A stretch of 64,000 nucleotides of DNA from Candidatus Latescibacterota bacterium (GTDB lineage: Bacteria > Latescibacterota > UBA2968 > UBA8231). The DNA lies in NCBI GenBank assembly GCA_965223905.1, contig CBDCXV010000010.1:1568001-1632000 (forward strand), in the 5' to 3' direction. The translations under genes were made by a program, and so were the position numbers. Under the pieces are notes generated by a model, which saw nothing but the letters and a program-made list of their open reading frames with translations, was not told the DNA's origin and did not search any database. Of this stretch, positions 1 to 64,000 are shown piece after piece. Numbering within the stretch: the stretch's first letter is position 1; every line of letters starts with the position of its first letter.

Positions 1-776
1 TGGTCGACGCCGGAGGGGAGCGGGTGGCGACCCCGAAAGAGGCAGCCTCCGGCAGCCAGGTCGTCATCACCATCGTCACCGACACACCGGACGTCGAGGC
101 TGTCATCCTCGGCGAGAACGGGGTGATCGAGGGAGTGGAGGAGGGGGCCACCGTGATCGACATGAGCACCGTGTCGCCCCGCGTCACCCGCGAAATCGCC
201 GCGGCCCTGAAGGAGAAGGGGGCCGGCATGCTCGACGCCCCGGTCAGCGGCGGCGACGTCGGGGCGCAGCAGGGAACGCTGTCGATCATGGTCGGCGGCG
301 AGCAACAGGTATTCGACGAGTGCCTCCCGGTGTTCGAGGCGATGGGCAGGAACATCACCCTGATCGGCGGCAACGGCGCCGGACAGGTGACCAAGCTCTG
401 CAACCAGATCGGTGTCGCCGTGGCCAACCTCGCCATGGCCGAGGCGCTGATGCTCGCCGCGGCCTCCGATCTCGACGTCGGGAAAGTGGTCGACGCGATC
501 AGCGGGGGAGCGGCCGGTTCCTGGCAGCTGACCAACCTGGGCCCGCGCGTCCTGCAGGGGGACTTCGACCCGGGCTTCATGGTGCGCCTGCAGCAGAAGG
601 ACCTCAAGCTGGTCCTCGAATCGGCGAACGACGTCAAGCTCGCCCTGCCCGCGGTCAGCATCGCCCACCAGTACTTCAACATCGTCGAGCGCATGGGGTG
701 CGCCGACGAGGGCACCCAGGCCCTGATCAAAGCGTACGAAGCGCAGGCGCGGAAAGAGGCGCGCAGCCAGAGTTGA
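1..776 (+). CDS. NAD(P)-dependent 3-hydroxyisobutyrate/2-hydroxy-3-oxopropionate reductase family (5' end outside window)
   Basis: Motifs IDMSTVSP, LDAPVSGG, GTLSIMVGG, GAGQVTKLCNQ, KDL; frame is open from the window start and the N-terminal Rossmann motif is missing. Confidence 0.9.
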   Translation, partial: VDAGGERVATPKEAASGSQVVITIVTDTPDVEAVILGENGVIEGVEEGATVIDMSTVSPRVTREIAAALKEKGAGMLDAPVSGGDVGAQQGTLSIMVGGEQQVFDECLPVFEAMGRNITLIGGNGAGQVTKLCNQIGVAVANLAMAEALMLAAASDLDVGKVVDAISGGAAGSWQLTNLGPRVLQGDFDPGFMVRLQQKDLKLVLESANDVKLALPAVSIAHQYFNIVERMGCADEGTQALIKAYEAQARKEARSQS

Positions 777-937
777 AACAGGTCAATTGGATGTTCACCT
801 ATGGCCACATAAATGACGGTCGACTTCCGATGCCGGAGGCGACCGGGCAAGCGGAACCGTCGGAGGAAAATGGGTCGCCCCCGTATCGCTTGCCGGCTCG
901 AGCATAGCCCGTCTCGGCAAAAGAAAGAGATCGAGAT

Positions 938-1909
938 ATGAGACCGGCTTTTCGATTTTTCATCACAGTTATTTCGCTTCCCTCAATGGCCAACCTTACG
1001 TACGCGGATTCCAATAGTGACACAGCCGGTGCTCGACAGGTAGGAGCGATTCTGGAAGCCGGGGAGATCGACAGCAGCACGGTGGAAGTAGGCGTCTTTG
1101 GCGTGGTCATCCATGGACGGGGGGAACGGCACCCGGTCTCGGGGGAGTGGGAAAGGCTGGAGACAGCCCGAGGCTACATCCAGGCGGTCAATGCGGAAAC
1201 GTTGACCCTGGCCCGGGGAGGAGATGGTTGGCTGCAGCGGATCGCCTTGGATCGCATTCAAACGCTGGTTCTGGCAGGCTCGGCTTCCCGTGAACCGTCG
1301 GCTCCTGAAAGCAGCCAAAAAGAGAACATTCCAACTCCGACGAATTCCGGCCGTGCCGATGCTATGCCGGATACAATTATTGTGAAAACGGATGCAAAGG
1401 GAGAAACTTCACGGCGAATTAAAGTAAAGCTCTTCACTGGTATAGTCGGAGGCAGCGTTTTTCTATGGGCGGGGGCTTTGGCCGGTTGGGGTATTGATGA
1501 TTACTACGGCAAGTGTCGCGGATTGTTTCCAACCAACGAGCAGCACGTTTCTGAAGATGACCATTGTGTAGATATAGGGGTTCTTGTTGGGGGGAGTACG
1601 GGTTGGGTATTTGGAGCTCCCATTGGTGTAAGTATGGTGGAACCCAATGATCGTTTCATACATACGCTGGGTGGCAGCTTGGGGGGGGTGATTGCATGCG
1701 GTTTGCTGACCTTAGTTAGTGATGGTAAGCTTGCGCCATCCTTGATCGTGGCCCCTATCGTTTTTTCCACGGTAGCATCTGAATGGTCCCGAAACGGCGA
1801 ATTATCTCCCAAATCCCTTGAAGACCCTGATCAAGACTATCGTTTTTCCTTAGGTATAATGCCTATATCAGAGGGAAATTTTGCGATGGTCTTAACGCAC
1901 CGGTTCTAA
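938..1909 (+). CDS. Hypothetical exported/membrane protein
   Basis: 323-aa ORF with signal-like N-terminus and Gly-rich hydrophobic helices; visibly AT-richer than its neighbours. Confidence 0.55.
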   Translation: MRPAFRFFITVISLPSMANLTYADSNSDTAGARQVGAILEAGEIDSSTVEVGVFGVVIHGRGERHPVSGEWERLETARGYIQAVNAETLTLARGGDGWLQRIALDRIQTLVLAGSASREPSAPESSQKENIPTPTNSGRADAMPDTIIVKTDAKGETSRRIKVKLFTGIVGGSVFLWAGALAGWGIDDYYGKCRGLFPTNEQHVSEDDHCVDIGVLVGGSTGWVFGAPIGVSMVEPNDRFIHTLGGSLGGVIACGLLTLVSDGKLAPSLIVAPIVFSTVASEWSRNGELSPKSLEDPDQDYRFSLGIMPISEGNFAMVLTHRF

Positions 1910-2069
1910 AAACTAGCTGAATTTCGCTTCTTATTTTGGATTTTACTGAAGGGCGCAAGATGACCCTGCTGCGGTGAGGAGCCGCTTTGTCATCGGCCGG
2001 CTCGAACCAACGGCTGCGCTGCGTTTCGCAGAGGCCGGCCAATAAAAAAAACTGCGGGGAGAACAGAGG

Positions 2070-2861
2070 ATGGACCTGAAGAAAGTCGGGGTTCTGTTGC
2101 GGGATGGGGAGCAGACCTATCCGCTGTCCGAGCTCGACGACCTCTTCGCGAGGCGCGGCATTTCGCTGGCTCCCCTGAAGTGGGACGAGCCCCCGCCCGG
2201 GGATCTCGACATGGTCATGGCCATGGGCGGGGACGGCACCGTCCTCAAAGCCCTCGACCTGTTCAGCGCCGGTCCGGTGCTGGCGATCAACTTCGGCACC
2301 ACCGGATTCCTGACCGCGGCCGACCGCGACGACCTCGACAAGGTGCTGACCCTGCTACTCGAGGGGAACTACCTGGTCAGCGAGCGCCTCGTCCTCGAGT
2401 GCCGGCATCCGCACGGGGTGACGCGGTCGATCAACGAGGTCATCGTGCGCCTTGCCGGCAGCGGCTTCCTCTACATCGACGTTTCCGTGGACGGCACCAA
2501 GATCCGCACCATCAAGGGGGACGGGGTCGTGGTCGGCACCCCGACCGGAAGCACCGGGTTCCTGCTCTCCGCGGGTGCGCCGATCGTGATGCCCGACGTC
2601 CGCTGCCTGATGCTCGACGGCATCAACGAGCACAACTTCACTTCGCGCTCGCTGATCCTTTCACCCGACTGCCGCATCGAGCTGCACGTCGGCGAGGAGA
2701 CCCGGGAGCACGGCGTCCATATCGCCGCGGACGGCCGCCCTCTCGGCAGCCTGAGCCCCGGGGACGACGTGCAGATCGTCCAGTCCTCGACCACGGCCAA
2801 GCTGATCTACTTCCAGGACAGCTACTTCTTCAACAACCTTTCCTCGAAGCTGGGCTGGTAG
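2070..2861 (+). CDS. nadK: NAD(+)/NADH kinase
   Basis: GGDGT, NE and TPTGST motifs; RBS GAGG upstream. Confidence 0.9.
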   Translation: MDLKKVGVLLRDGEQTYPLSELDDLFARRGISLAPLKWDEPPPGDLDMVMAMGGDGTVLKALDLFSAGPVLAINFGTTGFLTAADRDDLDKVLTLLLEGNYLVSERLVLECRHPHGVTRSINEVIVRLAGSGFLYIDVSVDGTKIRTIKGDGVVVGTPTGSTGFLLSAGAPIVMPDVRCLMLDGINEHNFTSRSLILSPDCRIELHVGEETREHGVHIAADGRPLGSLSPGDDVQIVQSSTTAKLIYFQDSYFFNNLSSKLGW

Positions 2862-3161
2862 CGCCCGGAGGAGCGGCCCCGCTGTGGGGCTCTATCCTGT
2901 CCGGGCATCCGGTTCCAAGGCGGGGCATTGGATTCGGAGAACCGCCTGATTGGCGGGACAGCGCCGCGGCCTGTCCGGGCTTCCCCCGCCAGGTTCGCAC
3001 CGGGCCGGGACCGGAGCACCGGATTCACGGAACTTCCTCGATACACACCGGATCCGCATGAGGGGCAGGACGCACAGGTAAGGATCGGTGCGGAAAGGCA
3101 ACCGCCTGCCGGTCCCCCCCAAGGGACACGACCGCGAATGACGGGAGTCGGGAAAGGCTGA

Positions 3162-4679
3162 CTACAGGATGCCGACGCGGCCGGGTGCCTCGGCGTCGAG
3201 CAGGCGCTCCCGCGGCAGGACGAGATTGAGCTCGCGGACCTGCGCGGGGGAAAGCCCGGCAAGCCTGTCGACCAAACCGAGAAAGCGGCAGATCTCCCCC
3301 TCTTCCGCGAGGCCGGCGGTGAGGGTGCGCAGCTTGCGCACGTACTCCCCGCGCCGGAAGGGGCGGGCGCCGAACGAGTGGGCGTTCGGATTGCCGAGGC
3401 GTTCAACGACCCGCGAGCCGTCGTTCATCGCCACCACCACCTCGGCCCCGAACTTCTTGCGCGACGGGTCGGGGTCGTGGTAGGCAGCCGTCCACTCCGG
3501 CACCTCCTCGGTGCGTATCCGGTGCCACAGGCGCACCGTCGAAGGGCGGTGGGCGCGTTCGGAGGTGTAGCTGTCGGCGTGGTGCCAGGCGCCGTCCTCC
3601 CAGGCCACCGCCAGTATGTACATGGCGCTGTGGTCGAGGGTCTCGCGCGAGGCGCCGGGGTCCATCTTCTGCGGGTCGTTGGCGCCGGTGCCGATGACGT
3701 TGTGGGTGTGATGGGAGGTGCGGATCACCACCTCCGCAATTTCTGCGGGATCGAGACTCCGGGCGTGCAGGGAAAAGCCGATGTCGATCAGCGCCTGAGC
3801 CTGGTACTCGGCCGAGTGCTCCTTCGTGTATGACTGGAGGATGGCCGTCAACGGCTCTCCCGGCGAGGGCAGCGGTACGGTGTACTCGGCGTCCGGTCCG
3901 CCCAGCAGCCAGGCGATGACGGCGTCGCGGCCCTCGTAGATCGGCGAGGGAGCTTTCTCCCCGAGGCGGGCGCGCCCCACCGCCTCGACGGCGATCTTGC
4001 CGGCCTGGGCCGGGGCGTAGGCCTTCCAGCTGGTGATCTCCCCCTTGCGCGACTGCCGCGTGGCGCAGCCGAGGTGGACGCTCTGGTTGACGGCCTGGAA
4101 GATCTGCTCCGCCGGCATCCCCAGCATGGTGCCGATGCCCGCGGCGACCGCGGGGGCGAGATGGGCGACGTGATCGATCTTGTGCTCGTGCAGGCAGATC
4201 CCGGTCACCAGCGCCATCTGCGTCTCGTACGCCGTGGCGGTCCCCAGGGCAAGCTCCCGCCCGTTGCGCCCGGTCTGCTGCGCGACCGCGAGAAGACCGG
4301 GAATGGTGTCGCCGGGATGGGAGTAGTCGGCGGCGAGGTAGCAGTCGTGCATGTCGAGCTCGCGCACGGCGACCCCGTTGGCCAGGGCCGCCCACTCGCA
4401 GTGGAAGGTGCGCTCGCCGGGGATCCCGAACAGCGACGCCCCGGTCCCCTCCGGGTGGGGGTAGCCGAGGGCCAGCAGGCGGGCGTTGCGCACCGGGTCG
4501 CGGTTGATGGCGGCGACGGCTACCGCGGCGTTGTCGATGAGGCGGTTGCCGATCATCTCGGCGACCTCGGCTTCGAGGAAGGAGTTGCCGGCCGCCATGG
4601 CGGCGATCTTCCAGGCCAGCTGCTCCTCCCTGGGCAGCACGGTCCCTTCGGCGTGGGTCCTTACGACGACCGGCGGCAT
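3162..4679 (-). CDS. prpD: MmgE/PrpD family 2-methylcitrate dehydratase
   Basis: NGVAVRELDMHD, SHPGD, RQSRKGEITSWKA, KEHSAEYQAQA, SRETLDHS motifs. Confidence 0.9.
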   Translation of the reverse strand: MPPVVVRTHAEGTVLPREEQLAWKIAAMAAGNSFLEAEVAEMIGNRLIDNAAVAVAAINRDPVRNARLLALGYPHPEGTGASLFGIPGERTFHCEWAALANGVAVRELDMHDCYLAADYSHPGDTIPGLLAVAQQTGRNGRELALGTATAYETQMALVTGICLHEHKIDHVAHLAPAVAAGIGTMLGMPAEQIFQAVNQSVHLGCATRQSRKGEITSWKAYAPAQAGKIAVEAVGRARLGEKAPSPIYEGRDAVIAWLLGGPDAEYTVPLPSPGEPLTAILQSYTKEHSAEYQAQALIDIGFSLHARSLDPAEIAEVVIRTSHHTHNVIGTGANDPQKMDPGASRETLDHSAMYILAVAWEDGAWHHADSYTSERAHRPSTVRLWHRIRTEEVPEWTAAYHDPDPSRKKFGAEVVVAMNDGSRVVERLGNPNAHSFGARPFRRGEYVRKLRTLTAGLAEEGEICRFLGLVDRLAGLSPAQVRELNLVLPRERLLDAEAPGRVGIL

Positions 4680-4710
4680 CGGCGGTAGCTGGAAACGGGC
4701 GGGTCAGCAG

Positions 4711-5502
4711 CTATCGGGGACGGTAGATCGCCGACTGGTTGTAGGGGATGATAAGCGCCTCGACGCCGTCCGGAAGGTGGGCGGCCCACTCGTGCGAATC
4801 GTAGTCGCGCGCCGTGAAGCAGCCGTAGTGCGCCGGCACCGCGGCCTCGATCCCGATGGCGGCCGCCATCTCGGCGGATCCTTCGAAGAACGGGAACTCC
4901 CCTTCCGTCGGGTGATTGGTCAGCAGGCCGATGTCGGGGCGGAGATCGCGGACCGCGGAAACCAGCTCGCCGTGGCGGGCGAAGTTGTTGATCGGGTCGC
5001 CCGACACGTATACCCGCACCGCTCCCGTATCGACGACGTACCCGAGGTGCTGGACATCGGGAGGATCGATGCCGTTGGCCGGGTCGCCCGCCGGGGGCTT
5101 GGCGTAGACGGCGTGGAACGTCATCCCTGCCGCGGTTGCCGAATCGCCGGCAGCCACCGCGGTGATCGAGGCTTCCGGTATCCCGGCCGCGGCCAGCGCC
5201 TCGGCGCTTTCCGACGGCCCGACGATGACCAGACCTGGGTTGGCGCTGCGAATGCGCTCGATCGACTCGAGGCAGGTGTGGTCCCCGTGGTTGTGGGTCA
5301 GGAGCACGCAATCGGTGCGCAGCGATTCCTCCATCAGCGGCGAGCGCGGATGTATGAAGGTCTCCGCGGGGCGCTCGCGCGGATAATACGGATCGACCTG
5401 GACAATCTCTCCTGAGCTGTTCCTGAGACCGAAGCTGCTCTGGCCGAACCAGTGAATGCCGACGCCGTTTTCCGGCACGGCGAGGTCTTCGAAGGGATGC
5501 AT
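4711..5502 (-). CDS. MBL-fold metallo-hydrolase (UlaG-like)
   Basis: WFGQSSF, THNHGDH, SGD and PAHY motifs. Confidence 0.85.
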   Translation of the reverse strand: MHPFEDLAVPENGVGIHWFGQSSFGLRNSSGEIVQVDPYYPRERPAETFIHPRSPLMEESLRTDCVLLTHNHGDHTCLESIERIRSANPGLVIVGPSESAEALAAAGIPEASITAVAAGDSATAAGMTFHAVYAKPPAGDPANGIDPPDVQHLGYVVDTGAVRVYVSGDPINNFARHGELVSAVRDLRPDIGLLTNHPTEGEFPFFEGSAEMAAAIGIEAAVPAHYGCFTARDYDSHEWAAHLPDGVEALIIPYNQSAIYRPR

Positions 5503-5641
5503 CGTTCTCCTTTCTGTGGGATGTTGGACTCTTCAAGGATTGAATCGTGGGGAAGGTATTGATACGGACAGAATTAAAGCCGCCGTGCAATGCCCGTCCC
5601 GGATCCTCGATACTTTTCGCCAGAATGATCGAGGAAACCGA

Positions 5642-5828
5642 CTATGGCGGAGAAATCCCCAGATCCCTGCAAATCTTTGTCACCAGGGAACCTGTTCAGC
5701 TCCCGGTGTCTTGGGACAGCGGACGAACTTCGATTTCTGCGATTGACGTACATAGTGTGATTTCCACCTTCCCGGAGGAACTCACAACCGTGTCTCTCAA
5801 GATGTCGGATGACATCTATCCTTTTCAT
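5642..5828 (-). pseudogene. hicA: HicA-family toxin with +1 frameshift
   Basis: MKRIDVIRHLERHGC-REGGNH-VPRHREL; removing one base of the G run at 5686-5688 restores a typical end LVTKICRDLGISPP*. Confidence 0.75.
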
Positions 5829-5830
5829 GC

Positions 5831-6043
5831 CTATACAATGACATGCTCGCGGATGACCTCATGTTCTTCCACATGGGATTCCTCGGCGAGGATGCGATTG
5901 GCCTCGAGCGTCATTTCAATGGCTTCCCGGAGGTTTACCCTGGCCTCTTCGAGGGTTTTCCCCTGAGTATTGGCGCCGGGCAGCTCCTCGACGAATCCGA
6001 TGTATCCCTCGGGGACTTTTCTAAAAACCGCGGTCAGTTTCAT
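5831..6043 (-). CDS. hicB: HicB-family antitoxin
   Basis: EELPGANTQGKTLEEARVNLREAI; directly upstream of hicA. Confidence 0.85.
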   Translation of the reverse strand: MKLTAVFRKVPEGYIGFVEELPGANTQGKTLEEARVNLREAIEMTLEANRILAEESHVEEHEVIREHVIV

Positions 6044-6323
6044 AATGGGGAGTGCCCTGAAAATTGTTGGTGGAGCGGATTGGTCACGATCGAACCAATT
6101 AGGAAGCTTGCCGTCGCAGCATGAATCTCATGCGCTTTCCTCAAATTCTGAGGGTGATACCCTACCCGGCTTTCGCTTCCGCGTCAAGGGCGAAGGGCAG
6201 CGGCCCACAAATTGCCATCCCCTGTAAAAACAGTATCTTAGTAGAAATCAATCCAGGCGACCGCCGGTGTATTCCGCACCGGAGCGACACCGGGAGTCAA
6301 TCCCCCAGCGACGGAGAGAAACC

Positions 6324-6632
6324 ATGGCGAGAGTAGGCTTCCGCATGAACCTCAAGCCGGGGAACGAGGCGGAGTACAAAAAACGGCACGACGAGATCTG
6401 GCCGGAGCTGACGCAGCTTCTCCACGATACCGGCATCAGGAACTACACGATCTTTCGCGACGGCCTGACCTTGTTCGCCTACCTCGAGATCGACGACCCG
6501 GGCGCCCTCGACGAGCTGCCCGGCTACGAGCTGATGCGCAAGTGGTGGACCTACATGGAGCCGCTGATGGTCTACAACGACGACTCCACTCCGGCGGTCA
6601 CCATGCTCGAAGAGGCGTTTCACCAGGACTGA
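6324..6632 (+). CDS. rhaM: L-rhamnose mutarotase
   Basis: EYKKRHDEIWPEL, GIRNYTIF, RKWWTYM motifs; RBS GGAGA. Confidence 0.9.
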   Translation: MARVGFRMNLKPGNEAEYKKRHDEIWPELTQLLHDTGIRNYTIFRDGLTLFAYLEIDDPGALDELPGYELMRKWWTYMEPLMVYNDDSTPAVTMLEEAFHQD

Positions 6633-6640
6633 CCGCGCCG

Positions 6641-7915
6641 ATGAGCACCGCCACCCTGTTCGACAGGAAGTACGAGAAGGGCAAGGCCGATTTCCTGGGC
6701 GAGGTGGTCGAGCGCCTGCGCGGCGAGTACGCCCCGGAAGAGATCGAGGCCCTGCGCATCGATCCTGTCGACCCCGAGATCCTGTCGCAGCGCTCCGGCC
6801 GCGGTTTCGTCAACCGGGACATCCTCGAAACCGTGCTCGGCAACCTGCTGGAGTGCGTCGCTCCGGGGTCGCACAACGCGGTGGCGCCGCAGGCGAAGCA
6901 GGGGCTCGACTCCGCCCTCGGTGAGATCGCCGACCAAGTCTACGCCATGGTCGCCCAGTCGCTGCTGGCCGCCGGCGAGGAGGAGCGTCTCGAGGATGCG
7001 GCGCTGGCCGCGACTTTCGCCCTGCTCTGGGAGCTGCCCGGGCTCAAGGAGCGCTCGCGCTGGAACCGCTTCGCCTCGCTGAAGGATCCGGCGGTCTGGG
7101 ACGCCTACCTGTTGCAGACCTGCGGATTGTCCGCCGGGGAGCTCGCCGGGCTCGAGTTCGGCCGGCACCTCGACCGGGCTATAGCCGAACGGGACTTTGG
7201 TCAGTACCGCGAGTTCCTCAAAACCCTGAAGTGCGATTCCATCTTCGATTACCAGATGCAGCTGGTGATGAGCACCTATCCCGGCTGGCGGGTGCTGTTC
7301 TACCACGACGTCGCCCACTCCCTCACCCGCTCGGGAGCGGTTGCCGGCAACCCGCAGCTGAGCCGCCTGCCCGTTCCCCTGCTGCCGCGCGCCATCGCCG
7401 AGCTGGGGGGGCGCTACTACCAGGCCGACATCCACCCGGAGACCGAGATCGGCGACGCCAACTTCCTCGACCATCCCCACCGCGGGATAACCACCGGCCA
7501 GACCGGCGTCATCGGTTCCGGCTGCCACCTGATGCCCTGCACCCTCGGCGGATTGTCGCGGCGGCTGCGGCGCCGCCACCCGCGGCTGGGGGACGGCGTC
7601 TTCATCGGCACCGACGCCAACCTGATCGGCCCCGTGATCATAGGGGACCGCTCGGCGATCGGAGCGAACACCGAGATCTACGGCCTCGTCGAAGTGGGGC
7701 GCGACTGCCGCATCGGTTCCTCGGTGGTCGTCGGAACGGTCAAGTCGACAGGCGCCAACCCCGGGCGTCTGCTGGTGGGGGACGGCGTCAGGATCGGCGA
7801 CGGCACGATCGTCGAGAACGAGTCGACCCTGGACCTCGTCATCCCCGGCAACACGCAGATCCCCGCGCGCAGCCACGTCGTCAACAGGGACGGGGCTCCC
7901 GAGTACATCGGGTAG
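6641..7915 (+). CDS. Serine O-acetyltransferase-like protein with hexapeptide (LbH) repeats
   Basis: ADIHPETEIG, LDH, TLGG..RRHPRLGDGVFIG followed by extended hexapeptide repeats. Confidence 0.7.
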   Translation: MSTATLFDRKYEKGKADFLGEVVERLRGEYAPEEIEALRIDPVDPEILSQRSGRGFVNRDILETVLGNLLECVAPGSHNAVAPQAKQGLDSALGEIADQVYAMVAQSLLAAGEEERLEDAALAATFALLWELPGLKERSRWNRFASLKDPAVWDAYLLQTCGLSAGELAGLEFGRHLDRAIAERDFGQYREFLKTLKCDSIFDYQMQLVMSTYPGWRVLFYHDVAHSLTRSGAVAGNPQLSRLPVPLLPRAIAELGGRYYQADIHPETEIGDANFLDHPHRGITTGQTGVIGSGCHLMPCTLGGLSRRLRRRHPRLGDGVFIGTDANLIGPVIIGDRSAIGANTEIYGLVEVGRDCRIGSSVVVGTVKSTGANPGRLLVGDGVRIGDGTIVENESTLDLVIPGNTQIPARSHVVNRDGAPEYIG

Positions 7916-7934
7916 CACCCGCAGCCCGCTTCCG

Positions 7935-8059
7935 CTTCAGAATCCGCAGCGCTCCGCCGCCCTGAAGAACGGCTCGGAGACCGCCATGGCCTCGCGCAAG
8001 GGAAGGTCGCTGGTCATCGGGTGGACGCAGAGGAGGCGGCAGCCGTTCTCCATCGCCCG
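7935..8059. repeat. 125-bp direct repeat, copy 1 (duplicate of the aldolase gene 3' end)
   Basis: Identical to 9084-9208 except one T/C difference (7992 vs 9141). Confidence 0.95.
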
Positions 8060-8182
8060 TTCCGGGTCGTACCCGACCAGCCGGTAGAGGTGGACGCCGG
8101 CTGGCGCATCCGATGCCTGCTGGATGGGAGGATCGTCAAGCGGTTCGGTCAAGCATCGGCGCTCAGGCCGAATGTGTTCAGA

Positions 8183-8617
8183 TCAAACGCCTTCGGAGGT
8201 AGCGGACTCGTCGCCGGCTGGTGTGTCGCGTGCCAGGTAGGCAGCTGGGCGCAGGATGTGTACGCCCTGCACCTTCTTGGCGAAATGCGGGCCGAAGTGA
8301 CGCACATCTCCCGTCAACAGGTGTGTGGCACCTGCTGCCACGGCCGCCAACCAGACGGGACGATCCTTGTCCGGAAGTAATAGCGGACATGGCGTGTCGG
8401 CCGGACCTTCCGCGACGAGTCGGACGGCACTGAGGAGGCTGTCCAGCGCGGCGCGCTGCGCCGTGTCTCCGAGGTTCCGTCGCGCTTCTTCGATCACGTA
8501 CTCCGATGCCACCAACTCACACCGGCCGTCCCGGGCCGCGGTCCAGAGTCCAACCAACCCCGGACTGCCGTACGCCGCGCTGAAGAGCACGTTGGCGTCG
8601 AGGAAGACCCGGTCCAA
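8183..8617 (-). CDS. PIN-domain (VapC-like) toxin
   Basis: VFLDANVLFS, VIEEARRN, DKD, LLTGD..HF acidic PIN motifs. Confidence 0.85.
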   Translation of the reverse strand: MDRVFLDANVLFSAAYGSPGLVGLWTAARDGRCELVASEYVIEEARRNLGDTAQRAALDSLLSAVRLVAEGPADTPCPLLLPDKDRPVWLAAVAAGATHLLTGDVRHFGPHFAKKVQGVHILRPAAYLARDTPAGDESATSEGV

Positions 8618-8620
8618 CGG

Positions 8621-8914
8621 TCAGGGATCTCGAGGCTTTTCGTGCGGAATGTCTGCCGGGTCGAGCCCCAGCTCCCGAACCTGCTTGCAAGCCCACTCGT
8701 AGTCCAGGTCATCGACGGCGTTCGACAGCAGGAACTCCGCCTTGCGCTGCGCCGAATAGCTCTCGATGGGCAAGGCCACCGCCGGCCGGATGAGGACACC
8801 GTCGTCGCGACCATCCACGATAACCATCGATCCTTCCTCCAAGCCGTACATCCTGCGCAGCTGTGCGGGGATTACAACGGTTCCCCTCTTGCCGATCCTG
8901 GTCGCCTTTGCCAT
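8621..8914 (-). CDS. AbrB/MazE/SpoVT-family antitoxin
   Basis: IGKRGTVVIPAQLRRMYGLEEG; directly upstream of the PIN gene. Confidence 0.9.
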   Translation of the reverse strand: MAKATRIGKRGTVVIPAQLRRMYGLEEGSMVIVDGRDDGVLIRPAVALPIESYSAQRKAEFLLSNAVDDLDYEWACKQVRELGLDPADIPHEKPRDP

Positions 8915-8934
8915 GAGAAGCCCCTTGGTTAAAA

Positions 8935-8959
8935 ATTCTGATAATCAGAATATCAGAAT
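8935..8959. promoter_or_regulatory. Putative TA operator: palindrome ATTCTGAT-A-ATCAGAAT plus an extra ATCAGAAT half-site
   Basis: Perfect inverted repeat about 20 bp upstream of the antitoxin ATG. Confidence 0.7.
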
Positions 8960-9083
8960 AGTCTGTCTCGGGAGGCAATACATGGCAGGTCCTCCGATGC
9001 TCCGTAACGGTCGAATCTTTCCGAACGCCCAAAACGTCGACGACGATGGGACGCCTCTCAGAAGCCAGGGAGCCGCGGCAGGC

Positions 9084-9208
9084 CTTCAGAATCCGCAGCG
9101 CTCCGCCGCCCTGAAGAACGGCTCGGAGACCGCCATGGCCCCGCGCAAGGGAAGGTCGCTGGTCATCGGGTGGACGCAGAGGAGGCGGCAGCCGTTCTCC
9201 ATCGCCCG
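9084..9208. repeat. 125-bp direct repeat, copy 2 (within the intact gene end)
   Basis: Matches 7935-8059. Confidence 0.95.
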
Positions 9209-10039
9209 CACCATGTTGTCCTCGATATCCCCGGGGTCCTCCATCGAACCGCTGCCGACCACGCGCCCGAGGTGCACCCCTCTGTCCGCTGCGGCGCGGA
9301 ACAGCGCGTCAATGGCGTCCTCGACTTCGGGGAGGTCCCCCTCGCGCAGGATGGCGTCGAAGGGGCCGACGAACCCGCAGGCCTTGTTGCGGCCCTGGGC
9401 GGCCATCAGGTCGAGCAGCCGGTCGCGCAGGTCCGTATCGATGATGTACTCGGCGGTTTCGAACTGCAGCCAGCCCTGGGTTTCGGTCTCGGCACCGCGC
9501 AGGGAATCCGGGGTGAAGCACATGGTGCGGTCGCCGGTGCGCACCGGGTAGCCGCCGCGGTCGACCGCGGTCGCCTGCCCGGGTACGGGGAACTGGACCG
9601 ACCGGTAGAACACCTCCGCCTCCTCGTAGGTGGTGCCGTACGGCCTCATGGTGGCGCGCGCGCCGAGCTGGAACGCGTCGCCGTGGGAGCTCAGGGCCTC
9701 GCGGTGCAGGCGCTGGACCGCGAGCAGACCGAGGCGGCACTCCGCGGCGTTCTGCTCGGTCCCGTACCAGCCCTCGCGCTGCCGGTGCTCCGCGTCGTTG
9801 ACGATCCAGGAGAAACCTGCCTTGGCCCAGGCGTGGGCTTCGCTCTCGCGGAACTGGTGCCACGGGATGTCGTTGAAGATCCCCAGGAGGGGAGGGGTCT
9901 CGGCCACGGATGCATGGCGGTCGAGGACCTCCTTCAGCGGGTTGCGGCCCGGGTGGGAAACGTAGGCATGCGCCCGGCGGGCGAACTCGGCGACCTCGAG
10001 CGGACGCGAGCCGCCGACAGCCTCGGTAGCAGTTGTCAT
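9086..10039 (-). CDS. Divergent HpcH/HpaI aldolase/citrate lyase-like protein
   Basis: AGFSWIVNDAEH, LQFET and FVGPFD resemble the DxEH, xQIET and FVGPxD motifs. Confidence 0.65.
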   Translation of the reverse strand: MTTATEAVGGSRPLEVAEFARRAHAYVSHPGRNPLKEVLDRHASVAETPPLLGIFNDIPWHQFRESEAHAWAKAGFSWIVNDAEHRQREGWYGTEQNAAECRLGLLAVQRLHREALSSHGDAFQLGARATMRPYGTTYEEAEVFYRSVQFPVPGQATAVDRGGYPVRTGDRTMCFTPDSLRGAETETQGWLQFETAEYIIDTDLRDRLLDLMAAQGRNKACGFVGPFDAILREGDLPEVEDAIDALFRAAADRGVHLGRVVGSGSMEDPGDIEDNMVRAMENGCRLLCVHPMTSDLPLRGAMAVSEPFFRAAERCGF

Positions 10040-10040
10040 C

Positions 10041-10814
10041 TCAGTCCTTTCCGTGAGCCGCCCGCTCGCGAGCCGCTCTCTGGTCTCCGGGAAACCGGCA
10101 GCCGCGGCGCAGGCAACAGCCGCGGCATTCCGGCTTGGCGCGGCAGCGTTCTACCGCGTGCCGAACCAGGAGGGCGTGGTACTCCTCGAACAGACCGGCG
10201 TCGGCCGGCAGCGCCGAGGTGAACAGGGTCTGCAGCTCCTCGTAGCGGACTCCGTTTTCGACCCAGCCGAGCCGGGAGCAGATGCGCCGAGTGTAGGCGT
10301 CGACGACGAAACAGGGATGGCCGCCGGCGTACAGCAGGATGGAGTCCGCGGTCTCCGGTCCGACCCCCATCAGGGAGAGCAGCTCGCCGCGCAGGGAGGC
10401 GGTGGGCCGGCGCAGCATCGCGGTGGTGCTGCCCCCGTAGTTCTCCACCACGTGGCCTGCGAGTCCGCGCAACCGCTCCGCCTTCTGATTGTAGTACCCG
10501 GAAGATCGAATCACTTCCGCAAGCTTCTCGACAGGTACCCCGCACAGTTTCCGGGGAGTCCGGATCCGCCGCCGGGCGAGGGCGGTCAGCGCCTGCTCGG
10601 CGTTGTGCCAGGAGGTGTTCTGCGTGAGGATCGCCCCGACGACGATCTCCCAGCGCTCGCGGTCGCTCAAGCGGCGCCGTGTCGCACCCGGGTAGTACCG
10701 GGGAGTGATCTCGTTTTCCGGGGTCGTCGGCCACCAGCCCTGGGGGCCGTAACAGTCGTGGAGTCTTTTGAACAGGGTGCGCGGTTTCAAGGACCGGAAA
10801 ATCGCCCGCCGCAC
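10041..10814 (-). CDS. Endonuclease III-related HhH-GPD DNA glycosylase
   Basis: GAILTQNTSW, GVGPETADSILLYA, VDAY and a C-terminal 4Fe-4S Cys motif. Confidence 0.9.
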   Translation of the reverse strand: MRRAIFRSLKPRTLFKRLHDCYGPQGWWPTTPENEITPRYYPGATRRRLSDRERWEIVVGAILTQNTSWHNAEQALTALARRRIRTPRKLCGVPVEKLAEVIRSSGYYNQKAERLRGLAGHVVENYGGSTTAMLRRPTASLRGELLSLMGVGPETADSILLYAGGHPCFVVDAYTRRICSRLGWVENGVRYEELQTLFTSALPADAGLFEEYHALLVRHAVERCRAKPECRGCCLRRGCRFPGDQRAARERAAHGKD

Positions 10815-10879
10815 TCTGGCAGGTCAAGGCGGGCGCGCCTAAATTGACCGCCTTTGCAACGAACCGGAAAGGGTGAATC

Positions 10880-11968
10880 ATGACGGAAAAGACCTACAAG
10901 GCCGCGGCGATCGGCCACACCGGGGCAGGCGGCTTCGGCCACGGGCTGCACCTGGCGTACGAGGGAAACGAGCGCGTCGAATTCGTCGCCGTGAGCGACC
11001 CGGACGAGGAGGGCCGGGCAAAGGCGCAGCAGGAGACCGCTGCCCCGCGCTCCTATGCCGATCACGAGCGGATGCTCGCCGGCGAGGAGCTCGACATCGT
11101 CAGCGTCGGCCCGCGCTGGCCCGGCTGCCACGTCGAGCTGGTGACCGCCTGCATGGAGGCCGGAGCCCACGTGTACTGCGAGAAACCGATGACCTCCAAC
11201 CTGGCCGACGGAGACCTTCTGGTCTCCAGGGCTGAGCAGCTGGGAAAGAAGATCGCCGTAGCCCACCAGGGGGTGTACCTGCCGCAGGCGCGCGCCGTGA
11301 GGGAGGCGCTTGAAGGCGGCAGGATCGGCGACGTGCAGGCGGTGTACGCCCACGGCAAGCAGGACCGGCGCGGCGGCGGCGAGGACATGATGGTGCTGGG
11401 GACCCACCTGTTCAACATGATGCGGTATCTCCTCGGCGACGTGCGCTGGATGTCCGGGCACGTCAGCGTCGAGGGCCGGGAGGCCACCCCTGCGGACGTG
11501 CGCAAGCCGACCGAGCCGATAGGACCGGTGGCCGGGGACAGCATCCACTCCTACTTCGCCTTCCAGTCCGGGGTCAGCGGCCATTTCGATTCCCGCGTCG
11601 AGGCTTCCGGCGGCGACGGCATGCGCATGGGCCTGGAGATCGTCGGCAGCGGCGGCATCCTGGCGCTTCGGGGCGGGAGCCCGGACGGGGCGATGCTGTA
11701 TCCCCACGGGACCTTCATGCCCGGCGATCCCGGCCAGGCCTGGGTGCCGCTGCTCGAGCCAGGGGACGGCTCCCTGGGGACGGGCAACCAGCTGGCGATC
11801 GCCGACCTGATTGAAGCGCTGGAGACCGACCGCAAGCCGGTCTCCAGCGCCTCCGACGCGGTCGCCGCCCTCGAGATGATCCTCGGGGCCTACGAGTCGC
11901 ACATCACCGGGGGGCGGGTGGAGCTGCCGATGGCGAACCGCAGCCATCCCCTGCTGGCCTGGAAGTGA
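10880..11968 (+). CDS. Gfo/Idh/MocA oxidoreductase
   Basis: HVYCEKPM, GTH motifs. Confidence 0.9.
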   Translation: MTEKTYKAAAIGHTGAGGFGHGLHLAYEGNERVEFVAVSDPDEEGRAKAQQETAAPRSYADHERMLAGEELDIVSVGPRWPGCHVELVTACMEAGAHVYCEKPMTSNLADGDLLVSRAEQLGKKIAVAHQGVYLPQARAVREALEGGRIGDVQAVYAHGKQDRRGGGEDMMVLGTHLFNMMRYLLGDVRWMSGHVSVEGREATPADVRKPTEPIGPVAGDSIHSYFAFQSGVSGHFDSRVEASGGDGMRMGLEIVGSGGILALRGGSPDGAMLYPHGTFMPGDPGQAWVPLLEPGDGSLGTGNQLAIADLIEALETDRKPVSSASDAVAALEMILGAYESHITGGRVELPMANRSHPLLAWK

Positions 11969-13422
11969 CGATGCCGGGCCGCACCGTCCCGCACGAGGTC
12001 ATTCCCAGCTCGAACCTGCCGCCGGTCTCGTACCGCGACCTGCCGGAAGCCCCTCCCTGGAAGAGGCTGATCGGCCCGAGCCTGCTGCTGCTCGGGCTTT
12101 CGATCGGCAGCGGCGAGTTCGTGCTCTGGCCCTACATCTCCTACAAGTTCGGCTTCGCGGTGTTCTGGGCCTGCATGGTCGGCATCACCACCCAGTACTT
12201 CATCAACATGGAGATCGAGCGCTGGACCCTGGCGACCGGGGAGACGGCGATCACAGGGTTCTGCCGCCTGTGGAAGCACTGGGCAGGCATCTTCCTGCTG
12301 TGCAACATCGTCCCCTGGGTGTGGCCCGGCTGGGCCTCCGGGGCGGCGACGATAATGACCTGGGAGCTGGGGGGCGGCGAGGGAGTGCGGGTGGCGTATT
12401 CGATCGCCAGCCTGATCGCCGTCGGCCTGGCGCTGACCCTGGGTCCGGTGGTCTACAACACCGTCGAGAAGATCCAGATGATCCTGATCGCCGCGATCTT
12501 CCTGGCGATGATCGCGCTGTTCTTCCTCGTGGTGAGGATGACCCACGTCGCCGACATGTTCGCAGGCATCCTCAACGTCGGCCACGTCCCGGAGGGCATG
12601 GAGCTGCCCCTGCTGCTCGGCGCCATAGCGTTCGCCGGGGCCGGGGGGACGATGAACCTGGTGCAGAGCGACTACGTGCGCGAGAAGGGGTACGCCATGG
12701 GCCGCTTCGCCGGGCGCCTGACGAGCCCGCTGACAGGCAGGGAAGAGGTCGTCGCCGGGGTCGGCTACCACTTCGAGGCGACGCCGGAAAACGCCAGCCG
12801 CTGGCGCGCCTGGTGGAAGGCCGCCAACAGGGAGCACCTGCTCAGCTTCTACATGCTGTCCGTGGTTTCGCTGATAATGCTGTCCCTCATAGCCTACGCG
12901 ACCACCCGCCACCTGCCGGAGCTCGGAAGCGGGATCGGCTTCATCCGCGTCGAAGGGGAGTTCATCGGCGACCAGTACGGGGCCCTGTTCGAGCACGCCT
13001 TCCTGTGGATGGGAGTCGCCATCCTGCTGACGACGGAGCTGGGGCTGCTCGACGCCTGCGCCCGCATCTCGACCGACATCATCAAGGTGAACTGGCTGCG
13101 GGACAGCGAGCGCTGGCCCGACAACCGGCTCTACTTCGCCCTGCTGTGGGGGCAGATCGCGCTCGGCTGCCTCATCATGCTGGCGGGCCTCGCGGTTCCC
13201 GGCTTCACCCAGCCGCTGGTGCTGCTCGTGCTCAGCGCCTCGCTGAACGGGGGGGTGATGCTGCTCTACTCGGTGCTGCTGCTGTGGATGAACAACCGCA
13301 TCCTCGGGGCGGGCTTGAAGATGTCGGTGGTCCGCTTCGCCGCCATCGTCTGGTCCTGCGCCTTCTTCGGGTATTTCACCATCATCACGCTGAACAACCA
13401 GCTGCCGAGGCTGTTCGGCTGA
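11965..13422 (+). CDS. Nramp-like membrane transporter
   Basis: GPSLLLLGLSIGSGE, RWTLATGE, AFAGAGG; multiple TM helices. Confidence 0.75.
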   Translation: MTMPGRTVPHEVIPSSNLPPVSYRDLPEAPPWKRLIGPSLLLLGLSIGSGEFVLWPYISYKFGFAVFWACMVGITTQYFINMEIERWTLATGETAITGFCRLWKHWAGIFLLCNIVPWVWPGWASGAATIMTWELGGGEGVRVAYSIASLIAVGLALTLGPVVYNTVEKIQMILIAAIFLAMIALFFLVVRMTHVADMFAGILNVGHVPEGMELPLLLGAIAFAGAGGTMNLVQSDYVREKGYAMGRFAGRLTSPLTGREEVVAGVGYHFEATPENASRWRAWWKAANREHLLSFYMLSVVSLIMLSLIAYATTRHLPELGSGIGFIRVEGEFIGDQYGALFEHAFLWMGVAILLTTELGLLDACARISTDIIKVNWLRDSERWPDNRLYFALLWGQIALGCLIMLAGLAVPGFTQPLVLLVLSASLNGGVMLLYSVLLLWMNNRILGAGLKMSVVRFAAIVWSCAFFGYFTIITLNNQLPRLFG

Positions 13423-13644
13423 GGTGCCGCGGGCTGGCCGCCCGCTTGATGCCGGTCTCTTGCGGCAGAAACCTGGCCGGATGCAGGCGGGTTACCGGGC
13501 TGGCTACGCACCGCCTTCCTGAAACGCCGCCAATCCGGCCGAAGGCTGTGCAGGCGCGCGATCGTTCGGGTCTGTCCCCGGTAGGCGCATTCAGGGTGCT
13601 CCCGGCCAACCAGCCGCCTTGAAGCCCCCAGGGCCTGCGGAAGC

Positions 13645-15219
13645 CTACACGCGATAGGCGAACAGCTTGGCCCCGAGCATGCGCACCCGGATGCCGACCG
13701 CCTCGCCGGCCGCGGAGATGTCCGAACGGCCCTTCCAGGTCACCACCCGGTCCTCGCAGTTCCCCGTCAGGCGGTCGCACTCGTCGAAGCTGAATCCCGG
13801 CAGCGGGTCGGCGTCGGGGAGCATCAGCGACGGCAGCTTCTCGAGCAGCTCGATCTGGATCCAGCCTCCCGGCTCGCAACGGTAGTTGAGGCGCAGCTCG
13901 TCGTGGACCCGGAACAGGGAGGGCAGGGAGAAGCTGCCTTCGGTCTCGGCGCGGATCCCGCAGAACCGGTGCGGGCGCCAGCGCGCCCAGCGGATCTGCT
14001 GCGGCTGACGCGACGGGAAGAGCTCCGGCAGCTTCTCTTCCGGGCAGTCGTGGATGACGGAGAAGGAGGCGTACGGACAGGCCCAGTACCCGTCGGGCAG
14101 CTCGACGATGCCGCTGCGCCAGAAGTGGGCCATGCACTCGTCGCCGTCCCCCTCGGCGCCCAGCGGCAGGATCGGCCGGCGCTCGGGGCGGGACCAGTAG
14201 AGGCCGTCGCGGCTGAAGGCGATCTGGCCGTCGATGGTGCTGGCGATCTGGTGGTAGACCGGGATGAGCATGCCGTGCAGGTCGTCGCGGCCCGGGTACG
14301 GGAAGTAGTTGGCGCCGTAGAAGCTGATGTCGGGCGGGTCCTCGCTGTCGGGGTGATGGACCAGCTTGGGAGCGGGCCAGCGGGTGAAGTCGTCGGTGCG
14401 CGAGAAGCCGATGGTGCGGATCTGCATGCCCTGCTCGAGCCGGTTGACGCCGATGCCGTCGAGGAGTCCGGCCGGGTACCCCATCAGCTGGATGTAGGCG
14501 AAGTAGTTGCCGCGGTGCTCGTCGTAACGCGCCGATATGCCGCCGTTGACGGGCCGCCTCGCCAGCGGCTCGGCCAGCGGCGTCCAGCGCACGCCGTCGG
14601 GTGAGGTCCAGGCGAGCATGTCGCCGGCGATCTCCGCCCTGGGGCCGGCGTAATCCGCCTGCTCCTGCTCCGCCTTGATGCGCCGGGAGGGTTCCTCTCC
14701 GGACAGCTCCTCCCCGGTCTCCGGGTCGCACCAGTACATGCGGCCCCCCATCGCCTTGAAGCGCTCTTCGGGAGGGGCGCTCGGATCCTCGAAGATCCCA
14801 GTGGTGCCTTCGCACGGGCGGGAGATCAGGTTGTTCGCGGTCGAGCCGTTGAACTCGACCGCGTCGAGCTCGGGCCGCGTCCAGTTGTAGGCATCGTCGC
14901 TGACCGCGTAGCACTGGCCCCCTTCGCTGCCGTAGAGCATGTGGAGGCGCCCGTCCCGCTGCCAGACGTAGAGCGGCGAGAGGTGAATGCCCTCCCACTC
15001 CTTCTCCGCCTGCAGGATCGGCTCTGACTTGAGCGCCTCCTCGATCTCGAAGCGGATCCCCAGCGGGGCGTCGTAGAGCTCGAGCTCGCCATCCCTGCTG
15101 GAGCCGCGGTGCCCGGGGAAGACGTCGATCATGTCGACCAGGGGACTCCAGGCTCCGGAGTTCAGGCGGATGCGCGGCGGGCGGCGTTTGTAACCCTTCT
15201 TTTCGCTGCTGTCGGTCAT
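13645..15219 (-). CDS. Hypothetical beta-propeller/glycoside hydrolase-like protein
   Basis: Asp-box-like repeats (SDDAYNW, SPDGVRW, TDDFTRW, SRDGLYW); C-terminal AKLFAYR. Confidence 0.65.
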   Translation of the reverse strand: MTDSSEKKGYKRRPPRIRLNSGAWSPLVDMIDVFPGHRGSSRDGELELYDAPLGIRFEIEEALKSEPILQAEKEWEGIHLSPLYVWQRDGRLHMLYGSEGGQCYAVSDDAYNWTRPELDAVEFNGSTANNLISRPCEGTTGIFEDPSAPPEERFKAMGGRMYWCDPETGEELSGEEPSRRIKAEQEQADYAGPRAEIAGDMLAWTSPDGVRWTPLAEPLARRPVNGGISARYDEHRGNYFAYIQLMGYPAGLLDGIGVNRLEQGMQIRTIGFSRTDDFTRWPAPKLVHHPDSEDPPDISFYGANYFPYPGRDDLHGMLIPVYHQIASTIDGQIAFSRDGLYWSRPERRPILPLGAEGDGDECMAHFWRSGIVELPDGYWACPYASFSVIHDCPEEKLPELFPSRQPQQIRWARWRPHRFCGIRAETEGSFSLPSLFRVHDELRLNYRCEPGGWIQIELLEKLPSLMLPDADPLPGFSFDECDRLTGNCEDRVVTWKGRSDISAAGEAVGIRVRMLGAKLFAYRV

Positions 15220-15509
15220 CGGGCAGTCCTTCGGCAAGCTGTCGATGGGACCAGAAGGTAGGCCAACCCGGGCTTGTACGCCGGGGCGGACGGGTGCCGC
15301 CGGGCCGGGTCCGAGTGCGAAAAGAGGGCGCAGCCAGCCGAACAGAGCGACGGCCGGATTCAGGCGGACCTGCCCGCGCCGACACTGGAAAAACAACGGC
15401 CCCGAAGCCGGATGACGCCGCCGGGATTCGCGGCCAGGGAGGTCGACGCAGGGTGTCCCATCGGTTTGATTGGGCGACTTCGACGCGGCCCCCCGGGGCG
15501 TCAGGCGGT

Positions 15510-15879
15510 CGCGGACCACCGAGGTCTCACCCGGACGGCCATTCTCCTTTCAGGGCGGCATCGCGGAGATCAGGGGCAGGAGGTTCCTCGGTTCCAAGAC
15601 GCGGTTCCGATCCCGTGACGAAGCGTGGCGTGACAGGGAGACTGCCGCACCTGGTACGATCCGCACCGCGAGCAGGCGGACATCGACCGGTCGCTCCGGT
15701 GGGTGCTGTCCCAGCCGGTGCACACCGCCCCGAGCTGCGGCGAGGTGAGCCTGCTGCCCAGGGTGCTGGACGCCGCCGAACGGTTCGCCGCCATGACCCT
15801 GGAAGAGCAGCAGGCCGCGGTCGCAGCGCAGCATCCCCCGGTGCCGCTCCCGGAGCTGGCGATTCCCGCCGAGGGGTGA
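15510..15879 (+). pseudogene. Aldo/keto reductase remnant with a large internal deletion
   Basis: FLGSKTRFRSRDEAWRD joined out of frame to TWYDPHREQADIDRSLRWVLSQPV...EG*. Confidence 0.5.
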
Positions 15880-15915
15880 GCTGCCATCCCCTGAACCGGG
15901 GGCTCGGACAGGGGC

Positions 15916-16869
15916 TCAGTCGGCGTAGCGGCCGAACCGCACGGCAGATCTTCCGCGGCGCAGGCGCCGCGACGGCATGACGAGGACACAGTCCGGATAG
16001 GGAGTCCGGATCGCCCGGTCTCCGTCCCAGGCGATGACGGTGCCCTGGTCCGGAATGACCTCCAGGCCCTGGTACTCCTCGACGAACCGGAAACAATCGC
16101 TCTCGATGGTCACCGGTCCGCTCACCTCGATGATCCGTTGCGCCTCCTGCGCGGTCCGCGGAAGCCGCTCCTCGACCCATTGGCGCTCCACCGCTCCGGA
16201 GCAGGCCAGGAACCGCAGCGCAACCTCGATGGCTGTCTCCGCGGTCCGGCGCGACCAGTGCTGACCGCACTCGACGAGCAGGGCATTGCGGGTGCTCCGG
16301 GGATCCCCGAAGGCGGCGTAGTCGCGCAGCCGCGTGCCCGCGGCGTGGCCCGCGTCACGGACGACATGGCCCGGGGTGCCGACGTCGAGGGCGAGGCGCC
16401 TCCCCTTGGCGAGGGGGCCGGCGAGCATCAACGGCGACGCCGCGTGCTGCATGGAATGGATGTCGAGCAACAGGTCGACGGTGTCGACCAGCGGGCGAAC
16501 CTCCCTGGCGCGCCGGAGCTCGACGCTGTCGCGGGGGCCGTCGAGCACCTCGGCGGACCAGACCCGGTTCAAATCCTCGTCGACGAAGCGCGATTCCAAC
16601 GGGTCTCCGGGATCGAACCGGGCGTAGGCCGCGACGTTCATGAAAGCCAGGGTGAGTTTGCCCCGGCGCAGGGAGGCTTCTTCGCGCAGCAGGTAGTCGA
16701 GAGCGTGCGCGCCGCAGGGCTCGTTGCCGTGCACCAGGGCGCTCACCATCACATGGGAGCCGGGTACGCCGCTGTCGAGAGTCGTCACGTACTCGATACC
16801 GGTATTTCCAATGCGATACGGCGAGATGTCGAGCGCATCGAGCTCGACCGGGTACAGGTTGTCGATCAT
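15916..16869 (-). CDS. Succinylglutamate desuccinylase/aspartoacylase (M14) family
   Basis: HGNEPCG, DLNR, DIHSM and VECGQH motifs. Confidence 0.85.
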   Translation of the reverse strand: MIDNLYPVELDALDISPYRIGNTGIEYVTTLDSGVPGSHVMVSALVHGNEPCGAHALDYLLREEASLRRGKLTLAFMNVAAYARFDPGDPLESRFVDEDLNRVWSAEVLDGPRDSVELRRAREVRPLVDTVDLLLDIHSMQHAASPLMLAGPLAKGRRLALDVGTPGHVVRDAGHAAGTRLRDYAAFGDPRSTRNALLVECGQHWSRRTAETAIEVALRFLACSGAVERQWVEERLPRTAQEAQRIIEVSGPVTIESDCFRFVEEYQGLEVIPDQGTVIAWDGDRAIRTPYPDCVLVMPSRRLRRGRSAVRFGRYAD

Positions 16870-17051
16870 TCAGCAGGTCGATACGGAGGAGGGGGTGAAA
16901 TGGGCTGCCGACCGGAAGGAGCGCTGGAGGGAGGTGGCCCGGTCCCGGGCCGCGGGATGACCCCGGCCATCCTCCCTACCGGCCTGTGGGCCCCGGCCGC
17001 TTTCCCTTTTTCCGGTACATTAACCGAGACCAATACTCGAGGAGAAACGAG

Positions 17052-18029
17052 ATGATCGAGATCGCCGAAGTCCTGCCCTCCCACCCGACGCCCCTTTGGA
17101 GAATGGTAAAGCAATGCGGCGTCGACCACGTGGTCGGCAGCTTCGCCATCCCCGGGGACCCAGCCGGGGTCCACCCCGAGCAGCGGCCCTGGAGCTATAC
17201 CAACCTCGTCAGGATGAAAACCGCGTTCAACGACGGCGGCTTCTCCCTCGACGTCATCGAGAGCCGCCCGCCCCTCGACAAGGCGAAGCTGGGTCTGTCG
17301 GACCGGGACGAGGAGATCGAGTACGCCTGCGAGCTGATCCGCAACCTGGGCAGGCTCGGCATTCCGGTCTGGTGCACGGAGTGGATGCCGGTGCTCAACT
17401 GGACCCGCACGTCGATGGCCGCCCCCGGGCGCGGCGGCGCCATGGTCACCGGCTTCGACAACGAGCTGATGAAGAACGCCCCCCTGACCGAGGCCGGCGT
17501 CGTCACCGAGGAGCAGCTCTGGGACAACCTGGAGTACTTCCTCGAAAAGGTCGTGCCGGTCGCCGAGGAAGCCGGGGTCCGGCTCGCCATGCACCCCGAC
17601 GATCCGCCCCTGTCACCGCTGCGCGGAATGGGGCGGATCATGCGCAGCGTCGAAAACTACCAGAAGCTCCTCGACCTGGTGCCGAGTTCGGCCAACGGCA
17701 TCTGCCTGTGCCAGGGCAACTTCACCCTGATGACGGAGGATTTGCCCGGAGTCATCCGCCACTTCGGGAACCGCATCCATTTCGTCCACTTCCGCGACGT
17801 GCGCGGCAAGCCCGAAAAATTCGTCGAGACCTTCCACGACGAAGGTCAGACCGACATGCGCGCCTGCATGGAAGCCTACCGCGACATCGGCTTCGAGGGG
17901 GTGCTGCGCCCCGACCACGTGCCGACCATGGAGGGGGACCGGAACGACAGCCCGGGCTACTCGTCGATCGGGCGCCTGTTCGCCATCGGCTATATCAAGG
18001 GGCTGCGCGAGGCGGTGTACGCAGGGTGA
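17052..18029 (+). CDS. uxuA: Mannonate dehydratase
   Basis: AMHPDDPP, HFVHFRDV, ETFHDEG, RPDH and FAIGYIKGL motifs. Confidence 0.9.
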   Translation: MIEIAEVLPSHPTPLWRMVKQCGVDHVVGSFAIPGDPAGVHPEQRPWSYTNLVRMKTAFNDGGFSLDVIESRPPLDKAKLGLSDRDEEIEYACELIRNLGRLGIPVWCTEWMPVLNWTRTSMAAPGRGGAMVTGFDNELMKNAPLTEAGVVTEEQLWDNLEYFLEKVVPVAEEAGVRLAMHPDDPPLSPLRGMGRIMRSVENYQKLLDLVPSSANGICLCQGNFTLMTEDLPGVIRHFGNRIHFVHFRDVRGKPEKFVETFHDEGQTDMRACMEAYRDIGFEGVLRPDHVPTMEGDRNDSPGYSSIGRLFAIGYIKGLREAVYAG

Positions 18030-18124
18030 CGAAGGCGGGCGGGGTCCCTTTGCCCGGGCACCCTTGCCCCGTGCACCGGCGCACGGCATAGTTGCAGGCT
18101 TCTGACGAAACAGGGAGGCAAACC

Positions 18125-19156
18125 ATGAGCCAGTGGAAGTGGACGGATGCGCGCCAGCTCTGCGTCGAGGGACGGGGTTGGGAGGATACGAAAGAGTTCT
18201 TCAACCGGCTCCCAACGCGGGCGGAAGCCATCGTGCGCCCGGAGATCTGGGACCTGAGCCGCCATACTACCGGGATCACGGTGCGGTTCTCGTCGAATGC
18301 AAGGGAAATCCGGGCGCGGTGGTCGTTGGGAGATCCCACCCTCAGCGTCAACCACACGCCGATCTACGCGTACAGCGGCCTCGATCTGTATGCGAAAACC
18401 CCCGAGGGAAGCTGGCGCTGGGTCGGGCAGGCGACGACCATCTCCCAGCACGCCGAATCCATACTCACTCCGTATGGAGACCTCGACGGCGACCTGCACG
18501 AGTTCCGTCTCTATCTCCCCATATACAACGCGGTGACCTCTCTCGAAATCGGCGTGCCGGCGACGGCCGCGATCGAAACGGAGGCCCCCCGTCCGGAGCG
18601 GGCGATCGCTTACTACGGTACCTCCATCGTTCACGGCGCCGGCGCCTCCCGCCCCGGCATGACTCACGCGGCCATTCTCGGGCGCCGTCTCGACTATCCC
18701 CTCCTCAACCTGGGATTCTCCGGCAACGCCATCATGGAGCCGGAGGTCGCCCGGTTCCTGGCGGAACTGAATGTGGTTGCCTACGTCCTCGATCCGCTTC
18801 CCAACATGCCGGCGGAGAGGATCGACGGCTTTGCCAGGGAGTTCGTCCGCATCATCCGCGGGGCTCATCCCCGGACTCCGATCGTTCTGGTCGAGGACAG
18901 GGGCTATCCGGCCGGCTGGATAACCCCGGGCAGCAGGCGGGAAAACATCGAACGCCGCCGCTCGCTGAAGCTTGCGTTCGCCGACTTGCTCAACGAATCC
19001 GCGGGCCCACTCCACTATATCGAAGGGGAGGGGTTGTTGGGGATCGACGGCGACGGCACCAACGACGGGTCGCACGCGAGCGATCTGGGCGCCAGCCGCA
19101 TGGCGGACGCGCTCGAGCCTGTGCTGAAGGGGATTCTCGACGAGCGGTACCAATAG
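18125..19156 (+). CDS. SGNH/GDSL hydrolase with N-terminal GxDLY domain
   Basis: SGLDLY, YGTSI, NLGFSG and DGSH motifs. Confidence 0.85.
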   Translation: MSQWKWTDARQLCVEGRGWEDTKEFFNRLPTRAEAIVRPEIWDLSRHTTGITVRFSSNAREIRARWSLGDPTLSVNHTPIYAYSGLDLYAKTPEGSWRWVGQATTISQHAESILTPYGDLDGDLHEFRLYLPIYNAVTSLEIGVPATAAIETEAPRPERAIAYYGTSIVHGAGASRPGMTHAAILGRRLDYPLLNLGFSGNAIMEPEVARFLAELNVVAYVLDPLPNMPAERIDGFAREFVRIIRGAHPRTPIVLVEDRGYPAGWITPGSRRENIERRRSLKLAFADLLNESAGPLHYIEGEGLLGIDGDGTNDGSHASDLGASRMADALEPVLKGILDERYQ

Positions 19157-19309
19157 CGGGTGTTCGGGTGCTCCCGGGGTACTGCCGTGGGATTCGGCTG
19201 CTCCAGGCCGGGTGATGTCCGGCTGTCGCCGGAGCTGGGAGTAGGGCTGGCCAAAAAAAGGCGGCGCCGATCAGTCCAACCGCCGCCGCCCGATGGCCCA
19301 TGCCCTGGC

Positions 19310-19726
19310 CTAGTGGTGCGACCGGCCGCCGCCGCGCCTGCCCCTGCCACCGTGCCCGCCCCCGGATCGCTTTCCGGGGCGGTCCCGGCGCTCTTCCCGC
19401 AGCTCCTGCAGGCGCTCGAACTGCCCGTCGCTCAACACCTTTTTCAGTTCCCCCTCCGTCTCCTCGCGCAGCGCCTTCATCTGCTCCCGCGCTTCGCGCC
19501 GGGTCTCGCGGTGCTCGGCGAAGAGCTCCCTGCGCTTCTCCTTCTGGGCTGCCAGGATCGCTTCCACCTGCGTCTTCTGCTCTTCGTTGAGGTCCAGTTC
19601 CTCGAGCAGGGCGGCGTGCCCTTTCCCGCGCCGGGTCTCCTTCTCTTCGTTCTCCGAGTCCGCGGTGGCCGGAAGCGTCCCCAGGATCAGGACGGCGGCG
19701 GCGGTGATGGACGTGATGGCCTTCAT
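19310..19726 (-). CDS. Spy/CpxP-like periplasmic helical protein
   Basis: Signal peptide; LDLNEEQK and VLSDGQ (LTxxQ-like) motifs. Confidence 0.65.
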   Translation of the reverse strand: MKAITSITAAAVLILGTLPATADSENEEKETRRGKGHAALLEELDLNEEQKTQVEAILAAQKEKRRELFAEHRETRREAREQMKALREETEGELKKVLSDGQFERLQELREERRDRPGKRSGGGHGGRGRRGGGRSHH

Positions 19727-19967
19727 GGCGTTCCTCCCATCGTGTGGGTTTCGGCGCGGCTGATTCCGTGCCGTTGTTTCTGCTTTCACGCGATTGGACA
19801 ACGCGGATCCTTCGTTCATTCCAGTTTTTTTCGGGGCTGCCCAAAAAAGAGAGGTTTGCAAGGCCGGCCCTGAAGAGGGGAGGTTGCGGAGGTACGGGGG
19901 ATCTGCTTCGGTTGTGCAAGGTGGCCGGGGTCGTACGGTCTCCCAAGGCGTCAACCCTGACGCGTTG

Positions 19968-21113
19968 CTATACCGCCAAAGGCGGCTGGCCGGGTCTCAG
20001 CTGTTGGAGGAACTGATCGACAGGCAGGCACAGGACTCCGTCCACCACCAGCCGCTCGGCGCCGCGGTACAGGTAGACGGGCTTCCCCTCCGGGTAGTCC
20101 TCGCAGAAGGCGCGCAGCCCTCGCAGGTCCGAGCCGCGTACCGCGGCCGTGTTCTTTACCTCGAAGGCCCACAAACCCAGCTCGCCGTAGATGACGAAGT
20201 CGACCTCGGTCCCGGAGGGTGTCCGCCAGAAGGACAGGCTGTGCCCGGCAAGTGTCAGCTCCGCCCACGCCCGCAGGTGCTGAGCCACCAGCCCTTCCAG
20301 GGCGCCGCCGTCGATCTCCTCGGGACGGTCGAGGGGTCCGGTGGGGCGGAGGGAACGGAAAACCCCGGCGTCGAAGAGGTAGAGCTTGGGCCGGGAGGTG
20401 ACCTGACGGCCGGCGCGCCGGCGGAACACCGGCAGGCGAAAGGCGAGCAGGAGGTCCTCCAGGATCTCGACGTATCCCTCCACGGTCTTGCGCCCCACTG
20501 CGCATTCCCGGGCGAGGTTGCTGACGTTCAGCAGGCTTCCGTGGGAGAAGGAGACCGATTCGAGGAAGCGCGTGAACTGCCCGATGTTTCGCACCAGTCC
20601 CTCTGCCTGGACCTCTTCGCGCAGGTACAGCGACGCATAGGCCCGCAGCGCATCCGGACCCTCGCGAGATACCAGGGGCAGCATGCCCTCGCGCAGGGCG
20701 CGTTGGAGATCGAAGCTCCCGGCCAGTTCGGCGGCCATGAAGGGATGCATGGTTCGCAGCACGGCCCGGCCGCCGAGCAGATCGACTCCGGTCCTGCGGA
20801 TCTTGCGCGCGCTGGAGCCGGTCAGGGCGAAGATCGTTCCCCTCGAGTCGATGAGGCTGTGGACGACGTCGAGCAACTCCGGCACCTTCTGCACCTCGTC
20901 GACGACGACCGGCACGCCCTCGCTGCCCAGGACGAGATCCCGCAGGCGCTCGGGGCGGGCCAGGAGGGCTCGATGGACCTCGGGCTGGAGCAGATCGACC
21001 CAGAGCGCTTCCGGGAATCGCTGGCGCAGCCAGGTCGACTTGCCGGTTCCCCGGGGTCCGAAGAGAAAGAAGCTTCCCTGCGGCGGGCTAAAAAATCTCC
21101 CTACAATCTCCAT
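19968..21113 (-). CDS. AAA_14 ATPase with C-terminal DUF4143 PD-(D/E)xK domain
   Basis: GPRGTGKST, VVDEVQKVP, LTGSS, PKLYLFDAG, EVDF and FEVK motifs. Confidence 0.9.
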   Translation of the reverse strand: MEIVGRFFSPPQGSFFLFGPRGTGKSTWLRQRFPEALWVDLLQPEVHRALLARPERLRDLVLGSEGVPVVVDEVQKVPELLDVVHSLIDSRGTIFALTGSSARKIRRTGVDLLGGRAVLRTMHPFMAAELAGSFDLQRALREGMLPLVSREGPDALRAYASLYLREEVQAEGLVRNIGQFTRFLESVSFSHGSLLNVSNLARECAVGRKTVEGYVEILEDLLLAFRLPVFRRRAGRQVTSRPKLYLFDAGVFRSLRPTGPLDRPEEIDGGALEGLVAQHLRAWAELTLAGHSLSFWRTPSGTEVDFVIYGELGLWAFEVKNTAAVRGSDLRGLRAFCEDYPEGKPVYLYRGAERLVVDGVLCLPVDQFLQQLRPGQPPLAV

Positions 21114-21236
21114 TTCTGGTCCATATTTGGAGTTATTATCTCCAAATTGCGTCCTCCAGAGTAAAGAGGCAAGCTTTTTGGCCCCTTTTAGTGGACTTAA
21201 GCTGTGGCCGGCTGCCTATTTCACCTCGATGCATCA

Positions 21237-23228
21237 ATGAAAACGGACCCTGACCCTTCCAGGTGTGCAGCCGATTCCAGCCCCCTCCCCTCCGGCGAGG
21301 CGGAGAACCCGGGGTACGTGCGTCCGGCGCGAGCGCTGGTGGCCGGCTCGGCCATGAGCGCCGCGGTCGCCTTCTGGGGGCCCTACAACTGCCTGGTCGT
21401 GCGCGGCTCCTACATGACCATCGACTTCACCACCGCCGCGGCCATCTTCCTGGTCTTCGTCGCCGCCCTGTTCGTCAACGCCGCGCTCAGGCGCCTGCTC
21501 CCCGGCCTGTCGCTTTCCGCGGGAGAGCTGTCGATCACCTACCTGATGGCGGCCATCGCCTGCTCGATCTGCACCATGGGACTGACCCTGTACCTGGTCC
21601 CGATCCTGCCGGCGATCTCCTACCTGGCGACCCCGGAGAACGAGTGGGCCCAGGACATCCACCCCCATGTGCCGGACTGGCTGGTGCCGCAGGGAGAGGA
21701 GGCGATCCGCGCTTTCTACGAGGGGGTTGCCCAGGGCGAGCCGGTTCCCTGGATGATCTGGATCAAGCCCCTGCTGGGGTGGGTCCCCGTGCTGCTCGGG
21801 CTCTACCTGGTGATGATCTCCCTGGCGGTGCTGTTCCGCCGCCAGTGGATGGAGCACGAGCGCCTGGCCTATCCGCTGGCCCAATTGCCGCTGGTGATCT
21901 GCTCACAGGAGCCGGGCAGGGCGCTGAACGGTTTCCTCCGCAACCCGGTGATGTGGGCGGGGTTCGCCGTGCCCTTCCTCATCACCTCCATGAACGGACT
22001 GCACGCCTACCTCAACTTCATACCGGGAGTCAGCCTGTCGGCGGGCATCCCGGTTCTGCGCAACCTCGAGCACCTCTCCGTCAACGTCAGCTTTCCGATG
22101 ATGGGCTTCGCCTACCTGACGCCGCAGGAGGTGACCCTGAGCATCTGGCTGTTCTATCTGCTCGGGTACGCCCTCAGGGGGTACTTCACCTACATCGGCC
22201 TGTCGCGCCCCCTGCACCTCGACATCTACGGGCAGAGCGACGGCGGTCCGATCCTCGCCTACGTGCAGTTCGGGGCCCTGATGGCGCTCACGGGCTACAC
22301 CCTGTGGACGGCCAGGCAGTACCTGGGCCAGAGCTGGAGGGCGGCCGTCGACGGCGAAGGGAGCGGCAGCGGCGAGTTCTCCATGCGCAAGGTGTACGCG
22401 CAGCTGATCCTGGGACTGGTGCTGATGACGGGGTGGTTCATCGCCGCGGGGGTGCCCTGGTGGGCGTCGGCGACCTTCGTGCTGGTCGCCGCGGCCACCT
22501 TCCTCGGCATCACCCGCATCCTGTGCGAGTCGGGCCTGGCGGCCACCCGGGCCCAGCTGATCACCCCCACCGTCGTGCGCACCATCTACGGCACCGGCGC
22601 GCTGGGAGGGCCCGGGGCGGTGGGCGTGCTCGCTCTGGGACAGGTCTGGATGAGCGACGTGCGCACCTTCGTCATGGCCTCGGCGGCCAACGGCCTGAAG
22701 GTGACCGAGTCGGTCGCCCGCAAGGGGGTCGTCCTCTGGAGCATGATCATCGCGGTGCTTCTGGGGGTGGGGGTGTCGGTCTGGACGACCCTGTACTACG
22801 CGTACCAGTCCGGCGCCAACAACGCCAACTCCTGGTTCTTCCTGAGCGGGCCGCGCTACACCATCGACTTCGCGGCCAACTTCCTGCGCACCCCCGTAGA
22901 CCCCGACCTGGCCGGGATGGGACTGATGGGTCTGGGCGGGGCGATCATGCTCGGCCTCTACTGGGTGCGGGGCCACGTGCTGTCGTTCCCCGTCCACCCC
23001 ATGGGACTGGCCGTGTCGCAGATGATGCTGACCCGCCACATGTGGTTCAGCGTCTTCCTCGTCTGGCTCGTCAAGGCGGCGCTGATCCGCTACGGCGGAC
23101 CGAACCTGCTGCGGCGGGTGCGCCCCTTCTTCCTCGGCCTGATCCTCGGGCAGTTCGCCGCCATCGCCTTCTGGCTGGCGGTCGACCTGGTGACGGGCGC
23201 CCAGGGCCACGGTCTCTACTGGGTGTAG
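21237..23228 (+). CDS. DUF6785/DUF6784-type polytopic membrane protein (putative transporter)
   Basis: ATPENEW, RRQWMEHERLAYPL, PVHPMG and RPFFLGLILG motifs; many TM helices. Confidence 0.75.
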   Translation: MKTDPDPSRCAADSSPLPSGEAENPGYVRPARALVAGSAMSAAVAFWGPYNCLVVRGSYMTIDFTTAAAIFLVFVAALFVNAALRRLLPGLSLSAGELSITYLMAAIACSICTMGLTLYLVPILPAISYLATPENEWAQDIHPHVPDWLVPQGEEAIRAFYEGVAQGEPVPWMIWIKPLLGWVPVLLGLYLVMISLAVLFRRQWMEHERLAYPLAQLPLVICSQEPGRALNGFLRNPVMWAGFAVPFLITSMNGLHAYLNFIPGVSLSAGIPVLRNLEHLSVNVSFPMMGFAYLTPQEVTLSIWLFYLLGYALRGYFTYIGLSRPLHLDIYGQSDGGPILAYVQFGALMALTGYTLWTARQYLGQSWRAAVDGEGSGSGEFSMRKVYAQLILGLVLMTGWFIAAGVPWWASATFVLVAAATFLGITRILCESGLAATRAQLITPTVVRTIYGTGALGGPGAVGVLALGQVWMSDVRTFVMASAANGLKVTESVARKGVVLWSMIIAVLLGVGVSVWTTLYYAYQSGANNANSWFFLSGPRYTIDFAANFLRTPVDPDLAGMGLMGLGGAIMLGLYWVRGHVLSFPVHPMGLAVSQMMLTRHMWFSVFLVWLVKAALIRYGGPNLLRRVRPFFLGLILGQFAAIAFWLAVDLVTGAQGHGLYWV

Positions 23229-23513
23229 GGCCGGCCAAGGCGGGATTTCCTCCGTTGCCCGGGCCGGCCTCCGGCAACGACGAATACTTCACCTTGTCCG
23301 AGGGTCTGACATCGGGCGCATGGCAGCCGGGAGGTCGAGGTTGAGCAGCGAACTCGAGCACCGGGTTGCAGCTATGCCGGCAAGGGTCGGAAGACCTTGC
23401 CGAACTATCCGGAAGCGGCAAAGAGATACAGCCCGGGAAGCACCAGTCGCAGACCTCGGTGGGGGCGGGGGCCCCGCGACAGCAGCCTGGTCCGAATCTT
23501 GAGGAGGTGAGAA

Positions 23514-24287
23514 GTGTTCCGACTGTCGGTTTGTGAAGGCACCGTGTTGCGCGGTCTATCGTTCCTGGAGCGGGTACGCGCCATCGCCCGGGCCGGATTC
23601 GGGGTCGACCTGTGGGGCTGGGAGGAGAGCGCCATCGATGCGATTGCCGGGGATCCGGATATCGAAATCTGCGCCATGCCAGGCTGGGTCGGCGGCAGCA
23701 TGGTTCACCCGGACGGAGTCGAGGCCTACCTCGCCGGCGTGAAGGAGAACCTGGCCGTAGCCGAACGGTTCCGGTGCCGCAACCTGAGCATCACCACCGG
23801 CGCGCTCGACGCGCAGGGGCAAATGGCTCACGCCGTCGCCGGACATCCTGCCACGATGTGGATCACCGCGTACAAGTGCTTGGCCCGGATGGCGGAACTG
23901 GCCGAAAAGCACGGTGTCGTCTACAGCCTGGAACAGCTGAACACCAAGGTGGACCATGCCGGCTACCCCCTGAACCACACAGAAGACGTGGTGCGGCTGA
24001 TCGAACAGGTGGGAAGCCCGCGCATCCGGTTGTTGTGCGACATCTACCACATCCAAGTCGAGGAGGGGAACGTCGTCCAATCGATCCGCGACTACTGCGG
24101 ATACATCGGCTACGTGCACGTGGCGGACGTACCGGGCCGGCATGAACCCGGTACGGGGGAGATCGACTACCGGCGAATCGCGGAGGTGCTGCGCGAGGTG
24201 GGTTACGAAGGGGTGATCGGCATGGAGGCGTTTCCCGAAGCCGACGACCTCGGGGCCATGGGGCGTTTCCGCGACCTGTTCACCTGA
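23514..24287 (+). CDS. Hydroxypyruvate isomerase-family TIM barrel
   Basis: LEQLN..DHAGY, DIYHIQ and ADVPGRHEPGTGEI motifs. Confidence 0.85.
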   Translation: MFRLSVCEGTVLRGLSFLERVRAIARAGFGVDLWGWEESAIDAIAGDPDIEICAMPGWVGGSMVHPDGVEAYLAGVKENLAVAERFRCRNLSITTGALDAQGQMAHAVAGHPATMWITAYKCLARMAELAEKHGVVYSLEQLNTKVDHAGYPLNHTEDVVRLIEQVGSPRIRLLCDIYHIQVEEGNVVQSIRDYCGYIGYVHVADVPGRHEPGTGEIDYRRIAEVLREVGYEGVIGMEAFPEADDLGAMGRFRDLFT

Positions 24288-24386
24288 GAAAGTTCAGCGT
24301 GAACGGGGACGCTGATGGCGGCGCAATTCTACTATGGCGCCGGCATTCACGAGCCCGTCTCGACGTGAGGCACTGACCGCCCCCTT

Positions 24387-25109
24387 TCAGACAGGCTGAT
24401 AGGCGGAGGGCTCCAGCACGACGATGGAGGGGCGGCCCGGCCCCACCGCAGGCAGGGGAAACCCCACGGTGTGGTGACGCGGGTAGATGACGGGATCGCG
24501 GGGCCGGCGCTCGAGAAACGCGTCGACCGTGGTCATCCCCGCGGTGAGCGGCGGCAGGTTGTAGTGCATCGGCACGATCCATGCCGGCTTCAGGAAGTCG
24601 ATCATCGGATCGAGCTCCTCCAGCCGCAGGGTCAGATTCTCACCGACAAGGGCCAGCAACACGTCGCAACGGCCGGCGAAGGGGGCGAGCTCGTCTTCGC
24701 CGATCCCGTACCCCAGGTCGCCCATGTGCAGGAACCAGAGGCCGCCGGCCTTGAAAGCGTAGAGCGCGTTGTCGTCCGGGCCTTCAGGGTGGTGAGGTGC
24801 CTCGGCCGCCTGCACGGCAACCATCGGCTCTCCGTCGATGTGCACCTGGCGCCGGCCCTGGGCGACGTCGAGGGCGTCGATCACCCGGGGCTCCCCCTCG
24901 ACAGCCTGGACGTGTGAATGCCCCTCGTCCGTCAGCGAGCTGACAATGACTAAGTCCGCCTGCAGCCGGAAGTCGAGTACGGCGGGATCGGCTATTCCAC
25001 AGGCCGCGGAAACGACCTCGGGATTGTAGGGGTCCATGGCGATGGTAGGACCTTCGTCCCGCCTCAGATGAAAGCATGCGAGGCCAACCCACTGAAGATG
25101 CACGGCCAT
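24387..25109 (-). CDS. MBL-fold hydrolase (divergent metal motif)
   Basis: WVGLACF, MDPY, HMGDLG and VPMHY motifs. Confidence 0.75.
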   Translation of the reverse strand: MAVHLQWVGLACFHLRRDEGPTIAMDPYNPEVVSAACGIADPAVLDFRLQADLVIVSSLTDEGHSHVQAVEGEPRVIDALDVAQGRRQVHIDGEPMVAVQAAEAPHHPEGPDDNALYAFKAGGLWFLHMGDLGYGIGEDELAPFAGRCDVLLALVGENLTLRLEELDPMIDFLKPAWIVPMHYNLPPLTAGMTTVDAFLERRPRDPVIYPRHHTVGFPLPAVGPGRPSIVVLEPSAYQPV

Positions 25110-25113
25110 GCTG

Positions 25114-26124
25114 TCAGTCTCCCCCTTTCTGCGTCAGGCCGCCGGCCCCGTCGATGCCGGCGATCTCCCACCACTTGGCGCCGGACGGCCTCTCGATCAC
25201 GAGCGGCTTGAGAAACGACACCGATTTTTCCAGGCCCTCCTCCACCTCGAAGTACTCGCTTTCCATCTCGATCGAGATCGCGTGATCGTAGCCGAGGAGG
25301 CGCAGCGTTGAAATGAACTCGCGCCAGGCCGCTTCGTCATGGCCCCAGCCGGCCAGCGTATAGGTCCAGGAGCGGTCCGCGAACTGCTCGGAGGAGGTGC
25401 CGTCCATCATGCCGCGCACCCGGGCGTTGTGCCGGGAGACGAGGATGTCCTTGGCGTGGACGTGCTGGACCAGGGGACCCAGGAAATGCAGCGCCTCGAC
25501 CGGGTCGATTCCCTGGTACCACATGTGCGAAATGTCGAAGTTGCAGGCTGCGACAGGGCCGATCTCCTCGCGGAGCCGCTTCAGTGTCACCGGGTTGTGG
25601 ACCATGTCGCCGCCGTGCATCTCGAAGCAGAGCGTCACCCCGTGGTCCGCAGCGATCTTCCCGTGCTCGCGCCAGTACGGGAGCAGCCGCTTCTCCCACT
25701 GCCATTTGAGGGTATCGCGCAAAAAAGGCCACTCGGCGAAGGTCACCCAGTTGGGTGCGGTATCCCCCTCGGCCCCTTCGGGAAGGCCGGCAAGCAAGGT
25801 GATGCGCCGGAGGCCGGCCAGCTCCATGAGCTCGCAGGTCTGCCGGAACTCGCGGGAGTAATTCCCGGCGACCGCTTTGTCGGGCATGAGCGGCGCCCCG
25901 TGTCCCCCGAGCGCGCTGATCTCGAGGTCATGGCGGGCGAAGGCGTCGAGCCAGCGGTCGATCTCTCCCCTGTCGGCGAGGAGCTTCGCGAGATCGCAGT
26001 ACCCCCGGCCCCAAAGTCCGCAGGCACCCACCTCTATTGCCTGGAATCCCATGTCCCCGGCGTACTGCAGACCTTCCTCGAACTCGAACTGCTCCAGGTT
26101 CTGTGAAATCACGCCGAGTTTCAT
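25114..26124 (-). CDS. Sugar phosphate isomerase/epimerase
   Basis: FEMHG, NFDISH, HVHAKD and SIE motifs. Confidence 0.85.
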   Translation of the reverse strand: MKLGVISQNLEQFEFEEGLQYAGDMGFQAIEVGACGLWGRGYCDLAKLLADRGEIDRWLDAFARHDLEISALGGHGAPLMPDKAVAGNYSREFRQTCELMELAGLRRITLLAGLPEGAEGDTAPNWVTFAEWPFLRDTLKWQWEKRLLPYWREHGKIAADHGVTLCFEMHGGDMVHNPVTLKRLREEIGPVAACNFDISHMWYQGIDPVEALHFLGPLVQHVHAKDILVSRHNARVRGMMDGTSSEQFADRSWTYTLAGWGHDEAAWREFISTLRLLGYDHAISIEMESEYFEVEEGLEKSVSFLKPLVIERPSGAKWWEIAGIDGAGGLTQKGGD

Positions 26125-26235
26125 CCCTCACCTTTCGAGTGACAGTCGACGACGAAATGTGTCAGGACCGGAAATCGACCTGTCCTCGGTTGGCCTTGTC
26201 CATGTCTCCCATGCCCCCGCTCACACCGCCGCCGG

Positions 26236-27036
26236 TCAGCAGGTCCCGAGCGCGTCCTGAAATCGAGACAGCGTTTGCGTCAGGGCCTGGCGTTTGAGGA
26301 CCAGGTCGACCCCGACGAAGAAGACCCGGACGCCGAGGTCGCGGTAGTACCCCGCCTCTTCGATGCTGAATGCGCCGGCCGTGGTGATCTTGCCGGCCGC
26401 GGCCGCGGCTCGGAACACCCGCTCGATCTTCGGGGCCTGGAGCGCCTTGGCCTCGTCACCGAAGAGCCCGAGACCGACGGCCCAGTCCATCGGGCCGACG
26501 GTGACTATGTCGATGCCTTCGACCGCCAGGATCCCGTCCAGTGCTTCGCAGGCCTCGTCGCTCTCGATCATCACCATCAGATGGGTGGCGTCATTGGCCT
26601 CGCGCAGTCTCTGCCGCGGGTCCGGACCCATGGTGAAGTCCGTGCCGGCGCTGGAGCTGGAGACGCCGCGCTGCCCCAGGGGTGGGTACTTGCCCAGCTC
26701 GACGAAGCGGGCAGCCTCGCCGGCGTTGCGCACGTCGGGCAGTGCCAGGACCTGTATGCCCCCGTCGAGCAGGCGCTGCACCTGGGTGCGCGACAGCTCC
26801 GGCATGCGCACGAGCGGCACCATGCCGAGGTGGGTGATGGTCCGGCCCAGCCGCAGGGTCTCCGCCGTGGACTGGGGGCCGTGCTCCATGTCGAGCCAGA
26901 CGACGTGGTAGCCGGCCTGCGCCATCAACTCGATATCGGTGAGGGTGGCGTCGCGGCAGATCACTCCGTACAGGGCCTCGTGTTGGTCCAGCAATTCTCC
27001 GAGGCGGTCGTTCAGGGGCTGAGGCTCGTTCTCCAT
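26236..27036 (-). CDS. HpcH/HpaI aldolase
   Basis: WLDMEHG, YPPLGQRG, MIES and VGPMD motifs. Confidence 0.9.
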   Translation of the reverse strand: MENEPQPLNDRLGELLDQHEALYGVICRDATLTDIELMAQAGYHVVWLDMEHGPQSTAETLRLGRTITHLGMVPLVRMPELSRTQVQRLLDGGIQVLALPDVRNAGEAARFVELGKYPPLGQRGVSSSSAGTDFTMGPDPRQRLREANDATHLMVMIESDEACEALDGILAVEGIDIVTVGPMDWAVGLGLFGDEAKALQAPKIERVFRAAAAAGKITTAGAFSIEEAGYYRDLGVRVFFVGVDLVLKRQALTQTLSRFQDALGTC

Positions 27037-27132
27037 TGGTGTTCCCTTTATCCAGCGTGGTTAACAAGGTCTGCTATCGGGCGGCCAACCTGCCATATGC
27101 CACGGATCGCGCCGGCCATCCGGTGGAAACCG

Positions 27133-28383
27133 TCAGGGTCCCAGCGCGCCGATGGGGATCACTCCCACGTCCCCGGTTCCGGCGGTACCGTACCCATTCG
27201 GCACGATCACCGCGAGGGCTGACGGCCTGTCGCGGTCGCTGTGCTCCATCCGGCCGGCCAGCTTGCGAAGGTTCTTCGCGCCTTCTTCCACCCAGCGTTC
27301 GCCCAGCTTGATCTCGAACGCCGCCCAGCGCCCATCCGCGGCCTCGACAATGGCGTCCACTTCCAGCCCCTCCTTTTCCCGGTAGTGGAACACCTGCGCG
27401 TCTGCGGCCTGGGCGTACACTCGCAGGTCGCGGATGACCATGGACTCGAACAGAAGACCGAGGAACTCCAGGTCGGCCGTCAGGCGGGCGGGCGTGGCTC
27501 GCAACGCCGCAACGGCCAGCGAAGGATCGACGAAGTGCCTGACGGGCGCTTCCCGAAGGGTCGTGCGGGATCGCAGGTGAGGCGACCATGCCGGCTGGTT
27601 TTCCACCACCATGAGCCGGTCCAGGGCGTCGAGGTACGCGGCAACCGTGTCCGCCTTCAGGGGGGCGCTGTTGTCGCCGACCTCGGCGGTCAGCTTCGAC
27701 ATGGCCACCGGTGTAGCAGTGTTGCGCGCCAGCGACCGCAGCAGGCGTTCCACCTTGACCGGATCCCGTGTTTTTCCGCTGACCGTCGATACGTCGGTGC
27801 GGCGTATTTCGTCGAGGTAGGCGCGATTCGCGCGCAAGGTCTGCGGCAGGGCCTTGCCGATGTTGGCCGGCCAGCCGCCGGCGCATACAAGCTCGGCGAC
27901 GGTCGCGATCGGCAGCTCGGATTGCTTCGCCCGCTGTTCGGAGCCGTCCAGGAGCCGCTGCAGGGAGAGCTCCCCGGTGGATTGTCCGGTCTCGTACAGC
28001 GACATCGGGCGCATGCGCAGCCGGGCGAAACGGCCGGCGCCGGTGTGGCGGGTGATGTCGTCGGCGGGAACCGCCGAACCGGTGAGAATGAACTGGCCCG
28101 GTCCCGAGCGCCGGTCGACGGTCCTGCGCACATGGTTCCAGATAGCGGGTTCGAGTTGCCACTCGTCAATCAGTCGCGGTGTGTCTCCGTCCAATACGGC
28201 CGCCGGATCCGCGCCGATCATGCGGCGGGCGTTGTCGTCGACGTCCAGCAGCACCTCGCTTCGAGCCGCCTGCATCGCGGTAGCCGTCTTCCCGGATGCC
28301 TTGGGCCCTTCCACAAGGACCGCACCGGTGACTCCAAGCAGCTCCGCAAGTTCGGCATCGACGATTCGTGGCAGGTATGTCAT
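27133..28383 (-). CDS. AAA_14 ATPase with DUF4143 domain
   Basis: MTYLPRIVD start; GPKASGKT, LIDEWQ, LTGS, HFVDPSL, EVD and FEIKLG motifs. Confidence 0.9.
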   Translation of the reverse strand: MTYLPRIVDAELAELLGVTGAVLVEGPKASGKTATAMQAARSEVLLDVDDNARRMIGADPAAVLDGDTPRLIDEWQLEPAIWNHVRRTVDRRSGPGQFILTGSAVPADDITRHTGAGRFARLRMRPMSLYETGQSTGELSLQRLLDGSEQRAKQSELPIATVAELVCAGGWPANIGKALPQTLRANRAYLDEIRRTDVSTVSGKTRDPVKVERLLRSLARNTATPVAMSKLTAEVGDNSAPLKADTVAAYLDALDRLMVVENQPAWSPHLRSRTTLREAPVRHFVDPSLAVAALRATPARLTADLEFLGLLFESMVIRDLRVYAQAADAQVFHYREKEGLEVDAIVEAADGRWAAFEIKLGERWVEEGAKNLRKLAGRMEHSDRDRPSALAVIVPNGYGTAGTGDVGVIPIGALGP

Positions 28384-28414
28384 GGGTTTGCCGGCAAGCA
28401 AGGCGTTCGGGAGT

Positions 28415-28443
28415 ACAGTAGCCCGGCCAAGCTCGCAACGCAA
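28415..28443 (-). promoter_or_regulatory. Putative sigma70 promoter TTGCGT-17-TACTGT
   Basis: Correct spacing; about 30 bp upstream of ATG 28383 and directly downstream of the repeat array. Confidence 0.45.
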
Positions 28444-28452
28444 GCCCCAACG

Positions 28453-28533
28453 GGTGATTCGGCGGGTTATCAGCAGGTGATTCGGCGGAGGATCAGAGGG
28501 TGATTCGGCGGATGGCTAGCGGGTGATTCGGCG
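28453..28533. repeat. 4 x GGTGATTCGGCG at an exact 23-bp period
   Basis: Copies start at 28453, 28476, 28499 and 28522. Confidence 0.95.
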
Positions 28534-28925
28534 TTCCAGGGACGACATTCGCTCCGCTTCCAACACGCCGCCGTAGACATTGCGGAACACATGCCGAAAC
28601 CGAAGGTACTCGCCGAGCGTCCTGGCAAGATCCCGGTCGATAACAGCCGGTCGGACCTCGGGGATGTCGAGCGTCATGTCATCGACCAGGTCCCGGTGCC
28701 ACTGGTCCCCTCGCGGAACACCGCCGTTGAGCTCGCGCGCGATGCGCAGAAAGACGCGTTCAACGCCGTTGTAGAAATCGTGCAGAATCGAGCCGCGAGC
28801 CCGCAGGGAATAGATGTCGTCCTGTTGTGGGGCATTGGGAGTTCCTCGCCCAAAGTGGACAGGCTCGCAAGCTCGGATTCGATTTCTGCGGCGAGCCGTC
28901 TGGCCAATACCTCTTTCAGCTTCAC
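28516..28925 (-). pseudogene. HepT-like HEPN ribonuclease toxin, frameshifted and 3' shortened
   Basis: Second frame reads LHDFYNGVERVF...WHRDL...YLRFRHVFRNVY; the N-terminus is in another frame. Confidence 0.75.
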
Positions 28926-29329
28926 AGCTCGACCCTGCTTTCGCTTACGACGCGACGAAGGGAGGTTGTGGCCACTTCCAGGGCGGTCAGGTAAACGGGG
29001 AAATCGGTATTGCCAGCTGCCTCATCCAATGGGAAATGGGTACCCGGATGTGGGGTGAGCAGGGTGATCCGGTCCACACCTTAGGAAATATGGTTTTGAC
29101 CATTTATCGGCACTAAGGCTTGATTTCTTATGTAATCTCGGAGACTCGCATCTCTGTTGAGGACTTTGGTAAGTCTTCTTTTTTGAGTTCTAAATAACTT
29201 CTTCACCCGGTCGGTTGTGCTGCTGTCTGTCCTACCGGGCGCAATGGCGGAACGGGGGCGTTCAGGCCCGTCTGCGAACCGGCTGCAGGGTTTCCTGCCG
29301 TGGGGTTTCCGGGTCCTCTTTGCCGGACA

Positions 29330-29630
29330 ATCCACCTGCGAAACCGGCCATAACTCGGAGGCGCTGCGCTATTTGCGCAACGAGGAGGAACTGGGCGGTC
29401 GGCTCGCCAACCGCGGCGACATCTACCTGGCGGCCGGACTCGTCGCCCTGGGGCGGGTGGCGGAGGGGAAGGAGCGGCTGCGCAGCATCTACGGCCAACT
29501 CGTGGCCAACGGCCAGGGCCGGAGTTGGTTCGGCAAGCTCTCCGCCTTTGACGCGATCCGCGGAGACGCGGACATGGTCGAGCTGGTCGATGAGTGGGAA
29601 CGGGCCGAGCGCGTTGGCGCGCCAGCGTGA
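29330..29630 (+). pseudogene. 3' fragment of an unknown helical protein
   Basis: GC-rich coding-like tail abutting unrelated AT-rich DNA. Confidence 0.35.
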
Positions 29631-29643
29631 GCGCCCCCCCTGC

Positions 29644-30490
29644 TCAGACGACTCCCCACTTCACTCGCCCCAGCTCGCGCGACCGCTCCTGATCGTACGC
29701 CGGATCGACTTCGAATTCGCGATCCAGCCACAACACCTCCCGCTGCTCGGGGCTCAGCGAATCGAGAAGCTCCTGCGTCAGGTAGTCCCCCCAGGTGAAG
29801 CGGTGGTTGTCGATCGTGTGCGGATGGAACAGCCAGTGGCTCATGTACCGGCACTCGCTGGTGCGGTTGAGCCAGGTCGAGTGAAGCAGCCACGCATGGC
29901 GCACGATCATCTGGTGAGGTTCCACCTCCAGGGAAATCTCCTCGTCGAGCTCGACGTCCTCCCAGCCGTCCTCATTAGGCGAAACCGGAGTTCCCCGCTC
30001 GTCCCTGAGCCTGGCGACCTTCTCCTCGAGTGAAGTGCGCGGCCCGGTGTGACTGCCCGGGACGATGCGCAGACACCCGTTCGCGCGCGACGCCCCGGAG
30101 AAGTAATGCATGAACTCCGCCCATCCCCGGACCGTGGTCGATGTGCCACCACACCGAGCGGTTCGGGGCCTGCTCGTTGATTCCCCCGTTGCGCAGGTAG
30201 ATATCGCCGACCCCGTTCAGTTGGCGGCCGAGCTCGATGATTTCCGGGTGCAGGATGATCTTCAGGAACGGCAGGGAGTGATCGAGAGAGCACCAGTACG
30301 AGTCATCCACCTGCGGCCGCAGGTAGAAGTGATTCCTCTTGCCGCCGTCCGCGGGCCCCTCCGATGGATCCTGGGAAGTCTGTTCGACCGCGGCCATGCA
30401 TTCCTCGGTGAGTCTCTCGGGGAACGGACAGTCGAAGATGACGTATCCGTGAGTGCGGTACTGCTCCAGTTGTTGCTCGCTGAATTTCAT
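29644..30490 (-). pseudogene. Phytanoyl-CoA dioxygenase (PhyH) family, frameshift near 30120
   Basis: EQYRTHGY...WHID in one frame and NGCLRIVPGSH...LLHS in the next. Confidence 0.8.
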
Positions 30491-30612
30491 GCTGGTTTCC
30501 TCACAGGAGAATCCGCTCTCATTGGCCAAACCGAACTCCTGCCTGACGAGTGGCTAAGTTTTCAATCCTTCCCAGGACAGGACCCAGCTCCTCAGCTGGC
30601 GATTATCATTCC

Positions 30613-31612
30613 TTATCTGACGACGACCATTTTGCGCACGTGGACGACCCGCCCGGCCTGCAACCGGTACAAATACACGCCACTTGCGACGGGCTCACCA
30701 CGATGGTCGCGGCCATCCCAGTAGGCGGCATCGGCAGTCGTCAGGTACTGACCCGCCGCCCGGTAGCCCAGATCCATTTCCCGGACCAAAGCCCCCCGAA
30801 CGTCGTAGATGCTCAGGCGAATCAGAGCTGGAACGTGAAGTTGATAGGGGATATAGGTATCTGGGTTAAAGGGATTTGGGAAGTTGGCCAGCAGCACTGT
30901 ATGGGTTGGCACCGGCGGCGAAGCCTGAATCGCAGTCGGACTGGAGGGGGTGAAGTATTGCTTCATATCCCACAACAGAATCGTGTCGTCGCTGCTGCCA
31001 CTGACCAAAGTATGACCATCAGGCGAAAAAGAAGCCGAATAAATCCGGTTCTTATGCCCTTCGAGGTTCCCCCGGGGTTGTCCGTTCACTAAATCCCACA
31101 ACCGAATCTTCTCCCAATTGCTACTTGCCAGGGTGGACCCATCCGGAGAAAGGGACACGGAATGGATTTCGCCATTCATGATCTGCGAGGGTCGTCTTGA
31201 GTTTGCCGCTGACCACATCCCACAATTGGATATTCCCTATTTCACTGACACGAGCCAAGGTGAACCCATCAGGCGAAAAGGACAAAGAATTTAAAAACTC
31301 CCTGTAATATCCATTTACGAGTCTTGGGATGTCATCTGGGGGTGGGCTGATTGGGTCCGTGTGTGCTTCTGCGAGCAAGGCAATTTCGCTGCCGGTTTCA
31401 GCATCGTATAGCCAGACACCGACGCCACTGTTCACTGCCAGCAGCGTGCCATCGGGCGAATACAAAATTTGACCGATCCGGCCTTTACCCAAGCGGGCGA
31501 GGGAACCTTCTGGCAAACCCCATCGGGTATATTTCTGGGCGAAGCTATCCTGCGTGAACAAGACATAGACAAAAACCAGAGCGGCATTGAACAACCAAGG
31601 CTTTTTTTTCAT
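30613..31612 (-). pseudogene. WD40-repeat secreted protein with FlgD/T9SS-like C-terminal domain, frameshifted
   Basis: LPEGSLARLGKG, SPDG..LA..LWD repeats, LLANFPNPFNP and WDGRD..GE.VASGVY; frame break near 31180. Confidence 0.8.
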
Positions 31613-31792
31613 CTGCACGCTCCATTTGGGGAACATGGCAACATCGCAGAAAAACCGTTGCTGATTGACTGGGCGTCTTAAGTAATTGTTATAGCGCAAT
31701 TCAGGTGCGTATGTGTATATTTTACAGTAAGTTGCTTTCTTTTTCCGCATCCCCTGCGGCGCGCTCCCCTGATTTCAGAAAGAAGGGGAGCG

Positions 31793-33238
31793 ATGAGTGC
31801 GATTCTCTCTCTGGAAGTTTTTCAGGAGCGGCAGAGTCAGGACCGCTTTCGAAGCCGGGCGCATGAAGCCTTGGACCAATGGCTGGATCGGGTGGAGACG
31901 CAAATGAGCGAGCGCGGATCTTGTGCGCCGACGTTGATGGAGATCACCGCGGCGATGTCTCAAGAGCGCTCCGGGCTCACCGCGGCCTTGGTGGAAGCCT
32001 TCGTCGAACGCCGCCACGGCCATTTCCTGGCCCAGGAAGAGGCGGCCTGCCCCAAGTGCAAAGGCCTGCTGCGAGCGCGCCCGTCTCGCTCGCGCACGGT
32101 GGAGACGCTGCTCGGGCCGGTGACCTTGGAGCGTCCCTATTTCTACTGCGTTGGCTGTCACCACGGGTTCTATCCGCTGGACGAGGCCCTGGGCCTGTCG
32201 GCGCAGCGCAAGCAGTGGGACGTGCAGCAGGCCGGGGTCAAGCTGGGGCTGGAGATGCCCCACCGGCGCGCCGCCGAACTGTTGGACGAGCTCACCGACG
32301 CGTCGATGAGCGATTGTGTGATTCACGAGGTGCTGCAACAGACCGGGTCGTTGGACGTGCTGCAGGTGTGTCCGGACGCGGCCGATATCCAGGATCGCAT
32401 TGCGCAAGCCGCCGCCGGTCGCAAGTGGCGGCCGATCGTGGTGTTGGCCATCGACGCGGCCGACGTGCCCAGTCGTCCCCAGACCGCCAAAGGCACCCGT
32501 CCCGGACGCAAGAAGAGCCGGGCTCGGCGAAGGCGTTGGCAGGGGGAATACCACGAAGCCAAGGGCTTTCGCTTCTACCTGATAGACGATGAGCGCATCG
32601 AGCAGCTGATCTCCTGGCACCAGATGGGCAACGAACAGGCCTTCGGCGCGGCCTTGCGCCAGGTCAAGGAGGCGGGGCTGATCCCGGAGGATCAGGTGCG
32701 CTTGTGTGCCATCGGAGATGGCGCTCCGTGGATCTGGAAGTGGGTGGAAGAGCTGTTCCCGAGCGCCCGTCAGATCCTCGACTACTACCATTGCAGCAGC
32801 TACCTGCACGCGGTGGCCGAGGCCCAATACGGCGCCGATGCGGCGCGTGCTGCCCATTGGCTGGAAGCGACCCTGGCGCGCCTGTTCTGCGGCGAGGGCA
32901 GCGGCGTGGTCTGGGGTCTGCAGCGCATGCAGCCGCTCTCGGAAGAGGCCGGAGAGGCCATCGGCACGGCCTTGACCTACCTGCAAAAGCGACTGCACCA
33001 GGTCGATTTCGGCAGCCATCGCAAGGGCGGATACCCGATCGGGTCGGGGGCGATCGAATCGGCGCATCGCTTCATCGGCCACGTTCGTCTGAAACGGTCG
33101 GGCGCTTGGTGGTATAAGGAAAACAGCAACGCCATTCTGGCCCTGCGCTGCGCCTTGTACAATGGAACGCTTGACCGGGTCTTTCAGCAGTACCGAGAAA
33201 ACCTAAAAACAACCACCGAAACCGTAACAATCAGCTAA
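31793..33238 (+). mobile_element. ISKra4-type (IS256 superfamily) transposase
   Basis: Zn-ribbon CPKC/CVGC; GDGAPWIW, LDYYH, GYPIGSGAIES and RLKRSGAWW motifs. Confidence 0.8.
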
Positions 33239-33544
33239 GACACCCTTCTCCTGACGAACCTTCACGAGAAGATTTTGTACACGTACAGGAAGAGGGCCAC
33301 ACTATCGGTCTATCAATTTTATTTTTTGACGGCGAGGGGGGAGGACTTCAGGGCATTTGGGGTTTGGAGGGAGGTGAGCTGGTGGCGGACCACGGAGATC
33401 ATATGGGTGATGCAACAAACTCGGGATATTGGATCATAGTCGAATACTTTGGTGATTGCTGCATTGATGATTCCAGTGCCGGGCCGACTACCTGGGGATC
33501 TCTGAAACGGGAATCGGTTAGCAAATAGGGCCGTGTCGCTGTTT

Positions 33545-33618
33545 CTTAGTCAATGGGATTCGAACCCGGGTAACCTTCGACTGCGACGCCGATGCTCTAT
33601 CATTTGAGCTACAGAGGC
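33545..33618 (-). pseudogene. Degenerate tRNA-like sequence
   Basis: GCCTCTG-TA-GCTC-AAATGATA-GAGC D-arm and GGTTCGAATCCC T-loop; acceptor stem unpaired and anticodon loop only 6 nt. Confidence 0.55.
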
Positions 33619-34243
33619 TCAAAACGCCGTGGTCGGATGGGACCCCCATCTCCTGCTCTCTCCGATGAAACTGCTGGAGAAGCTGGCGGCTCTGGTTCTC
33701 CCGCCCCGGTTTCATCTCCTGCGCAACCACGGGGTCCTGGCGCCCCGGGCCCAGATCCGCGACCTCATCGTGCCGGCCCAACCGGTTGCCGAGCCGGCGG
33801 CGGCGGACGGCTCGGCGAGCGCTGCGTCCTGCGGCCATCGGCGGCGGTGGGCGACCCTGCTGGCGCGGGTGTTTTCCTCCGACCTCAGCGAATGCGCTGC
33901 CTGTGGCGGTCGCCTGAGAATCATCGCCGCCCTGACCGATCCGGCTTCGATCCGGACCTGTCTGGAGGGGGTAGGGCTGCCGGCGATGCCCCCGCCTGAG
34001 CCGCTGTTCGAGTTCGCCGCCTGACCTGCCTTCTCGACCCGTGGCCGTCGCCGGGTACGGCTGGGTGTGCCCTCAACGGTCCCTCAGGCCCCGGATTGAT
34101 CCGGATACGGGCCGACAGGCAACCAAACTACTGCGAGCTCGGTCGAAGGACTGGCAACGATCCTCAGGGGAGTTGCCAGACCCTTGCGGTACGCTCAGCG
34201 CCTTGACCGAGAGTCCAAAAAAGGTGCCTCATTTTACCTATAC
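33617..34243 (+). mobile_element. ISCR/IS91-like remnant 1 (transposase 3' part plus oriIS end)
   Basis: LLEKLAALV.PPRFHLLR.HGVLAP; ends ATTTTACCTATAC (34231-34243). Confidence 0.85.
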
Positions 34244-34909
34244 TTCGATCCCGAACTCAAGGCCGGAGACCTGCTGCTCGTAAACGAGCACACCTGGCAC
34301 AAAGCGCCGAGCGGCACTTCCTCGGAAGATCGGTGCGGAATCTTCAACAAGTATTGTGCAGTCGACGCGCCTCCAGCTGCTGGCTACTATCCGTATAGCC
34401 CGGCAGCCCTCGACGCCCTGAGTGATGCCGGCAAGCGTCTCATCCCCGTCTGTTTTGACAAACCGATCACGACGACGCGCCTTCTAATAGAGCATCCGTC
34501 CGGTCAGGAATCGAGATACCTGATGCTGCATGACGACGAGCACGACCGCTGGGAACTGCCGGGGGGAGAAGGCTGGGAAGAGGAAGGGGTTGGCTGGGAT
34601 ATCGGCGCGCGGATCGGCTCTCTGCAGGAACTCACAAAGACACAGCTCGGACTGGACATCCCGTGGATGTCCTACATCGAGGATGTTGAAACGAAAGACG
34701 GTGTCTGCCGACTGTACGGCTACTCCGATGAAACATTGCCTCCTGACCAACTGGCCCGCGATCGGCATGAGTGGTTCACGAAAGACCAGCTACGGCGACT
34801 CCTCGGTGAGAGCGACTGGATCTGTCGCGCCGTCCAGACCTGGAAGCGCCGGGATATCATTCGAGGCAAAGGCAAGGTGGTCCGCCAGAGCGAACGGCAG
34901 TTCGAGTGA
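34244..34909 (+). pseudogene. 5'-truncated PhyH-like/NUDIX-like protein
   Basis: ELKAGDLLL...TWH...R (PhyH C-terminus) followed by WELPGG; begins at the oriIS boundary. Confidence 0.55.
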
Positions 34910-35511
34910 CGCACACTGGCTTACCGACCGGCCACAGGATTCACATAGTTGGGAATAGCTGCGCTGGAAAAAGCACCTTGGGAGCGCAGCTGTCGGCCGC
35001 CCTCGGCGTCCCCTTGGTGGAGTTGGACGCGCTCAATTGGCAACCTGGCTGGGTTGCTCTGAGCGACACAAACCCCGAGGAACTCGAACGGAGAATAGGC
35101 GAAGCAACCCGTGGTGATGGATGGGTTGTGGCCGGCTCCTACATGCAATTTTCACAACGCATTTTCTGGCCACGCCTGGAGACGATCGCTGGCTGGATTT
35201 GCCCATGGTTCCACTCATCTGGCGAATGCTGATTCGATTCGTGGCGTCGCTGGCGGTCGCAGGAGCCGCTTTGGGGGACAAACTACGAGCGTTTCTGGCC
35301 CCAGCTCATGGTCTGGCGCAAGGAGGATTCGCTGCTATGGTGGATTGTCACGCAGCACCGGCGCACGCGTCGCAGTATGCTGGCATATACTACTGAATCG
35401 TCTTGGAACCACATACGATTTGTGCGTCTTAGATCTTCTGCTGAGGTCGGGGCGTTTTCACAGGCTGTGGCACTCAGGACTGACAGCCTGACAGGCCTCA
35501 ACGAGCTTTGA
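34906..35511 (+). pseudogene. Adenylate kinase-like (FlaR/topology modulation) P-loop protein, two frameshifts
   Basis: IHIVGNSCAGKST, ELDALNW and WLDLP distributed across three frames. Confidence 0.7.
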
Positions 35512-35528
35512 TCACATGAAGGAGTGAA

Positions 35529-36518
35529 GTGGAATACCGGAGGCTGGGCAATTTGGGTATCGAAGTCTCGGTGATGGGTCTGGGTTGCTGGCCCTTCGCG
35601 GGCGGCTCGATCTGGGGCGATCAGGACGACGATCAATCGATTGCGACGGTGCGCGCCGCACTGGACGCGGGCATCAACCTCTTCGACACGGCAGAGGCAT
35701 ACGAGAAGGGTGAGTCCGAGCGTGTTCTCGCACGTGGTCTGGAAGGGAGGCGCCAGCAGGCGGTGATCGCAACCAAGGTAGCCCCGAACCACCTGACTGC
35801 GGAAGGGATCGCGTCCGCCTGCGAGGAGAGCCTCAAAAATCTGAATACGGACTACATCGACCTGTACCAGATCCACTGGCCAAATCACGACATCCCGATC
35901 GACACGTCCTGGCGCGCGCTCGAGGATCTGGTGAGGGAGGGCAAGGTGCGCGCGCTCGGTGTCGCGAACTTCGCCGTCGGCGACCTGTCCGATCTGATCG
36001 AGGTTGGCCGGCCGGAGACGAACCAGCTGCCCTTCAGCCTTCTGTGGCGGGCAATCGAGTTTGAAATCCTGCCGCTCTGCCGCGAGAGCGCGATCGGGTT
36101 GATATGCTACAGTCCGCTGGCGCAGGGGCTGCTGACGGGAAGGTATGCGACGGCTGACGAGGTTCCGGAGGGGCTGGCCCGGACGCGATGGTATGCGAGC
36201 TCCCGCGCGCAGGCCGGACACGGCGAGCCGGGATGCGAGGCAGCTGTTTTCAGCGCCATCTCCGGCATTCGCGAGTTGAGCCGCCAGGTTGGCGCCCCGA
36301 TGGCGAGCGTGGCACTCGCCTGGGTGAGACAGCAGAGGGGAGTGACATCCTTCCTGGTCGGCGCCCGGGATGCGGACGAACTGGAGACCAACCTGCCGAC
36401 GCTTTCGTTGGAGCTCGACGCAGCTACGATGGCCGAGTTAGAGCGCCTGACACAACCTGTCAAAGACGCCATCGGCCGGAACCCTGACATGTGGATGTCC
36501 GACTCCCGGATGCGATGA
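35529..36518 (+). CDS. Aldo/keto reductase
   Basis: GLGCW, FDTAEAY, TDYIDLYQIHWP and YSPLAQGLLTG motifs. Confidence 0.9.
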   Translation: MEYRRLGNLGIEVSVMGLGCWPFAGGSIWGDQDDDQSIATVRAALDAGINLFDTAEAYEKGESERVLARGLEGRRQQAVIATKVAPNHLTAEGIASACEESLKNLNTDYIDLYQIHWPNHDIPIDTSWRALEDLVREGKVRALGVANFAVGDLSDLIEVGRPETNQLPFSLLWRAIEFEILPLCRESAIGLICYSPLAQGLLTGRYATADEVPEGLARTRWYASSRAQAGHGEPGCEAAVFSAISGIRELSRQVGAPMASVALAWVRQQRGVTSFLVGARDADELETNLPTLSLELDAATMAELERLTQPVKDAIGRNPDMWMSDSRMR

Positions 36519-36638
36519 GCCGGGCTGCGCCAGCGCCTCGGGGCTCGTTCGACCAAAGAGGAGGTAGGCGAACATGATCAAACAAACTCACACCGTCGTC
36601 GACATCGCCATCGTCTGCAGCGACTTCGACAAATCGCT

Positions 36639-37799
36639 ATGAAAGTCACGAAGATCGAGACCCTGCGGGCCAGCCGCTTTATCTACGTGCGGGTGCACAC
36701 TGACGAGGGCATAGCGGGGGTCGGCGAGTTGCACCCCGCAAGCGGCACCAGCGGCACGTCGTTTGCGCCCATTGCGGCGGTGGATTACTGCGCCGAGTAC
36801 CTGATCGGCAAGGATCCCCTCCACATTGAGCGCAACTGGCAGCACATGTTCCGCCGCTGCGTGTTTCGCGGCGGCGCAGACACCATGGCCGCGATCGGTG
36901 CAATCGACATCGCGCTATGGGACATCAAGGGCAAGGTAGCCGAGCTACCCGTCCATTCGCTGCTAGGCGGTCCTACGCGGGAGCGCGTGCGCGTGTACTC
37001 CCATCTGCAGGGCGATACCCCGGCGGAGTTGGCCGCAGACGCCCGGAGCATGGTCGAGGCCGGCTACACAGCCCTGCGCCTCTATCCGTTCGGGGCCTTT
37101 GCGTCCGGCGAGGGCACAAGCCTAGAACAACTGTCGTTCCGCGGCATGGCTAAGCACGCCGCGGCTACCTTGCAGGCGGTCCGCGACGCCGTGGGTGACG
37201 AGATCGATCTCATGGTCGACGTGGTCAACCGCCTCACGCCGCCGGAGGCCATCGAGGTGGCCAAGGCCCTTGAGCCCTATGGCCTGTTTTTTTTCGAGGA
37301 TCCCATCGAGCCCGAGAACATGGACGCGTGGGGCCATATCGCGGCAAATATGCCGGTGCCCGTGGCCATGGGCGAGCGGCTCTACACCACCTACCAGTTC
37401 CGCGAGTTGCTGGCCCACAAGGGGGCCTCGTACATCCGGCCGGACCTGTCGCTCGCCGGTGGAGTCACGAATTGCAAAAAGATCGCGGCGCTTGCCGAAG
37501 CAAGCTACGTGGGAGTCGCCCCGCACAACCCTCTGAGTTGCGTCCTGACCGCGGCGTGCGTGCAACTCGACGCCGCCATCCACAACGTCGCCATCCAGGA
37601 GTACCCGCGGGACGAGTACGATGCCCCGAAACGGGATCTGGTCGAGATGCCACTGCGACGCGAGGGCGGTTTCCTGATTGTGCCGCAGACTCCCGGCATT
37701 GGAATTGAACTGAACGACGAAGCGTTCCCGCACTATCCGCCTGTGCCCTATACCCGGTCGCCGGTGATTGGACCCGACGGCGCCCTGCGGGACTACTGA
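36639..37799 (+). CDS. Mandelate racemase/galactonate dehydratase-family enolase
   Basis: IDIALWDIKGK, FFEDP, GER, PHNP and PGIGIE motifs. Confidence 0.9.
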   Translation: MKVTKIETLRASRFIYVRVHTDEGIAGVGELHPASGTSGTSFAPIAAVDYCAEYLIGKDPLHIERNWQHMFRRCVFRGGADTMAAIGAIDIALWDIKGKVAELPVHSLLGGPTRERVRVYSHLQGDTPAELAADARSMVEAGYTALRLYPFGAFASGEGTSLEQLSFRGMAKHAAATLQAVRDAVGDEIDLMVDVVNRLTPPEAIEVAKALEPYGLFFFEDPIEPENMDAWGHIAANMPVPVAMGERLYTTYQFRELLAHKGASYIRPDLSLAGGVTNCKKIAALAEASYVGVAPHNPLSCVLTAACVQLDAAIHNVAIQEYPRDEYDAPKRDLVEMPLRREGGFLIVPQTPGIGIELNDEAFPHYPPVPYTRSPVIGPDGALRDY

Positions 37800-37943
37800 T
37801 TAGAGCACCTTTGGACGCCACGGTATTCCACGCGGGCCCCGGCAGACGACTAGCGAAAAGCTCGGTACTCGTCCCGAGGCAAGTACCCTGTCCGCCCTCT
37901 TAGAGAACTGATAGATGCTATCGAGCATGAAGGTTGGAGGCGT

Positions 37944-39014
37944 ATGATCAGGCTGACTCAAATAACCTCAGAGCAGTTGGAGTGGTACAAAGAACAAACT
38001 GGGGGCTTCTATGGAATGGATTTCAATTTTGGAGGACCATCGGGATTTTTCGGCTTCTATGGCGAGTTTGCTATCTCCAGCGAAGGCCAGGTTGACTTGG
38101 CAAACCTCCTGGTAGCCCATTCTTGCGAACACGAGCAGGAGGAGATGATTGCCGAGATTAGTGCTCTGCGACAGACTATCATGGATGGTCTGTGGTCTGC
38201 TACATTGCGCCAGGAAAATCGCCTCGAAGCTGTCTGGGAGGAGTTTAAGTTGGAGTTTTTCTCCCAACCAACGCGCGATGGAACGGTCGCAACTCATTTG
38301 TTACTCTCACACGACGATCCCGCCATTTTTAGGAACTCCTTGCGGGCACGATCGGAACGCAGGAGGGGCTACTACCCCGTAAGTCCAGAGCAAGCCCCTG
38401 AACAGGCTGAGGCTGTTGACGTGGCGGAACTTGCGCGTCGCATTCAGGGCAAGCCACTAGTGGCGTTCACGGGCGCTGGGTTATCGGCCGCGGCAGGTAT
38501 TCCCGCGTTTGACGGGAAAGGTGGACTGCAGGAGCAATTCCCCATCGACAATTACCGTTTTCCCGGTGCTGTTGCCGATTGGATAATACACCGACCTCGT
38601 GAGACGGCTATAGTACTTGGAACATTCTATACCCGCTTTATGACAGCCAGCCCCACCGAAGCCCATGCGGCTCTTGCACAATTGGAGAAACACGGAATAC
38701 TGAAGCATATCATTACGGGCAATTTTGACGGGCTGCACGAATGGGCCGGTAGCCAAAAAGTGCATATAAACGAACCCAAGTACTTTAAAAGCTCAGACGA
38801 GGGCTGGGCTTGGATCGAGGAAGGTCAGGTAGCTTTGGTTGCAGGCGTGTCGATGGATGCAAATAACGGTCTGCTGGACTATGCCCGTGACAACGCCCTC
38901 CAAATCGTCGTTGTGGCTCCAGAAAGACCGGCCTTCATGCATGCACAGGACTGGTTTGTCGAGGGTCTTGCCGAGGATGTCTTGCCCGAACTGGCAAAGC
39001 TGCTCACCACCTGA
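37944..39014 (+). CDS. Sir2-like protein with an unknown N-terminal domain
   Basis: FTGAGLSAAAGIP, PTEAH and ITGNFDGLH motifs. Confidence 0.75.
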   Translation: MIRLTQITSEQLEWYKEQTGGFYGMDFNFGGPSGFFGFYGEFAISSEGQVDLANLLVAHSCEHEQEEMIAEISALRQTIMDGLWSATLRQENRLEAVWEEFKLEFFSQPTRDGTVATHLLLSHDDPAIFRNSLRARSERRRGYYPVSPEQAPEQAEAVDVAELARRIQGKPLVAFTGAGLSAAAGIPAFDGKGGLQEQFPIDNYRFPGAVADWIIHRPRETAIVLGTFYTRFMTASPTEAHAALAQLEKHGILKHIITGNFDGLHEWAGSQKVHINEPKYFKSSDEGWAWIEEGQVALVAGVSMDANNGLLDYARDNALQIVVVAPERPAFMHAQDWFVEGLAEDVLPELAKLLTT

Positions 39015-39044
39015 TCATGCACTAACCGCTTTCGCCAGAGCTTC

Positions 39045-40198
39045 TCAGGTGCCCTCCTCGACCTGGCGCGCCATCTGCGCCATATAGGCGGCTCGACCCA
39101 TGAGGTCTTTCTTGTAGTTCCAGCGCATCTTTTCCGGGTACATCACCAGGGAGCGATCCGCCAAGGGCAGGGACACCCGGGCGCCGCCCTGCCGGTGCGA
39201 TTGGCGCAGGGCCACGGCCAACTCCAGGGCATGGCGCAAATCGTCGCCGCTGGTGATTGCCAAGTCTCCGCCTTCTTCGAGGACGCGGACGATATCCTCG
39301 ACAATGGCCCGCATCACCGGCCCGGAATCCTGCCAGCCCTCGTCGTCGTACCCCCTCTCCTCCTCGGTGTATTGCTCGAACACCCCTTCCACCTCGACCA
39401 AAGGGGCCCCTCGACCGCTGTGCTTGAACAGGCGCAAACCTAGGGCCGTATTGTTCCAATTGCAGATCAGTCCCTCGCTGCCCACCACCTCGAGGCCGCG
39501 CCAGGCCGGGCCCGGGAAGCTGCTGAAGCACTCTATGCCATTGTCAAAGCGAATGTACCCGCCCACGCCGCCGAAACCAGTGGCTCCTTCCTCGTAGGGT
39601 TCCTCGTGATCGCTATGGGGATCGCCCTCGACCCGGCCGACGACCCACTCCGCCGGCGCCCTGGCGGCGAACTTGCGCGCCAAGTTCAAACCGTGGCAGC
39701 CACCCTGGCCGTTGCCGTCGTACAGATTGATGCCCTGCACTTGGCCAATCGCCCCCCCCCCCCCGCGCGCGGCCAACTCGCAGGCCCGGCGGTAGTCTGG
39801 ATGGCTCGACACCATGACGCCCGAGGCCAGATACACGCCCCGCCGCTGGCAGCTCTCCACCATGCGGTCGGCTGCGGACAGCCGGGCCGTCAGCGGTTTT
39901 TCGCAAAAGATGGCCTTGACCCCGGCCTGGGCCGCGGCCACTACTGCTCCGGCGTTGGCTCCCACCGGCAGCACTGGCATGGCGATATCGATCGACTCGC
40001 GTGCCAACATCTCCTCGTAGGTGGCGTAGCCGGGCACCCCGAAGCGGCGGCAACCCAGCGCCAGATTTTCCGCATCCGTATCGGCAATGGCCACCACCTC
40101 GCACAAGGGGTGCACATCAAAGGCCGGGCCCGACTGGTGCCGGCCCGTCCGCAGCCAATGACGCCGACCCGGTATTTGGCTTCTCGCTTTTCTCGCAT
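39045..40198 (-). pseudogene. Gfo/Idh/MocA oxidoreductase, frameshift near 40125
   Basis: VGVIGCGRAG in one frame and IFCEKPL in the next. Confidence 0.75.
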
Positions 40199-40221
40199 GG
40201 AGAGCTGTCCTAGCTATTGGA

Positions 40222-40439
40222 TTACTTGGGGAAATAGGGCAGTTCGAGACCGGATATGTGCTGCAGGATGCGGATCACCTGGGCGCTGTAGCCGTACTCG
40301 TTGTCGGGTACCACACGTACAGCACGCAGCGCTTGCCCTGGGTAATGGTCGCCCCCGAGTCGACGATGCCGCTTCTCTCATTGCCGACGAAGTCGCTCGA
40401 TACCACCTCGGGCGAGCTAGTGTAATCGATCTGGCCCCG
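40222..40439 (-). pseudogene. gap: 3' fragment of glyceraldehyde-3-phosphate dehydrogenase
   Basis: QIDYTSSPEVVSSDFVG...VLYVWY[frameshift]DNEYGYSAQV. Confidence 0.8.
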
Positions 40440-41336
40440 TGTTTCTGCGCGTGGTGGGCCGTTGGTATCGGCGTCAGGCGCAGGCCATGGGCCATGACCG
40501 CGCGCGGTGGGGCTCGGTGACCTTCGTCCAAAGATTCGGTTCCTCCCTGAACCTCAATCCCCACGTACACGTGCTCATGCTCGACGGGGTCTACGTCGAT
40601 GGGGAGGACGCTCCGGTTTCCGTTCCGGCCCCGCCGTTGTCCGACCAAGCCGTTCAGCAGATCGTGGAGACGAGTGCGCGCCGCATCATCCGCTGGTGCA
40701 CGAAACGCGGCCTGCTCGACGACACCGCAGCGGATCCGCTCACCGACGAGGAGCCGGTGCTGGCGGCTCTCACCGCGGCTTCGGTGCGAGGGATCACCGC
40801 CACCGGGGCACGCGCCGGCCAACGCCCTGCGCCGGGTCCTGAAAGATCCGGCCACCGGGGTGCGTACGGCGCCCTTGTGCTTTGCTTCGCGCGGCTTTTG
40901 GCTGCATGCGGCAACGCGGATCGCAGGCCCTGACCGGCGGGGGCTCGAACGCTTGTGCCGCTACGTGGCCCGGCCGGCCCTGGCGGGAGGGCGTCTGCGC
41001 CTCGTCGATGCCGACCCTCTTTCCTTGGCGCTCAAAACGCCGTGGTCGGATGGGACCCGCCCTCTCCTGCTGTCGCCGATGGAACTGCTGGAGAAGCTGG
41101 CGGCTCTGGTTCCCCCGCCCCGGTTTCATCTCCTGCGCTACCACGGGGTCCTGGCCCCCCGGGCCCGGGCCCGCGACCGCATCGTGCCGGCCCAACCGGG
41201 TGCCGAGCCGGCGGCGGCGGACGGCTCGGCGAGCGCTGCGTCCTGCGGCCATCGACTGCGGTGGGGGACCCTGCTGGCGCGGGTGTTTTCCTCCGACCTC
41301 AGCGAATGCGCGGCCTGTGGCGGTCGCCTGAGAATC
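40439..41336 (+). mobile_element. ISCR/IS91-like remnant 2 (HUH and Tyr core, frameshifted, no oriIS)
   Basis: QRFGSSLNLNPHVH (HUH), LERLCRYVARP (catalytic Y), LKTPWSDGT. Confidence 0.9.
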
Positions 41337-41337
41337 T

Positions 41338-42183
41338 GACACTGCGCTCGACCGTGCTGAAGACTTCCTCGAACAGTTTGGTGGGAAGTACGCAACAGCG
41401 GATGCTCAGCGGATCTTCGACGATCCGGAGATCGATGCGGTCATGATCCAGACGGGAGAATTACACCATCCCGCACTTGGCATAGCGGCTGCCCGGGCGG
41501 GGAAGCACATGTTCATCGAAAAGCCTATCGCCCGCACGCTCGCGGAAGCGGACAAACTGGTGCATGCTGTTCACGAAGCCGGGGTGAAATTCCAGTTGGG
41601 GTTCTGTTTCGAGTACTCACCAACAATTGAACGGGCAAAGCAGTTGATGCCACACCCGGCTTACTCCGTGTGCCAGTGTGCTGCGTCACTCACCGGTCAG
41701 GCCTGCCACAACATCGATCTGATCGTTCACAAGATCCATGATGCGCCACTCACAGCCGTATATGCCTCGGGCGGCAAGTATTTCGACTTCGAGCAGGATT
41801 TGCCCATCGACTCCTTCGCCGCGGTATTTCACTTTGACGATGGCTCTACATGCAGCTATGTACAGCATGGTGTGATGAATCCGCAGCTGAGCAAGTTCCA
41901 GTTCCAGCTTTTCGGTCCGGAGGGGTGTGTGTATGTAGCTGACCGCTTCCGTGAGGTGCTCTGGTATCCCGCGAGTGGTAGCCCTGCTGAGCCCCATCGC
42001 GACGATGTGCTCTACATGGGGCATCTACAAGAAATCGAAGACTTCACGCGATGTATCCTCGAGGATGACCTGCCTGTCAACACCGTGGACCGTGCGCGAT
42101 TCGTCCTCGCAGTAGAAAAAGCGCTCATCGAGAGCGCCACCACCGGTCGGGCTATCGCGGTCACACAACCGCAGATAGCTTGA
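41338..42183 (+). pseudogene. 5'-truncated Gfo/Idh/MocA oxidoreductase
   Basis: DPEIDAV, GKHMFIEKP; the Rossmann start is replaced by ISCR sequence. Confidence 0.75.
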
Positions 42184-42199
42184 CTCGAAAGGGATCGTC

Positions 42200-43243
42200 A
42201 TGGAGAACGTTGATAAGAATCTGGCTGAGTTTTTCGCGGACGAGCCGCCGGGCCAGAAGGTGAACTCGGTCCGCTGGCTTCAGAAGAAGGTGATGGAGAA
42301 AGCCCGAGCGCTGCCGCGCGATTTCAGCACGGTCGCTGAATGGGAGATTTTCCGGACGAGAATGCGCGAGGAACTGCCCCGCGTCATCGGCATTCCGGCG
42401 TTTCCGTCGATGAAGGAAAGTTTCGTCCGCGGTCGGACTCGACTCGGCGACGACGTCATCGTCGAGCGCGTCGACGTGTACGTGGACGACGACTACGCCG
42501 TCCCGTCGTTCGTCTTCTCCCCTGCCGCAGAGCACAGTGAGAAAAGCCCGGCGCTGATGTGGAACCCCGGGTGGCCACAGGACAAGTTCGAGGCGTCGTA
42601 CCAGAAGTTCGCCGAGCGTATGGCCAAGCAGGGTTACGTCGTCCTCATCCCGGACCACGCCCCGTTCGGCGAAACCTCGCAGGTGGGAGAAAAGAAGAGG
42701 GCAAACATGACGCTCGTGATGGGGATGGGACATGTGGTCGGCATCAGTCAGCTCGCGCTTCGCTCGGCAGAGGCATCGCGGTGTGGTGAGTACCTGCGGT
42801 CGCGCGACGACGTGGACGCTGCGCGCGTCGCCATCTCCGGCCTGTGCCAGGGTGGGATGGACACGTGGCTGACGGGCGGGATGGACGACGGCTTCTGCGC
42901 CGTGGCCCCCATGTGCTCCGCCTCCACGATGGCCGTTCACTTCGCCGAGATGCTCTACAGCGCGAATGCCGACGTTTCGCCGTTTCCGTTCGGAATCCTG
43001 GACGTCTGTGACGTCGAGCACCTGCACGCGGCTGTGGCCCCGCGACCGCTGCTGGTCCGGGCGAATCTGCCCGACAACTGGTGGCCCATCAGCGGGCTCG
43101 ACGACATCGAGAGCCTGACCCGAAAGGTCTACCGTCTGTACGGGTGCGAGGACAAGGCCGATATCCGGTCCGAGGTGCACGAGCACAACCTGACCGGCCC
43201 GTTCGCCGATGCGCTCGAAGCGTTTCTGCTGAAATACGTGTGA
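42200..43243 (+). CDS. Alpha/beta hydrolase (acetylxylan esterase/dienelactone hydrolase-like)
   Basis: GLCQGG nucleophile elbow, APRPLL. Confidence 0.75.
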   Translation: MENVDKNLAEFFADEPPGQKVNSVRWLQKKVMEKARALPRDFSTVAEWEIFRTRMREELPRVIGIPAFPSMKESFVRGRTRLGDDVIVERVDVYVDDDYAVPSFVFSPAAEHSEKSPALMWNPGWPQDKFEASYQKFAERMAKQGYVVLIPDHAPFGETSQVGEKKRANMTLVMGMGHVVGISQLALRSAEASRCGEYLRSRDDVDAARVAISGLCQGGMDTWLTGGMDDGFCAVAPMCSASTMAVHFAEMLYSANADVSPFPFGILDVCDVEHLHAAVAPRPLLVRANLPDNWWPISGLDDIESLTRKVYRLYGCEDKADIRSEVHEHNLTGPFADALEAFLLKYV

Positions 43244-43289
43244 CCACAAAAAGGTCGCCGCGCGGTCCGACCATGCAGCAGGCGGCACA

Positions 43290-45233
43290 ATGAAGGACAC
43301 AAAGTCCCCCTTCACGATCCGGGGCCTCTTCGTCGGGGCCATCATGTCCGTCTTCGTCGGCGTCGTTGCCCCGTATGGCATGATCATGGTACGGGCGGCC
43401 GAGTGGGGCTCTCATGCCTCACAACTGGGCGGCGTCTTCCTGTTCTTCGTCTTCACTTTCTTGATCAACACCCTTCTGGGACTCATCCGCCGTCCCCTGG
43501 CCCTGAACCGGGCCGAGCTCGTCCTCATCTACGTCATGATGCTCGTGGCGCTGACTGTGCCGACTCAGAACCTGCTCGTCTACATCATCCCGACGATTTG
43601 CGTCCCCTTCTACTCGGCCAGCCCCGAGAACAACTGGGCCTCTTTCATCCACCCCTATCTTCCTGAGTGGATCGCGCCAAAGGATCTCGACTCCATCCGC
43701 CACCTCTACGAAGGTCTGCCGGCAGGTCAGTCGATTCCGTGGGAGGCGTGGTTGGTGCCGTTCGTCGCCTGGTTTTCCTTCCTCATTGCCCTCAGCGTGA
43801 TGATGTTTTGTCTCTGCGCGATCCTGCACCGCCAATGGTCGACGAATGAACGCCTCGCCTATCCCATGGTCCAGCTGCCGCAGCAGATGATCGAGTCGGG
43901 CGACGATCCGCTGGCGCGAGTCGCGCCGTTTTTCCGCAGTCCCGTCGTCTGGCTCGGGTTCGCATTGCCGTTCACTCTTTGGAGTCTCACCGGTCTCAAT
44001 CACTATTTCCCGTCGGTGCCCGAATGGCCCTACGGCTTTGGCAGCTTCGAGCTGTTCAAAGGACATCACGGGGTCCTCTTGACTTTGAGCTTTTCCTGGG
44101 TCGGTTTCTTTTTTCTCGTCGACCACAGCATCGTTTTCAGCGTCTGGTTCTTCTACCTGTTTGCCAAGTTGGAGGGTGGGCTGCTCACAACGCTGGGAAT
44201 CGCCGGCGACGAAGTCCTGAGCCAGTACGAGTTCTACAACACGCCCGACATGAACCATCAGAGTGTGGGCGCTATCCTCGTCTTCGTGTTGTTCGGTCTC
44301 TGGGTCGGCCGTGGCCATCTGCGCTTGGTGTGGGAGAAGGCCTGGCATCCCGATCGAGATCGCGATGGCGTCGATGCAGAGGAGTTGCTCTCCTACCGGG
44401 CTGCCCTCTGCGGTTTTCTGATCAGCCTCGCGTTCCTGGCCATCTGGCTCTGGCTTTCCGGAGTACCGGGCGTGGCGCTGCCGTTCTTCCTTCTCCTGGT
44501 GCTCGTTTACTACATTGCGCTGACGAGGGTCACGGCAGCCGGGGGCATCCCGTCGGCGCGACCGCCGATCGTCGCCCCGTACGCCGTCATCTCGGGGATG
44601 GGCAGCTCCTTGCTCGGGAGCAAGGGGATGGTCGCCCTGAATATGGCCATGGGGTGGCAGGGGGAAATGAGGCTTTTCCCCATGATCGCCTGCGCCAACG
44701 GCCTCAAGCTCGCGGAGATGGTGCAGGGCCCGAAGGGGCGTCTCTTCTGGGGCATGTTGCTGGCGGTCACGTGCAGTCTCGCAGGAGGGACCTGGATGTT
44801 GATGACGCTCGGCTACGAGCACGGCGGCATCAATCTGCTCGGAAACTTTCTCAGCAACGGGTACACCTGGCAGTATCTGAACCCGATCCTTCAGAGCCAA
44901 CCGGAGATTGACGTGCGGGGCTGGATCTTCACCGGCATCGGCGGCGCTATCGAAGGATTTCTGATGTGGGCGAATCACCGCTGGTTCTGGTGGCCCCTCC
45001 ACCCGCTCGGGTTAGTCGTCTGCGTCGGTTACCTGGCCAGCCACGTCTGGTTCTCGGCATTCGTCGCCTGGTTGCTCAAGTTGGGTATCCTGAAGTATGG
45101 CGGTGGCTCGCTGTTCGCCAGTATCAAACCTTTCTTCCTGGGACTCATCATGGGAGAGGCGACCTGCTCCGGCGTCTGGCTCGCTATCGACTACATGACT
45201 GGAACAGTCGGAAACCGTCTGGGTTTTATGTGA
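43290..45233 (+). CDS. DUF6785/DUF6784-type polytopic membrane protein
   Basis: ASPENNW, RQW..NERLAYP, PLHPLG and KPFFLGL motifs; paralog of 21237-23228. Confidence 0.75.
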   Translation: MKDTKSPFTIRGLFVGAIMSVFVGVVAPYGMIMVRAAEWGSHASQLGGVFLFFVFTFLINTLLGLIRRPLALNRAELVLIYVMMLVALTVPTQNLLVYIIPTICVPFYSASPENNWASFIHPYLPEWIAPKDLDSIRHLYEGLPAGQSIPWEAWLVPFVAWFSFLIALSVMMFCLCAILHRQWSTNERLAYPMVQLPQQMIESGDDPLARVAPFFRSPVVWLGFALPFTLWSLTGLNHYFPSVPEWPYGFGSFELFKGHHGVLLTLSFSWVGFFFLVDHSIVFSVWFFYLFAKLEGGLLTTLGIAGDEVLSQYEFYNTPDMNHQSVGAILVFVLFGLWVGRGHLRLVWEKAWHPDRDRDGVDAEELLSYRAALCGFLISLAFLAIWLWLSGVPGVALPFFLLLVLVYYIALTRVTAAGGIPSARPPIVAPYAVISGMGSSLLGSKGMVALNMAMGWQGEMRLFPMIACANGLKLAEMVQGPKGRLFWGMLLAVTCSLAGGTWMLMTLGYEHGGINLLGNFLSNGYTWQYLNPILQSQPEIDVRGWIFTGIGGAIEGFLMWANHRWFWWPLHPLGLVVCVGYLASHVWFSAFVAWLLKLGILKYGGGSLFASIKPFFLGLIMGEATCSGVWLAIDYMTGTVGNRLGFM

Positions 45234-45428
45234 TAGAAGTGCGATACGTGCGCAGAGATCGATGCGGCCGATCAGTTGAAGGCACTACCTCGAAGCAGTC
45301 GGACTGCCAGCTCGGTCACCACCCTTCGCCTTGCCCAAAATACCGCCATCGACACAAATTCGTTTCAATGTAGACTAGCGATCTCTATGTCGCTTATGCT
45401 TCCTATTCTCTAGTGAAGGAACAGCGAG

Positions 45429-47459
45429 ATGAGAACGTCCCTGTGCCTCATTTTGTGCGCCGTCTGCCTGGGTTGGGTCGCGGACTCCAGCGCCACCCTC
45501 TACGTCTATCGCCTTGGTGGTGCCGCCGACCAACCCGAACCGGCGTTTCCGGATGCGTGGGACGTGGAATTCGTCTCCCTTCCGTGGACACCTGTAGACG
45601 AGGGCAGCTTCGGCTCCGTCCAACTGATCGAGACAGCTGACGGCTCCATCGGCCCCGAGAAGATGGACCCCGAGGTGAATCTGACGCCGACCCTGAGGGG
45701 TCGGACCGGAGGGTGGATCAAGTCCTCGGACGGATATGGCTTCAAGGACGAACCGCAGCTGGATTTCATCTTCGACGGCGATCCGACGACGGCCTACGAC
45801 GGCGGCGGCGGCCACTTCAGGGGCGGCCAGAGCTGCCCGGCGAATGGCTCTCGGTGCAACGACGAGACCAGAAACCTGCCCACGAACAGCGCCAAGGCGA
45901 GTTGGGGGGGCTCCAAGGCGGTCTGGTTCGACCTCGGTGGCGCCTTTCCGATCCGCCTGATCCGCATGTACCCGACCACCAAACGCTTCGACGAGCGCGT
46001 CCTGAAGGTATTCCTGATCGGCACGAGTGACGGCGATCCGCTCAAGGAGGGCACCAGAGACACGAACTTCTTCTGGCGCGAAGGCCCTTTCAATTTCAAT
46101 CTGCGTCACCTGATGCTGGAGAACACGGTTCCCTTGCTCGAGCTCGACATGGGTGACGTACCCGCCCGCCACATTTTTCTCGAGACCATCCCGGGCAGGT
46201 GGGAAATCGCCGAATTCGAGATCTACGGCGCTGGCGTTGCACCGTCGGCGACGTACACCTCCAACCTCATCCCTCTGGGTGAGCCCGCCAGCCTGGGGAG
46301 CCTGACGTGGTCAGGCTCGCGAGACGATGGAGCTGAGGTCGAGCTGACCGTGCGCAGCGGCAGTGACGACGATCCCAACGTTTACTGGCGCCACACGTTT
46401 CGGGGGTCGGAGCGGTCGCGGTTCGACGCTTCCGGTAAACCGCTGACGCGAGCGGCGTACCTGAAACTGGAAGGCGGCGAACGGGCCGGCATCGCGCCGG
46501 ACACACGGAACTGGGAGTTCTGGACGCCGCCACTGGACTTCGATGAGCGCAATGCCCAGCTGGTGACGGAGCGTCCGCGCCAGTTCGTGCAGTTCAATGC
46601 CGACTTCCTCTCCGAACGGCCGGCAGATGCCGGCAGCCGACTCGATTTTCTCGAGTTCACGGTCAGCAAGCCGCCGATCGTAAGCCAGCTGGTAGCCGAG
46701 ATTTCCCCGGCGGCTGTGCTGCCCAGGGAGGTGACGCGCTTCACATATACCCTGCTGCCGGAGTTCGGAAGGGATGACCTCGGCTTCGACAGTATCGAGA
46801 TCGAGACGCCGGTGCAGGCGGCGAGTGTTGACACGATCATCCTGAGCTCGCCGACGAATCCCCTGGCGATCGACACCCTCGATGTGACAGACATGGCGCA
46901 GCTGGGACCCGGCGGTTTCGTCATCACGCTGCCTGGAGCGTATCGCCGAGACCCCCAGAGCTCCCTGATTCCGATCCAGGTCATCTTCCGCGCCCAGGTG
47001 TTTCATTACGGCACCGTGTTCGAGGGCCGGGTGTTCGACAGCACGCGTGAGTGGGAGGTGCACCAGCGCTTGGCCGCAGGCGACGCCGATCCGCTGATCG
47101 ATGGCAACACCTTGAGTGTGACCCTGACCGAGGTCGAAGCCAGGGCGGTGGGAGCGCTGCGTCTATCGTCGCCGGCACTGACGCCGAACGGCGATGGGAT
47201 CAACGACGAGTTGACGATTGACTATGACCTCGTCAACATGGTCGGATCCGTGCCGGTAACGGTCGGTTTCTTCGACCTCTCCGGCCGAAAGGTGGCGGAG
47301 GTCGTCAGCGAGCGGGCGAGCGGGCAATGGACGGATGTCTGGGATGGGACTGACGGGAGCGGCAATCTCCAGCCACCGGGGATGTACATCCTCCGCATGG
47401 AGGTGGAAACCGATGAGACGACAGACACGGTGACCGAGGCGGTGGCCCTCGTCTACTGA
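45429..47459 (+). CDS. Secreted protein with C-terminal FlgD Ig-like domain
   Basis: Signal peptide; TPNGDGIND, DLSGRKV and WDGTD..G....PGMY motifs. Confidence 0.8.
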   Translation: MRTSLCLILCAVCLGWVADSSATLYVYRLGGAADQPEPAFPDAWDVEFVSLPWTPVDEGSFGSVQLIETADGSIGPEKMDPEVNLTPTLRGRTGGWIKSSDGYGFKDEPQLDFIFDGDPTTAYDGGGGHFRGGQSCPANGSRCNDETRNLPTNSAKASWGGSKAVWFDLGGAFPIRLIRMYPTTKRFDERVLKVFLIGTSDGDPLKEGTRDTNFFWREGPFNFNLRHLMLENTVPLLELDMGDVPARHIFLETIPGRWEIAEFEIYGAGVAPSATYTSNLIPLGEPASLGSLTWSGSRDDGAEVELTVRSGSDDDPNVYWRHTFRGSERSRFDASGKPLTRAAYLKLEGGERAGIAPDTRNWEFWTPPLDFDERNAQLVTERPRQFVQFNADFLSERPADAGSRLDFLEFTVSKPPIVSQLVAEISPAAVLPREVTRFTYTLLPEFGRDDLGFDSIEIETPVQAASVDTIILSSPTNPLAIDTLDVTDMAQLGPGGFVITLPGAYRRDPQSSLIPIQVIFRAQVFHYGTVFEGRVFDSTREWEVHQRLAAGDADPLIDGNTLSVTLTEVEARAVGALRLSSPALTPNGDGINDELTIDYDLVNMVGSVPVTVGFFDLSGRKVAEVVSERASGQWTDVWDGTDGSGNLQPPGMYILRMEVETDETTDTVTEAVALVY

Positions 47460-47539
47460 GGGAGCGGCGAAGCTATGCCGCCCTGTTCAGGCCGGCTGGC
47501 ATGGCATGGGCGGCCTCTTCTGACTGTGGAGATTTGAGA

Positions 47540-47720
47540 ATGACCAAAACCAATCATCTTCTCGACGACGAGGCTGTGCAGCAGTTCATTGTGGACGGAT
47601 ATCTACTGGTAAAGGGCGAACAGCGACCCAGCCGTACATCAGGCGATCCGCGAAGAGCTGGAGCAGGTTATCGAGGAGGAAGGAAATCCCGGAAACAACA
47701 TCTTGCCGCGGATTCCGGAG
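47540..47720 (+). pseudogene. 5' fragment of a PhyH-family gene cut by ISCR remnant 3
   Basis: LLDDEAVQQFIVDGY...EGNPGNNILPRIPE, then an abrupt switch to ISCR sequence. Confidence 0.65.
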
Positions 47721-48387
47721 CGATGCCGACCCTCTTTCCTTCGCGCTCAAAACGCCGTGGTCGGATGGGACCCGCCATCTCCTGCTGTCGCCGATGGAAC
47801 TGCTGGAGAAGCTGGCGGCTCTGGTTCCCCCGCCCCGGTTTCATCTCCTGCGCTACCACGGGGTCCTGGCCCCCCGGGCCCGGGCCCGCGACCGCATCGT
47901 GCCGGCCCAACCGGGTGCCGAGCCGGCCGCGGAGGACGCCTCGCCCAGCGCTGCGGCCTGCGGCCATCGACTGCGCTGGGCGACCCTGCTGGCGCGGGTG
48001 TTTTCCTCCGACCTCAGCCAATGCGCGGCCTGTGGCCGGCGCCTGCGGATCGTCGCCGCCCTGACCGATCCGACCTCGATCCGGATCTATCTGGAGGGGG
48101 TAGGGCTGCCGGCGATGCCCCCGCCGAGAGCCCCGCCGCAGCCGCTGTTCGAGTTCGCCGCCTGACCTCCTCCGCGATTCGCTCCCGGCGCCGGGCGTAC
48201 GGCGGGGGGTGCCCTCAACGGTCCCTCAGGCCCCGGATTGATCCGGATACGGGCCTACAGGCAACCAAACTGTACTGCGAGCTCGGTCGAAGGACGGGCA
48301 AACGATCCTCCGGGAGCTGCCGGACCCTGGCGGTGCGCTGTCCGCCTTGACCGAGAGTCCAAAAAAGGTGCCTGATTTTACCTATGC
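47721..48387 (+). mobile_element. ISCR/IS91-like remnant 3 with oriIS
   Basis: MELLEKLAALVPPPRFH...FEFAA*; ends ATTTTACCTATGC. Confidence 0.9.
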
Positions 48388-48600
48388 TTCCCCGCCATGG
48401 CCTAGGGCATCTAGTGCGGCATTGATGTTTTTGCGAACCGGCAAAGGGCGGACGACCCCCTGGGGCGTCAGTTCGACGATCCCCAGGGGCAAGATCCACT
48501 GGCGCCACTGGGCGGCGTTGTCGAAGCGCAATTCCTCGGCATTGAGCGGAGCAGCCGCAGCAAGCGCCAGCACGGCGCAGCGCAGATGTTTGGGTTTCAT
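48388..48600 (-). pseudogene. 5' fragment of a secreted protein cut at oriIS
   Basis: Signal peptide MKPKHLRCAVLALAAAAPLNA followed by VRKNINAALDA, ending at the ISCR boundary. Confidence 0.6.
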
Positions 48601-48629
48601 CAAGGCCGCGGGGATTGGGCGCCAAGAGC

Positions 48630-50261
48630 TCACAGTTTGCTCGAGGGCCATGCAAAAGGGCACCGGCCGTCGTGCCCGTACGTGAAGAGCGCTGTCCGCC
48701 TCGGTGACTCAGCCTCCCAGCGGTACGCCCCGTGACAGACCGTCCCTCCCAAAAAGAAGAGAACAGATCCGCGACGCATTGGAATGTGGCGGATCGGCGC
48801 GCGCTCGTTGCAGACCCGCACCGAATGCGGTAAGGGGTAGTGCGATTTGTGACTGCCCGGCACTACGACAAATCCGCCATCGTCGGGCCCGACGTCGGTG
48901 AGCTGCCAGGCGACGTTGATGCCCGACCTCGTGTGCACGCGCCCGTTTACCATCTCGTAGTGCTTGCCGATGCAGGTCGGGTTGGCGTTCCCCGAGTGCA
49001 GCATCTGCCCGCTCGAGCCTTTGACGTGGCACAGGGCCGTGTTCTGAGTTTCCCTGTACCCTGGTCCAATCATCCAGTTCAGGCGCTGGATGACGGCCGG
49101 ATGCGCCAGCATTTTGAGGAAGGGCGCATTGTGCGGCGCCGGTAACTGAAACAAGTCCTTCAGATCCGGCCGGCCCGTGCCCGAGATCGTCGGCGCCCCA
49201 GGGATGTCGGCAAGCGTCACGTCCCCGTCAAGCTTGTCGCCTGCGCCCCGGTACACCAGACGGTCGAGGTTGGCGTCGATGCCCGCCACGGCCGCATCGA
49301 CCCAATCATCGTCCATGACGCCCTCGACCAACAGGAAGCCCTGGGTGTCAAACGCCCAGCGCTCGGCATGATCATCTCGGCGTTCGAACTCGAGGGCAGA
49401 GGAGGCCCTCTGCGCCGCGTCGGCATCGGCGGCGGAGGTAAGCCAGGTGGCAGTGCCGTCCGACAGGAGCAGGCGACGCGAGTCGCCGCCCGCCAGCACG
49501 GTTTGCTCGGCCTCGCCCAGCCCTTCGGCCCATGCGGGCAGGGGCTGCTGGTCCTGCTGGTCAGGTGGCCCCTGTGGCCGAGCCGTGCGCGAGATGAAAT
49601 TTACCACGAGTAGCTCGCCTTCATCACCCTGCGGGCAAATCCCGTGCAGCGTGCTGGCGGCGCACAGCAGCACGTCGCCCGCCGCCAGCGCCGGGTGCTC
49701 GGCGAAGCGGCTGGAGGATGAAAGCGGTGGGGCAGGCAGCCCGCTCTTGTGCGAGGAGGGCACGACCACCAGCGGGCACTTGCCTTCTGCGGAGTCCGTG
49801 AGGGCGATGGCCACCACCAGCCCCTGGCACTGCCGGATGCGGACCTCTTCCCAGGCGCCGCCGGCTCGCGTGAGCGGAGTTCCGTCGGCGTTGCGGCCAT
49901 TCCACCCCGCCAGGTTGATGTACGCCCGGTCCAGCGTGTGCACCCCGCCTTCCAGTGGCAGCGAGGCTTCGTCGTACCCTCCTGCGGCGGCAGGGACGTG
50001 CCTCGCAGGGCCGTCCTGGCGAAAGCCATCGCCGCACAGTTCGCGCACGTAGCGTCCGACGGCGCCGGCCTCGCTGCAGAGATCGCCCAGCCCATCGCCG
50101 CTGTCGCGGCACGCGGACAGTTCGGCCTGGCTGAGGAGTTGCGGCAACACGACGAACCCGAGCGCGTCGAAGGTGAAGTTCTGCTCTATGGTAAGGATCG
50201 ATGGCTCGTGTACGTGCGTCGCCTCGTTCCAGTGGTTCACGGTGTAGGTGTCGATGCCCAT
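48630..50261 (-). CDS. Tandem-domain PhyH-family dioxygenase
   Basis: Two FD..GF...VPxSHKS...HG repeats. Confidence 0.8.
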   Translation of the reverse strand: MGIDTYTVNHWNEATHVHEPSILTIEQNFTFDALGFVVLPQLLSQAELSACRDSGDGLGDLCSEAGAVGRYVRELCGDGFRQDGPARHVPAAAGGYDEASLPLEGGVHTLDRAYINLAGWNGRNADGTPLTRAGGAWEEVRIRQCQGLVVAIALTDSAEGKCPLVVVPSSHKSGLPAPPLSSSSRFAEHPALAAGDVLLCAASTLHGICPQGDEGELLVVNFISRTARPQGPPDQQDQQPLPAWAEGLGEAEQTVLAGGDSRRLLLSDGTATWLTSAADADAAQRASSALEFERRDDHAERWAFDTQGFLLVEGVMDDDWVDAAVAGIDANLDRLVYRGAGDKLDGDVTLADIPGAPTISGTGRPDLKDLFQLPAPHNAPFLKMLAHPAVIQRLNWMIGPGYRETQNTALCHVKGSSGQMLHSGNANPTCIGKHYEMVNGRVHTRSGINVAWQLTDVGPDDGGFVVVPGSHKSHYPLPHSVRVCNERAPIRHIPMRRGSVLFFLGGTVCHGAYRWEAESPRRTALFTYGHDGRCPFAWPSSKL

Positions 50262-50720
50262 AGTTAGACCTCGATGGATTCTGGAGGGTGGACGGTGTTT
50301 TCTGGCATCTCTCCGTCCCACTCAACATCCGCGCGAAGCTACCTACCGAGAACACCGCTATGGCGGCAAACTAAACAAAGTTCGCGTATCTTACAACTAC
50401 GGCTCCTATTGAGCAAACTTCAGGAGAAAAATTGAAAGCCCAGACAAATCAGCTATTCGAGAATATGGGGGATGGCACCTTTGCCGAAGTGCCCCTGACC
50501 TCGGGCGCGGGACTGCAGATCGAGAAGGTAAGCAGGGGCGCTATTGCGGAAGCCCTGCGCAAGGAAATCCGCGATCCGTCTGTCCGTGCGATAGCCGACA
50601 GGTGGATGATTGGCAGCATAGACCTCTTCAACGACAACCACATGTTGGACGATGATCCGGCACAGCGGCCCCTGCAGTTGAAGCTTTATGAGTGCCTATG
50701 CGTACGATAAGCACGAAGAG

Positions 50721-50785
50721 ACATAACAAGCGAACCATCGGCTACAGCGGATGCCTGAGCGCCGCCGCTAAGCCGCACGTTGTTT
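50721..50785 (+). other. Degenerate attC-like site
   Basis: ACATAAC...CCGCTAAGCCGCACGTT shortly after a stop codon. Confidence 0.35.
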
Positions 50786-50836
50786 GGCTCTAGTAGCTCT
50801 ATTTTATGTATGGAGGAGCCTAAATCCCATATCATA

Positions 50837-50931
50837 TATCAACACGGTTTGCGCTGCGCGACATATGTCGCTTGGGGCTTCGTCCAATCCTCCGCTGCGC
50901 CTCGGGTTCGCAAACCGGAAAGCTGTTAAAT
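50837..50931 (+). other. attC-like site
   Basis: AAC...GTTAAAT ends with a perfect inner inverted repeat CGGTTTGCG/CGCAAACCG. Confidence 0.55.
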
Positions 50932-50962
50932 GACATGGGCCTTATATGAGAAGAGACGAGTT

Positions 50963-51407
50963 TTGACCGTTCGCCTTGAATTCGAGCAGGTGCTTCCTTC
51001 CGCTGAGGATAGGTTTCGGCCACTGGTTGACGCCTACTGGTTGGAGACAATGCCAACTGCAGATTCCGGAGCCAAGGATTTTCTGGTGCCTCAGCGAGGG
51101 GGCCCCGGTTGGATTTGTTTCATTTTCAATTAGTGGCACTAGCGCGAAGATCAATGACTTCTACGTTGTTCCTGCGCAACGCCGGGAGGGCATTGGGTCA
51201 TTCCTTGTACAAGCCGTAACAGAAATCACCGACGGCTTGGGTATCGATCGGATTGACTTGAATGTACGCCGCGACAATCCAAGCGCCCTGACGTTCTGGG
51301 AGTCCCAAGGCTTCATGATCGGACATCACGAATTGACTCAATACAGAAATCCGCACAAACGCATTGGATTTACTCATTTATTAAGGCTACCTCTTCGGCT
51401 ACTTTGA
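50963..51407 (+). pseudogene. GNAT acetyltransferase, frame broken near 51065
   Basis: FYVVPAQRREGIG and N.SALTFWESQGF motifs. Confidence 0.7.
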
Positions 51408-51717
51408 GACCGAGACGGATATTGCCACGGCTCTCGACGACTTTCTCGCGGAAGAGGCCACGCAGTGCTGGGGGGAAGCCAACGAGGGGTTAGTCGAAAT
51501 ACCGGAGGGCGGCCCCAAAGACGCACTAGTCGAACTAGAAGAGGGCTTCCACCTCGATTAGCCCCAAGAGTCCCTTGCGCCGCGACCAAGTGGCCATACT
51601 AGTATCACCCTGCATTGGAGATTTGCCGTCGCGCTGTGGACTGCGGTGGACTGCTATTTAGGTGCCCTGCTGACGATGCGTAGTATGGCGCGGTTACAAA
51701 CGCTGCGCCGATAGTGA

Positions 51718-51951
51718 TCAATCTGTCATCGTCATCTTGCGAGCGTGGGTAATGTCCTTGTCGGTTACTAGGCGGGCCTGCGATGGCAGCACTGTTGCAA
51801 TGGCAACAGTATTCCCGTCGAGCGCCATGAACTCCACCACAACGGCTTCTCCCCCCGGATGGATATGCACAATCGTGCCGACGTCACCAGCCACCAACCC
51901 CTCCTCCAAGATGTCGCTTATAAGTACGATGCGTTCATGTTCTTTAAACAT
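51718..51951 (-). CDS. DUF4926-family protein (putative antitoxin/immunity)
   Basis: GLVAGDVGTIVH...VEF...G.T; RBS GGAGG. Confidence 0.75.
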   Translation of the reverse strand: MFKEHERIVLISDILEEGLVAGDVGTIVHIHPGGEAVVVEFMALDGNTVAIATVLPSQARLVTDKDITHARKMTMTD

Positions 51952-51996
51952 TTTCATCCTCCGAGCGGGTGTGCTGTGATGAGCCTGGGGCTGTTG

Positions 51997-53383
51997 TGAG
52001 GTGGACCCCATTCTTTGGACAGCCGGGCAGCAGGATTAAGGTGGATTCATTGTGGTTGATTTGCTGCCCTGTCCTTCTTGTTCTTGGGGTTCCCTGAGAC
52101 CTCCTTTCCGACTCTGCAGGATCGCCGTTTTGCTGGGTGTAGGATAGTCCACCCACCCTTGGCAAATTGTCCACACCGCTCCCTTCCGCGTTCATGCCGC
52201 TCTGCGGCCGGTGTATGCCTCCATCGGCGTCCGGTCCCCGGCCAGGCTGGAATGAGGCCGCTCTTCGTTGTAATAGCGAAGCCAGGAGGCAAGGTGCCGA
52301 CGCGCCTGCCGTCCATCCTCGAAGTCGTGCAGATAGACACACTCGTATTTGAGAGAGCGCCAGAGACGCTCGATGAAGACGTTGTCCATCCATCGGCCCT
52401 TGCCGTCCATCGAGATCGCTACCCCGGCCTGCTCGAGAACCTCAGTGAACTCCCGACTCGTAAACTGGCTGCCCTGGTCGGTGTTGAAGATCTCCGGCCT
52501 GCCGTAGCGGGCCAGCGCCTCCTGCAAGGCCTCCCGGCAGAAGGCAGTGTCCTGGGTGTTCGACAGCCGCCACGAAAGCACCGTGCGCGTCGCCCAGTCC
52601 ATGATCGCCACCAGATAAAGAAAACCCCGCTGCATCGGGATATAGGTCACGTCCGCACACCACACCTGGTTCGGCCGCTCAATCCTGAGATGTCCAAGCC
52701 GATACGGATAGATCCGATGGGATCCATCCGGCGACGACGTGTGTGGCTTGCGGTAGATGGCCGTCAGCCCCATCTGCCGCATCAATCGACGCACCCGCTT
52801 GCGGCCGACTTCATATCCCTGGCGCCGCAGGTGACGGGTCATCTGCCGCGACCCATACCAGGGCGTGGCCAGAAACTGTTCGTCGATACAGCGCATCACC
52901 TGCCGGTTGAAGGCACTCTCCCCTTGAGGCGCGTAGTAATAGGTGGATCGCGAAAGGGCAACCAAGGTGCACTGGCGCACGACAGGGAGCCGGGGATGAT
53001 CCGGATCGATCATCGTTATCCTTCGGTCGCGGCTCAACGGCCGAAGGCGCGAGACAAAAAATCGTTCTCGACGGTCAGCTGTCCGATCTTGGCGTGCAGC
53101 GCCTTGACCTCGGCCTCGTGGTCGGCGGCGCGGGAAGAGGTCTTGCGGGCGAACACCTCCGGCAGGCTCTCCCGGGCCTGCCGTTTCCACTGCGCAATCA
53201 CGTTGGGGTGCAGGTGATGCTTGGCAGCGAGCTCGGCCAGGGTCTGGTCGCCGACCAGGGCCTCCAAGGCGACTTTGGCCTTGAATTGGGCGGAGAAGCT
53301 ACGTCGTTTTCCCATGTCTCCAGTCCTTCCGTAGAGGGGTTGGATCCACCTAACGTAGCTGTCCGAATTCCGGGGTCCACCTC
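51997..53383 (-). mobile_element. IS3-family element (orfA 53034-53315; orfB DDE integrase ending at 52192)
   Basis: Terminal IRs TGAGGTGGACCCC..TGGACAGC; WCADVTY, NTDQGSQF and DNVFIERLWRSLKYE; slippery TTTTTT at the orfA/orfB overlap. Confidence 0.95.
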
Positions 53384-53696
53384 TGAGCCTGGGGCTGTTG
53401 CTCCCTATGTCCACCTGCCAAACCGTTTTTATTTTTGGGTTGCGTCCATCAGGCGTCTCAATAATCCCATCTACATGGTAGCGCGGACCGAAAGCGGTTT
53501 CTACAATCTCGACAACTTTATGGCTTGTTCCCTGAATCCGTAATGCATCCGCTAAGTTCTGCCACTGATCCACTCGAAAGCCGAATCTGAAAAAGAATTT
53601 AGCCTTGCCTCGACCATCGGGACTCGTTGTCGAGAGCAGGTAGCCCGTAATTTTTTCTTTTTCAACTCGGGCATATCGTGCGTTGGGCAGGGTCAA
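53384..53696 (-). pseudogene. DUF6883-like protein interrupted by IS3 (last codons ITAHPLGG* at 51954-51979)
   Basis: KITGYLL...GKAKFF..GF, TPDGRNP.I.TVW; the frame continues across the IS. Confidence 0.75.
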
Positions 53697-53884
53697 TTTC
53701 TCTGGCCTTCATACGTGCATCTCTGACATCAGGTAACAACTCTATCATCCACGACATCTCCTTCAGGTATTCTACAACTTGATCGAATGATGCCGGTGCA
53801 GTTCATTAGCACCATCTCCACGTTCTGTCAATATCCGATTGATGTGGTCAACGCGCAATGGCCCGCCTTTCCCCTTACGGCGTG

Positions 53885-54181
53885 CCTATCTGGAGGGGGT
53901 AGGGCTGCCGGCGAAGCCCCCGCCGAGAGCCCCGCCTCAGCCGCAGCTCGAGTTCGCCGCCTGACCTCCTCCGCGATTCGCTCCCGGTGCCGGGCGTACG
54001 GAGGGGTGTCCCCTCAACGGTCCTCAGGCCCCGGATTGATCCGGATACGGGCCGACAGACAACTAAACCGTACTGGGAACTCGGTCGAAGGACGGGCAAA
54101 CGATCCTCCGGGAGCTGCCGGACCCTGGCGGTGCGCTGTCCGCCTTGACCGAGAGTCCAAAAAAAGTGCCTCATTTTACCT
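53885..54181 (+). mobile_element. ISCR/IS91-like remnant 4 (3' end; oriIS interrupted at the CT core)
   Basis: Homologous to the 3' non-coding end of the other copies; ends ATTTTACCT. Confidence 0.85.
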
Positions 54182-54315
54182 CGTATAATAGGTCCAGAGG
54201 TTTCGAGACAAGTGTAAATCCAGCCGTGACGGTCTCCCGTATGAGGGTACCTGAGCACCTAAGATGCGCTTGCCTTGTTGGGGACCGGAAGCGACCCTGT
54301 CACCAGCGAGGCTGC
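54182..54315 (+). mobile_element. Truncated left end of the IS110 element
   Basis: Ungapped match to 60654-60787 with 6 mismatches. Confidence 0.9.
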
Positions 54316-54439
54316 CGGAGATCACCCAGGGGCCGCGCCTTCCTTTGCTGGTCTGAGATCGAATTCACCCGACAATTGGCCACACTGAGAAGTGTAGTCA
54401 TGCCGCCCTCGATGAAGTCATCATCCCGATCTAGACAGA

Positions 54440-54478
54440 CAAAGCCTCAATTCAAAGCCTCAATTCAAAGCCTCAATT
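54440..54478. repeat. Tandem repeat 3 x CAAAGCCTCAATT
   Basis: Three exact 13-bp copies. Confidence 0.9.
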
Positions 54479-54613
54479 CGGATGGAACCGAGCACTGACG
54501 AAACGGCCAGTTGCGGGGGATCGCCACGCCGAAGCAGGAGCTCGACCTGGTCCGGCGCCGGCTGAGGGTGGCCGAGCAGCATTACCGGAACACGCATGGC
54601 GGAGGGTAGAACC

Positions 54614-54952
54614 ATGACCACATCCGACTCGACCGTCGAACGCGGCAGCGGCAACGTCTTCGCCGACCTCGGCCACCCCGAGGCCGACGCCCACCTGCTC
54701 AAGGCGGAGCTGGTCAGCCGCATCGACGCCATCGTGCGCCAGCGCGGCATCACCCAGACCGAGGCCGGGCGCCTGCTCGGCCTTTCCCAGCCCGACGTGT
54801 CGCGGCTTCTGAGGGGCGACTTCGGCGAGTATTCTCTCGAGCGTCTGTTCCGCCTGCTCACCGCGCTCGGCCGCGATATCGACATCGTCATCCGCCAGCC
54901 GCGCTCGGCCGCCGGTGGGAAGCTGCTAATCGCCGCCGCCGAGCCCGTCTGA
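54614..54952 (+). CDS. XRE/HigA-type HTH antitoxin (preceded by the 3' remnant of a RelE/Gp49-like toxin)
   Basis: GSGNVFADLG, TQTEAGRLLGLSQPDVSRL; upstream remnant GIATPKQELDLVRRRL. Confidence 0.85.
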   Translation: MTTSDSTVERGSGNVFADLGHPEADAHLLKAELVSRIDAIVRQRGITQTEAGRLLGLSQPDVSRLLRGDFGEYSLERLFRLLTALGRDIDIVIRQPRSAAGGKLLIAAAEPV

Positions 54953-55224
54953 CACGCCCTGTCCGGCGTTCGGATTAGGGGCTTATATCGAATACTGCGC
55001 AAAACGTATGACTCCGACAGAGGAGGTGACGGCGATGGCGGCCATGGCCGCGGGCGAGGTGCGTGCAGCCGCTTGTCACCCACCGCCTCCCCGGCCGGGA
55101 GCTGAAGGCCGGCTACGACCTGCTCTACGAGCACCCGGAGCAGGCGCTGGGCGTCCTGTTCCTGTGGGAGTAACAGAGTTCATCAGCGCGCGCGGGAGAA
55201 CCGTCGGCAAAGGTGGACGATTTA

Positions 55225-55240
55225 ATATCCAATCGGATAT
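55225..55240. promoter_or_regulatory. Putative operator ATATCC-AATC-GGATAT
   Basis: Palindrome 10 bp upstream of the HTH gene start. Confidence 0.6.
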
Positions 55241-55249
55241 ATTCATGGC

Positions 55250-55753
55250 ATGAACCTAGTTGCCCGCCTGCGGCGCAGCGCCGGTCTGACGCAGGCCGCA
55301 TTGGCCGAGTTGGCCGGCACCTCGCAACCGACGATTGCAGCCTACGAGACCGGAACCAAGCGCCCGAATCTGCGTACGCTCCAGCGTCTGGCCTCTGCCG
55401 TCGGTCTCGGCGTCCATGTGTCATTCGTTCCGCACCTGACGCGGGAAGACCGCCGGAGCCTGGCCCTGCATGAACGGATCGCCGAACGGCTTCGCGCCGC
55501 TCCCGCCGAGACGCTGGGCCGAGCGGAGGCGAACCTCTTGCGCATGCGTGGTCTTCACCCTGGCGCGTCCGACCTCCTCGACGAATGGGAACGCCTGTTG
55601 CAAGGCTCCCCGGATGCACTCGTAGAGGCGCTGGTCAACCCCGGATTGCACTATCGCGACCTTCGTCACGTCACTCCGTTCGCCGGCGTGCTGAGTGCAT
55701 CGGAGCGCGCTACCGCGTATCGGGAGTTCCGGCGCGACGAGATGCAACGATGA
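55250..55753 (+). CDS. XRE HTH protein with a C-terminal antitoxin-like domain
   Basis: GLTQAALAELAGTSQPTIAAYE; RSLALH and TPFAGVLS..ER motifs. Confidence 0.75.
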   Translation: MNLVARLRRSAGLTQAALAELAGTSQPTIAAYETGTKRPNLRTLQRLASAVGLGVHVSFVPHLTREDRRSLALHERIAERLRAAPAETLGRAEANLLRMRGLHPGASDLLDEWERLLQGSPDALVEALVNPGLHYRDLRHVTPFAGVLSASERATAYREFRRDEMQR

Positions 55754-56274
55754 ACCGCGCGCAGTTCGAGCATGCGGTCAGGGCGGCGGCCGCCGTCGTG
55801 GGGGAGCGCGAGGTGATCGTCATTGGGTCTCAGGCGATTCATGCCTGGATCGAAGACGACATTCCCGAGGCAGCGATGCGCTCGGTAGAGGCGGACATCG
55901 CGCTGCGAGAGGATGTCGACGGCAGCAAGGCCGATCTCATCGATGGCTCGATCGGCGAAGCATCCCTGTTCCAGGAGACCTTCGGCTTCTACGCGCATGG
56001 CGTCTCCGTCACCACGGCCCTGCTGCCACTCGGGTGGGAGCAGCGACTCGTTCGGTTCGCGACACCGGCGACCGCCGGTGTCGTTGCCTGGTGTCTTTCG
56101 CCGGAGGACCTATGGGTGGCCAAGGCCCTGGCTGGAAGGCCGAAGGACTTCGAACTGTGTCGGGACCTCCTCCACGCCGGCGTCGTACAGCGGGACACGC
56201 TTGCCGAGCTGATCGGCGACACCGACGCGCACGCCGCTCGAAAGCACGTGGCTCGTGAGCTACTGGCTGAGTAG
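55750..56274 (+). CDS. DUF6036-type nucleotidyltransferase (putative TA partner)
   Basis: VIGSQAI, S.EADI and K..AGRPKD; ATGA overlap with the HTH gene. Confidence 0.7.
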   Translation: MNRAQFEHAVRAAAAVVGEREVIVIGSQAIHAWIEDDIPEAAMRSVEADIALREDVDGSKADLIDGSIGEASLFQETFGFYAHGVSVTTALLPLGWEQRLVRFATPATAGVVAWCLSPEDLWVAKALAGRPKDFELCRDLLHAGVVQRDTLAELIGDTDAHAARKHVARELLAE

Positions 56275-56392
56275 CTGCAGCGCTCCGTGAATCAGCTCAT
56301 ACCGGAAACCGAGTTGCCGGCCTCAGCTCCCGCGGGTAGCGTAGGCGGCCGACCGGCACCGGGGCTATGCTCGTGGCCGTGAGCTCAGCCCG

Positions 56393-56488
56393 ATGACGAC
56401 GGGAGCCGGCGGCGCGCCGGCGCCCTCCTCCACCCCGCCGCTGCTGCAGGTGCGCAATCTCTCCAAGCGCTTCGACATGACACAGGCG
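56393..56488 (+). pseudogene. 5' fragment of an ABC transporter ATPase cut by ISCR remnant 5
   Basis: PLLQVRNLSKRF. Confidence 0.5.
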
Positions 56489-57280
56489 CGGTGACCTTCG
56501 TCCAGCGGTTCGGTTCCTCCCTGAACCTCAATCCCCACATCCACGTACTCATGCTCGGTGGGGTCTACGTCGATGGGGAGGACGCTCCGGTTTTCGTTCC
56601 CGCCCCGCCGTTGTCGGACCAAGCCGTGCAGCAGATCGTGGAGACGAGTGCGCGCCGCATCATCCGCTTGTGCACGAAACGCGGCCTGCTCGACGACACC
56701 GCCGCCGATCCGCTCACCGACGAGGAGCCGGTGCTGGCGGCTCTGGTTCCCCCGCCCCGGTTTCATCTCCTGCGCTACCACGGGGTCCTGGCGCCCCGGG
56801 CCCGGGCCCGCGACCTCATCGTGCCGGCCCAGCCGGTTGCCGAGCCGTCGGCGGCAGACGCCTCGACGAGCGCTGCGGCCTGCGGCCATCGACTGCGGTG
56901 GGCGACCCTGCTGGCGCGGGTGTTTTCCTCCGACCTCAGCGAATGCGCGGCATGCGACGGGTGGCCTGAGAATCATCGCCGCTCTGACCGATCCGGCCTC
57001 GATCCGGACCTATCTGGAGGGAGTAGGGCGGCCGGCGATGCCCCCGCCGAGAGCCCCGCCTGAGCCGCTGTTCGAGTTCGCCGCCTGACCTGCCTTCTCG
57101 ACCCGTCGCCGGCGCCGGGCGTACGGCTGGGTGTGCCCTCAACGGGCTCACAGGCAACCAAACTACTGCGAGCTCGGTCGAAGGACTGGCAAAACGATCC
57201 TCAGGGGAGTTGCCGGACCCTTGCGGTGCGCTGTCCGCCTTGACCGAGAGTCCAAAAAAGGTGCCTAATTTTCCCTATAC
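56489..57280 (+). mobile_element. ISCR/IS91-like remnant 5 with internal deletion and oriIS
   Basis: LNLNPHIH present; the RYxxR region is deleted between GCTGGCGGCTCT repeats; ends ATTTTCCCTATAC. Confidence 0.9.
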
Positions 57281-57368
57281 TCCATTAAATTCGTGAACAT
57301 ATTACCAGGAGCGGTCAATAGTTGACAATTTTCCGACTGATACAGAGGGGTGTGATGTCAACTTTAGG

Positions 57369-57644
57369 GTGCTCCCCGTGATAATCAGGCCTCGCAGCTT
57401 GATCGCCTTCGTTGTAACCTTGACGGTTATTGGCCTGATGTCCTTTATTCCCTCCCAAATGCCGCAGACAGGGGCGTACTCACTGCTTGACGCGGTTTTT
57501 GTGCCTCAGGTTGAGGCTTCAAATTGCCAAAATGAGCATCAATGCGTCAACGGGTTCGGACCCTGCTCATACGCATCTACCAAGCGGTGTATCTACCCGA
57601 CCGATGGGGGCGGTTGCACCACCCAAAGCGGCGGAAGCTGCTAG
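57369..57644 (+). CDS. Small secreted protein with a six-Cys C-terminal peptide
   Basis: Hydrophobic N-terminus, VEA, then 40 aa containing 6 Cys; followed by a hairpin. Confidence 0.55.
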   Translation: MLPVIIRPRSLIAFVVTLTVIGLMSFIPSQMPQTGAYSLLDAVFVPQVEASNCQNEHQCVNGFGPCSYASTKRCIYPTDGGGCTTQSGGSC

Positions 57645-57666
57645 TTGAAGGGGGATTTCTACAAAG

Positions 57667-57699
57667 GGGGCAACGTATCCTGCAAAGGAACGTTGCCCC
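57667..57699 (+). terminator. GC-rich hairpin downstream of the peptide gene
   Basis: GGGGCAACGT...ACGTTGCCCC inverted repeat; no U-tract. Confidence 0.4.
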
Positions 57700-58001
57700 T
57701 GATCCGACCACCCCAAAATAAATCCATATTTTCTCTGAAACTGGCGAAAAATGAACCAAAAAAACCCTTGTTTTTCGCATATTGCTTTAGGTGTAAAAAA
57801 AGATGGTATGGAGATCTGGATACCATTCGAAGCCAAGAATTTTTCGTAGTCGTAAATGGCTATAAAACAAGCATTTGGATGATCGATTTTCAATGGATAT
57901 TTTGAAGTACGGGCCGTTTTTATGGTTAGTGATGCCTCATTTAATCTGGAAACGTTGCGCGATGAACTAATCAAGGATAGCGGCTAATCAATAGGAAACG
58001 T

Positions 58002-58045
58002 ACCTAACATGTGGCTTAAGTCGTTCGCTTCGCCCACTCGGACCT
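58002..58045 (+). other. 5' half of an attC-like site
   Basis: ACCTAAC-ATGTG-GCTTAAG-TCGTTCGCTTCGCCCACTCGGAC shortly after a stop codon; 3' half not found. Confidence 0.45.
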
Positions 58046-58193
58046 CTCGTTCTCTGGGCCTCGCCCGCAAACCCGGAACTGCTGGAAAAGCAAGGCAGAA
58101 CGCACATATGTAGGTAATCGACGCCCTGGTAACGAATAGACGCGGAGGGAAGTTAGACGCTATGGAAGTCCAAGAATTTACGGGGAGGTACTG

Positions 58194-59996
58194 ATGCACA
58201 CGGATATCCTCACTCCTAAAGACCTGTTTCAGAAAGAGGTACGCTACACCATCCCGCCTTTTCAGCGCCCCTACGTTTGGTCTCAGGACGATCAGTGGGA
58301 GCCGCTGTGGGAAGATGTCCGCAACGTAGCAGAAAACTATCTTGAGGAACTGGAGCGCTCAGGCAACAACGGAGTCGAAGCGGAGCAGAATACAAGCCCG
58401 CACTTCCTGGGGGCCGTCGTTCTCAAGCAAGTTCCCACGGCAGCAAAGGACATCGACCAACGTGAAGTGATTGACGGCCAACAGAGGGTGACGACGCTGC
58501 AATTGCTTCTGGATGCAATTCAACAGATTTGCGAAGAGTCAGACCAACCATACCTCAAGAGAGTCGCAAGGCGTCTGGCCAAGCTTGTTACCAACGACGA
58601 AGAACTCATCGGGGACGATAGGCTTCACATCTTCAAACTGTGGCCTACCAGGGGTGACAGGGAAGCGTTCAGACACGCCATGGACAACGGACTCGCCGTA
58701 AACGACTTTGCGGAGTCGCTGATTGTCCAGGCCCACGAATTCTTCCAGTTGCAAGTCCGCAAATGGCTTGACGATGCAGCGGGGCCAATCGAGCCCAAAA
58801 TCGATGCGCTTGAGGCTGCGGCAACATCGATGCTCCAGATGGTGGTTATTGACCTCAGTCCAAAGGACGATCCGAACCTCATATTCGAGACGCTAAATGC
58901 CCGTGGCACTCCGCTTGAACAGTCCGACCTCATCAAGAACTTTGTCCTTTCTCGGGAGCGCGACCGGCAGGGTGACATCTGGGGGAACCTGGACGACGGC
59001 TGGTGGAGGATGGAGGTCAAACAAGGTCGTCTGTTCAGGCCGCGCTTGGACATGCTCCTCAACTACTGGCTGGCTATGCGCACGGGTTCGGAGGTCTCGC
59101 CATCTAGGGTGTTTGACTTGTTCCGCAACTACCTTGATGACCAAGAAGTCCACGCGATGATGTCAGGCGTCAAGCGAGACCTGGTGAACTATCGTGATTT
59201 CGAATCGACCAGAGGCCGCAGCCCAGAGGAGAAGTCGTTCTACTACCACGTAGATGTCATGCAGGCCCGCGTGATCACCCCCGTACTTCTACTGCTCTTG
59301 TCAGCTGAGGAAGGACCGCGCATCAGAGCGTTCAGTTCTTTGGAGAGTTTCCTGGTACGTAGAATGATTTGCCGTCAGACCACGAAGGACTACAATAGGC
59401 TGGTTCTAGAGCTGGCCAGCCGCTTGAGGGATAGTGGACTGGATAAGGCCGATGCAGTTACCGGCGGATTTCTGAAAGAGCAGACGGCATATGCCAGAGA
59501 ATGGCCCAGCGACGAAGCTGTGGCCGATGCACTGGGGTCTTCTCCGCTCTATCGCCTGCTGACAAGAGGCAGACTACGATTGATCCTCGAAGGTGCTGAG
59601 CGCCGGTTGCGTTCTTCGGGAAAATCTGAACAGCCTGCCGTACCGACGAATCTGACAATAGAGCACCTGATGCCGGTAGGTTGGAGAATAGCGGAGTGGC
59701 CACTCCCAGAGGGCATTGTCACCGATGCAGCCACCTACCAACGCAACACGCTCATCCACTCAATTGGCAACCTCACGCTCGCGACCCAGAAACTCAATTC
59801 ATCCATGTCCAACGACGCTTGGGCGAGCAAACGCGACGAACTCCAAGGGCACAGTGTTTTGTTGCTGAACAACGAGCTGTTATCTCAGCCTTCTTGGAGC
59901 GAGGAAACCATACGGTCCAGAAGCCGACGAATGGCGAAGCTCGTATCAGAAAGATGGCCCGGCCCCGCTTCAGAGAAGTGGAACCAAGCCAAATAG
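58194..59996 (+). CDS. gmrSD: GmrSD-type (DUF262 + DUF1524) type IV restriction endonuclease
   Basis: FQRPYVW, DGQQR, FETLNARG, EHLMP and IGNLTL..N motifs. Confidence 0.9.
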   Translation: MHTDILTPKDLFQKEVRYTIPPFQRPYVWSQDDQWEPLWEDVRNVAENYLEELERSGNNGVEAEQNTSPHFLGAVVLKQVPTAAKDIDQREVIDGQQRVTTLQLLLDAIQQICEESDQPYLKRVARRLAKLVTNDEELIGDDRLHIFKLWPTRGDREAFRHAMDNGLAVNDFAESLIVQAHEFFQLQVRKWLDDAAGPIEPKIDALEAAATSMLQMVVIDLSPKDDPNLIFETLNARGTPLEQSDLIKNFVLSRERDRQGDIWGNLDDGWWRMEVKQGRLFRPRLDMLLNYWLAMRTGSEVSPSRVFDLFRNYLDDQEVHAMMSGVKRDLVNYRDFESTRGRSPEEKSFYYHVDVMQARVITPVLLLLLSAEEGPRIRAFSSLESFLVRRMICRQTTKDYNRLVLELASRLRDSGLDKADAVTGGFLKEQTAYAREWPSDEAVADALGSSPLYRLLTRGRLRLILEGAERRLRSSGKSEQPAVPTNLTIEHLMPVGWRIAEWPLPEGIVTDAATYQRNTLIHSIGNLTLATQKLNSSMSNDAWASKRDELQGHSVLLLNNELLSQPSWSEETIRSRSRRMAKLVSERWPGPASEKWNQAK

Positions 59997-60018
59997 AGAG
60001 TAAGAGCTAAGGAGGATA

Positions 60019-60653
60019 GCTCAAAACGCCGTGGTCGGATGGGACCCGCCCTCTCCTACTCTCTCCGATGGAACTGCTGGAGAAGCTGGCGGCTCTGGTC
60101 CCCCGCCCCGGCTCCATCTCCTGCGCTACCACGGGGTCCTGGCGCCCCGGGCCCGGGGCGCCAAGACCGCATCGTGCCGGCCAAGCCGGTTGCCGAGCCG
60201 GCGGCGGACGGCTCGGCGAGCGCTGCGCCCTGCTCCCATCGGCTGCGCTGGGCGACCCTGCTGGCGCGGGTGTTTTCCTCCGACCTCAGCCAATGCGCGG
60301 CCTGTGGCGGTCGCCTGCGGATCGTCGCCGCCCTGACCGATCCGACCTCGATCCGGATCTATCTGGAGGGGGTAGGGCTGAGGCGATGCCCCCGCCGAGA
60401 GCCCCGCCTCAGCCGCTGTTCGAGTTCGCCGCCTGACCTCCTCCGCGATTCGCTCCCGGCGCCGGGCGTACGGAGGGGTGTGCCCCCATCAGTCCCTCAG
60501 GCCCCGGATTGATCCGGATACGGGCCGACAGGCAACCAAACTGTACTGCGAGCTCGGTCGAAGGACTGGCAACGATCCTCAGGGGAGTTGCCGGACCCTT
60601 GCGGTGCGCTCAGCGCCTTGACCGAGAGTCCAAAAAGGGGCCTCATTTTACCT
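60019..60653 (+). mobile_element. ISCR/IS91-like remnant 6 (oriIS split by IS110; last bases ATAC at 61944-61947)
   Basis: Same 5' breakpoint as remnant 1 (GCTCAAAACGCCG); ends ATTTTACCT. Confidence 0.9.
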
Positions 60654-60667
60654 CGTATAATAGGTCC

Positions 60668-60930
60668 GGAGGTTTCGAGGCAAGTGTAAATCCAGCCGTG
60701 AGGGTCTCCCGTATGAGGGTACCTGAGCACGTAAGATGCGCTTGCCTTGTTGGGGACCTGAAGCGATCCTGTCACCAGCGAGGCTGCTGGGGTTCGGCTG
60801 ATTTTACCTCGGGGCATCGTCCCCTGTGATATAGACCGCCGATGCCAGCATGTTGCACTTACCGCTTGACGGGACCCGGTTCCCTGATCTGGCTGCGAGG
60901 ACGTGCCCGGCTGGCGTCACCCGATCGTGG
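60668..60930 (+). ncRNA. Putative IS110 bridge RNA (boundaries approximate)
   Basis: Two stem/internal-loop/hairpin modules with guides matching the target (ATTTTACCT at 60801-60809; TATAG at 60830-60834) and the donor (TTACCGCTTG at 60859-60868; TGCGAG at 60894-60899). Confidence 0.8.
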
Positions 60931-60965
60931 GCAGCTTCCACCTCCCTCTTGGCAAGGAGCGTCCC

Positions 60966-61889
60966 ATGTACCCCCTCGGCATCGACGTCGCCAAACGCCG
61001 ACACCATGCCACCCTGCTTGATGAGGACGGCACCCCGGTGTTCCGCAACTTCGCCGTGCCCCACAGTCGCCAGGGCTTCGAGCAGTTGCTGGCCAAGGTA
61101 GCCGACACCGCCGCAGCCGATGCCATCCGGGTCGGCATGGAAGCCACCGGTCACTACTGGATGGTGCTGTTCGAAGCGATGACTCAGGCCGGGTACGCCG
61201 TCGACGTCCTCAATCCGCTGGTCATCGCCGCCCGACGCAATATCACCATTCGGGGCACCAAGACCGACATCGACCTCCGCCGGCTGACCCGACTGCTCCG
61301 GGAAAGCAGCCGCGGGTGCTTCGGCCGAGCGCCGGCGCAACGGCTCAAAGCAGCCGCCAAGAACTCGTGGGCCCTGAGGCGTCGAGCTGAGGCCCTGGCG
61401 ATGGAGATCCGCTTCGTCGTGGAACGGCTCAATGTGCTCATCGATCAGATCCGCCAGCTGGAGAAGCGGTTCCAGACCCTCATGGTCGACCAGCAGAAGC
61501 TGTTGCAAACCATTCCCGGCCTGGGAAAGGTGTGGGCACCCACCGTCCTCGCCGAAATCCTGCCCGTCTTTCAGCCCGACAGCAAGCACGGCGCCCGTAA
61601 GTTGGTTGCCACCGCAGGCGTCGATGTGCGCCTCACCGAAAGCGGCGACAAGAAGGGATCCGGAAAAAGGTCAAAGCGGGGCAGTCGATACCTGCGCACC
61701 GCGGTCATGCAGGCGGCTGAAATCGCCGTCTTTCGCAGCCACGATCCACTCTTCAGCGAGGTCTACAAACGACAGAAAGATCGCGGCAAGCACCACATGG
61801 TAGCGCTGACACATGTCGCCAACAAGATGTTGCACGTGATCTTCTCCGTCTTGAAGAACGACAGGCCCTACACCCCAATACTCACGTAA
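60966..61889 (+). CDS. IS110 recombinase (DEDD RuvC-like plus Tnp20), probably internally deleted
   Basis: GIDVAK, GMEATGHYW, NP, KTD, IPGLG, ESG and SKRGSRYLR motifs; RBS AAGGAG; the usual KTDxxD and the following helical region appear missing. Confidence 0.85.
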   Translation: MYPLGIDVAKRRHHATLLDEDGTPVFRNFAVPHSRQGFEQLLAKVADTAAADAIRVGMEATGHYWMVLFEAMTQAGYAVDVLNPLVIAARRNITIRGTKTDIDLRRLTRLLRESSRGCFGRAPAQRLKAAAKNSWALRRRAEALAMEIRFVVERLNVLIDQIRQLEKRFQTLMVDQQKLLQTIPGLGKVWAPTVLAEILPVFQPDSKHGARKLVATAGVDVRLTESGDKKGSGKRSKRGSRYLRTAVMQAAEIAVFRSHDPLFSEVYKRQKDRGKHHMVALTHVANKMLHVIFSVLKNDRPYTPILT

Positions 61890-62040
61890 CGTGAACCATA
61901 GATAAAATGCCCACGATCGGTGCTGACTGTTTACCGCTTGTCTATACATTACGCAAGCTAGAAGGCGATCAGGATGTTGCCGCTCGTGCAGAACCGACCC
62001 GTTCCCACTCAACCCTGGCCTTGCCCGATCATTGGAGGCG

Positions 62041-63717
62041 TCAGTGACGCGAGCCGATAGTTTTCTGCATCCGGAATCCGTGCGCCGAGAACTGCTGAAC
62101 TAACAGCCCTTTCCTGCCACCACGGACGTTGACGGCCTGCTCGACTACAGCGGCTTTGGTGTTCGCCCCGTGCCAAATCTCTTCGATGGCGTTCGACGGC
62201 AAGTCGATCACCCCTATGGGCCAGTCATTCCTGTCCAGGGATCCTACGTCGCGCGTTTTGTCAGCATCAACCAGCAGCCGCACCTCCGACTCGTACTCCC
62301 ATGACATACCTTTGACCAACAGTAGGCGCGATAGGGACTTCCAGTCCGTCCCGAATGTTGCAAGATCGACGGTTGATTGAATCGAAGTGCCAGCCCGTTC
62401 TTCGCCCGCCCTCAAACGACGGTCCATCTCCTCGCGGTTGGCTAGGTCCAAGCGAATCGTATCGTCCTTCAAGGGTTGGTAGTTCGGTGCCATCTCAGAG
62501 TACATCACCGGCCTCAATTCGTAGCCTAGCGATCTCAGCGCGTCTGTGCTGTACCCGGCGACTATGCCGGTGTTGCGCGCATAGTGCGCCCACATTGTCG
62601 GAACTAGTGGGTCCGTGCTTAACGACACGACTCCAACCAAGTCGTTCAGGAATGCCTGAATGAAAGGCGACAGCCTCGGACTGCCGTGTCGTCGGGCTTC
62701 CACCAAGAGGTCGTACCAAGGCAGTTCAACGTCCAGGTGCGACTTCAGTTTTTTCTGCAATAGCCGAAGGAAGTTTAGCGTGTCATGGTCGCCTCTTCCG
62801 ATCGTCTCGACATTGCATTCCATGATGTCGTTCAACGCGAGCATTTGGGTGGCGCGTAGGCTTTTGGGCGCTCCCTTGTACACGAGTTCCGCAGGGATGT
62901 ACTTGTAGACAATGCCGGGTATTTCGACGTCTCCCCATAGCCACTCCTGTAGGCAATCTTGTGACTGGTATAGCTGAAGCCAATGCGTAGCCAGCTGGCT
63001 GGCTCTAGCTCCCACGCCGCTTGCCTGAGACATAGCCGACACCACGCTTGAAAGGGTCATCTGGATGACCTTCTCGCTGTACGCGTGGTGGCGTTTGTGT
63101 ATGGAGCAGTAGATGCCCTGATCGGCCAACGGGCGGACCGCGGATCGAGCGGGCCTCAACGGCTCGGCAGGCACGTGCAGCAAATCCAGGCCGGGGTTCG
63201 GCGATATGAGGACTGCACCCTCTGGAGGTGGTGGCATGCGAGTCGCTTTGTCCTTTTGCTGTCTATCTGTGTCGCGAATGGCGGTCTCCAACCACTCGAC
63301 GTCGTATTGATAGTGGGCGTTCTTCGATTTGCTGGCACGCCTGTCAGACTCCTTGTGCAGGCCGAAGTCGGCGCAGTACATGAGGTCCAACCTGCCACGA
63401 GAGCCATGGCAGTCGCAGCCATCCGAAAGTGTTTCGCACCACGGATACGGCTCCCCATCGACACGGTAGTCGTCGTGGTCCCAGCCAGCAGGAAGCTGGT
63501 CTACTATGGAGGACCAGTTGGCTAGATTGTCTGCCAGAACAGATGGCTTGAACGGTGTCCCGGGCTTGTGTTCGTCTAGACGCATGCCAATTTGGAGAGT
63601 TAGTCGTGTATGGAAGATCTCGACCAATCGGTCCGGTGACTGAAACGACGCCTGTATCTTCATCCATACACGAGAGTTGCGGATAACCGCTTCGTAGAGG
63701 TGACTGCGCTCTGTCAT
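62041..63717 (-). CDS. DUF2971-domain protein (C-terminal part); the N-terminal part may be a fused fragment, with an alternative start at 63060
   Basis: SLS....PTMWAHYA..G and K..SWEYESEVR motifs. Confidence 0.65.
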   Translation of the reverse strand: MTERSHLYEAVIRNSRVWMKIQASFQSPDRLVEIFHTRLTLQIGMRLDEHKPGTPFKPSVLADNLANWSSIVDQLPAGWDHDDYRVDGEPYPWCETLSDGCDCHGSRGRLDLMYCADFGLHKESDRRASKSKNAHYQYDVEWLETAIRDTDRQQKDKATRMPPPPEGAVLISPNPGLDLLHVPAEPLRPARSAVRPLADQGIYCSIHKRHHAYSEKVIQMTLSSVVSAMSQASGVGARASQLATHWLQLYQSQDCLQEWLWGDVEIPGIVYKYIPAELVYKGAPKSLRATQMLALNDIMECNVETIGRGDHDTLNFLRLLQKKLKSHLDVELPWYDLLVEARRHGSPRLSPFIQAFLNDLVGVVSLSTDPLVPTMWAHYARNTGIVAGYSTDALRSLGYELRPVMYSEMAPNYQPLKDDTIRLDLANREEMDRRLRAGEERAGTSIQSTVDLATFGTDWKSLSRLLLVKGMSWEYESEVRLLVDADKTRDVGSLDRNDWPIGVIDLPSNAIEEIWHGANTKAAVVEQAVNVRGGRKGLLVQQFSAHGFRMQKTIGSRH

Positions 63718-63823
63718 TCTTGCGTTTCCCTAAACGGTCGTGCCAAAGCTACGACGTGCCATTCGGTGCTGTCAGTTCTCACACGAGCTCGGCGGGATTT
63801 GAAATGTCTGCGCGGCGAAGGCG

Positions 63824-63898
63824 TTCCTCCGACATCAGCGAATGCGCAGCCTGTGGCGGGCGCCTGCGGATCGTCGCCGCCTGACCTGCCTTTTCGAC
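63824..63898 (+). mobile_element. ISCR/IS91-like remnant 7 (short, internally deleted)
   Basis: TTCCTCCGAC.TCAGCGAATGCGC..CTGTGGCGG.CGCCTGCGGATCGTCGCCGCCTGACC. Confidence 0.8.
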
Positions 63899-64000
63899 AC
63901 CGCGACAGATTGGTAAGGTTACACTGTACGGCCTCGAACGACAGGCCGAAATTACTCCGCTTAACAGCATGTCAAAATGATCAGGGTAGCAGTCAGCGCC

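Follow-up and report, generated by a model that had tools for sequence, protein, structure and literature searches.

The window analysed here, a 64,000-nucleotide stretch from the chromosome of an uncultured marine bacterium (Candidatus Latescibacterota, genome G000), contains about 30 kb in which unrelated gene blocks alternate with seven stumps of an IS91/ISCR-type insertion sequence. These 30 kb form the left part of an array that spans at least 45 kb, with a further co-oriented copy at C10:1646248-1647169. Remnant coordinates refer to a full-length copy of 1766 bp (C1:927560-929325) and come from blastn against genome G000. Remnant 1 (33617-34243; reference 1131-1766) ends with the canonical CCTATAC followed by TTCG, remnant 2 (40439-41336; reference 541-1436) is cut at both ends, and remnant 3 (47721-48387; reference 1107-1766, the blastn match being 47721-48385 to 1107-1764) ends with CCTATGC followed by TTCC. 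Remnant 4 (53885-54181; reference 1471-1762) has an IS110 piece where ATAC would be expected. Remnant 5 (56485-57280) is one copy with an internal deletion, 56485-56744 matching reference 613-872 and 56734-57280 matching 1198-1766, and its terminus, CCCTATAC, ends with CCTATAC followed by TC. In remnant 6 (60019-60653; reference 1131-1762) the final ATAC is displaced to 61944-61947 by an IS110 element, and remnant 7 (63824-63881; reference 1389-1445) is a 58-bp piece. All seven lie on the + strand (chance 1/64), their pairwise identity is 78-95%, and an independent repeat search of the window recovered the same repeat families as blastn. They consist of the 3' part of the transposase gene and a tail of about 220 bp; the tail is kept in five of the seven (copies 1, 3, 4, 5 and 6), and intact tails end in ...GGTGCCTCATTTTACCTATAC and adjoin unrelated DNA. 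None is full length (0/7), remnant 2 being the largest. The first-pass annotation had reported the seven + strand remnants, the lack of a full transposase in any of them and five tails running to a CCTATAC-like end, and all of this was borne out: copy 5 starts at 56485 by blastn instead of 56489, and the five ends read CCTATAC in copies 1 and 5, CCTATGC in copy 3 and an IS110-interrupted motif in copies 4 and 6.

Remnants 4 and 6 end early, at ...TTTTACCT, because an IS110-family element or its 137-bp remnant sits within the terminus. The element inside remnant 6 occupies 60654-61943 (+), with its transposase at 60903-61886, and ATAC resumes at 61944; the 137-bp left-end remnant (54182-54318) lies directly right of remnant 4. 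G002, a separately assembled closed chromosome, carries the same IS110 element at the equal terminus position, but of a different remnant. The repeated presence of an IS110-type element inside the terminus represents a second layer, in which one mobile element specifically targets another.

Block A (34244-40438), between remnants 1 and 2, was read by translation and domain search. It opens with a PhyH C-terminal/Nudix-like ORF (34244-34906, +), whose PhyH part lies right of copy 1, and continues with an aldo/keto reductase (35520-36515), the head of a glyoxalase-like gene cut at 36638, an enolase-superfamily gene (36639-37796), a SIR2-domain protein (37944-39011), a Gfo/Idh/MocA gene (39045-40115, -) and, left of remnant 2, a GAPDH C-terminal fragment (about 40225-40438, -). 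Block B (41337-47720), between remnants 2 and 3, comprises a headless Gfo/Idh/MocA gene (41337-42180, profile positions 1-32 missing), a DLH-like gene (42200-43240), a DUF6785/DUF6784 gene (43290-45230), a gene for a CHU_C-tailed protein (45429-47456) and the N-terminal head of a PhyH gene left of remnant 3 (about 47540-47720, +). Block C (48388-53884), between remnants 3 and 4, starts with the head of a secreted-protein gene with signal peptide (-), cut exactly at the remnant 3 terminus, followed by a PhyH-domain protein (48633-50321, -), a GNAT protein (50976-51404) and an IS3-family element (51980-53383) that sits inside a DUF6883 gene and whose empty site was found in contigs of runs X15, X17 and X20. 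Block D (54182-56484) encodes an HTH_37 protein, an HTH_3 protein, a DUF6036 nucleotidyltransferase-like protein and, left of remnant 5, the head of an ABC ATPase (about 56390-56484). In block E (57281-60018) a 90-bp multi-copy repeat (57291-57384) precedes a GmrSD-type gene of type IV restriction (58194-59993), and block F (61948-63823) holds a DUF2971 protein (62044-63717, -), the PADLOC candidate PDC-S31. Just left of the array lies an unrelated IS with a UPF0236 transposase (31665-33245, +), called active; the genome has 13 more copies of this IS, 99.7-100% identical.

At the left junction of remnant 1 a tRNA-like fragment (33558-33618, -) can be read by eye as a D-arm and GGTTCGAATC with the 3' end missing; neither ARAGORN nor Rfam called a tRNA there. 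Translation thus upheld most of the flank pairs first described, namely the PhyH C-terminus, GAPDH beside Gfo/Idh/MocA, PhyH beside the secreted-protein head and the ABC ATPase head, whereas the tRNA left of copy 1 was uncalled. Domain and defence-gene searches revealed no resistance genes among the cargo of the window blocks, in agreement with the non-resistance context proposed earlier. A Pfam scan of window ORFs of at least 110 aa beyond position 28000 yielded no tyrosine recombinase. Intact source copies of the truncated window genes, which the first-pass annotation had suggested looking for, were not found in genome G000. Outside the array there is a source copy that favours rolling-circle copying: window 1654-1953, part of the intact ORF 938-1909, recurs at 100% identity as the DNA adjoining a terminus at C10:554334, the site being G|TTTC.

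Judged from its domains, the repeat can be classed as an IS91-family, ISCR-like element, as had been proposed. The copies at C11:524109 and C1:927560 carry Zn_Tnp_IS91 (PF14319, E 8e-21 and 1e-18) and Y2_Tnp (PF04986, E 6e-29 and 3e-29), of which the window remnants retain pieces of Y2_Tnp only. The best NCBIfam model was that of ISCR clade Ia, NF052416 (residues 24-476 aligned), but the score of 363.9 bits did not reach the cut-off of 925, so that the element is ISCR-like and outside clade Ia proper. It scored 108.1 bits, below the cut-off of 125, with the IS91 equivalog model NF033538, and is a distant IS91-family member, not the equivalog. Identity to plasmid transposases of the ISVsa3/ISCR2 family was 41.8% over 88% of the protein. 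The protein P0001 contains NPHLHVLLLDG, LCRYVARP and LLRYHGVL, which, when read by eye against the motif definitions, are candidates for the HUH and catalytic-tyrosine motifs. The 502-residue ORF yields Zn_Tnp_IS91 and Y2_Tnp alone, a Rep-helicase being absent. The genome search for an intact transposase, proposed at the outset, found one gene, at C11:524109-525873, where the canonical terminus is lacking.

The two ends of the element are dissimilar and without terminal inverted repeats, as in the IS91 family. The conserved terminus lies about 220 bp past the stop codon, and the left end does not resemble it and shows little conservation: it is reached by 4 of the 48 copies in G000, and its boundary is not fixable to the base. 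The terIS end is poorly defined, as few copies extend to it, several of these with common upstream DNA. A subterminal hairpin is weakly supported (z -2.0, -1.3 and +0.07). The terminus itself is precise (...TTTTACCTATAC) and almost always followed by TT. Exact CCTATAC was present at 15 of the 22 3' ends in G000, with TT next in 14 of these 15; in the array regions of relatives TT followed 50 of 52 canonical ends, which gives 64 of 67 in all. A scan for the exact motif returned 18 sites, against 1-3 for each of four scrambled motifs. In a subfamily with an alternative tail the last 20 or so bases are unchanged and AT comes next (3/3 cases). From these patterns the terminus appears to be a precise, oriIS-type end beside a T-containing target. 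No CTTG/GTTC/CTCG-like motif was present at the left boundaries of duplicated units.

Genome-wide, the retention of ends is strongly one-sided. Among the 48 copies in G000, 20 keep only the 3' end and 2 only the 5' end, and neighbouring remnants are co-oriented in 32 of 33 pairs and opposite in 1. Short tails prevail among the retained lengths: those starting past reference position 1100 amounted to 60 of 78, against 27.5 expected under uniform breakpoints, the copies not being independent. Matches to the tail were found in 20 of 41 related genomes (G000 counted) and, within the family without G000, in 16 of 24. Related Candidatus Latescibacterota genera carry arrays too, and one 135-kb array of a relative holds at least 31 copies; orientation counts from relatives are descriptive and not independent, since the regions were chosen for clusters of hits. 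This asymmetry, together with the co-orientation, is best explained by rolling-circle copying that sets out from the conserved end; random decay accounts for it less easily.

Under random decay, independent full-length insertions would have accumulated in a permissive accessory island and suffered random deletion, arrays with inverted copies being lost or rearranged. Such a history draws support from three documented deletions (36638|36639, 41336|41337 and one in the G002 copy that is orthologous to copy 1), from the other IS elements that crowd the region (UPF0236-type, IS3 and IS110) and from the lack of a source copy elsewhere in the genome for any window cargo gene. Yet under random deletion 3' and 5' ends should be lost alike, where the ratio seen is 20 to 2; the co-orientation of 32 to 1 would need an added selection argument, and near-identical duplicates of flank plus remnant, with homology stopping at the terminus, would be left unexplained. 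We regard it as a doubtful account with some real support. Co-orientation could also arise by insertion into single-stranded DNA of the lagging-strand template at the replication fork, as for IS200/IS605, with one direction per replichore. IS91 inserts as a single-stranded circle (PMC13181058), and single orientations are held over tens of kb in the arrays. Against this, orientation is not tied to GC skew, which is weak in G000: the copies at C10 343-562 kb point along the - strand and those on C11 along the + strand, yet cumulative skew falls in both regions; orientation flips between C10:1441 kb and 1459 kb within one skew segment; and G020, among the matches listed, has at least four orientation changes along one chromosome. 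Fork-directed insertion is thus very improbable.

Comparison with other assemblies bears on whether the array is real. The genome is a MAG (93.6% complete, 5.1% contamination) in which repeat-induced misassembly or chimerism might be suspected, but the copies are merely 78-95% alike, and G002 too has block B, remnant 3 and block C, and likewise remnant 1 next to block A. Four runs, belonging to four studies, gave contigs in which a remnant terminus borders block B on the left. One contig, from run X15, perhaps the source sample, matches window 41307-47750 exactly, extending 30 letters past each junction, one fewer than the bar of 31. Misassembly is therefore unlikely, to the point of being negligible.

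The same comparisons revealed how the array has been reworked. Window 34634-40868 recurs in a second array, as C10:377654-375566 plus 358613-354383, with 99.4-100% identity. There the glyoxalase-like gene continues beyond the position equivalent to 36638|36639, and about 17 kb with four remnants precede the enolase-family gene; G002 has a different deletion near this point, 18 bp further on. Both 36638|36639 and 41336|41337 are deletions with respect to the second array, G002 and three other runs, and the G002 orthologue of copy 1 has a 5' truncation point unlike that of copy 1. Illegitimate deletions therefore trim the array. At least three of the junctions studied were made by deletion, and some of the truncation is accordingly mere decay; the later loss of once intact syntenic sequence, named at first as what would refute capture, holds for some junctions, 36638|36639 and 41336|41337.

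Remnant 2 is a mosaic: up to reference 968, its left part matches C10:354812-354384 with 99.9% identity, whereas reference 1224-1436 (window 41127-41336) is just 91% identical to the adjoining second-array fragment, which implies recombination inside the repeat. Block B has its counterpart in G002:6298115-6303776 (99.6-99.8% identity), there with an intact terminus and TTGCCTGGTG in front, and its upstream neighbours differ between the two genomes. G002 has remnant 3 with an identical breakpoint, and the junctions of copy 3 and the right junction of copy 1 are common to both. At two loci the blocks of G000 and G002 stand in orders that differ by circular permutation. As the mosaic remnant and the permuted blocks show, the co-oriented remnants provide recombination with portable homology. 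Since block order differs, polarised growth, which had been suggested as something to seek among relatives, is not readable from the locus, and given the reshuffling and deletions the present order is a partly decayed product, not a record of stepwise growth.

Units of left flank plus remnant are duplicated at 99-100% identity, the homology ending exactly at the terminus. One, a 765-bp flank with remnant 1188-1766, has two occurrences of 100% identity with different right flanks; another, a 380-bp flank with remnant, occurs twice in G020 at 99.1%, homology stopping at the terminus plus TT. As the right junction of the 765-bp unit is already in G002 behind a longer remnant, its duplication may be recombination or gene conversion and not fresh insertion. 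Two units were searched for in relatives, with no empty site and no filled-versus-empty pair for a truncated unit, and no circular junctions were found.

On balance, we lean towards reading the array as non-autonomous remnants of one ISCR-like IS91-family rolling-circle element, built by imprecise copying from oriIS followed by recombination and deletion. An HUH transposase supplied in trans, predicted to come from the sole intact gene found (C11:524109-525873), would nick the conserved terminus, and replication from the nicked oriIS would displace a strand leftwards. Termination would be imprecise, as in IS91 one-ended transposition: where it fell within the dead transposase gene the copy would be 5'-truncated, and where it fell in upstream DNA a unit of upstream DNA plus remnant would result; the product would be joined beside an N-T-type target. 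The original proposal of rolling-circle capture or homology-anchored integration is thus supported in part by the 20 versus 2 ends, the terminus-bounded duplicates, the mosaic remnant and the permuted blocks, while no circle or capture event was seen.

The termini might instead be a working cassette platform and not debris, a reading we consider improbable. A transposase acting in trans, from a copy without its own terminus, would release single-stranded one-block circles; replication from one terminus would end at the next co-oriented terminus upstream, and the circle would re-insert at a terminus|NT junction, a cycle that seems to us a long shot. In rolling-circle plasmids and relaxase systems a second origin in direct repeat works as a terminator, which counts in its favour, as do termini that are all co-oriented, 2-9 kb apart and each followed by the target dinucleotide, the circular permutation of blocks at two loci and the unlike upstream neighbours of block B. 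No duplicated or polymorphic unit with termini at both boundaries was found, however; duplicated units begin inside cargo, and the shared-segment boundaries studied fall within genes or remnants. If true, it would be an integrase-free counterpart of the integron, shuffling defence and accessory genes across Latescibacterota.

On the reading we prefer, copying from oriIS, dozens of arrays, all strictly polar and ranging in length from tens of kb to over 100 kb, have been built by an element of the ISCR/IS91 kind in the chromosomes of several marine Latescibacterota genera. Their cargo includes metabolic enzymes, a type IV restriction enzyme and candidate defence genes, along with numerous fragments of genes. 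To our knowledge, ISCR and IS91 elements have been studied almost only as carriers of resistance genes on clinical plasmids, and the capture proposed for them has rarely been seen elsewhere. G000, G002 and the four runs differ by deletions, intra-remnant recombination and block permutation, and therefore form a natural series for testing capture steps that were long proposed and are poorly documented: imprecise termination, circles and rescue by homology.

ISCR2 (ISVsa3) and ISCR1 of complex class 1 integrons have an IS91-family HUH transposase with the same two domains. In ISCRs good conservation is confined to the oriIS end, unrelated genes are interspersed with complete and truncated copies of one orientation, and circles between co-oriented copies have been proposed (PMC7530245, PMC3575428); the element described here shares with these accounts the co-oriented remnants interleaved with unrelated genes and, probably, the single well-conserved end. 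It differs in its score (364 versus 925 bits for clade Ia), in the chromosomal context of an uncultured marine phylum, in a cargo of defence, metabolic and fragmentary genes instead of resistance genes, in copy number (48 in G000, at least 31 in one 135-kb array) and in lacking an integron 3'-CS anchor. IS91, IS801 and IS1294 have distinct oriIS and terIS ends and a target tetranucleotide with T at position 2 beside oriIS; in 1-14% of events termination fails and adjacent DNA is mobilised by one-ended transposition, for which the IS91 figure is 1-10%, the intermediate being a single-stranded circle (PMC13181058). Dissimilar ends and the T at position 2 recur here, whereas the target is TT or AT plus two free bases, not CTTG/GTTC, and the score is 108 against 125 bits; arrays of truncated copies are not described for these elements in the excerpted text of PMC13181058. 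The sdpA/rdpA clusters of Sphingobium herbicidovorans, also outside the resistance context, hold several IS91 elements whose conserved terminal region serves duplication, with an 11-kb circle observed and one-ended transposition proposed (PMC5737581). They are plasmid-borne, with few intact elements and circles seen experimentally, whereas here dozens of dead remnants lie on a chromosome and no circular junction was found. With Helitrons the likeness is one of working mode and not of family membership. These are elements of eukaryotes with a Rep-helicase fusion protein, and a helicase domain is lacking here. Like Helraiser, they move by rolling circle from a fixed initiating end with an imprecise terminator, and transduction of flanks yields truncated or chimeric non-autonomous copies (PMC4778049). 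The array is thus confirmed as real, and as a large-scale, non-resistance version of a known kind.

The window, C10:1568001-1632000, belongs to a genome (G000) of 7.9 Mb in 11 contigs with 64% G+C, and a repeat search revealed overlapping families of direct repeats in its right half. After alignment of five long copies of the IS91-family (ISCR-like) element, C1:927560-929325 (1766 bp) was chosen as the reference copy, and its BLASTn comparison with the genome gave 55 matches. Seven of the remnants lie on the + strand of the window: remnant 1 at 33617-34243 (reference 1131-1766), remnant 2 at 40439-41336 (541-1436), remnant 3 at 47721-48385 (1107-1764), remnant 4 at 53885-54181 (1471-1762), remnant 5 at 56485-56744 and 56734-57280 (613-872 and 1198-1766), remnant 6 at 60019-60653 (1131-1762) and remnant 7 at 63824-63881 (1389-1445). 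Their pairwise identity is 78-95%. The first-pass annotation had placed seven co-oriented remnants here, and these matches bore out the common orientation (seven of seven) and six of the starts exactly, the fifth being 4 bp off.

Complete tails of the element end in ...GGTGCCTCATTTT(A/T)CCTATAC, and their flanks diverge from the very next base. The exact CCTATAC is present at 15 of the 22 3' ends in G000 and is followed by TT in 14 of the 15; TT also follows 50 of 52 canonical ends in the array regions of G002, a separately assembled sister genome, and of two further related genomes, G004 and G020. A scan of G000 for the exact motif found 18 sites versus one to three for each of four scrambled motifs. 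Three of these 18 belong to an alternative-tail subfamily, whose internal tail is different but whose last ~20 bases are identical, with AT as the next bases in all three; its remnants (C10:1459903, 1465385 and 1647169) could be aligned to the reference only as far as 1598. The IS91 targets described in passages of PMC13181058 (CTTG, GTTC and GTCC) likewise have T as their second base. A subterminal palindrome, CTCGGTCAAGG...CCTTCGACCGAG (bottom strand), was predicted with weak scores in two of three window tails.

An IS110-family element (window 60654-61943) is located exactly within an IS91 terminus, where ...TTTTACCT is followed by the element and then by ATAC at 61944; the insertion point falls between ATTTTACCT and ATAC. 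The same element occupies the identical terminus position in G002 (L078, G002:C1 about 6289927-6291353), there in a different remnant of the alternative-tail type. At its left end, ATTTTACCTCG recurs about 150 nt inside, and a 137-bp left-end remnant of such an element (window 54182-54318) directly follows remnant 4. The IS110-family element seems to target the oriIS terminus in a sequence-specific manner.

Zn_Tnp_IS91 and Y2_Tnp were identified in two long copies elsewhere in G000. The search for an intact transposase outside the window turned up a single one, the only intact ORF of this family found in the genome: C11:524109-525873 (locus L083:609-2373) contains a frame that stays open for 502 codons (480 residues counted from the first Met), and the remaining long copies carry frameshifts or stops. 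The 3' terminus of this element is non-canonical and lacks CCTATAC; the element itself may be immobile and its putative transposase supplied in trans. The best NCBIfam model for the protein was 'ISCR element clade Ia' (364 bits over residues 24-476, curated cut-off 925), and the IS91 equivalog gave 108 bits, under its cut-off of 125. Among plasmid-encoded proteins it comes closest to transposases of the ISVsa3 (ISCR2) type, with 41.8% identity across 88% of the protein; in the ISCR2 plasmid copy examined, the 3' end is overlapped by erm(42). 'ISCR-like', as the remnants were initially labelled, is a fair name, although by these scores the element falls outside both curated families.

Once collinear pieces had been merged, G000 contained 48 copies, of which 22 reach the 3' end and four the 5' end. 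Among the single-ended copies, 20 have only the 3' end versus two with only the 5' end. A passive graveyard of copies worn by random decay is an unlikely origin for the arrays because such decay cannot yield this 20:2 excess, which argues that most copies descend from events in which the terminus was copied along with DNA of variable extent on its left side. Of the 78 tails reaching the terminus, 60 start past reference 1100, where 27.5 would be expected with uniform breakpoints, a test that overstates the difference since the copies are interrelated. The tail was matched in 20 of 41 related genomes (G000 included) and in 16 of 24 within the family without G000. Neighbours no more than 25 kb apart in G000 are co-oriented in 32 of 33 pairs, and the regions of G002, G004 and G020, with 4-31 copies each, gave 83 pairs of the same orientation and none of the opposite, a descriptive count as these regions were picked for their hit clusters. 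Replication-strand bias could be invoked for this co-orientation, but it is very improbable, since the cumulative GC skew of five large contigs does not follow the orientation of the remnants.

Three duplications fit, without proving, initiation at the terminus, termination in upstream DNA and joining beside an N-T site. In the second array of G000 (C10:343-386 kb), a unit consisting of a 765-bp flank and a remnant (1188-1766) is found twice with 100% identity; the two copies are 3148 bp apart and differ in their right flanks. On the left, the unit begins at exactly the nucleotide of the window junction 36638. A pair of units in G020 (380-bp flank plus remnant, 99.1%) loses homology at the terminus plus TT. 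Finally, window 1654-1953, within the intact ORF 938-1909, recurs with 100% identity as the 300 bp after the terminus at C10:554334, and the site in the intact gene falls between G and TTTC. This ORF encodes a membrane-like protein, is low in G+C (53%) and has many diverged paralogues (68-81%) of its 5' part. In the 765-bp unit, the right junction is old: G002 has it too, behind a longer remnant, and recombination could therefore have made this duplicate. The first-pass annotation had proposed growth by one-ended rolling-circle capture and/or homology-anchored integration at the repeat. The duplicated flank-plus-remnant units fit this proposal in part, as does remnant 2, a recombinant, but no uninterrupted target was found for the 765-bp unit and its flanks in 41 related genomes or for the G020 unit in five, and no circle junction was seen among the related genomes and run contigs compared.

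Translation of the flanks agreed with most of the pairs proposed earlier. Remnant 2 lies between a C-terminal piece of GAPDH (- strand) on its left and a Gfo/Idh/MocA gene without profile positions 1-32 on its right, remnant 3 between a PhyH N-terminus and a - strand gene whose signal-peptide head is cut by the terminus, and an ABC ATPase head adjoins remnant 5. At remnant 1 the C-terminal part of PhyH does begin at the terminus, but the tRNA-like left flank is recognizable by eye only: no tRNA was found there by ARAGORN or by Rfam at E up to 1, and no Rfam family passed its gathering threshold in the whole window. Whole-window BLASTn against G000 yielded no source copies of the PhyH, Gfo/Idh/MocA, GAPDH, ABC or secreted-protein fragments, the only duplicate of truncated window genes being the copy of block A (window 34244-40438) in the second array. 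The PhyH head left of remnant 3 and the tail right of remnant 1 do not rejoin as one gene. The similarity of the head to its paralogues (C10:2053003 and C1:1698156) ends near residue 59, and the tail corresponds by eye to residue ~155 onward, with no similarity detected by tBLASTn; they are thus separate genes, or about 95 codons are missing.

Complete genes between the remnants encode an aldo/keto reductase, an enolase-superfamily protein, a SIR2-domain protein, a DUF6785/6784 membrane protein, GNAT, HTH/DUF6036 pairs, a GmrSD type IV restriction enzyme and a DUF2971 protein, and other IS elements are also present. An IS3-family element (51980-53383) interrupts a DUF6883 gene; its insertion is polymorphic, since contigs of sequencing runs X15, X17 and X20 connect 51979 to 53384. 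Right behind the terminus of remnant 5 is a ~90-bp repeat (57291-57384), of which four contigs carry six more copies (96-99% identity); this suggests a REP-like sequence or a miniature mobile element. The IS at 31665-33245, which adjoins the array and encodes a UPF0236-type transposase, is currently active, with 13 more copies at 99.7-100% identity on five contigs. Just upstream of the array, a DUF4143 ATPase gene (27136-28944; PADLOC candidate PDC-S01, E 1.5e-71) lies beside a HepT-like toxin gene, and outside the array a 125-bp direct repeat (7935-8059 and 9084-9208) shows 99% identity at a distance of 1149 bp.

Two deletions and a recombinant remnant are seen in the window array. Window 34634-40868 matches separate pieces of the second array, C10:377654-375566 and 358613-354383, with 99.4-100% identity. 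There the small glyoxalase-like gene that follows the reductase is intact and is separated from the enolase-family gene by ~17 kb with four remnants; the window has the head of the glyoxalase-like gene fused to the enolase ATG between 36638 and 36639, and this is a deletion. The high identity ends at reference 968, within remnant 2, and the 1224-1436 part of this remnant (window 41127-41336) is 91% identical to a fragment adjoining the duplicated part in the second array; from this break, remnant 2 is a recombinant.

The closed chromosome G002, from the same genus, shares the arrangement of block B (window 41337-47720), remnant 3 and a portion of block C (48388-53884), with 96-99.8% identity and the breakpoint 1107 in common. 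Block A as far as 36638, preceded by an orthologue of remnant 1, lies downstream of B-C in G002 and upstream in the window; the block order is circularly permuted. A second locus is also permuted: G002:6010992-6016516 reads left flank, remnant 813-1766, right flank, and G000 reads remnant, G002 right flank, 645 bp, G002 left flank, remnant. Recent interspecies transfer was rejected as the cause of the 98-100% block identity between these genomes, as adjacent core DNA already shows 90-98% identity. On the left side of block B, an intact terminus and then TTGCCTGGTG are present in G002, whereas in the window remnant 2 is cut at reference 1436 and those 10 bases are missing; this left edge is the second deletion. 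Contigs of three more runs from other studies have the G002-type junction, and the window type occurs in a contig of X15, possibly the source sample, that reaches 30 letters past each block B junction. In runs X17-X20, parts of block A are without cover or matched by divergent contigs only. Misassembly of the array is scarcely credible.

The orthologue of remnant 1 in G002 starts at 1237, against 1131 in the window, and has another left flank, so the 5' side has been remodelled in place. G002 also has a deletion of its own 18 bp past 36638. Three independent junctions fall inside 18 bp of the glyoxalase-like gene (window 36638, G000 C10:372417 and G002:C1:6315398), two of them at the identical nucleotide, and ter-like motifs of the known types are absent from all three. 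A true cassette system, moving DNA from terminus to terminus, is improbable. The explanation that we favour, with modest confidence, is composite: copying would initiate at the terminus and terminate in upstream DNA, carrying the terminus with a variable stretch to its left, the product would be joined next to an N-T site, and deletion and recombination between co-oriented remnants would then reshape the array.

Among known systems, sections of PMC13181058 describe for IS91 distinct oriIS and terIS ends, failure of termination in 1-14% of events and a single-stranded circle as intermediate. Resistance genes surrounded by complete and truncated ISCR copies in one orientation, with circles proposed to form between such copies, are described in portions of PMC7530245 and PMC3575428, and for an IS91-rich catabolic cluster of Sphingobium part of PMC5737581 reports an observed 11-kb circle. 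Helitrons, as partly outlined in PMC4778049, work in a similar way. In a limited literature search, arrays of this sort were not encountered for environmental chromosomes or for Latescibacterota. The array is a large-scale variant of an already known ISCR/IS91 phenomenon.

Follow-up and report, generated by a model that had tools for sequence, protein, structure and literature searches.

Most of what is known of bridge-RNA recombinases comes from enterobacterial elements that target REP, and ISCR/IS91 elements are major gene-capture vehicles. The natural target range of bridge-RNA recombinases tells what they are for. As described in the available text of PMC11208160 and PMC11208158, IS621 of E. 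coli, a member of the IS110 group, has a CT core and a bridge RNA and lacks terminal inverted repeats. The oriIS ends of the IS91 family follow a tetranucleotide rule of the CTTG/GTTC type with T at position 2, according to the available text of PMC13181058. The locus described here lies in a 64,000-nucleotide stretch of a Candidatus Latescibacterota genome (the window), where an IS110-group insertion sequence was, with high probability, placed by bridge-RNA-guided recombination at the oriIS-side terminus of an ISCR/IS91-like repeat.

The IS110 element and its insertion site

The IS110-family element spans 60654..61943 on the + strand (1,290 bp), is flanked by a CT core on each side, and divides the 13-mer ATTTTAC-CT-ATAC, the terminus of an ISCR/IS91-like repeat. 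The original prediction had claimed that excision restores this terminus. All of its coordinates proved correct when re-checked against the sequence, and deletion of 60654-61943 regenerates the 13-mer seen at empty ends, which indicates a precise insertion. The element and its junctions comprise the following features.

60645..60653 (+): left target ATTTTAC plus core CT, ATTTTACCT, from sequence check
60654..61943 (+): IS110-family element, a deletion derivative, including the right-hand copy of the CT core (61942-61943)
60966..61889 (+): IS110 recombinase open reading frame (307 aa), from which 88 aa are deleted in frame at junction 61269/61270, from Pfam and homolog comparison
61931..61943 (+): right end of the IS110 element, left donor TTACCGCTTGT plus core CT
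61944..61947 (+): ATAC, the right target, made up of the terminal letters of the ISCR-like end, which the insertion has displaced

The CT core is present at both junctions of the window element (60652-53 and 61942-43), the right junction reading CTATAC at 61942-61947. Among the parsed relatives it opens all 39 right flanks and closes 38 of 39 left flanks, the sole exception being the decayed copy L046, whose left flank ends in TT instead of CT.

The recombinase matches the Pfam domains DEDD_Tnp_IS110 (PF01548, 93.1 bits) and Transposase_20 (PF02371, 61.5 bits). Its full-length homolog P0001, which is 97% identical, scores 224.7 bits against the NCBIfam model NF033542 ('IS110 family RNA-guided transposase', cut-off 140) and aligns to the solved IS621 transposase chain 8wt6_A with an E value of 5.6e-18 (phmmer, two stretches). 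These matches bear out the family identity that had been proposed; a correction to the proposal is that the recombinase of this copy carries a deletion. The window protein lacks 88 residues that are present in its 395-401-aa homologs. The gap begins directly after KTD and removes the fourth acidic residue of the DEDD set together with the linker, and the catalytic set (D, E, D, D plus the Tnp-domain serine) is incomplete in the window copy. Contigs from other samples break at 61269/61270, the deletion junction. A tblastn search of the whole 93.6%-complete assembly with a full-length homolog found no other copy that could serve as an intact helper. Judged from its sequence, the window copy is a defective member of the IS110 group rather than a non-member, and is a fossil, a non-autonomous deletion derivative predicted to be unable to act alone.

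The ISCR/IS91-like repeat and its ends

The element interrupts the 3' end of a decayed rolling-circle transposon, further ends of which occur in the window both empty and occupied.

59940..60436 (+): ISCR/IS91-like (HUH, Y2) transposase gene remnant, 5'-truncated and frameshifted, start approximate, from tblastn and ORF motifs
60437..60653 (+): non-coding 3' (oriIS-side) region, which contains subterminal palindromes and closes with the left target and core, from repeat families D2-D4
34231..34243 (+): empty cognate site ATTTTACCTATAC, terminating a further ISCR-like copy
48375..48387 (+): empty variant site ATTTTACCT-ATGC
54173..54315 (+): the other occupied site, where ATTTTACCT (54173-81) is followed by a 134-bp IS110 left-end stub (54182-54315), interrupted by DNA of unrelated origin
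57268..57280 (+): empty variant site ATTTTCCCT-ATAC

A tblastn search with the transposase of a longer copy (L001) matches the window at about 59936-60380 (locus L017, offset +59153), and the remnant ORF shows a C-terminal CAACGG..RIVAAL..GVGL motif and ends ..FEFAA at a stop at 60436. The L001 copy matches Y2_Tnp (PF04986) with 74.8 bits and Zn_Tnp_IS91 (PF14319) with 29.2 bits, and the genome holds 25 Y2_Tnp matches. The best NCBIfam model for the protein is ISCR clade Ia, and its scores lie below both relevant cut-offs (ISCR clade Ia, 326.7 versus 925; IS91, 94.5 versus 125). By these comparisons the targeted repeat is an ISCR/IS91-like relative outside the curated ISCR clade Ia and IS91 subfamilies. 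On the oriIS side, the target site follows the transposase stop at about 220 nt and comes after folding palindromes, a geometry that agrees with descriptions of ISCR1 and IS91 in the available text of PMC6218425, PMC13181058 and PMC5737581. Taken together, the domains, the best model, this position, the palindromes and the adjoining CTTN tetranucleotide uphold the proposal of an ISCR-like target with a predicted origin; the exact boundary of the element, the nick site and the ori function are assigned by analogy.

The repeated 3' module could instead be some other conserved terminal element, for instance a site of recombination or one terminus of an unrelated mobile unit; the oriIS label would then be wrong and the IS110 targeting would stand. 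The sub-threshold NCBIfam scores are compatible with such a module, as is an IS1595-like inverted repeat that abuts the same terminal stretch in several places, which makes this stretch a hotspot for more than one element. We consider this reading improbable. A Y2_Tnp/Zn_Tnp_IS91 gene always precedes the module, its 3' end about 220 nt away, and the module contains folding subterminal palindromes: the equivalent stretch of an empty copy folds as ssDNA with z = -3.72, and none of 200 shuffles folds as well. The CTTN tetranucleotide adjoins 15 of 16 empty C10/C1 ends, which read ..CCTATA-CTTN (the remaining one reads CTCC), and this fits the IS91-family oriIS rule as given in the available text of PMC13181058. 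Furthermore, 5'-truncated copies retain this end, as would be expected if replication starts there.

As an insertion target, this predicted oriIS-side terminus is multicopy. Intact empty 13-mers number nine genome-wide, all nine behind the ISCR-like subterminal motif, against 0.02 expected from base composition. The 9-mer ATTTTACCT occurs five times in the window, four times as an ISCR-like end and once as the guide, against 0.07 expected, and none of 100 shuffles reaches five copies. Two of the 11 exact cognate sites are occupied, one of them by the 134-bp stub; at the 13 other places where the 9-mer stands without an ATAC/ATGC right half, none is occupied. The stub (54182-54315) occupies the identical site in a different ISCR-like copy. 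Both occupied sites lie within 6.5 kb in one array, and the ISCR-like sequences upstream of them are different repeat variants (83% versus 95% ungapped identity to the same reference copy).

The predicted bridge RNA, its guides and the flanks

The left end of the IS110 element, upstream of the recombinase gene, encodes a predicted non-coding RNA with the following parts.

60676..60749 (+): long 5' stem-loop of the predicted RNA, from the centroid fold, with a CTTGCC arm conserved in relatives
60785..60850 (+): target-binding module, from sequence, guide-flank covariation and inner-helix compensation
60801-60809 (+): left target guide ATTTTACCT
60811-14 with 60821-24 (+): target-loop GGGG/CCCC hairpin
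60830-60834 (+): right target guide TATAG, joined by G 60828 if A 60829 bulges
60835-36 (+): handshake AC of the target module
60855..60906 (+): donor-binding module, from sequence, donor-end identity and inner-helix compensation
60855-58 with 60903-06 (+): donor-module GCAC/GTGC stem
60859-68 (+): left donor guide TTACCGCTTG, the same letters as 61931-40
60871-74 with 60881-84 (+): donor-loop GGGA/TCCC hairpin
60894-99 (+): right donor guide TGCGAG, with the handshake G at 60900
60910..60937 (+): conserved segments C (60910-17) and D (60920-37), able to pair with 60842-49 and 60781-91, in competition with the outer stem of the target module

In the window, the left target guide matches its target at 9/9 positions and the right target guide at 5/6 contiguous positions, or at seven if one A bulges out. 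The left donor guide repeats the right end of the element letter for letter (10/10), the right donor guide pairs with CTCGTA (CT + CGTA) with one G-T, and both are nearly invariant among relatives. The handshake AC is complementary to the donor GT that precedes the core.

The original prediction assigned these parts to a target loop and a donor loop of the IS621 type. Guide-flank covariation and inner-helix compensation sustain this layout, and one proposed element of it, the outer stem TGCTGG/CCAGCA, has a better-supported rival. Across 45 sequences the inner helices carry compensatory changes in 3/4, 2/4 and 2/4 pairs, and 92.9% of cells pair, compared with 41-51% for slid partners. In the same alignment the outer stem shows compensation in three of six pairs and the rival pairing with 60910-37 in five of seven; RNAalifold on 13 sequences does not return the outer stem. 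The outer stem is ambiguous, the rival being the pairing with more support. Folding, which had been suggested as a check, gave no signal: when 60654-60966 is folded as a single sequence, its energy does not stand out from that of shuffles (z = +0.43). A search of 60300-62300 against Rfam 15 at E values up to 10 gave only three weak, unrelated matches (E 4.8-9.6). Because the fold is unremarkable and Rfam offers no relevant match, support for the RNA comes from comparison with relatives and not from thermodynamics.

That the guides specify the insertion site was the central claim of the original prediction, and a tabulation of guides against insertion sites in 39 relatives agrees with it. Mean cognate identity is 6.82/9 on the left side (n=39; permuted, 4.88 +/- 0.16) and 5.13/6 on the right side (n=39; permuted, 3.70 +/- 0.14), values reached by 0 of 10,000 permutations on either side in a test that overstates independence because the loci are related. 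The set leaves out L019 (whose left flank is the right end of another copy) and L093 (whose left end was mis-parsed), takes the left flanks of L035 and L041 and the right flank of L041 from a separate reading, and merges identical guide-flank pairs. Perfect guides are found on the left (9/9) in six relatives and on the right (6/6) in 13. Weak left matches, at 5/9 only, occur in six (L008, L021, L035, L050, L061 and the rearranged copy L010), and weak right matches of at most 4/6 in eight. Right flanks begin with CTAT[AC]C in nine of the 39 relatives, as they do in two copies that consist of a right end only.

In the closest relative (L010, 96%), the right flank is cognate and the left flank is not; this copy also carries internal deletions and was treated as rearranged.

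A sister genome (G010) carries a copy with guides ATTTGCCCT and GATAG and with flanks ATTTGCCCT-ATCC. These guides match the ISCR-like end variant of that genome exactly on the left and at 5/6 positions on the right, and the genome contains four more empty CATTTATTTGCCCT-ATCC sites, two of them with IS91-like coding sequence upstream. Judging from these matches, the guides of this copy are retargeted to the local ISCR-like end variant. Both the covariation and the sister genome bear on whether the identity of guide and target is a mere by-product, arising if the left end had copied its flanking DNA or if one ancestral insertion had been duplicated with the ISCR-like repeat. The presence of only two occupied sites in this genome, at most 6.5 kb apart in one array, and the unremarkable fold energy would suit such an origin. 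It is largely refuted by covariation on both sides across 39 loci from many sources, and a different guide with a matching different target in the sister genome, together with the distinct repeat variants upstream of the two occupied sites, further reduces it to a very remote prospect.

The two ends of the element contain the halves of a split promoter.

60656..60661 (+): TATAAT, the -10 half of the junction promoter, which forms only with the right and left ends abutted
61923..61928 (+): CTGACT, serving as its -35 half, at a spacing of 17 nt from the -10 half after joining

Joined in silico, the window junction reads CTGACT-17-TATAAT, and 27 of 29 circle junctions rebuilt in this way score at least 10/12 as sigma-70 promoters, mostly with a 17-nt spacer; the score of 9/12 for L035 reflects a mis-parsed left end. 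For the window element in its integrated state, promoter prediction gives nothing on the + strand. The span 60920-61157, outside the guides, is covered by one RNA-library contig, which may be DNA. No excision joint (skipping 60654-61943) or circle joint (right end to left end) is among the joints listed for runs X1, X3, X6 and X21, which are contigs and cannot show absence.

A mechanism can be proposed by analogy with IS621. The element would leave as a circle, and its joined ends would form the sigma-70 promoter from which the left-end non-coding RNA is transcribed. One loop of this RNA would pair with the joined ends of the element itself and the other with both strands of the 13-14-nt target around the CT core, after which the recombinase would exchange strands following CT. 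The target loop spells ATTTTAC-CT-ATA(C), the conserved sequence in which an ISCR/IS91-like rolling-circle transposon ends on its oriIS side; the subterminal palindromes lie immediately before it, and the presumed nick site is 3-4 nt further out. An insertion at this position would uncouple the ori palindromes from the nick site, and may thereby disable the origin, or the site may instead serve the element as a safe harbour.

Targeting across genomes and comparison with known systems

The association of IS110 copies with ISCR-like ends recurs in at least four genomes (G000, G002, G010, G016), and relatives in the same bacterial family (Candidatus Latescibacterota) also occupy such ends. IS91-like C-terminal coding sequence lies upstream of copies L014/L038, L015/L022 and L031/L040, and a weakly matched one (E 0.005) upstream of L035/L042. 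On this evidence the IS110 lineage appears specialised on ISCR/IS91-like ends. Strong IS110 matches occur in seven of 41 genomes (G000, G002, G010, G012, G013, G016, G023), and Y2_Tnp in six of these seven (the exception, G013, is 84% complete) and in 19 of 41 overall, a co-occurrence to be read as suggestive because kin are not independent and the 'strong' threshold was picked by eye.

One copy, L007, at first resembled a counter-example, its upstream ORF being IS1595-like and not IS91-like; an IS1595-like element may be inserted in an ISCR-like end at that locus.

It is quite plausible, if somewhat short of probable, that the targeting is real and incidental: the element would use any abundant, conserved and harmless repeat, as IS621 uses REP, with no specialisation on origins and no selected effect. 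The ISCR-like ends are highly repeated, with 27 BLAST matches in the genome, 22 of them extending to the terminus, and summed contig depth is 450-3,500 over the repeat versus roughly 4-60 over the IS110 element. Most ISCR-like copies are already 5'-truncated or frameshifted, so little is left to disable. More distant relatives target unrelated CCT-TTxx sequences, and known family members harbour in REP, attC and Tn21 inverted repeats, as given in the available text of PMC11187229. In contrast, the recurrence in at least four genomes, with the guides matching whichever end variant is local, points to more than one lucky repeat. This recurrence still fits a serial choice of harbours, so the incidental and specialised readings differ mainly in what selection acts on. 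A stronger form of specialisation, which we regard as unlikely, would make the lineage a dedicated hyperparasite of IS91/ISCR-family transposons, its target loop tracking oriIS termini across genomes and its insertions parting the hairpins from the nick site; ISCR-type gene capture would then be slowed by a natural RNA-guided brake. The 25-nt terminus, which also attracts the IS1595-like element, would then be contested by three transposon families.

Bridge-RNA-guided placement at the ISCR/IS91-like terminus, the reading that we favour, would provide a concrete and testable case of one mobile element possibly controlling another. In this environmental lineage the guides are aimed at the functional end of a different transposon family and change along with that end, a natural example of retargeting, and natural RNA-guided insertion at an ISCR/IS91-like origin could serve to probe the role of the last 15 nt of oriIS.

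The target class had been thought undescribed, and no published description of IS91/ISCR-like ends as a natural IS110 target class was found in the available literature on IS110, bridge RNA, IS91 and oriIS; the supplementary target tables (Supplementary Data 2 of PMC11208160; PMC11187229) could already list such ends. The available text of PMC11187229, supplements aside, mentions IS91 and ISCR zero times. An IS1111-group element aimed at a Tn3-family inverted repeat, which appears in the reference list of PMC11187229, likewise has a DEDD transposase fixed on the functional end of another transposon. That element differs in that its guide RNA lies downstream of its gene and that it has subterminal inverted repeats; it goes into an inverted repeat belonging to a DDE (Tn3-family) transposon rather than into the origin end of a rolling-circle HUH element. 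As described in the available text of PMC11187229, PMC12288879 and 10.64898/2026.03.19.712850, ISKpn4/ISPst6 (attC) and ISPa11, ISPpu9 and ISPpu10 (REP) also insert site-specifically into short, repeated, structured sequences; their target classes are different, and most of them are of the IS1111 type.

The targeted element shares with ISCR1, IS91 and IS1294, as these are described in the available text of PMC13181058, PMC6218425 and PMC5737581, a Y2 HUH transposase with a zinc-binding N-terminus, the lack of inverted repeats, an oriIS region that contains subterminal palindromes some 170-230 bp past the gene, a tetranucleotide of the C-T-T-N style next to the ori end, and arrays with captured genes. 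It differs in scoring below the NCBIfam cut-offs, in belonging to an environmental phylum, and in its mostly 5'-truncated copies.

In comparison with IS621, the element described here has a similar recombinase (DEDD/RuvC-like plus Tnp domain) and CT core, an RNA whose coding region precedes the gene in the left end, one loop for the target and one for the donor, each with left and right guides that take the core into their pairings, handshake bases 3' of the right guides, and a promoter rebuilt at the circle junction, here in silico. The protein is distantly related, as the two-stretch phmmer alignment indicates, and full-length relatives have about 395 aa compared with 328 residues in the solved IS621 chain. 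The 5' stem-loop is longer, and the downstream pairing at 60910-37 rivals the outer stem of the target module. The natural target is an ISCR/IS91-like end, not REP, and the window copy is deleted. The roughly 45 guide-target pairs extend the rule set to a distant clade, with a 6-nt right guide, bulged variants, and a handshake G with C at target position 7.

The IS110 element and the ISCR-like end it occupies

The IS110 element spans 60654-61943, a length of 1,290 bp between its left junction at 60653/60654 (...GCCTCATTTTACCT|CGTATAATAGG...) and its right junction at 61943/61944 (...TTTACCGCTTGTCT|ATACATTACG), and contains a single ORF (60966-61889) with the Pfam domains DEDD_Tnp_IS110 and Transposase_20. 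Removal of the element in silico, with one CT kept, yields ATTTTACCTATAC, which is identical to 34231-34243, the terminus of another copy of the repeat found upstream of the element. The excision product had been described as equal to an empty ISCR end, and the agreement is exact. Every loop and hairpin coordinate of the original prediction was likewise exact on checking, and its overall interpretation, an IS110 bridge recombinase programmed against the presumed replication-origin end (oriIS) of an ISCR-like element, is essentially right; the finding holds up and has good support.

The window recombinase is broken, and this copy is a fossil. The protein comprises 307 aa, compared with 395-401 aa in the aligned homologs, and lacks alignment columns 104-191, a gap that begins directly after the KTD of the DEDD motif. 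A public full-length protein of the 395-aa type (P0001) is 97% identical to the window recombinase, is recognized by the NCBIfam model 'IS110 family RNA-guided transposase', and aligns with the solved IS621 transposase across both domains. A tblastn search of the assembly with P0001 found no further IS110 copy. In contigs of two other studies the match ends exactly at 61269/61270 while the contig continues beyond, and from these breaks we infer that an undeleted form is present elsewhere.

The repeat that precedes the IS110 element is ISCR/IS91-like and is viewed from its oriIS side. Five copies of 300-600 bp lie in the window, all in one orientation. Longer copies in other parts of the genome code for a protein with Y2_Tnp and Zn_Tnp_IS91 domains, which scores highest in NCBIfam against ISCR clade Ia (326.7 bits) and IS91 (94.5 bits), each below its cut-off. 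The 25 Y2_Tnp matches in the genome are for the most part C-terminal fragments, and one frame (C11:524158-525663) is seemingly complete to the C-terminus. A 160-nt end probe gave 27 genomic matches, 22 of which extend to the terminus; the terminus always falls ~220 nt past the stop codon, and ...CCTATA|CTTN is present at 15 of the 16 empty ends on contigs C10 and C1. These ends and this distance fit the tetranucleotide rule and the position downstream of the gene described for the IS91-family oriIS (PMC13181058, PMC6218425, PMC5737581). As ssDNA, the final 118 nt of the repeat give a fold that beats 200/200 shuffles (z = -3.72), as would fit the subterminal palindromes known from IS91 and IS801. 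The abundant 5'-truncated copies that retain the oriIS end would be the expected leftovers of replication that starts here and terminates prematurely.

ISCR-like 3' fragments also form same-orientation arrays in which they are spaced 3-9 kb apart and separated by unrelated cargo, a pattern suggestive of serial capture in the ISCR manner or of one-ended transposition accompanied by 5' truncation. Among the cargo are an aldo/keto reductase, an enolase-superfamily protein, a SIR2-domain protein, DUF6785/DUF6784, PhyH and HTH proteins, as well as two genes located in the window.

Arrays of ISCR-like 3' fragments, and cargo in the window
33600-64000 (window), array
C10:353-383 kb, array
C10:546-561 kb, array
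C10:1464-1479 kb, array
C1:929-938 kb, array
58194-59996 (window), GmrSD cargo
62041-63717 (window), - strand, DUF2971 cargo

In three public sequencing runs (X1, X3, X6), summed contig depth is 450-3,500 over the ISCR-like 3' region (60300-60634) versus ~4-60 over the IS110 element. These communities are very rich in the repeat; contig depth does not equal copy number.

Bridge-RNA guides, fold and junction promoter

IS110 relatives were collected from species genomes (11 loci), from genomes related to this assembly (12 of 41 gave a match) and from metagenome contigs (57 loci). A motif parser extracted 53 distinct left-end modules, in which the scaffold is conserved and two stretches are variable. 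Comparison of insertion sites with guides across homologous copies, the check proposed originally, reveals agreement on both sides (n = 39 each, rows L019 and L093 being left out). The left guide matches the left flank at 6.82/9 for cognate pairs versus 4.88 ± 0.16 for permuted pairs, and the right guide matches the reverse complement of the right flank at 5.13/6 versus 3.70 ± 0.14; 0/10,000 permutations were as high on either side, figures that are not true probabilities because the loci are related. Many single pairs are nonetheless striking, among them L071 (10/10 left), L091 (9/9 and 6/6) and L082 (7/7 right).

The window element is a mechanistically ordinary bridge-RNA insertion sequence. 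Its left target guide matches 9/9, and its right target guide matches TATAG, or 7 positions with A60829 bulged, a bulge pattern that recurs in one collected relative (L007). In the window, the donor-loop guides agree with the ends of the element itself, as had been claimed. The AC at 60835-36, which directly follows the right target guide, is complementary to the GT before the donor core. Next to the right donor guide, on its 3' side, stands a G able to pair with the target's position-7 C, a base that is nearly universal in the flanks; this AC and G are counterparts of the handshake guides described for IS621 (PMC11208158).

Public samples contain several natural guide versions of a near-identical element side by side. 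Contigs of runs X3 and X6 carry T60804A and A60806T, giving a ATTATTCCT guide that is also found in L019, and A60831C, which alters the right guide. Two loci in one related genome (L031 and L035; G016:C2, ~2.72 and 2.70 Mb) have the same target loop at two different sites, one matching the left guide save for a 1-nt indel and the right guide at 5/6, the other matching the right guide at 6/6 and the left guide at only 5/9. The pair recalls the 'half-match' insertions named in the title of a preprint (10.64898/2026.08.31.748434).

Among 45 aligned sequences, 92.9% of cells pair, and compensatory changes are present in three helices:
Target-module hairpin
Donor-module basal stem
Donor-module hairpin

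These are the inner helices of the predicted fold. Its outer stem (60785-90 with 60845-50) is compensatory in 3/6 pairs versus 5/7 in a rival pairing favored by RNAalifold (60842-49 with 60910-17), an arrangement that also pairs 60781-91 with 60920-37. The two are mutually exclusive, and the guides are unpaired in either. The rival pairing draws on conserved stretches of the recombinase 5' UTR, and the two exclusive pairings may constitute a conformational switch coupling RNA folding to processing or translation.

When the right and left ends are abutted in silico, the right end contributes a -35 and the left end a -10. This junction promoter has at least 10/12 matches in 27/29 loci, with a spacer of mostly 17 nt, and is composed of CTGACT (61923-28) and TATAAT (60656-61) in the window; no + strand promoter was predicted upstream of the RNA in the integrated state. 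The split promoter of the window agrees with the junction promoter published for IS110 elements (PMC11208160). In G012, one CT links a right end straight to a left end within the chromosome (L019:1488-1520; G012:C2, ~3780200). The junction is of tandem or circle type and contains the split promoter (-35 TTAACT); the left-end copy behind it is truncated after ~411 bp.

Targeting of ISCR-like ends

The target is multicopy and confined to ISCR-like ends in the assembly. The 13-mer of left target, CT core and right target is present in nine copies in 7.9 Mb, versus 0.02 expected from base composition, and the ISCR-like subterminal motif precedes all nine. Two further cognate sites are occupied, namely that of the element at 60654-61943 and 54173-54181. 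Behind the latter comes an IS110 left-end stub of 134 bp (95.5% identical) that unrelated DNA cuts short. The 9-mer left half without an ATAC or ATGC right half occurs at 13 other places in the genome, none of which is occupied. A decayed third IS110 fragment (C10:237076-237396) adjoins a similar ...TTATTTTCCCT end. A short tandem 'CAAAGCCTCAATT' repeat of ~3 copies (54440-54470) lies directly past the truncated stub.

Related genomes contain comparable insertions. The IS110 copy of G010, whose protein is 80% identical, has the guides ATTTGCCCT and GATAG and the flanks ATTTGCCCT|ATCC; four further CATTTATTTGCCCT|ATCC sites in that genome are empty, and IS91-like coding sequence lies upstream of two of them. 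IS91-like C-terminal coding sequence is also found upstream of the IS110 left ends at L014/L038 (G002), L015/L022 (G013) and L031/L040, and weakly at L035/L042 (G016). CTATAC or CTATCC starts 9/39 right flanks and those of two right-end-only copies; these loci are the closer relatives, the more distant ones targeting CCT|TTxx sequences. Natural retargeting of the guides is clear.

At several ISCR-like ends the terminal GG(T)GCCTT.. portion directly borders an IS1595-like inverted repeat (CCGGTTAAATGGATACCCCCAA), which is found in both orientations at a distance of 15-20 nt upstream of the IS110 site. The terminus may be favored by a third IS family too, or else the motif may also occur in that family's inverted repeat.

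Contacts of the IS1595-like inverted repeat
L007:2130-2206
L046:1365-1405
G000 C11:525873-525894
G000 C11:798356
G000 C11:799429

The IS110 element sits past the palindromes on their downstream side, 3-4 nt internal to the presumed nick site, so that 1.3-1.55 kb separates the palindromes from that site. The origin of the ISCR-like copy carrying the IS110 element should consequently be disabled, since IS91 is described as requiring ~82 bp of its end together with the tetranucleotide (PMC13181058). This disabling effect may be selected, or the ends may simply offer an abundant safe harbor; the majority of ISCR-like copies in the assembly are already dead.

In the literature searched, IS91/ISCR origins did not turn up among the targets of IS110 or IS1111 elements. 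REP elements and attC sites are among the natural targets described for these two groups (PMC11187229). Insertion by an IS110-type bridge RNA is known; the target class seen here is apparently undescribed in the literature searched.
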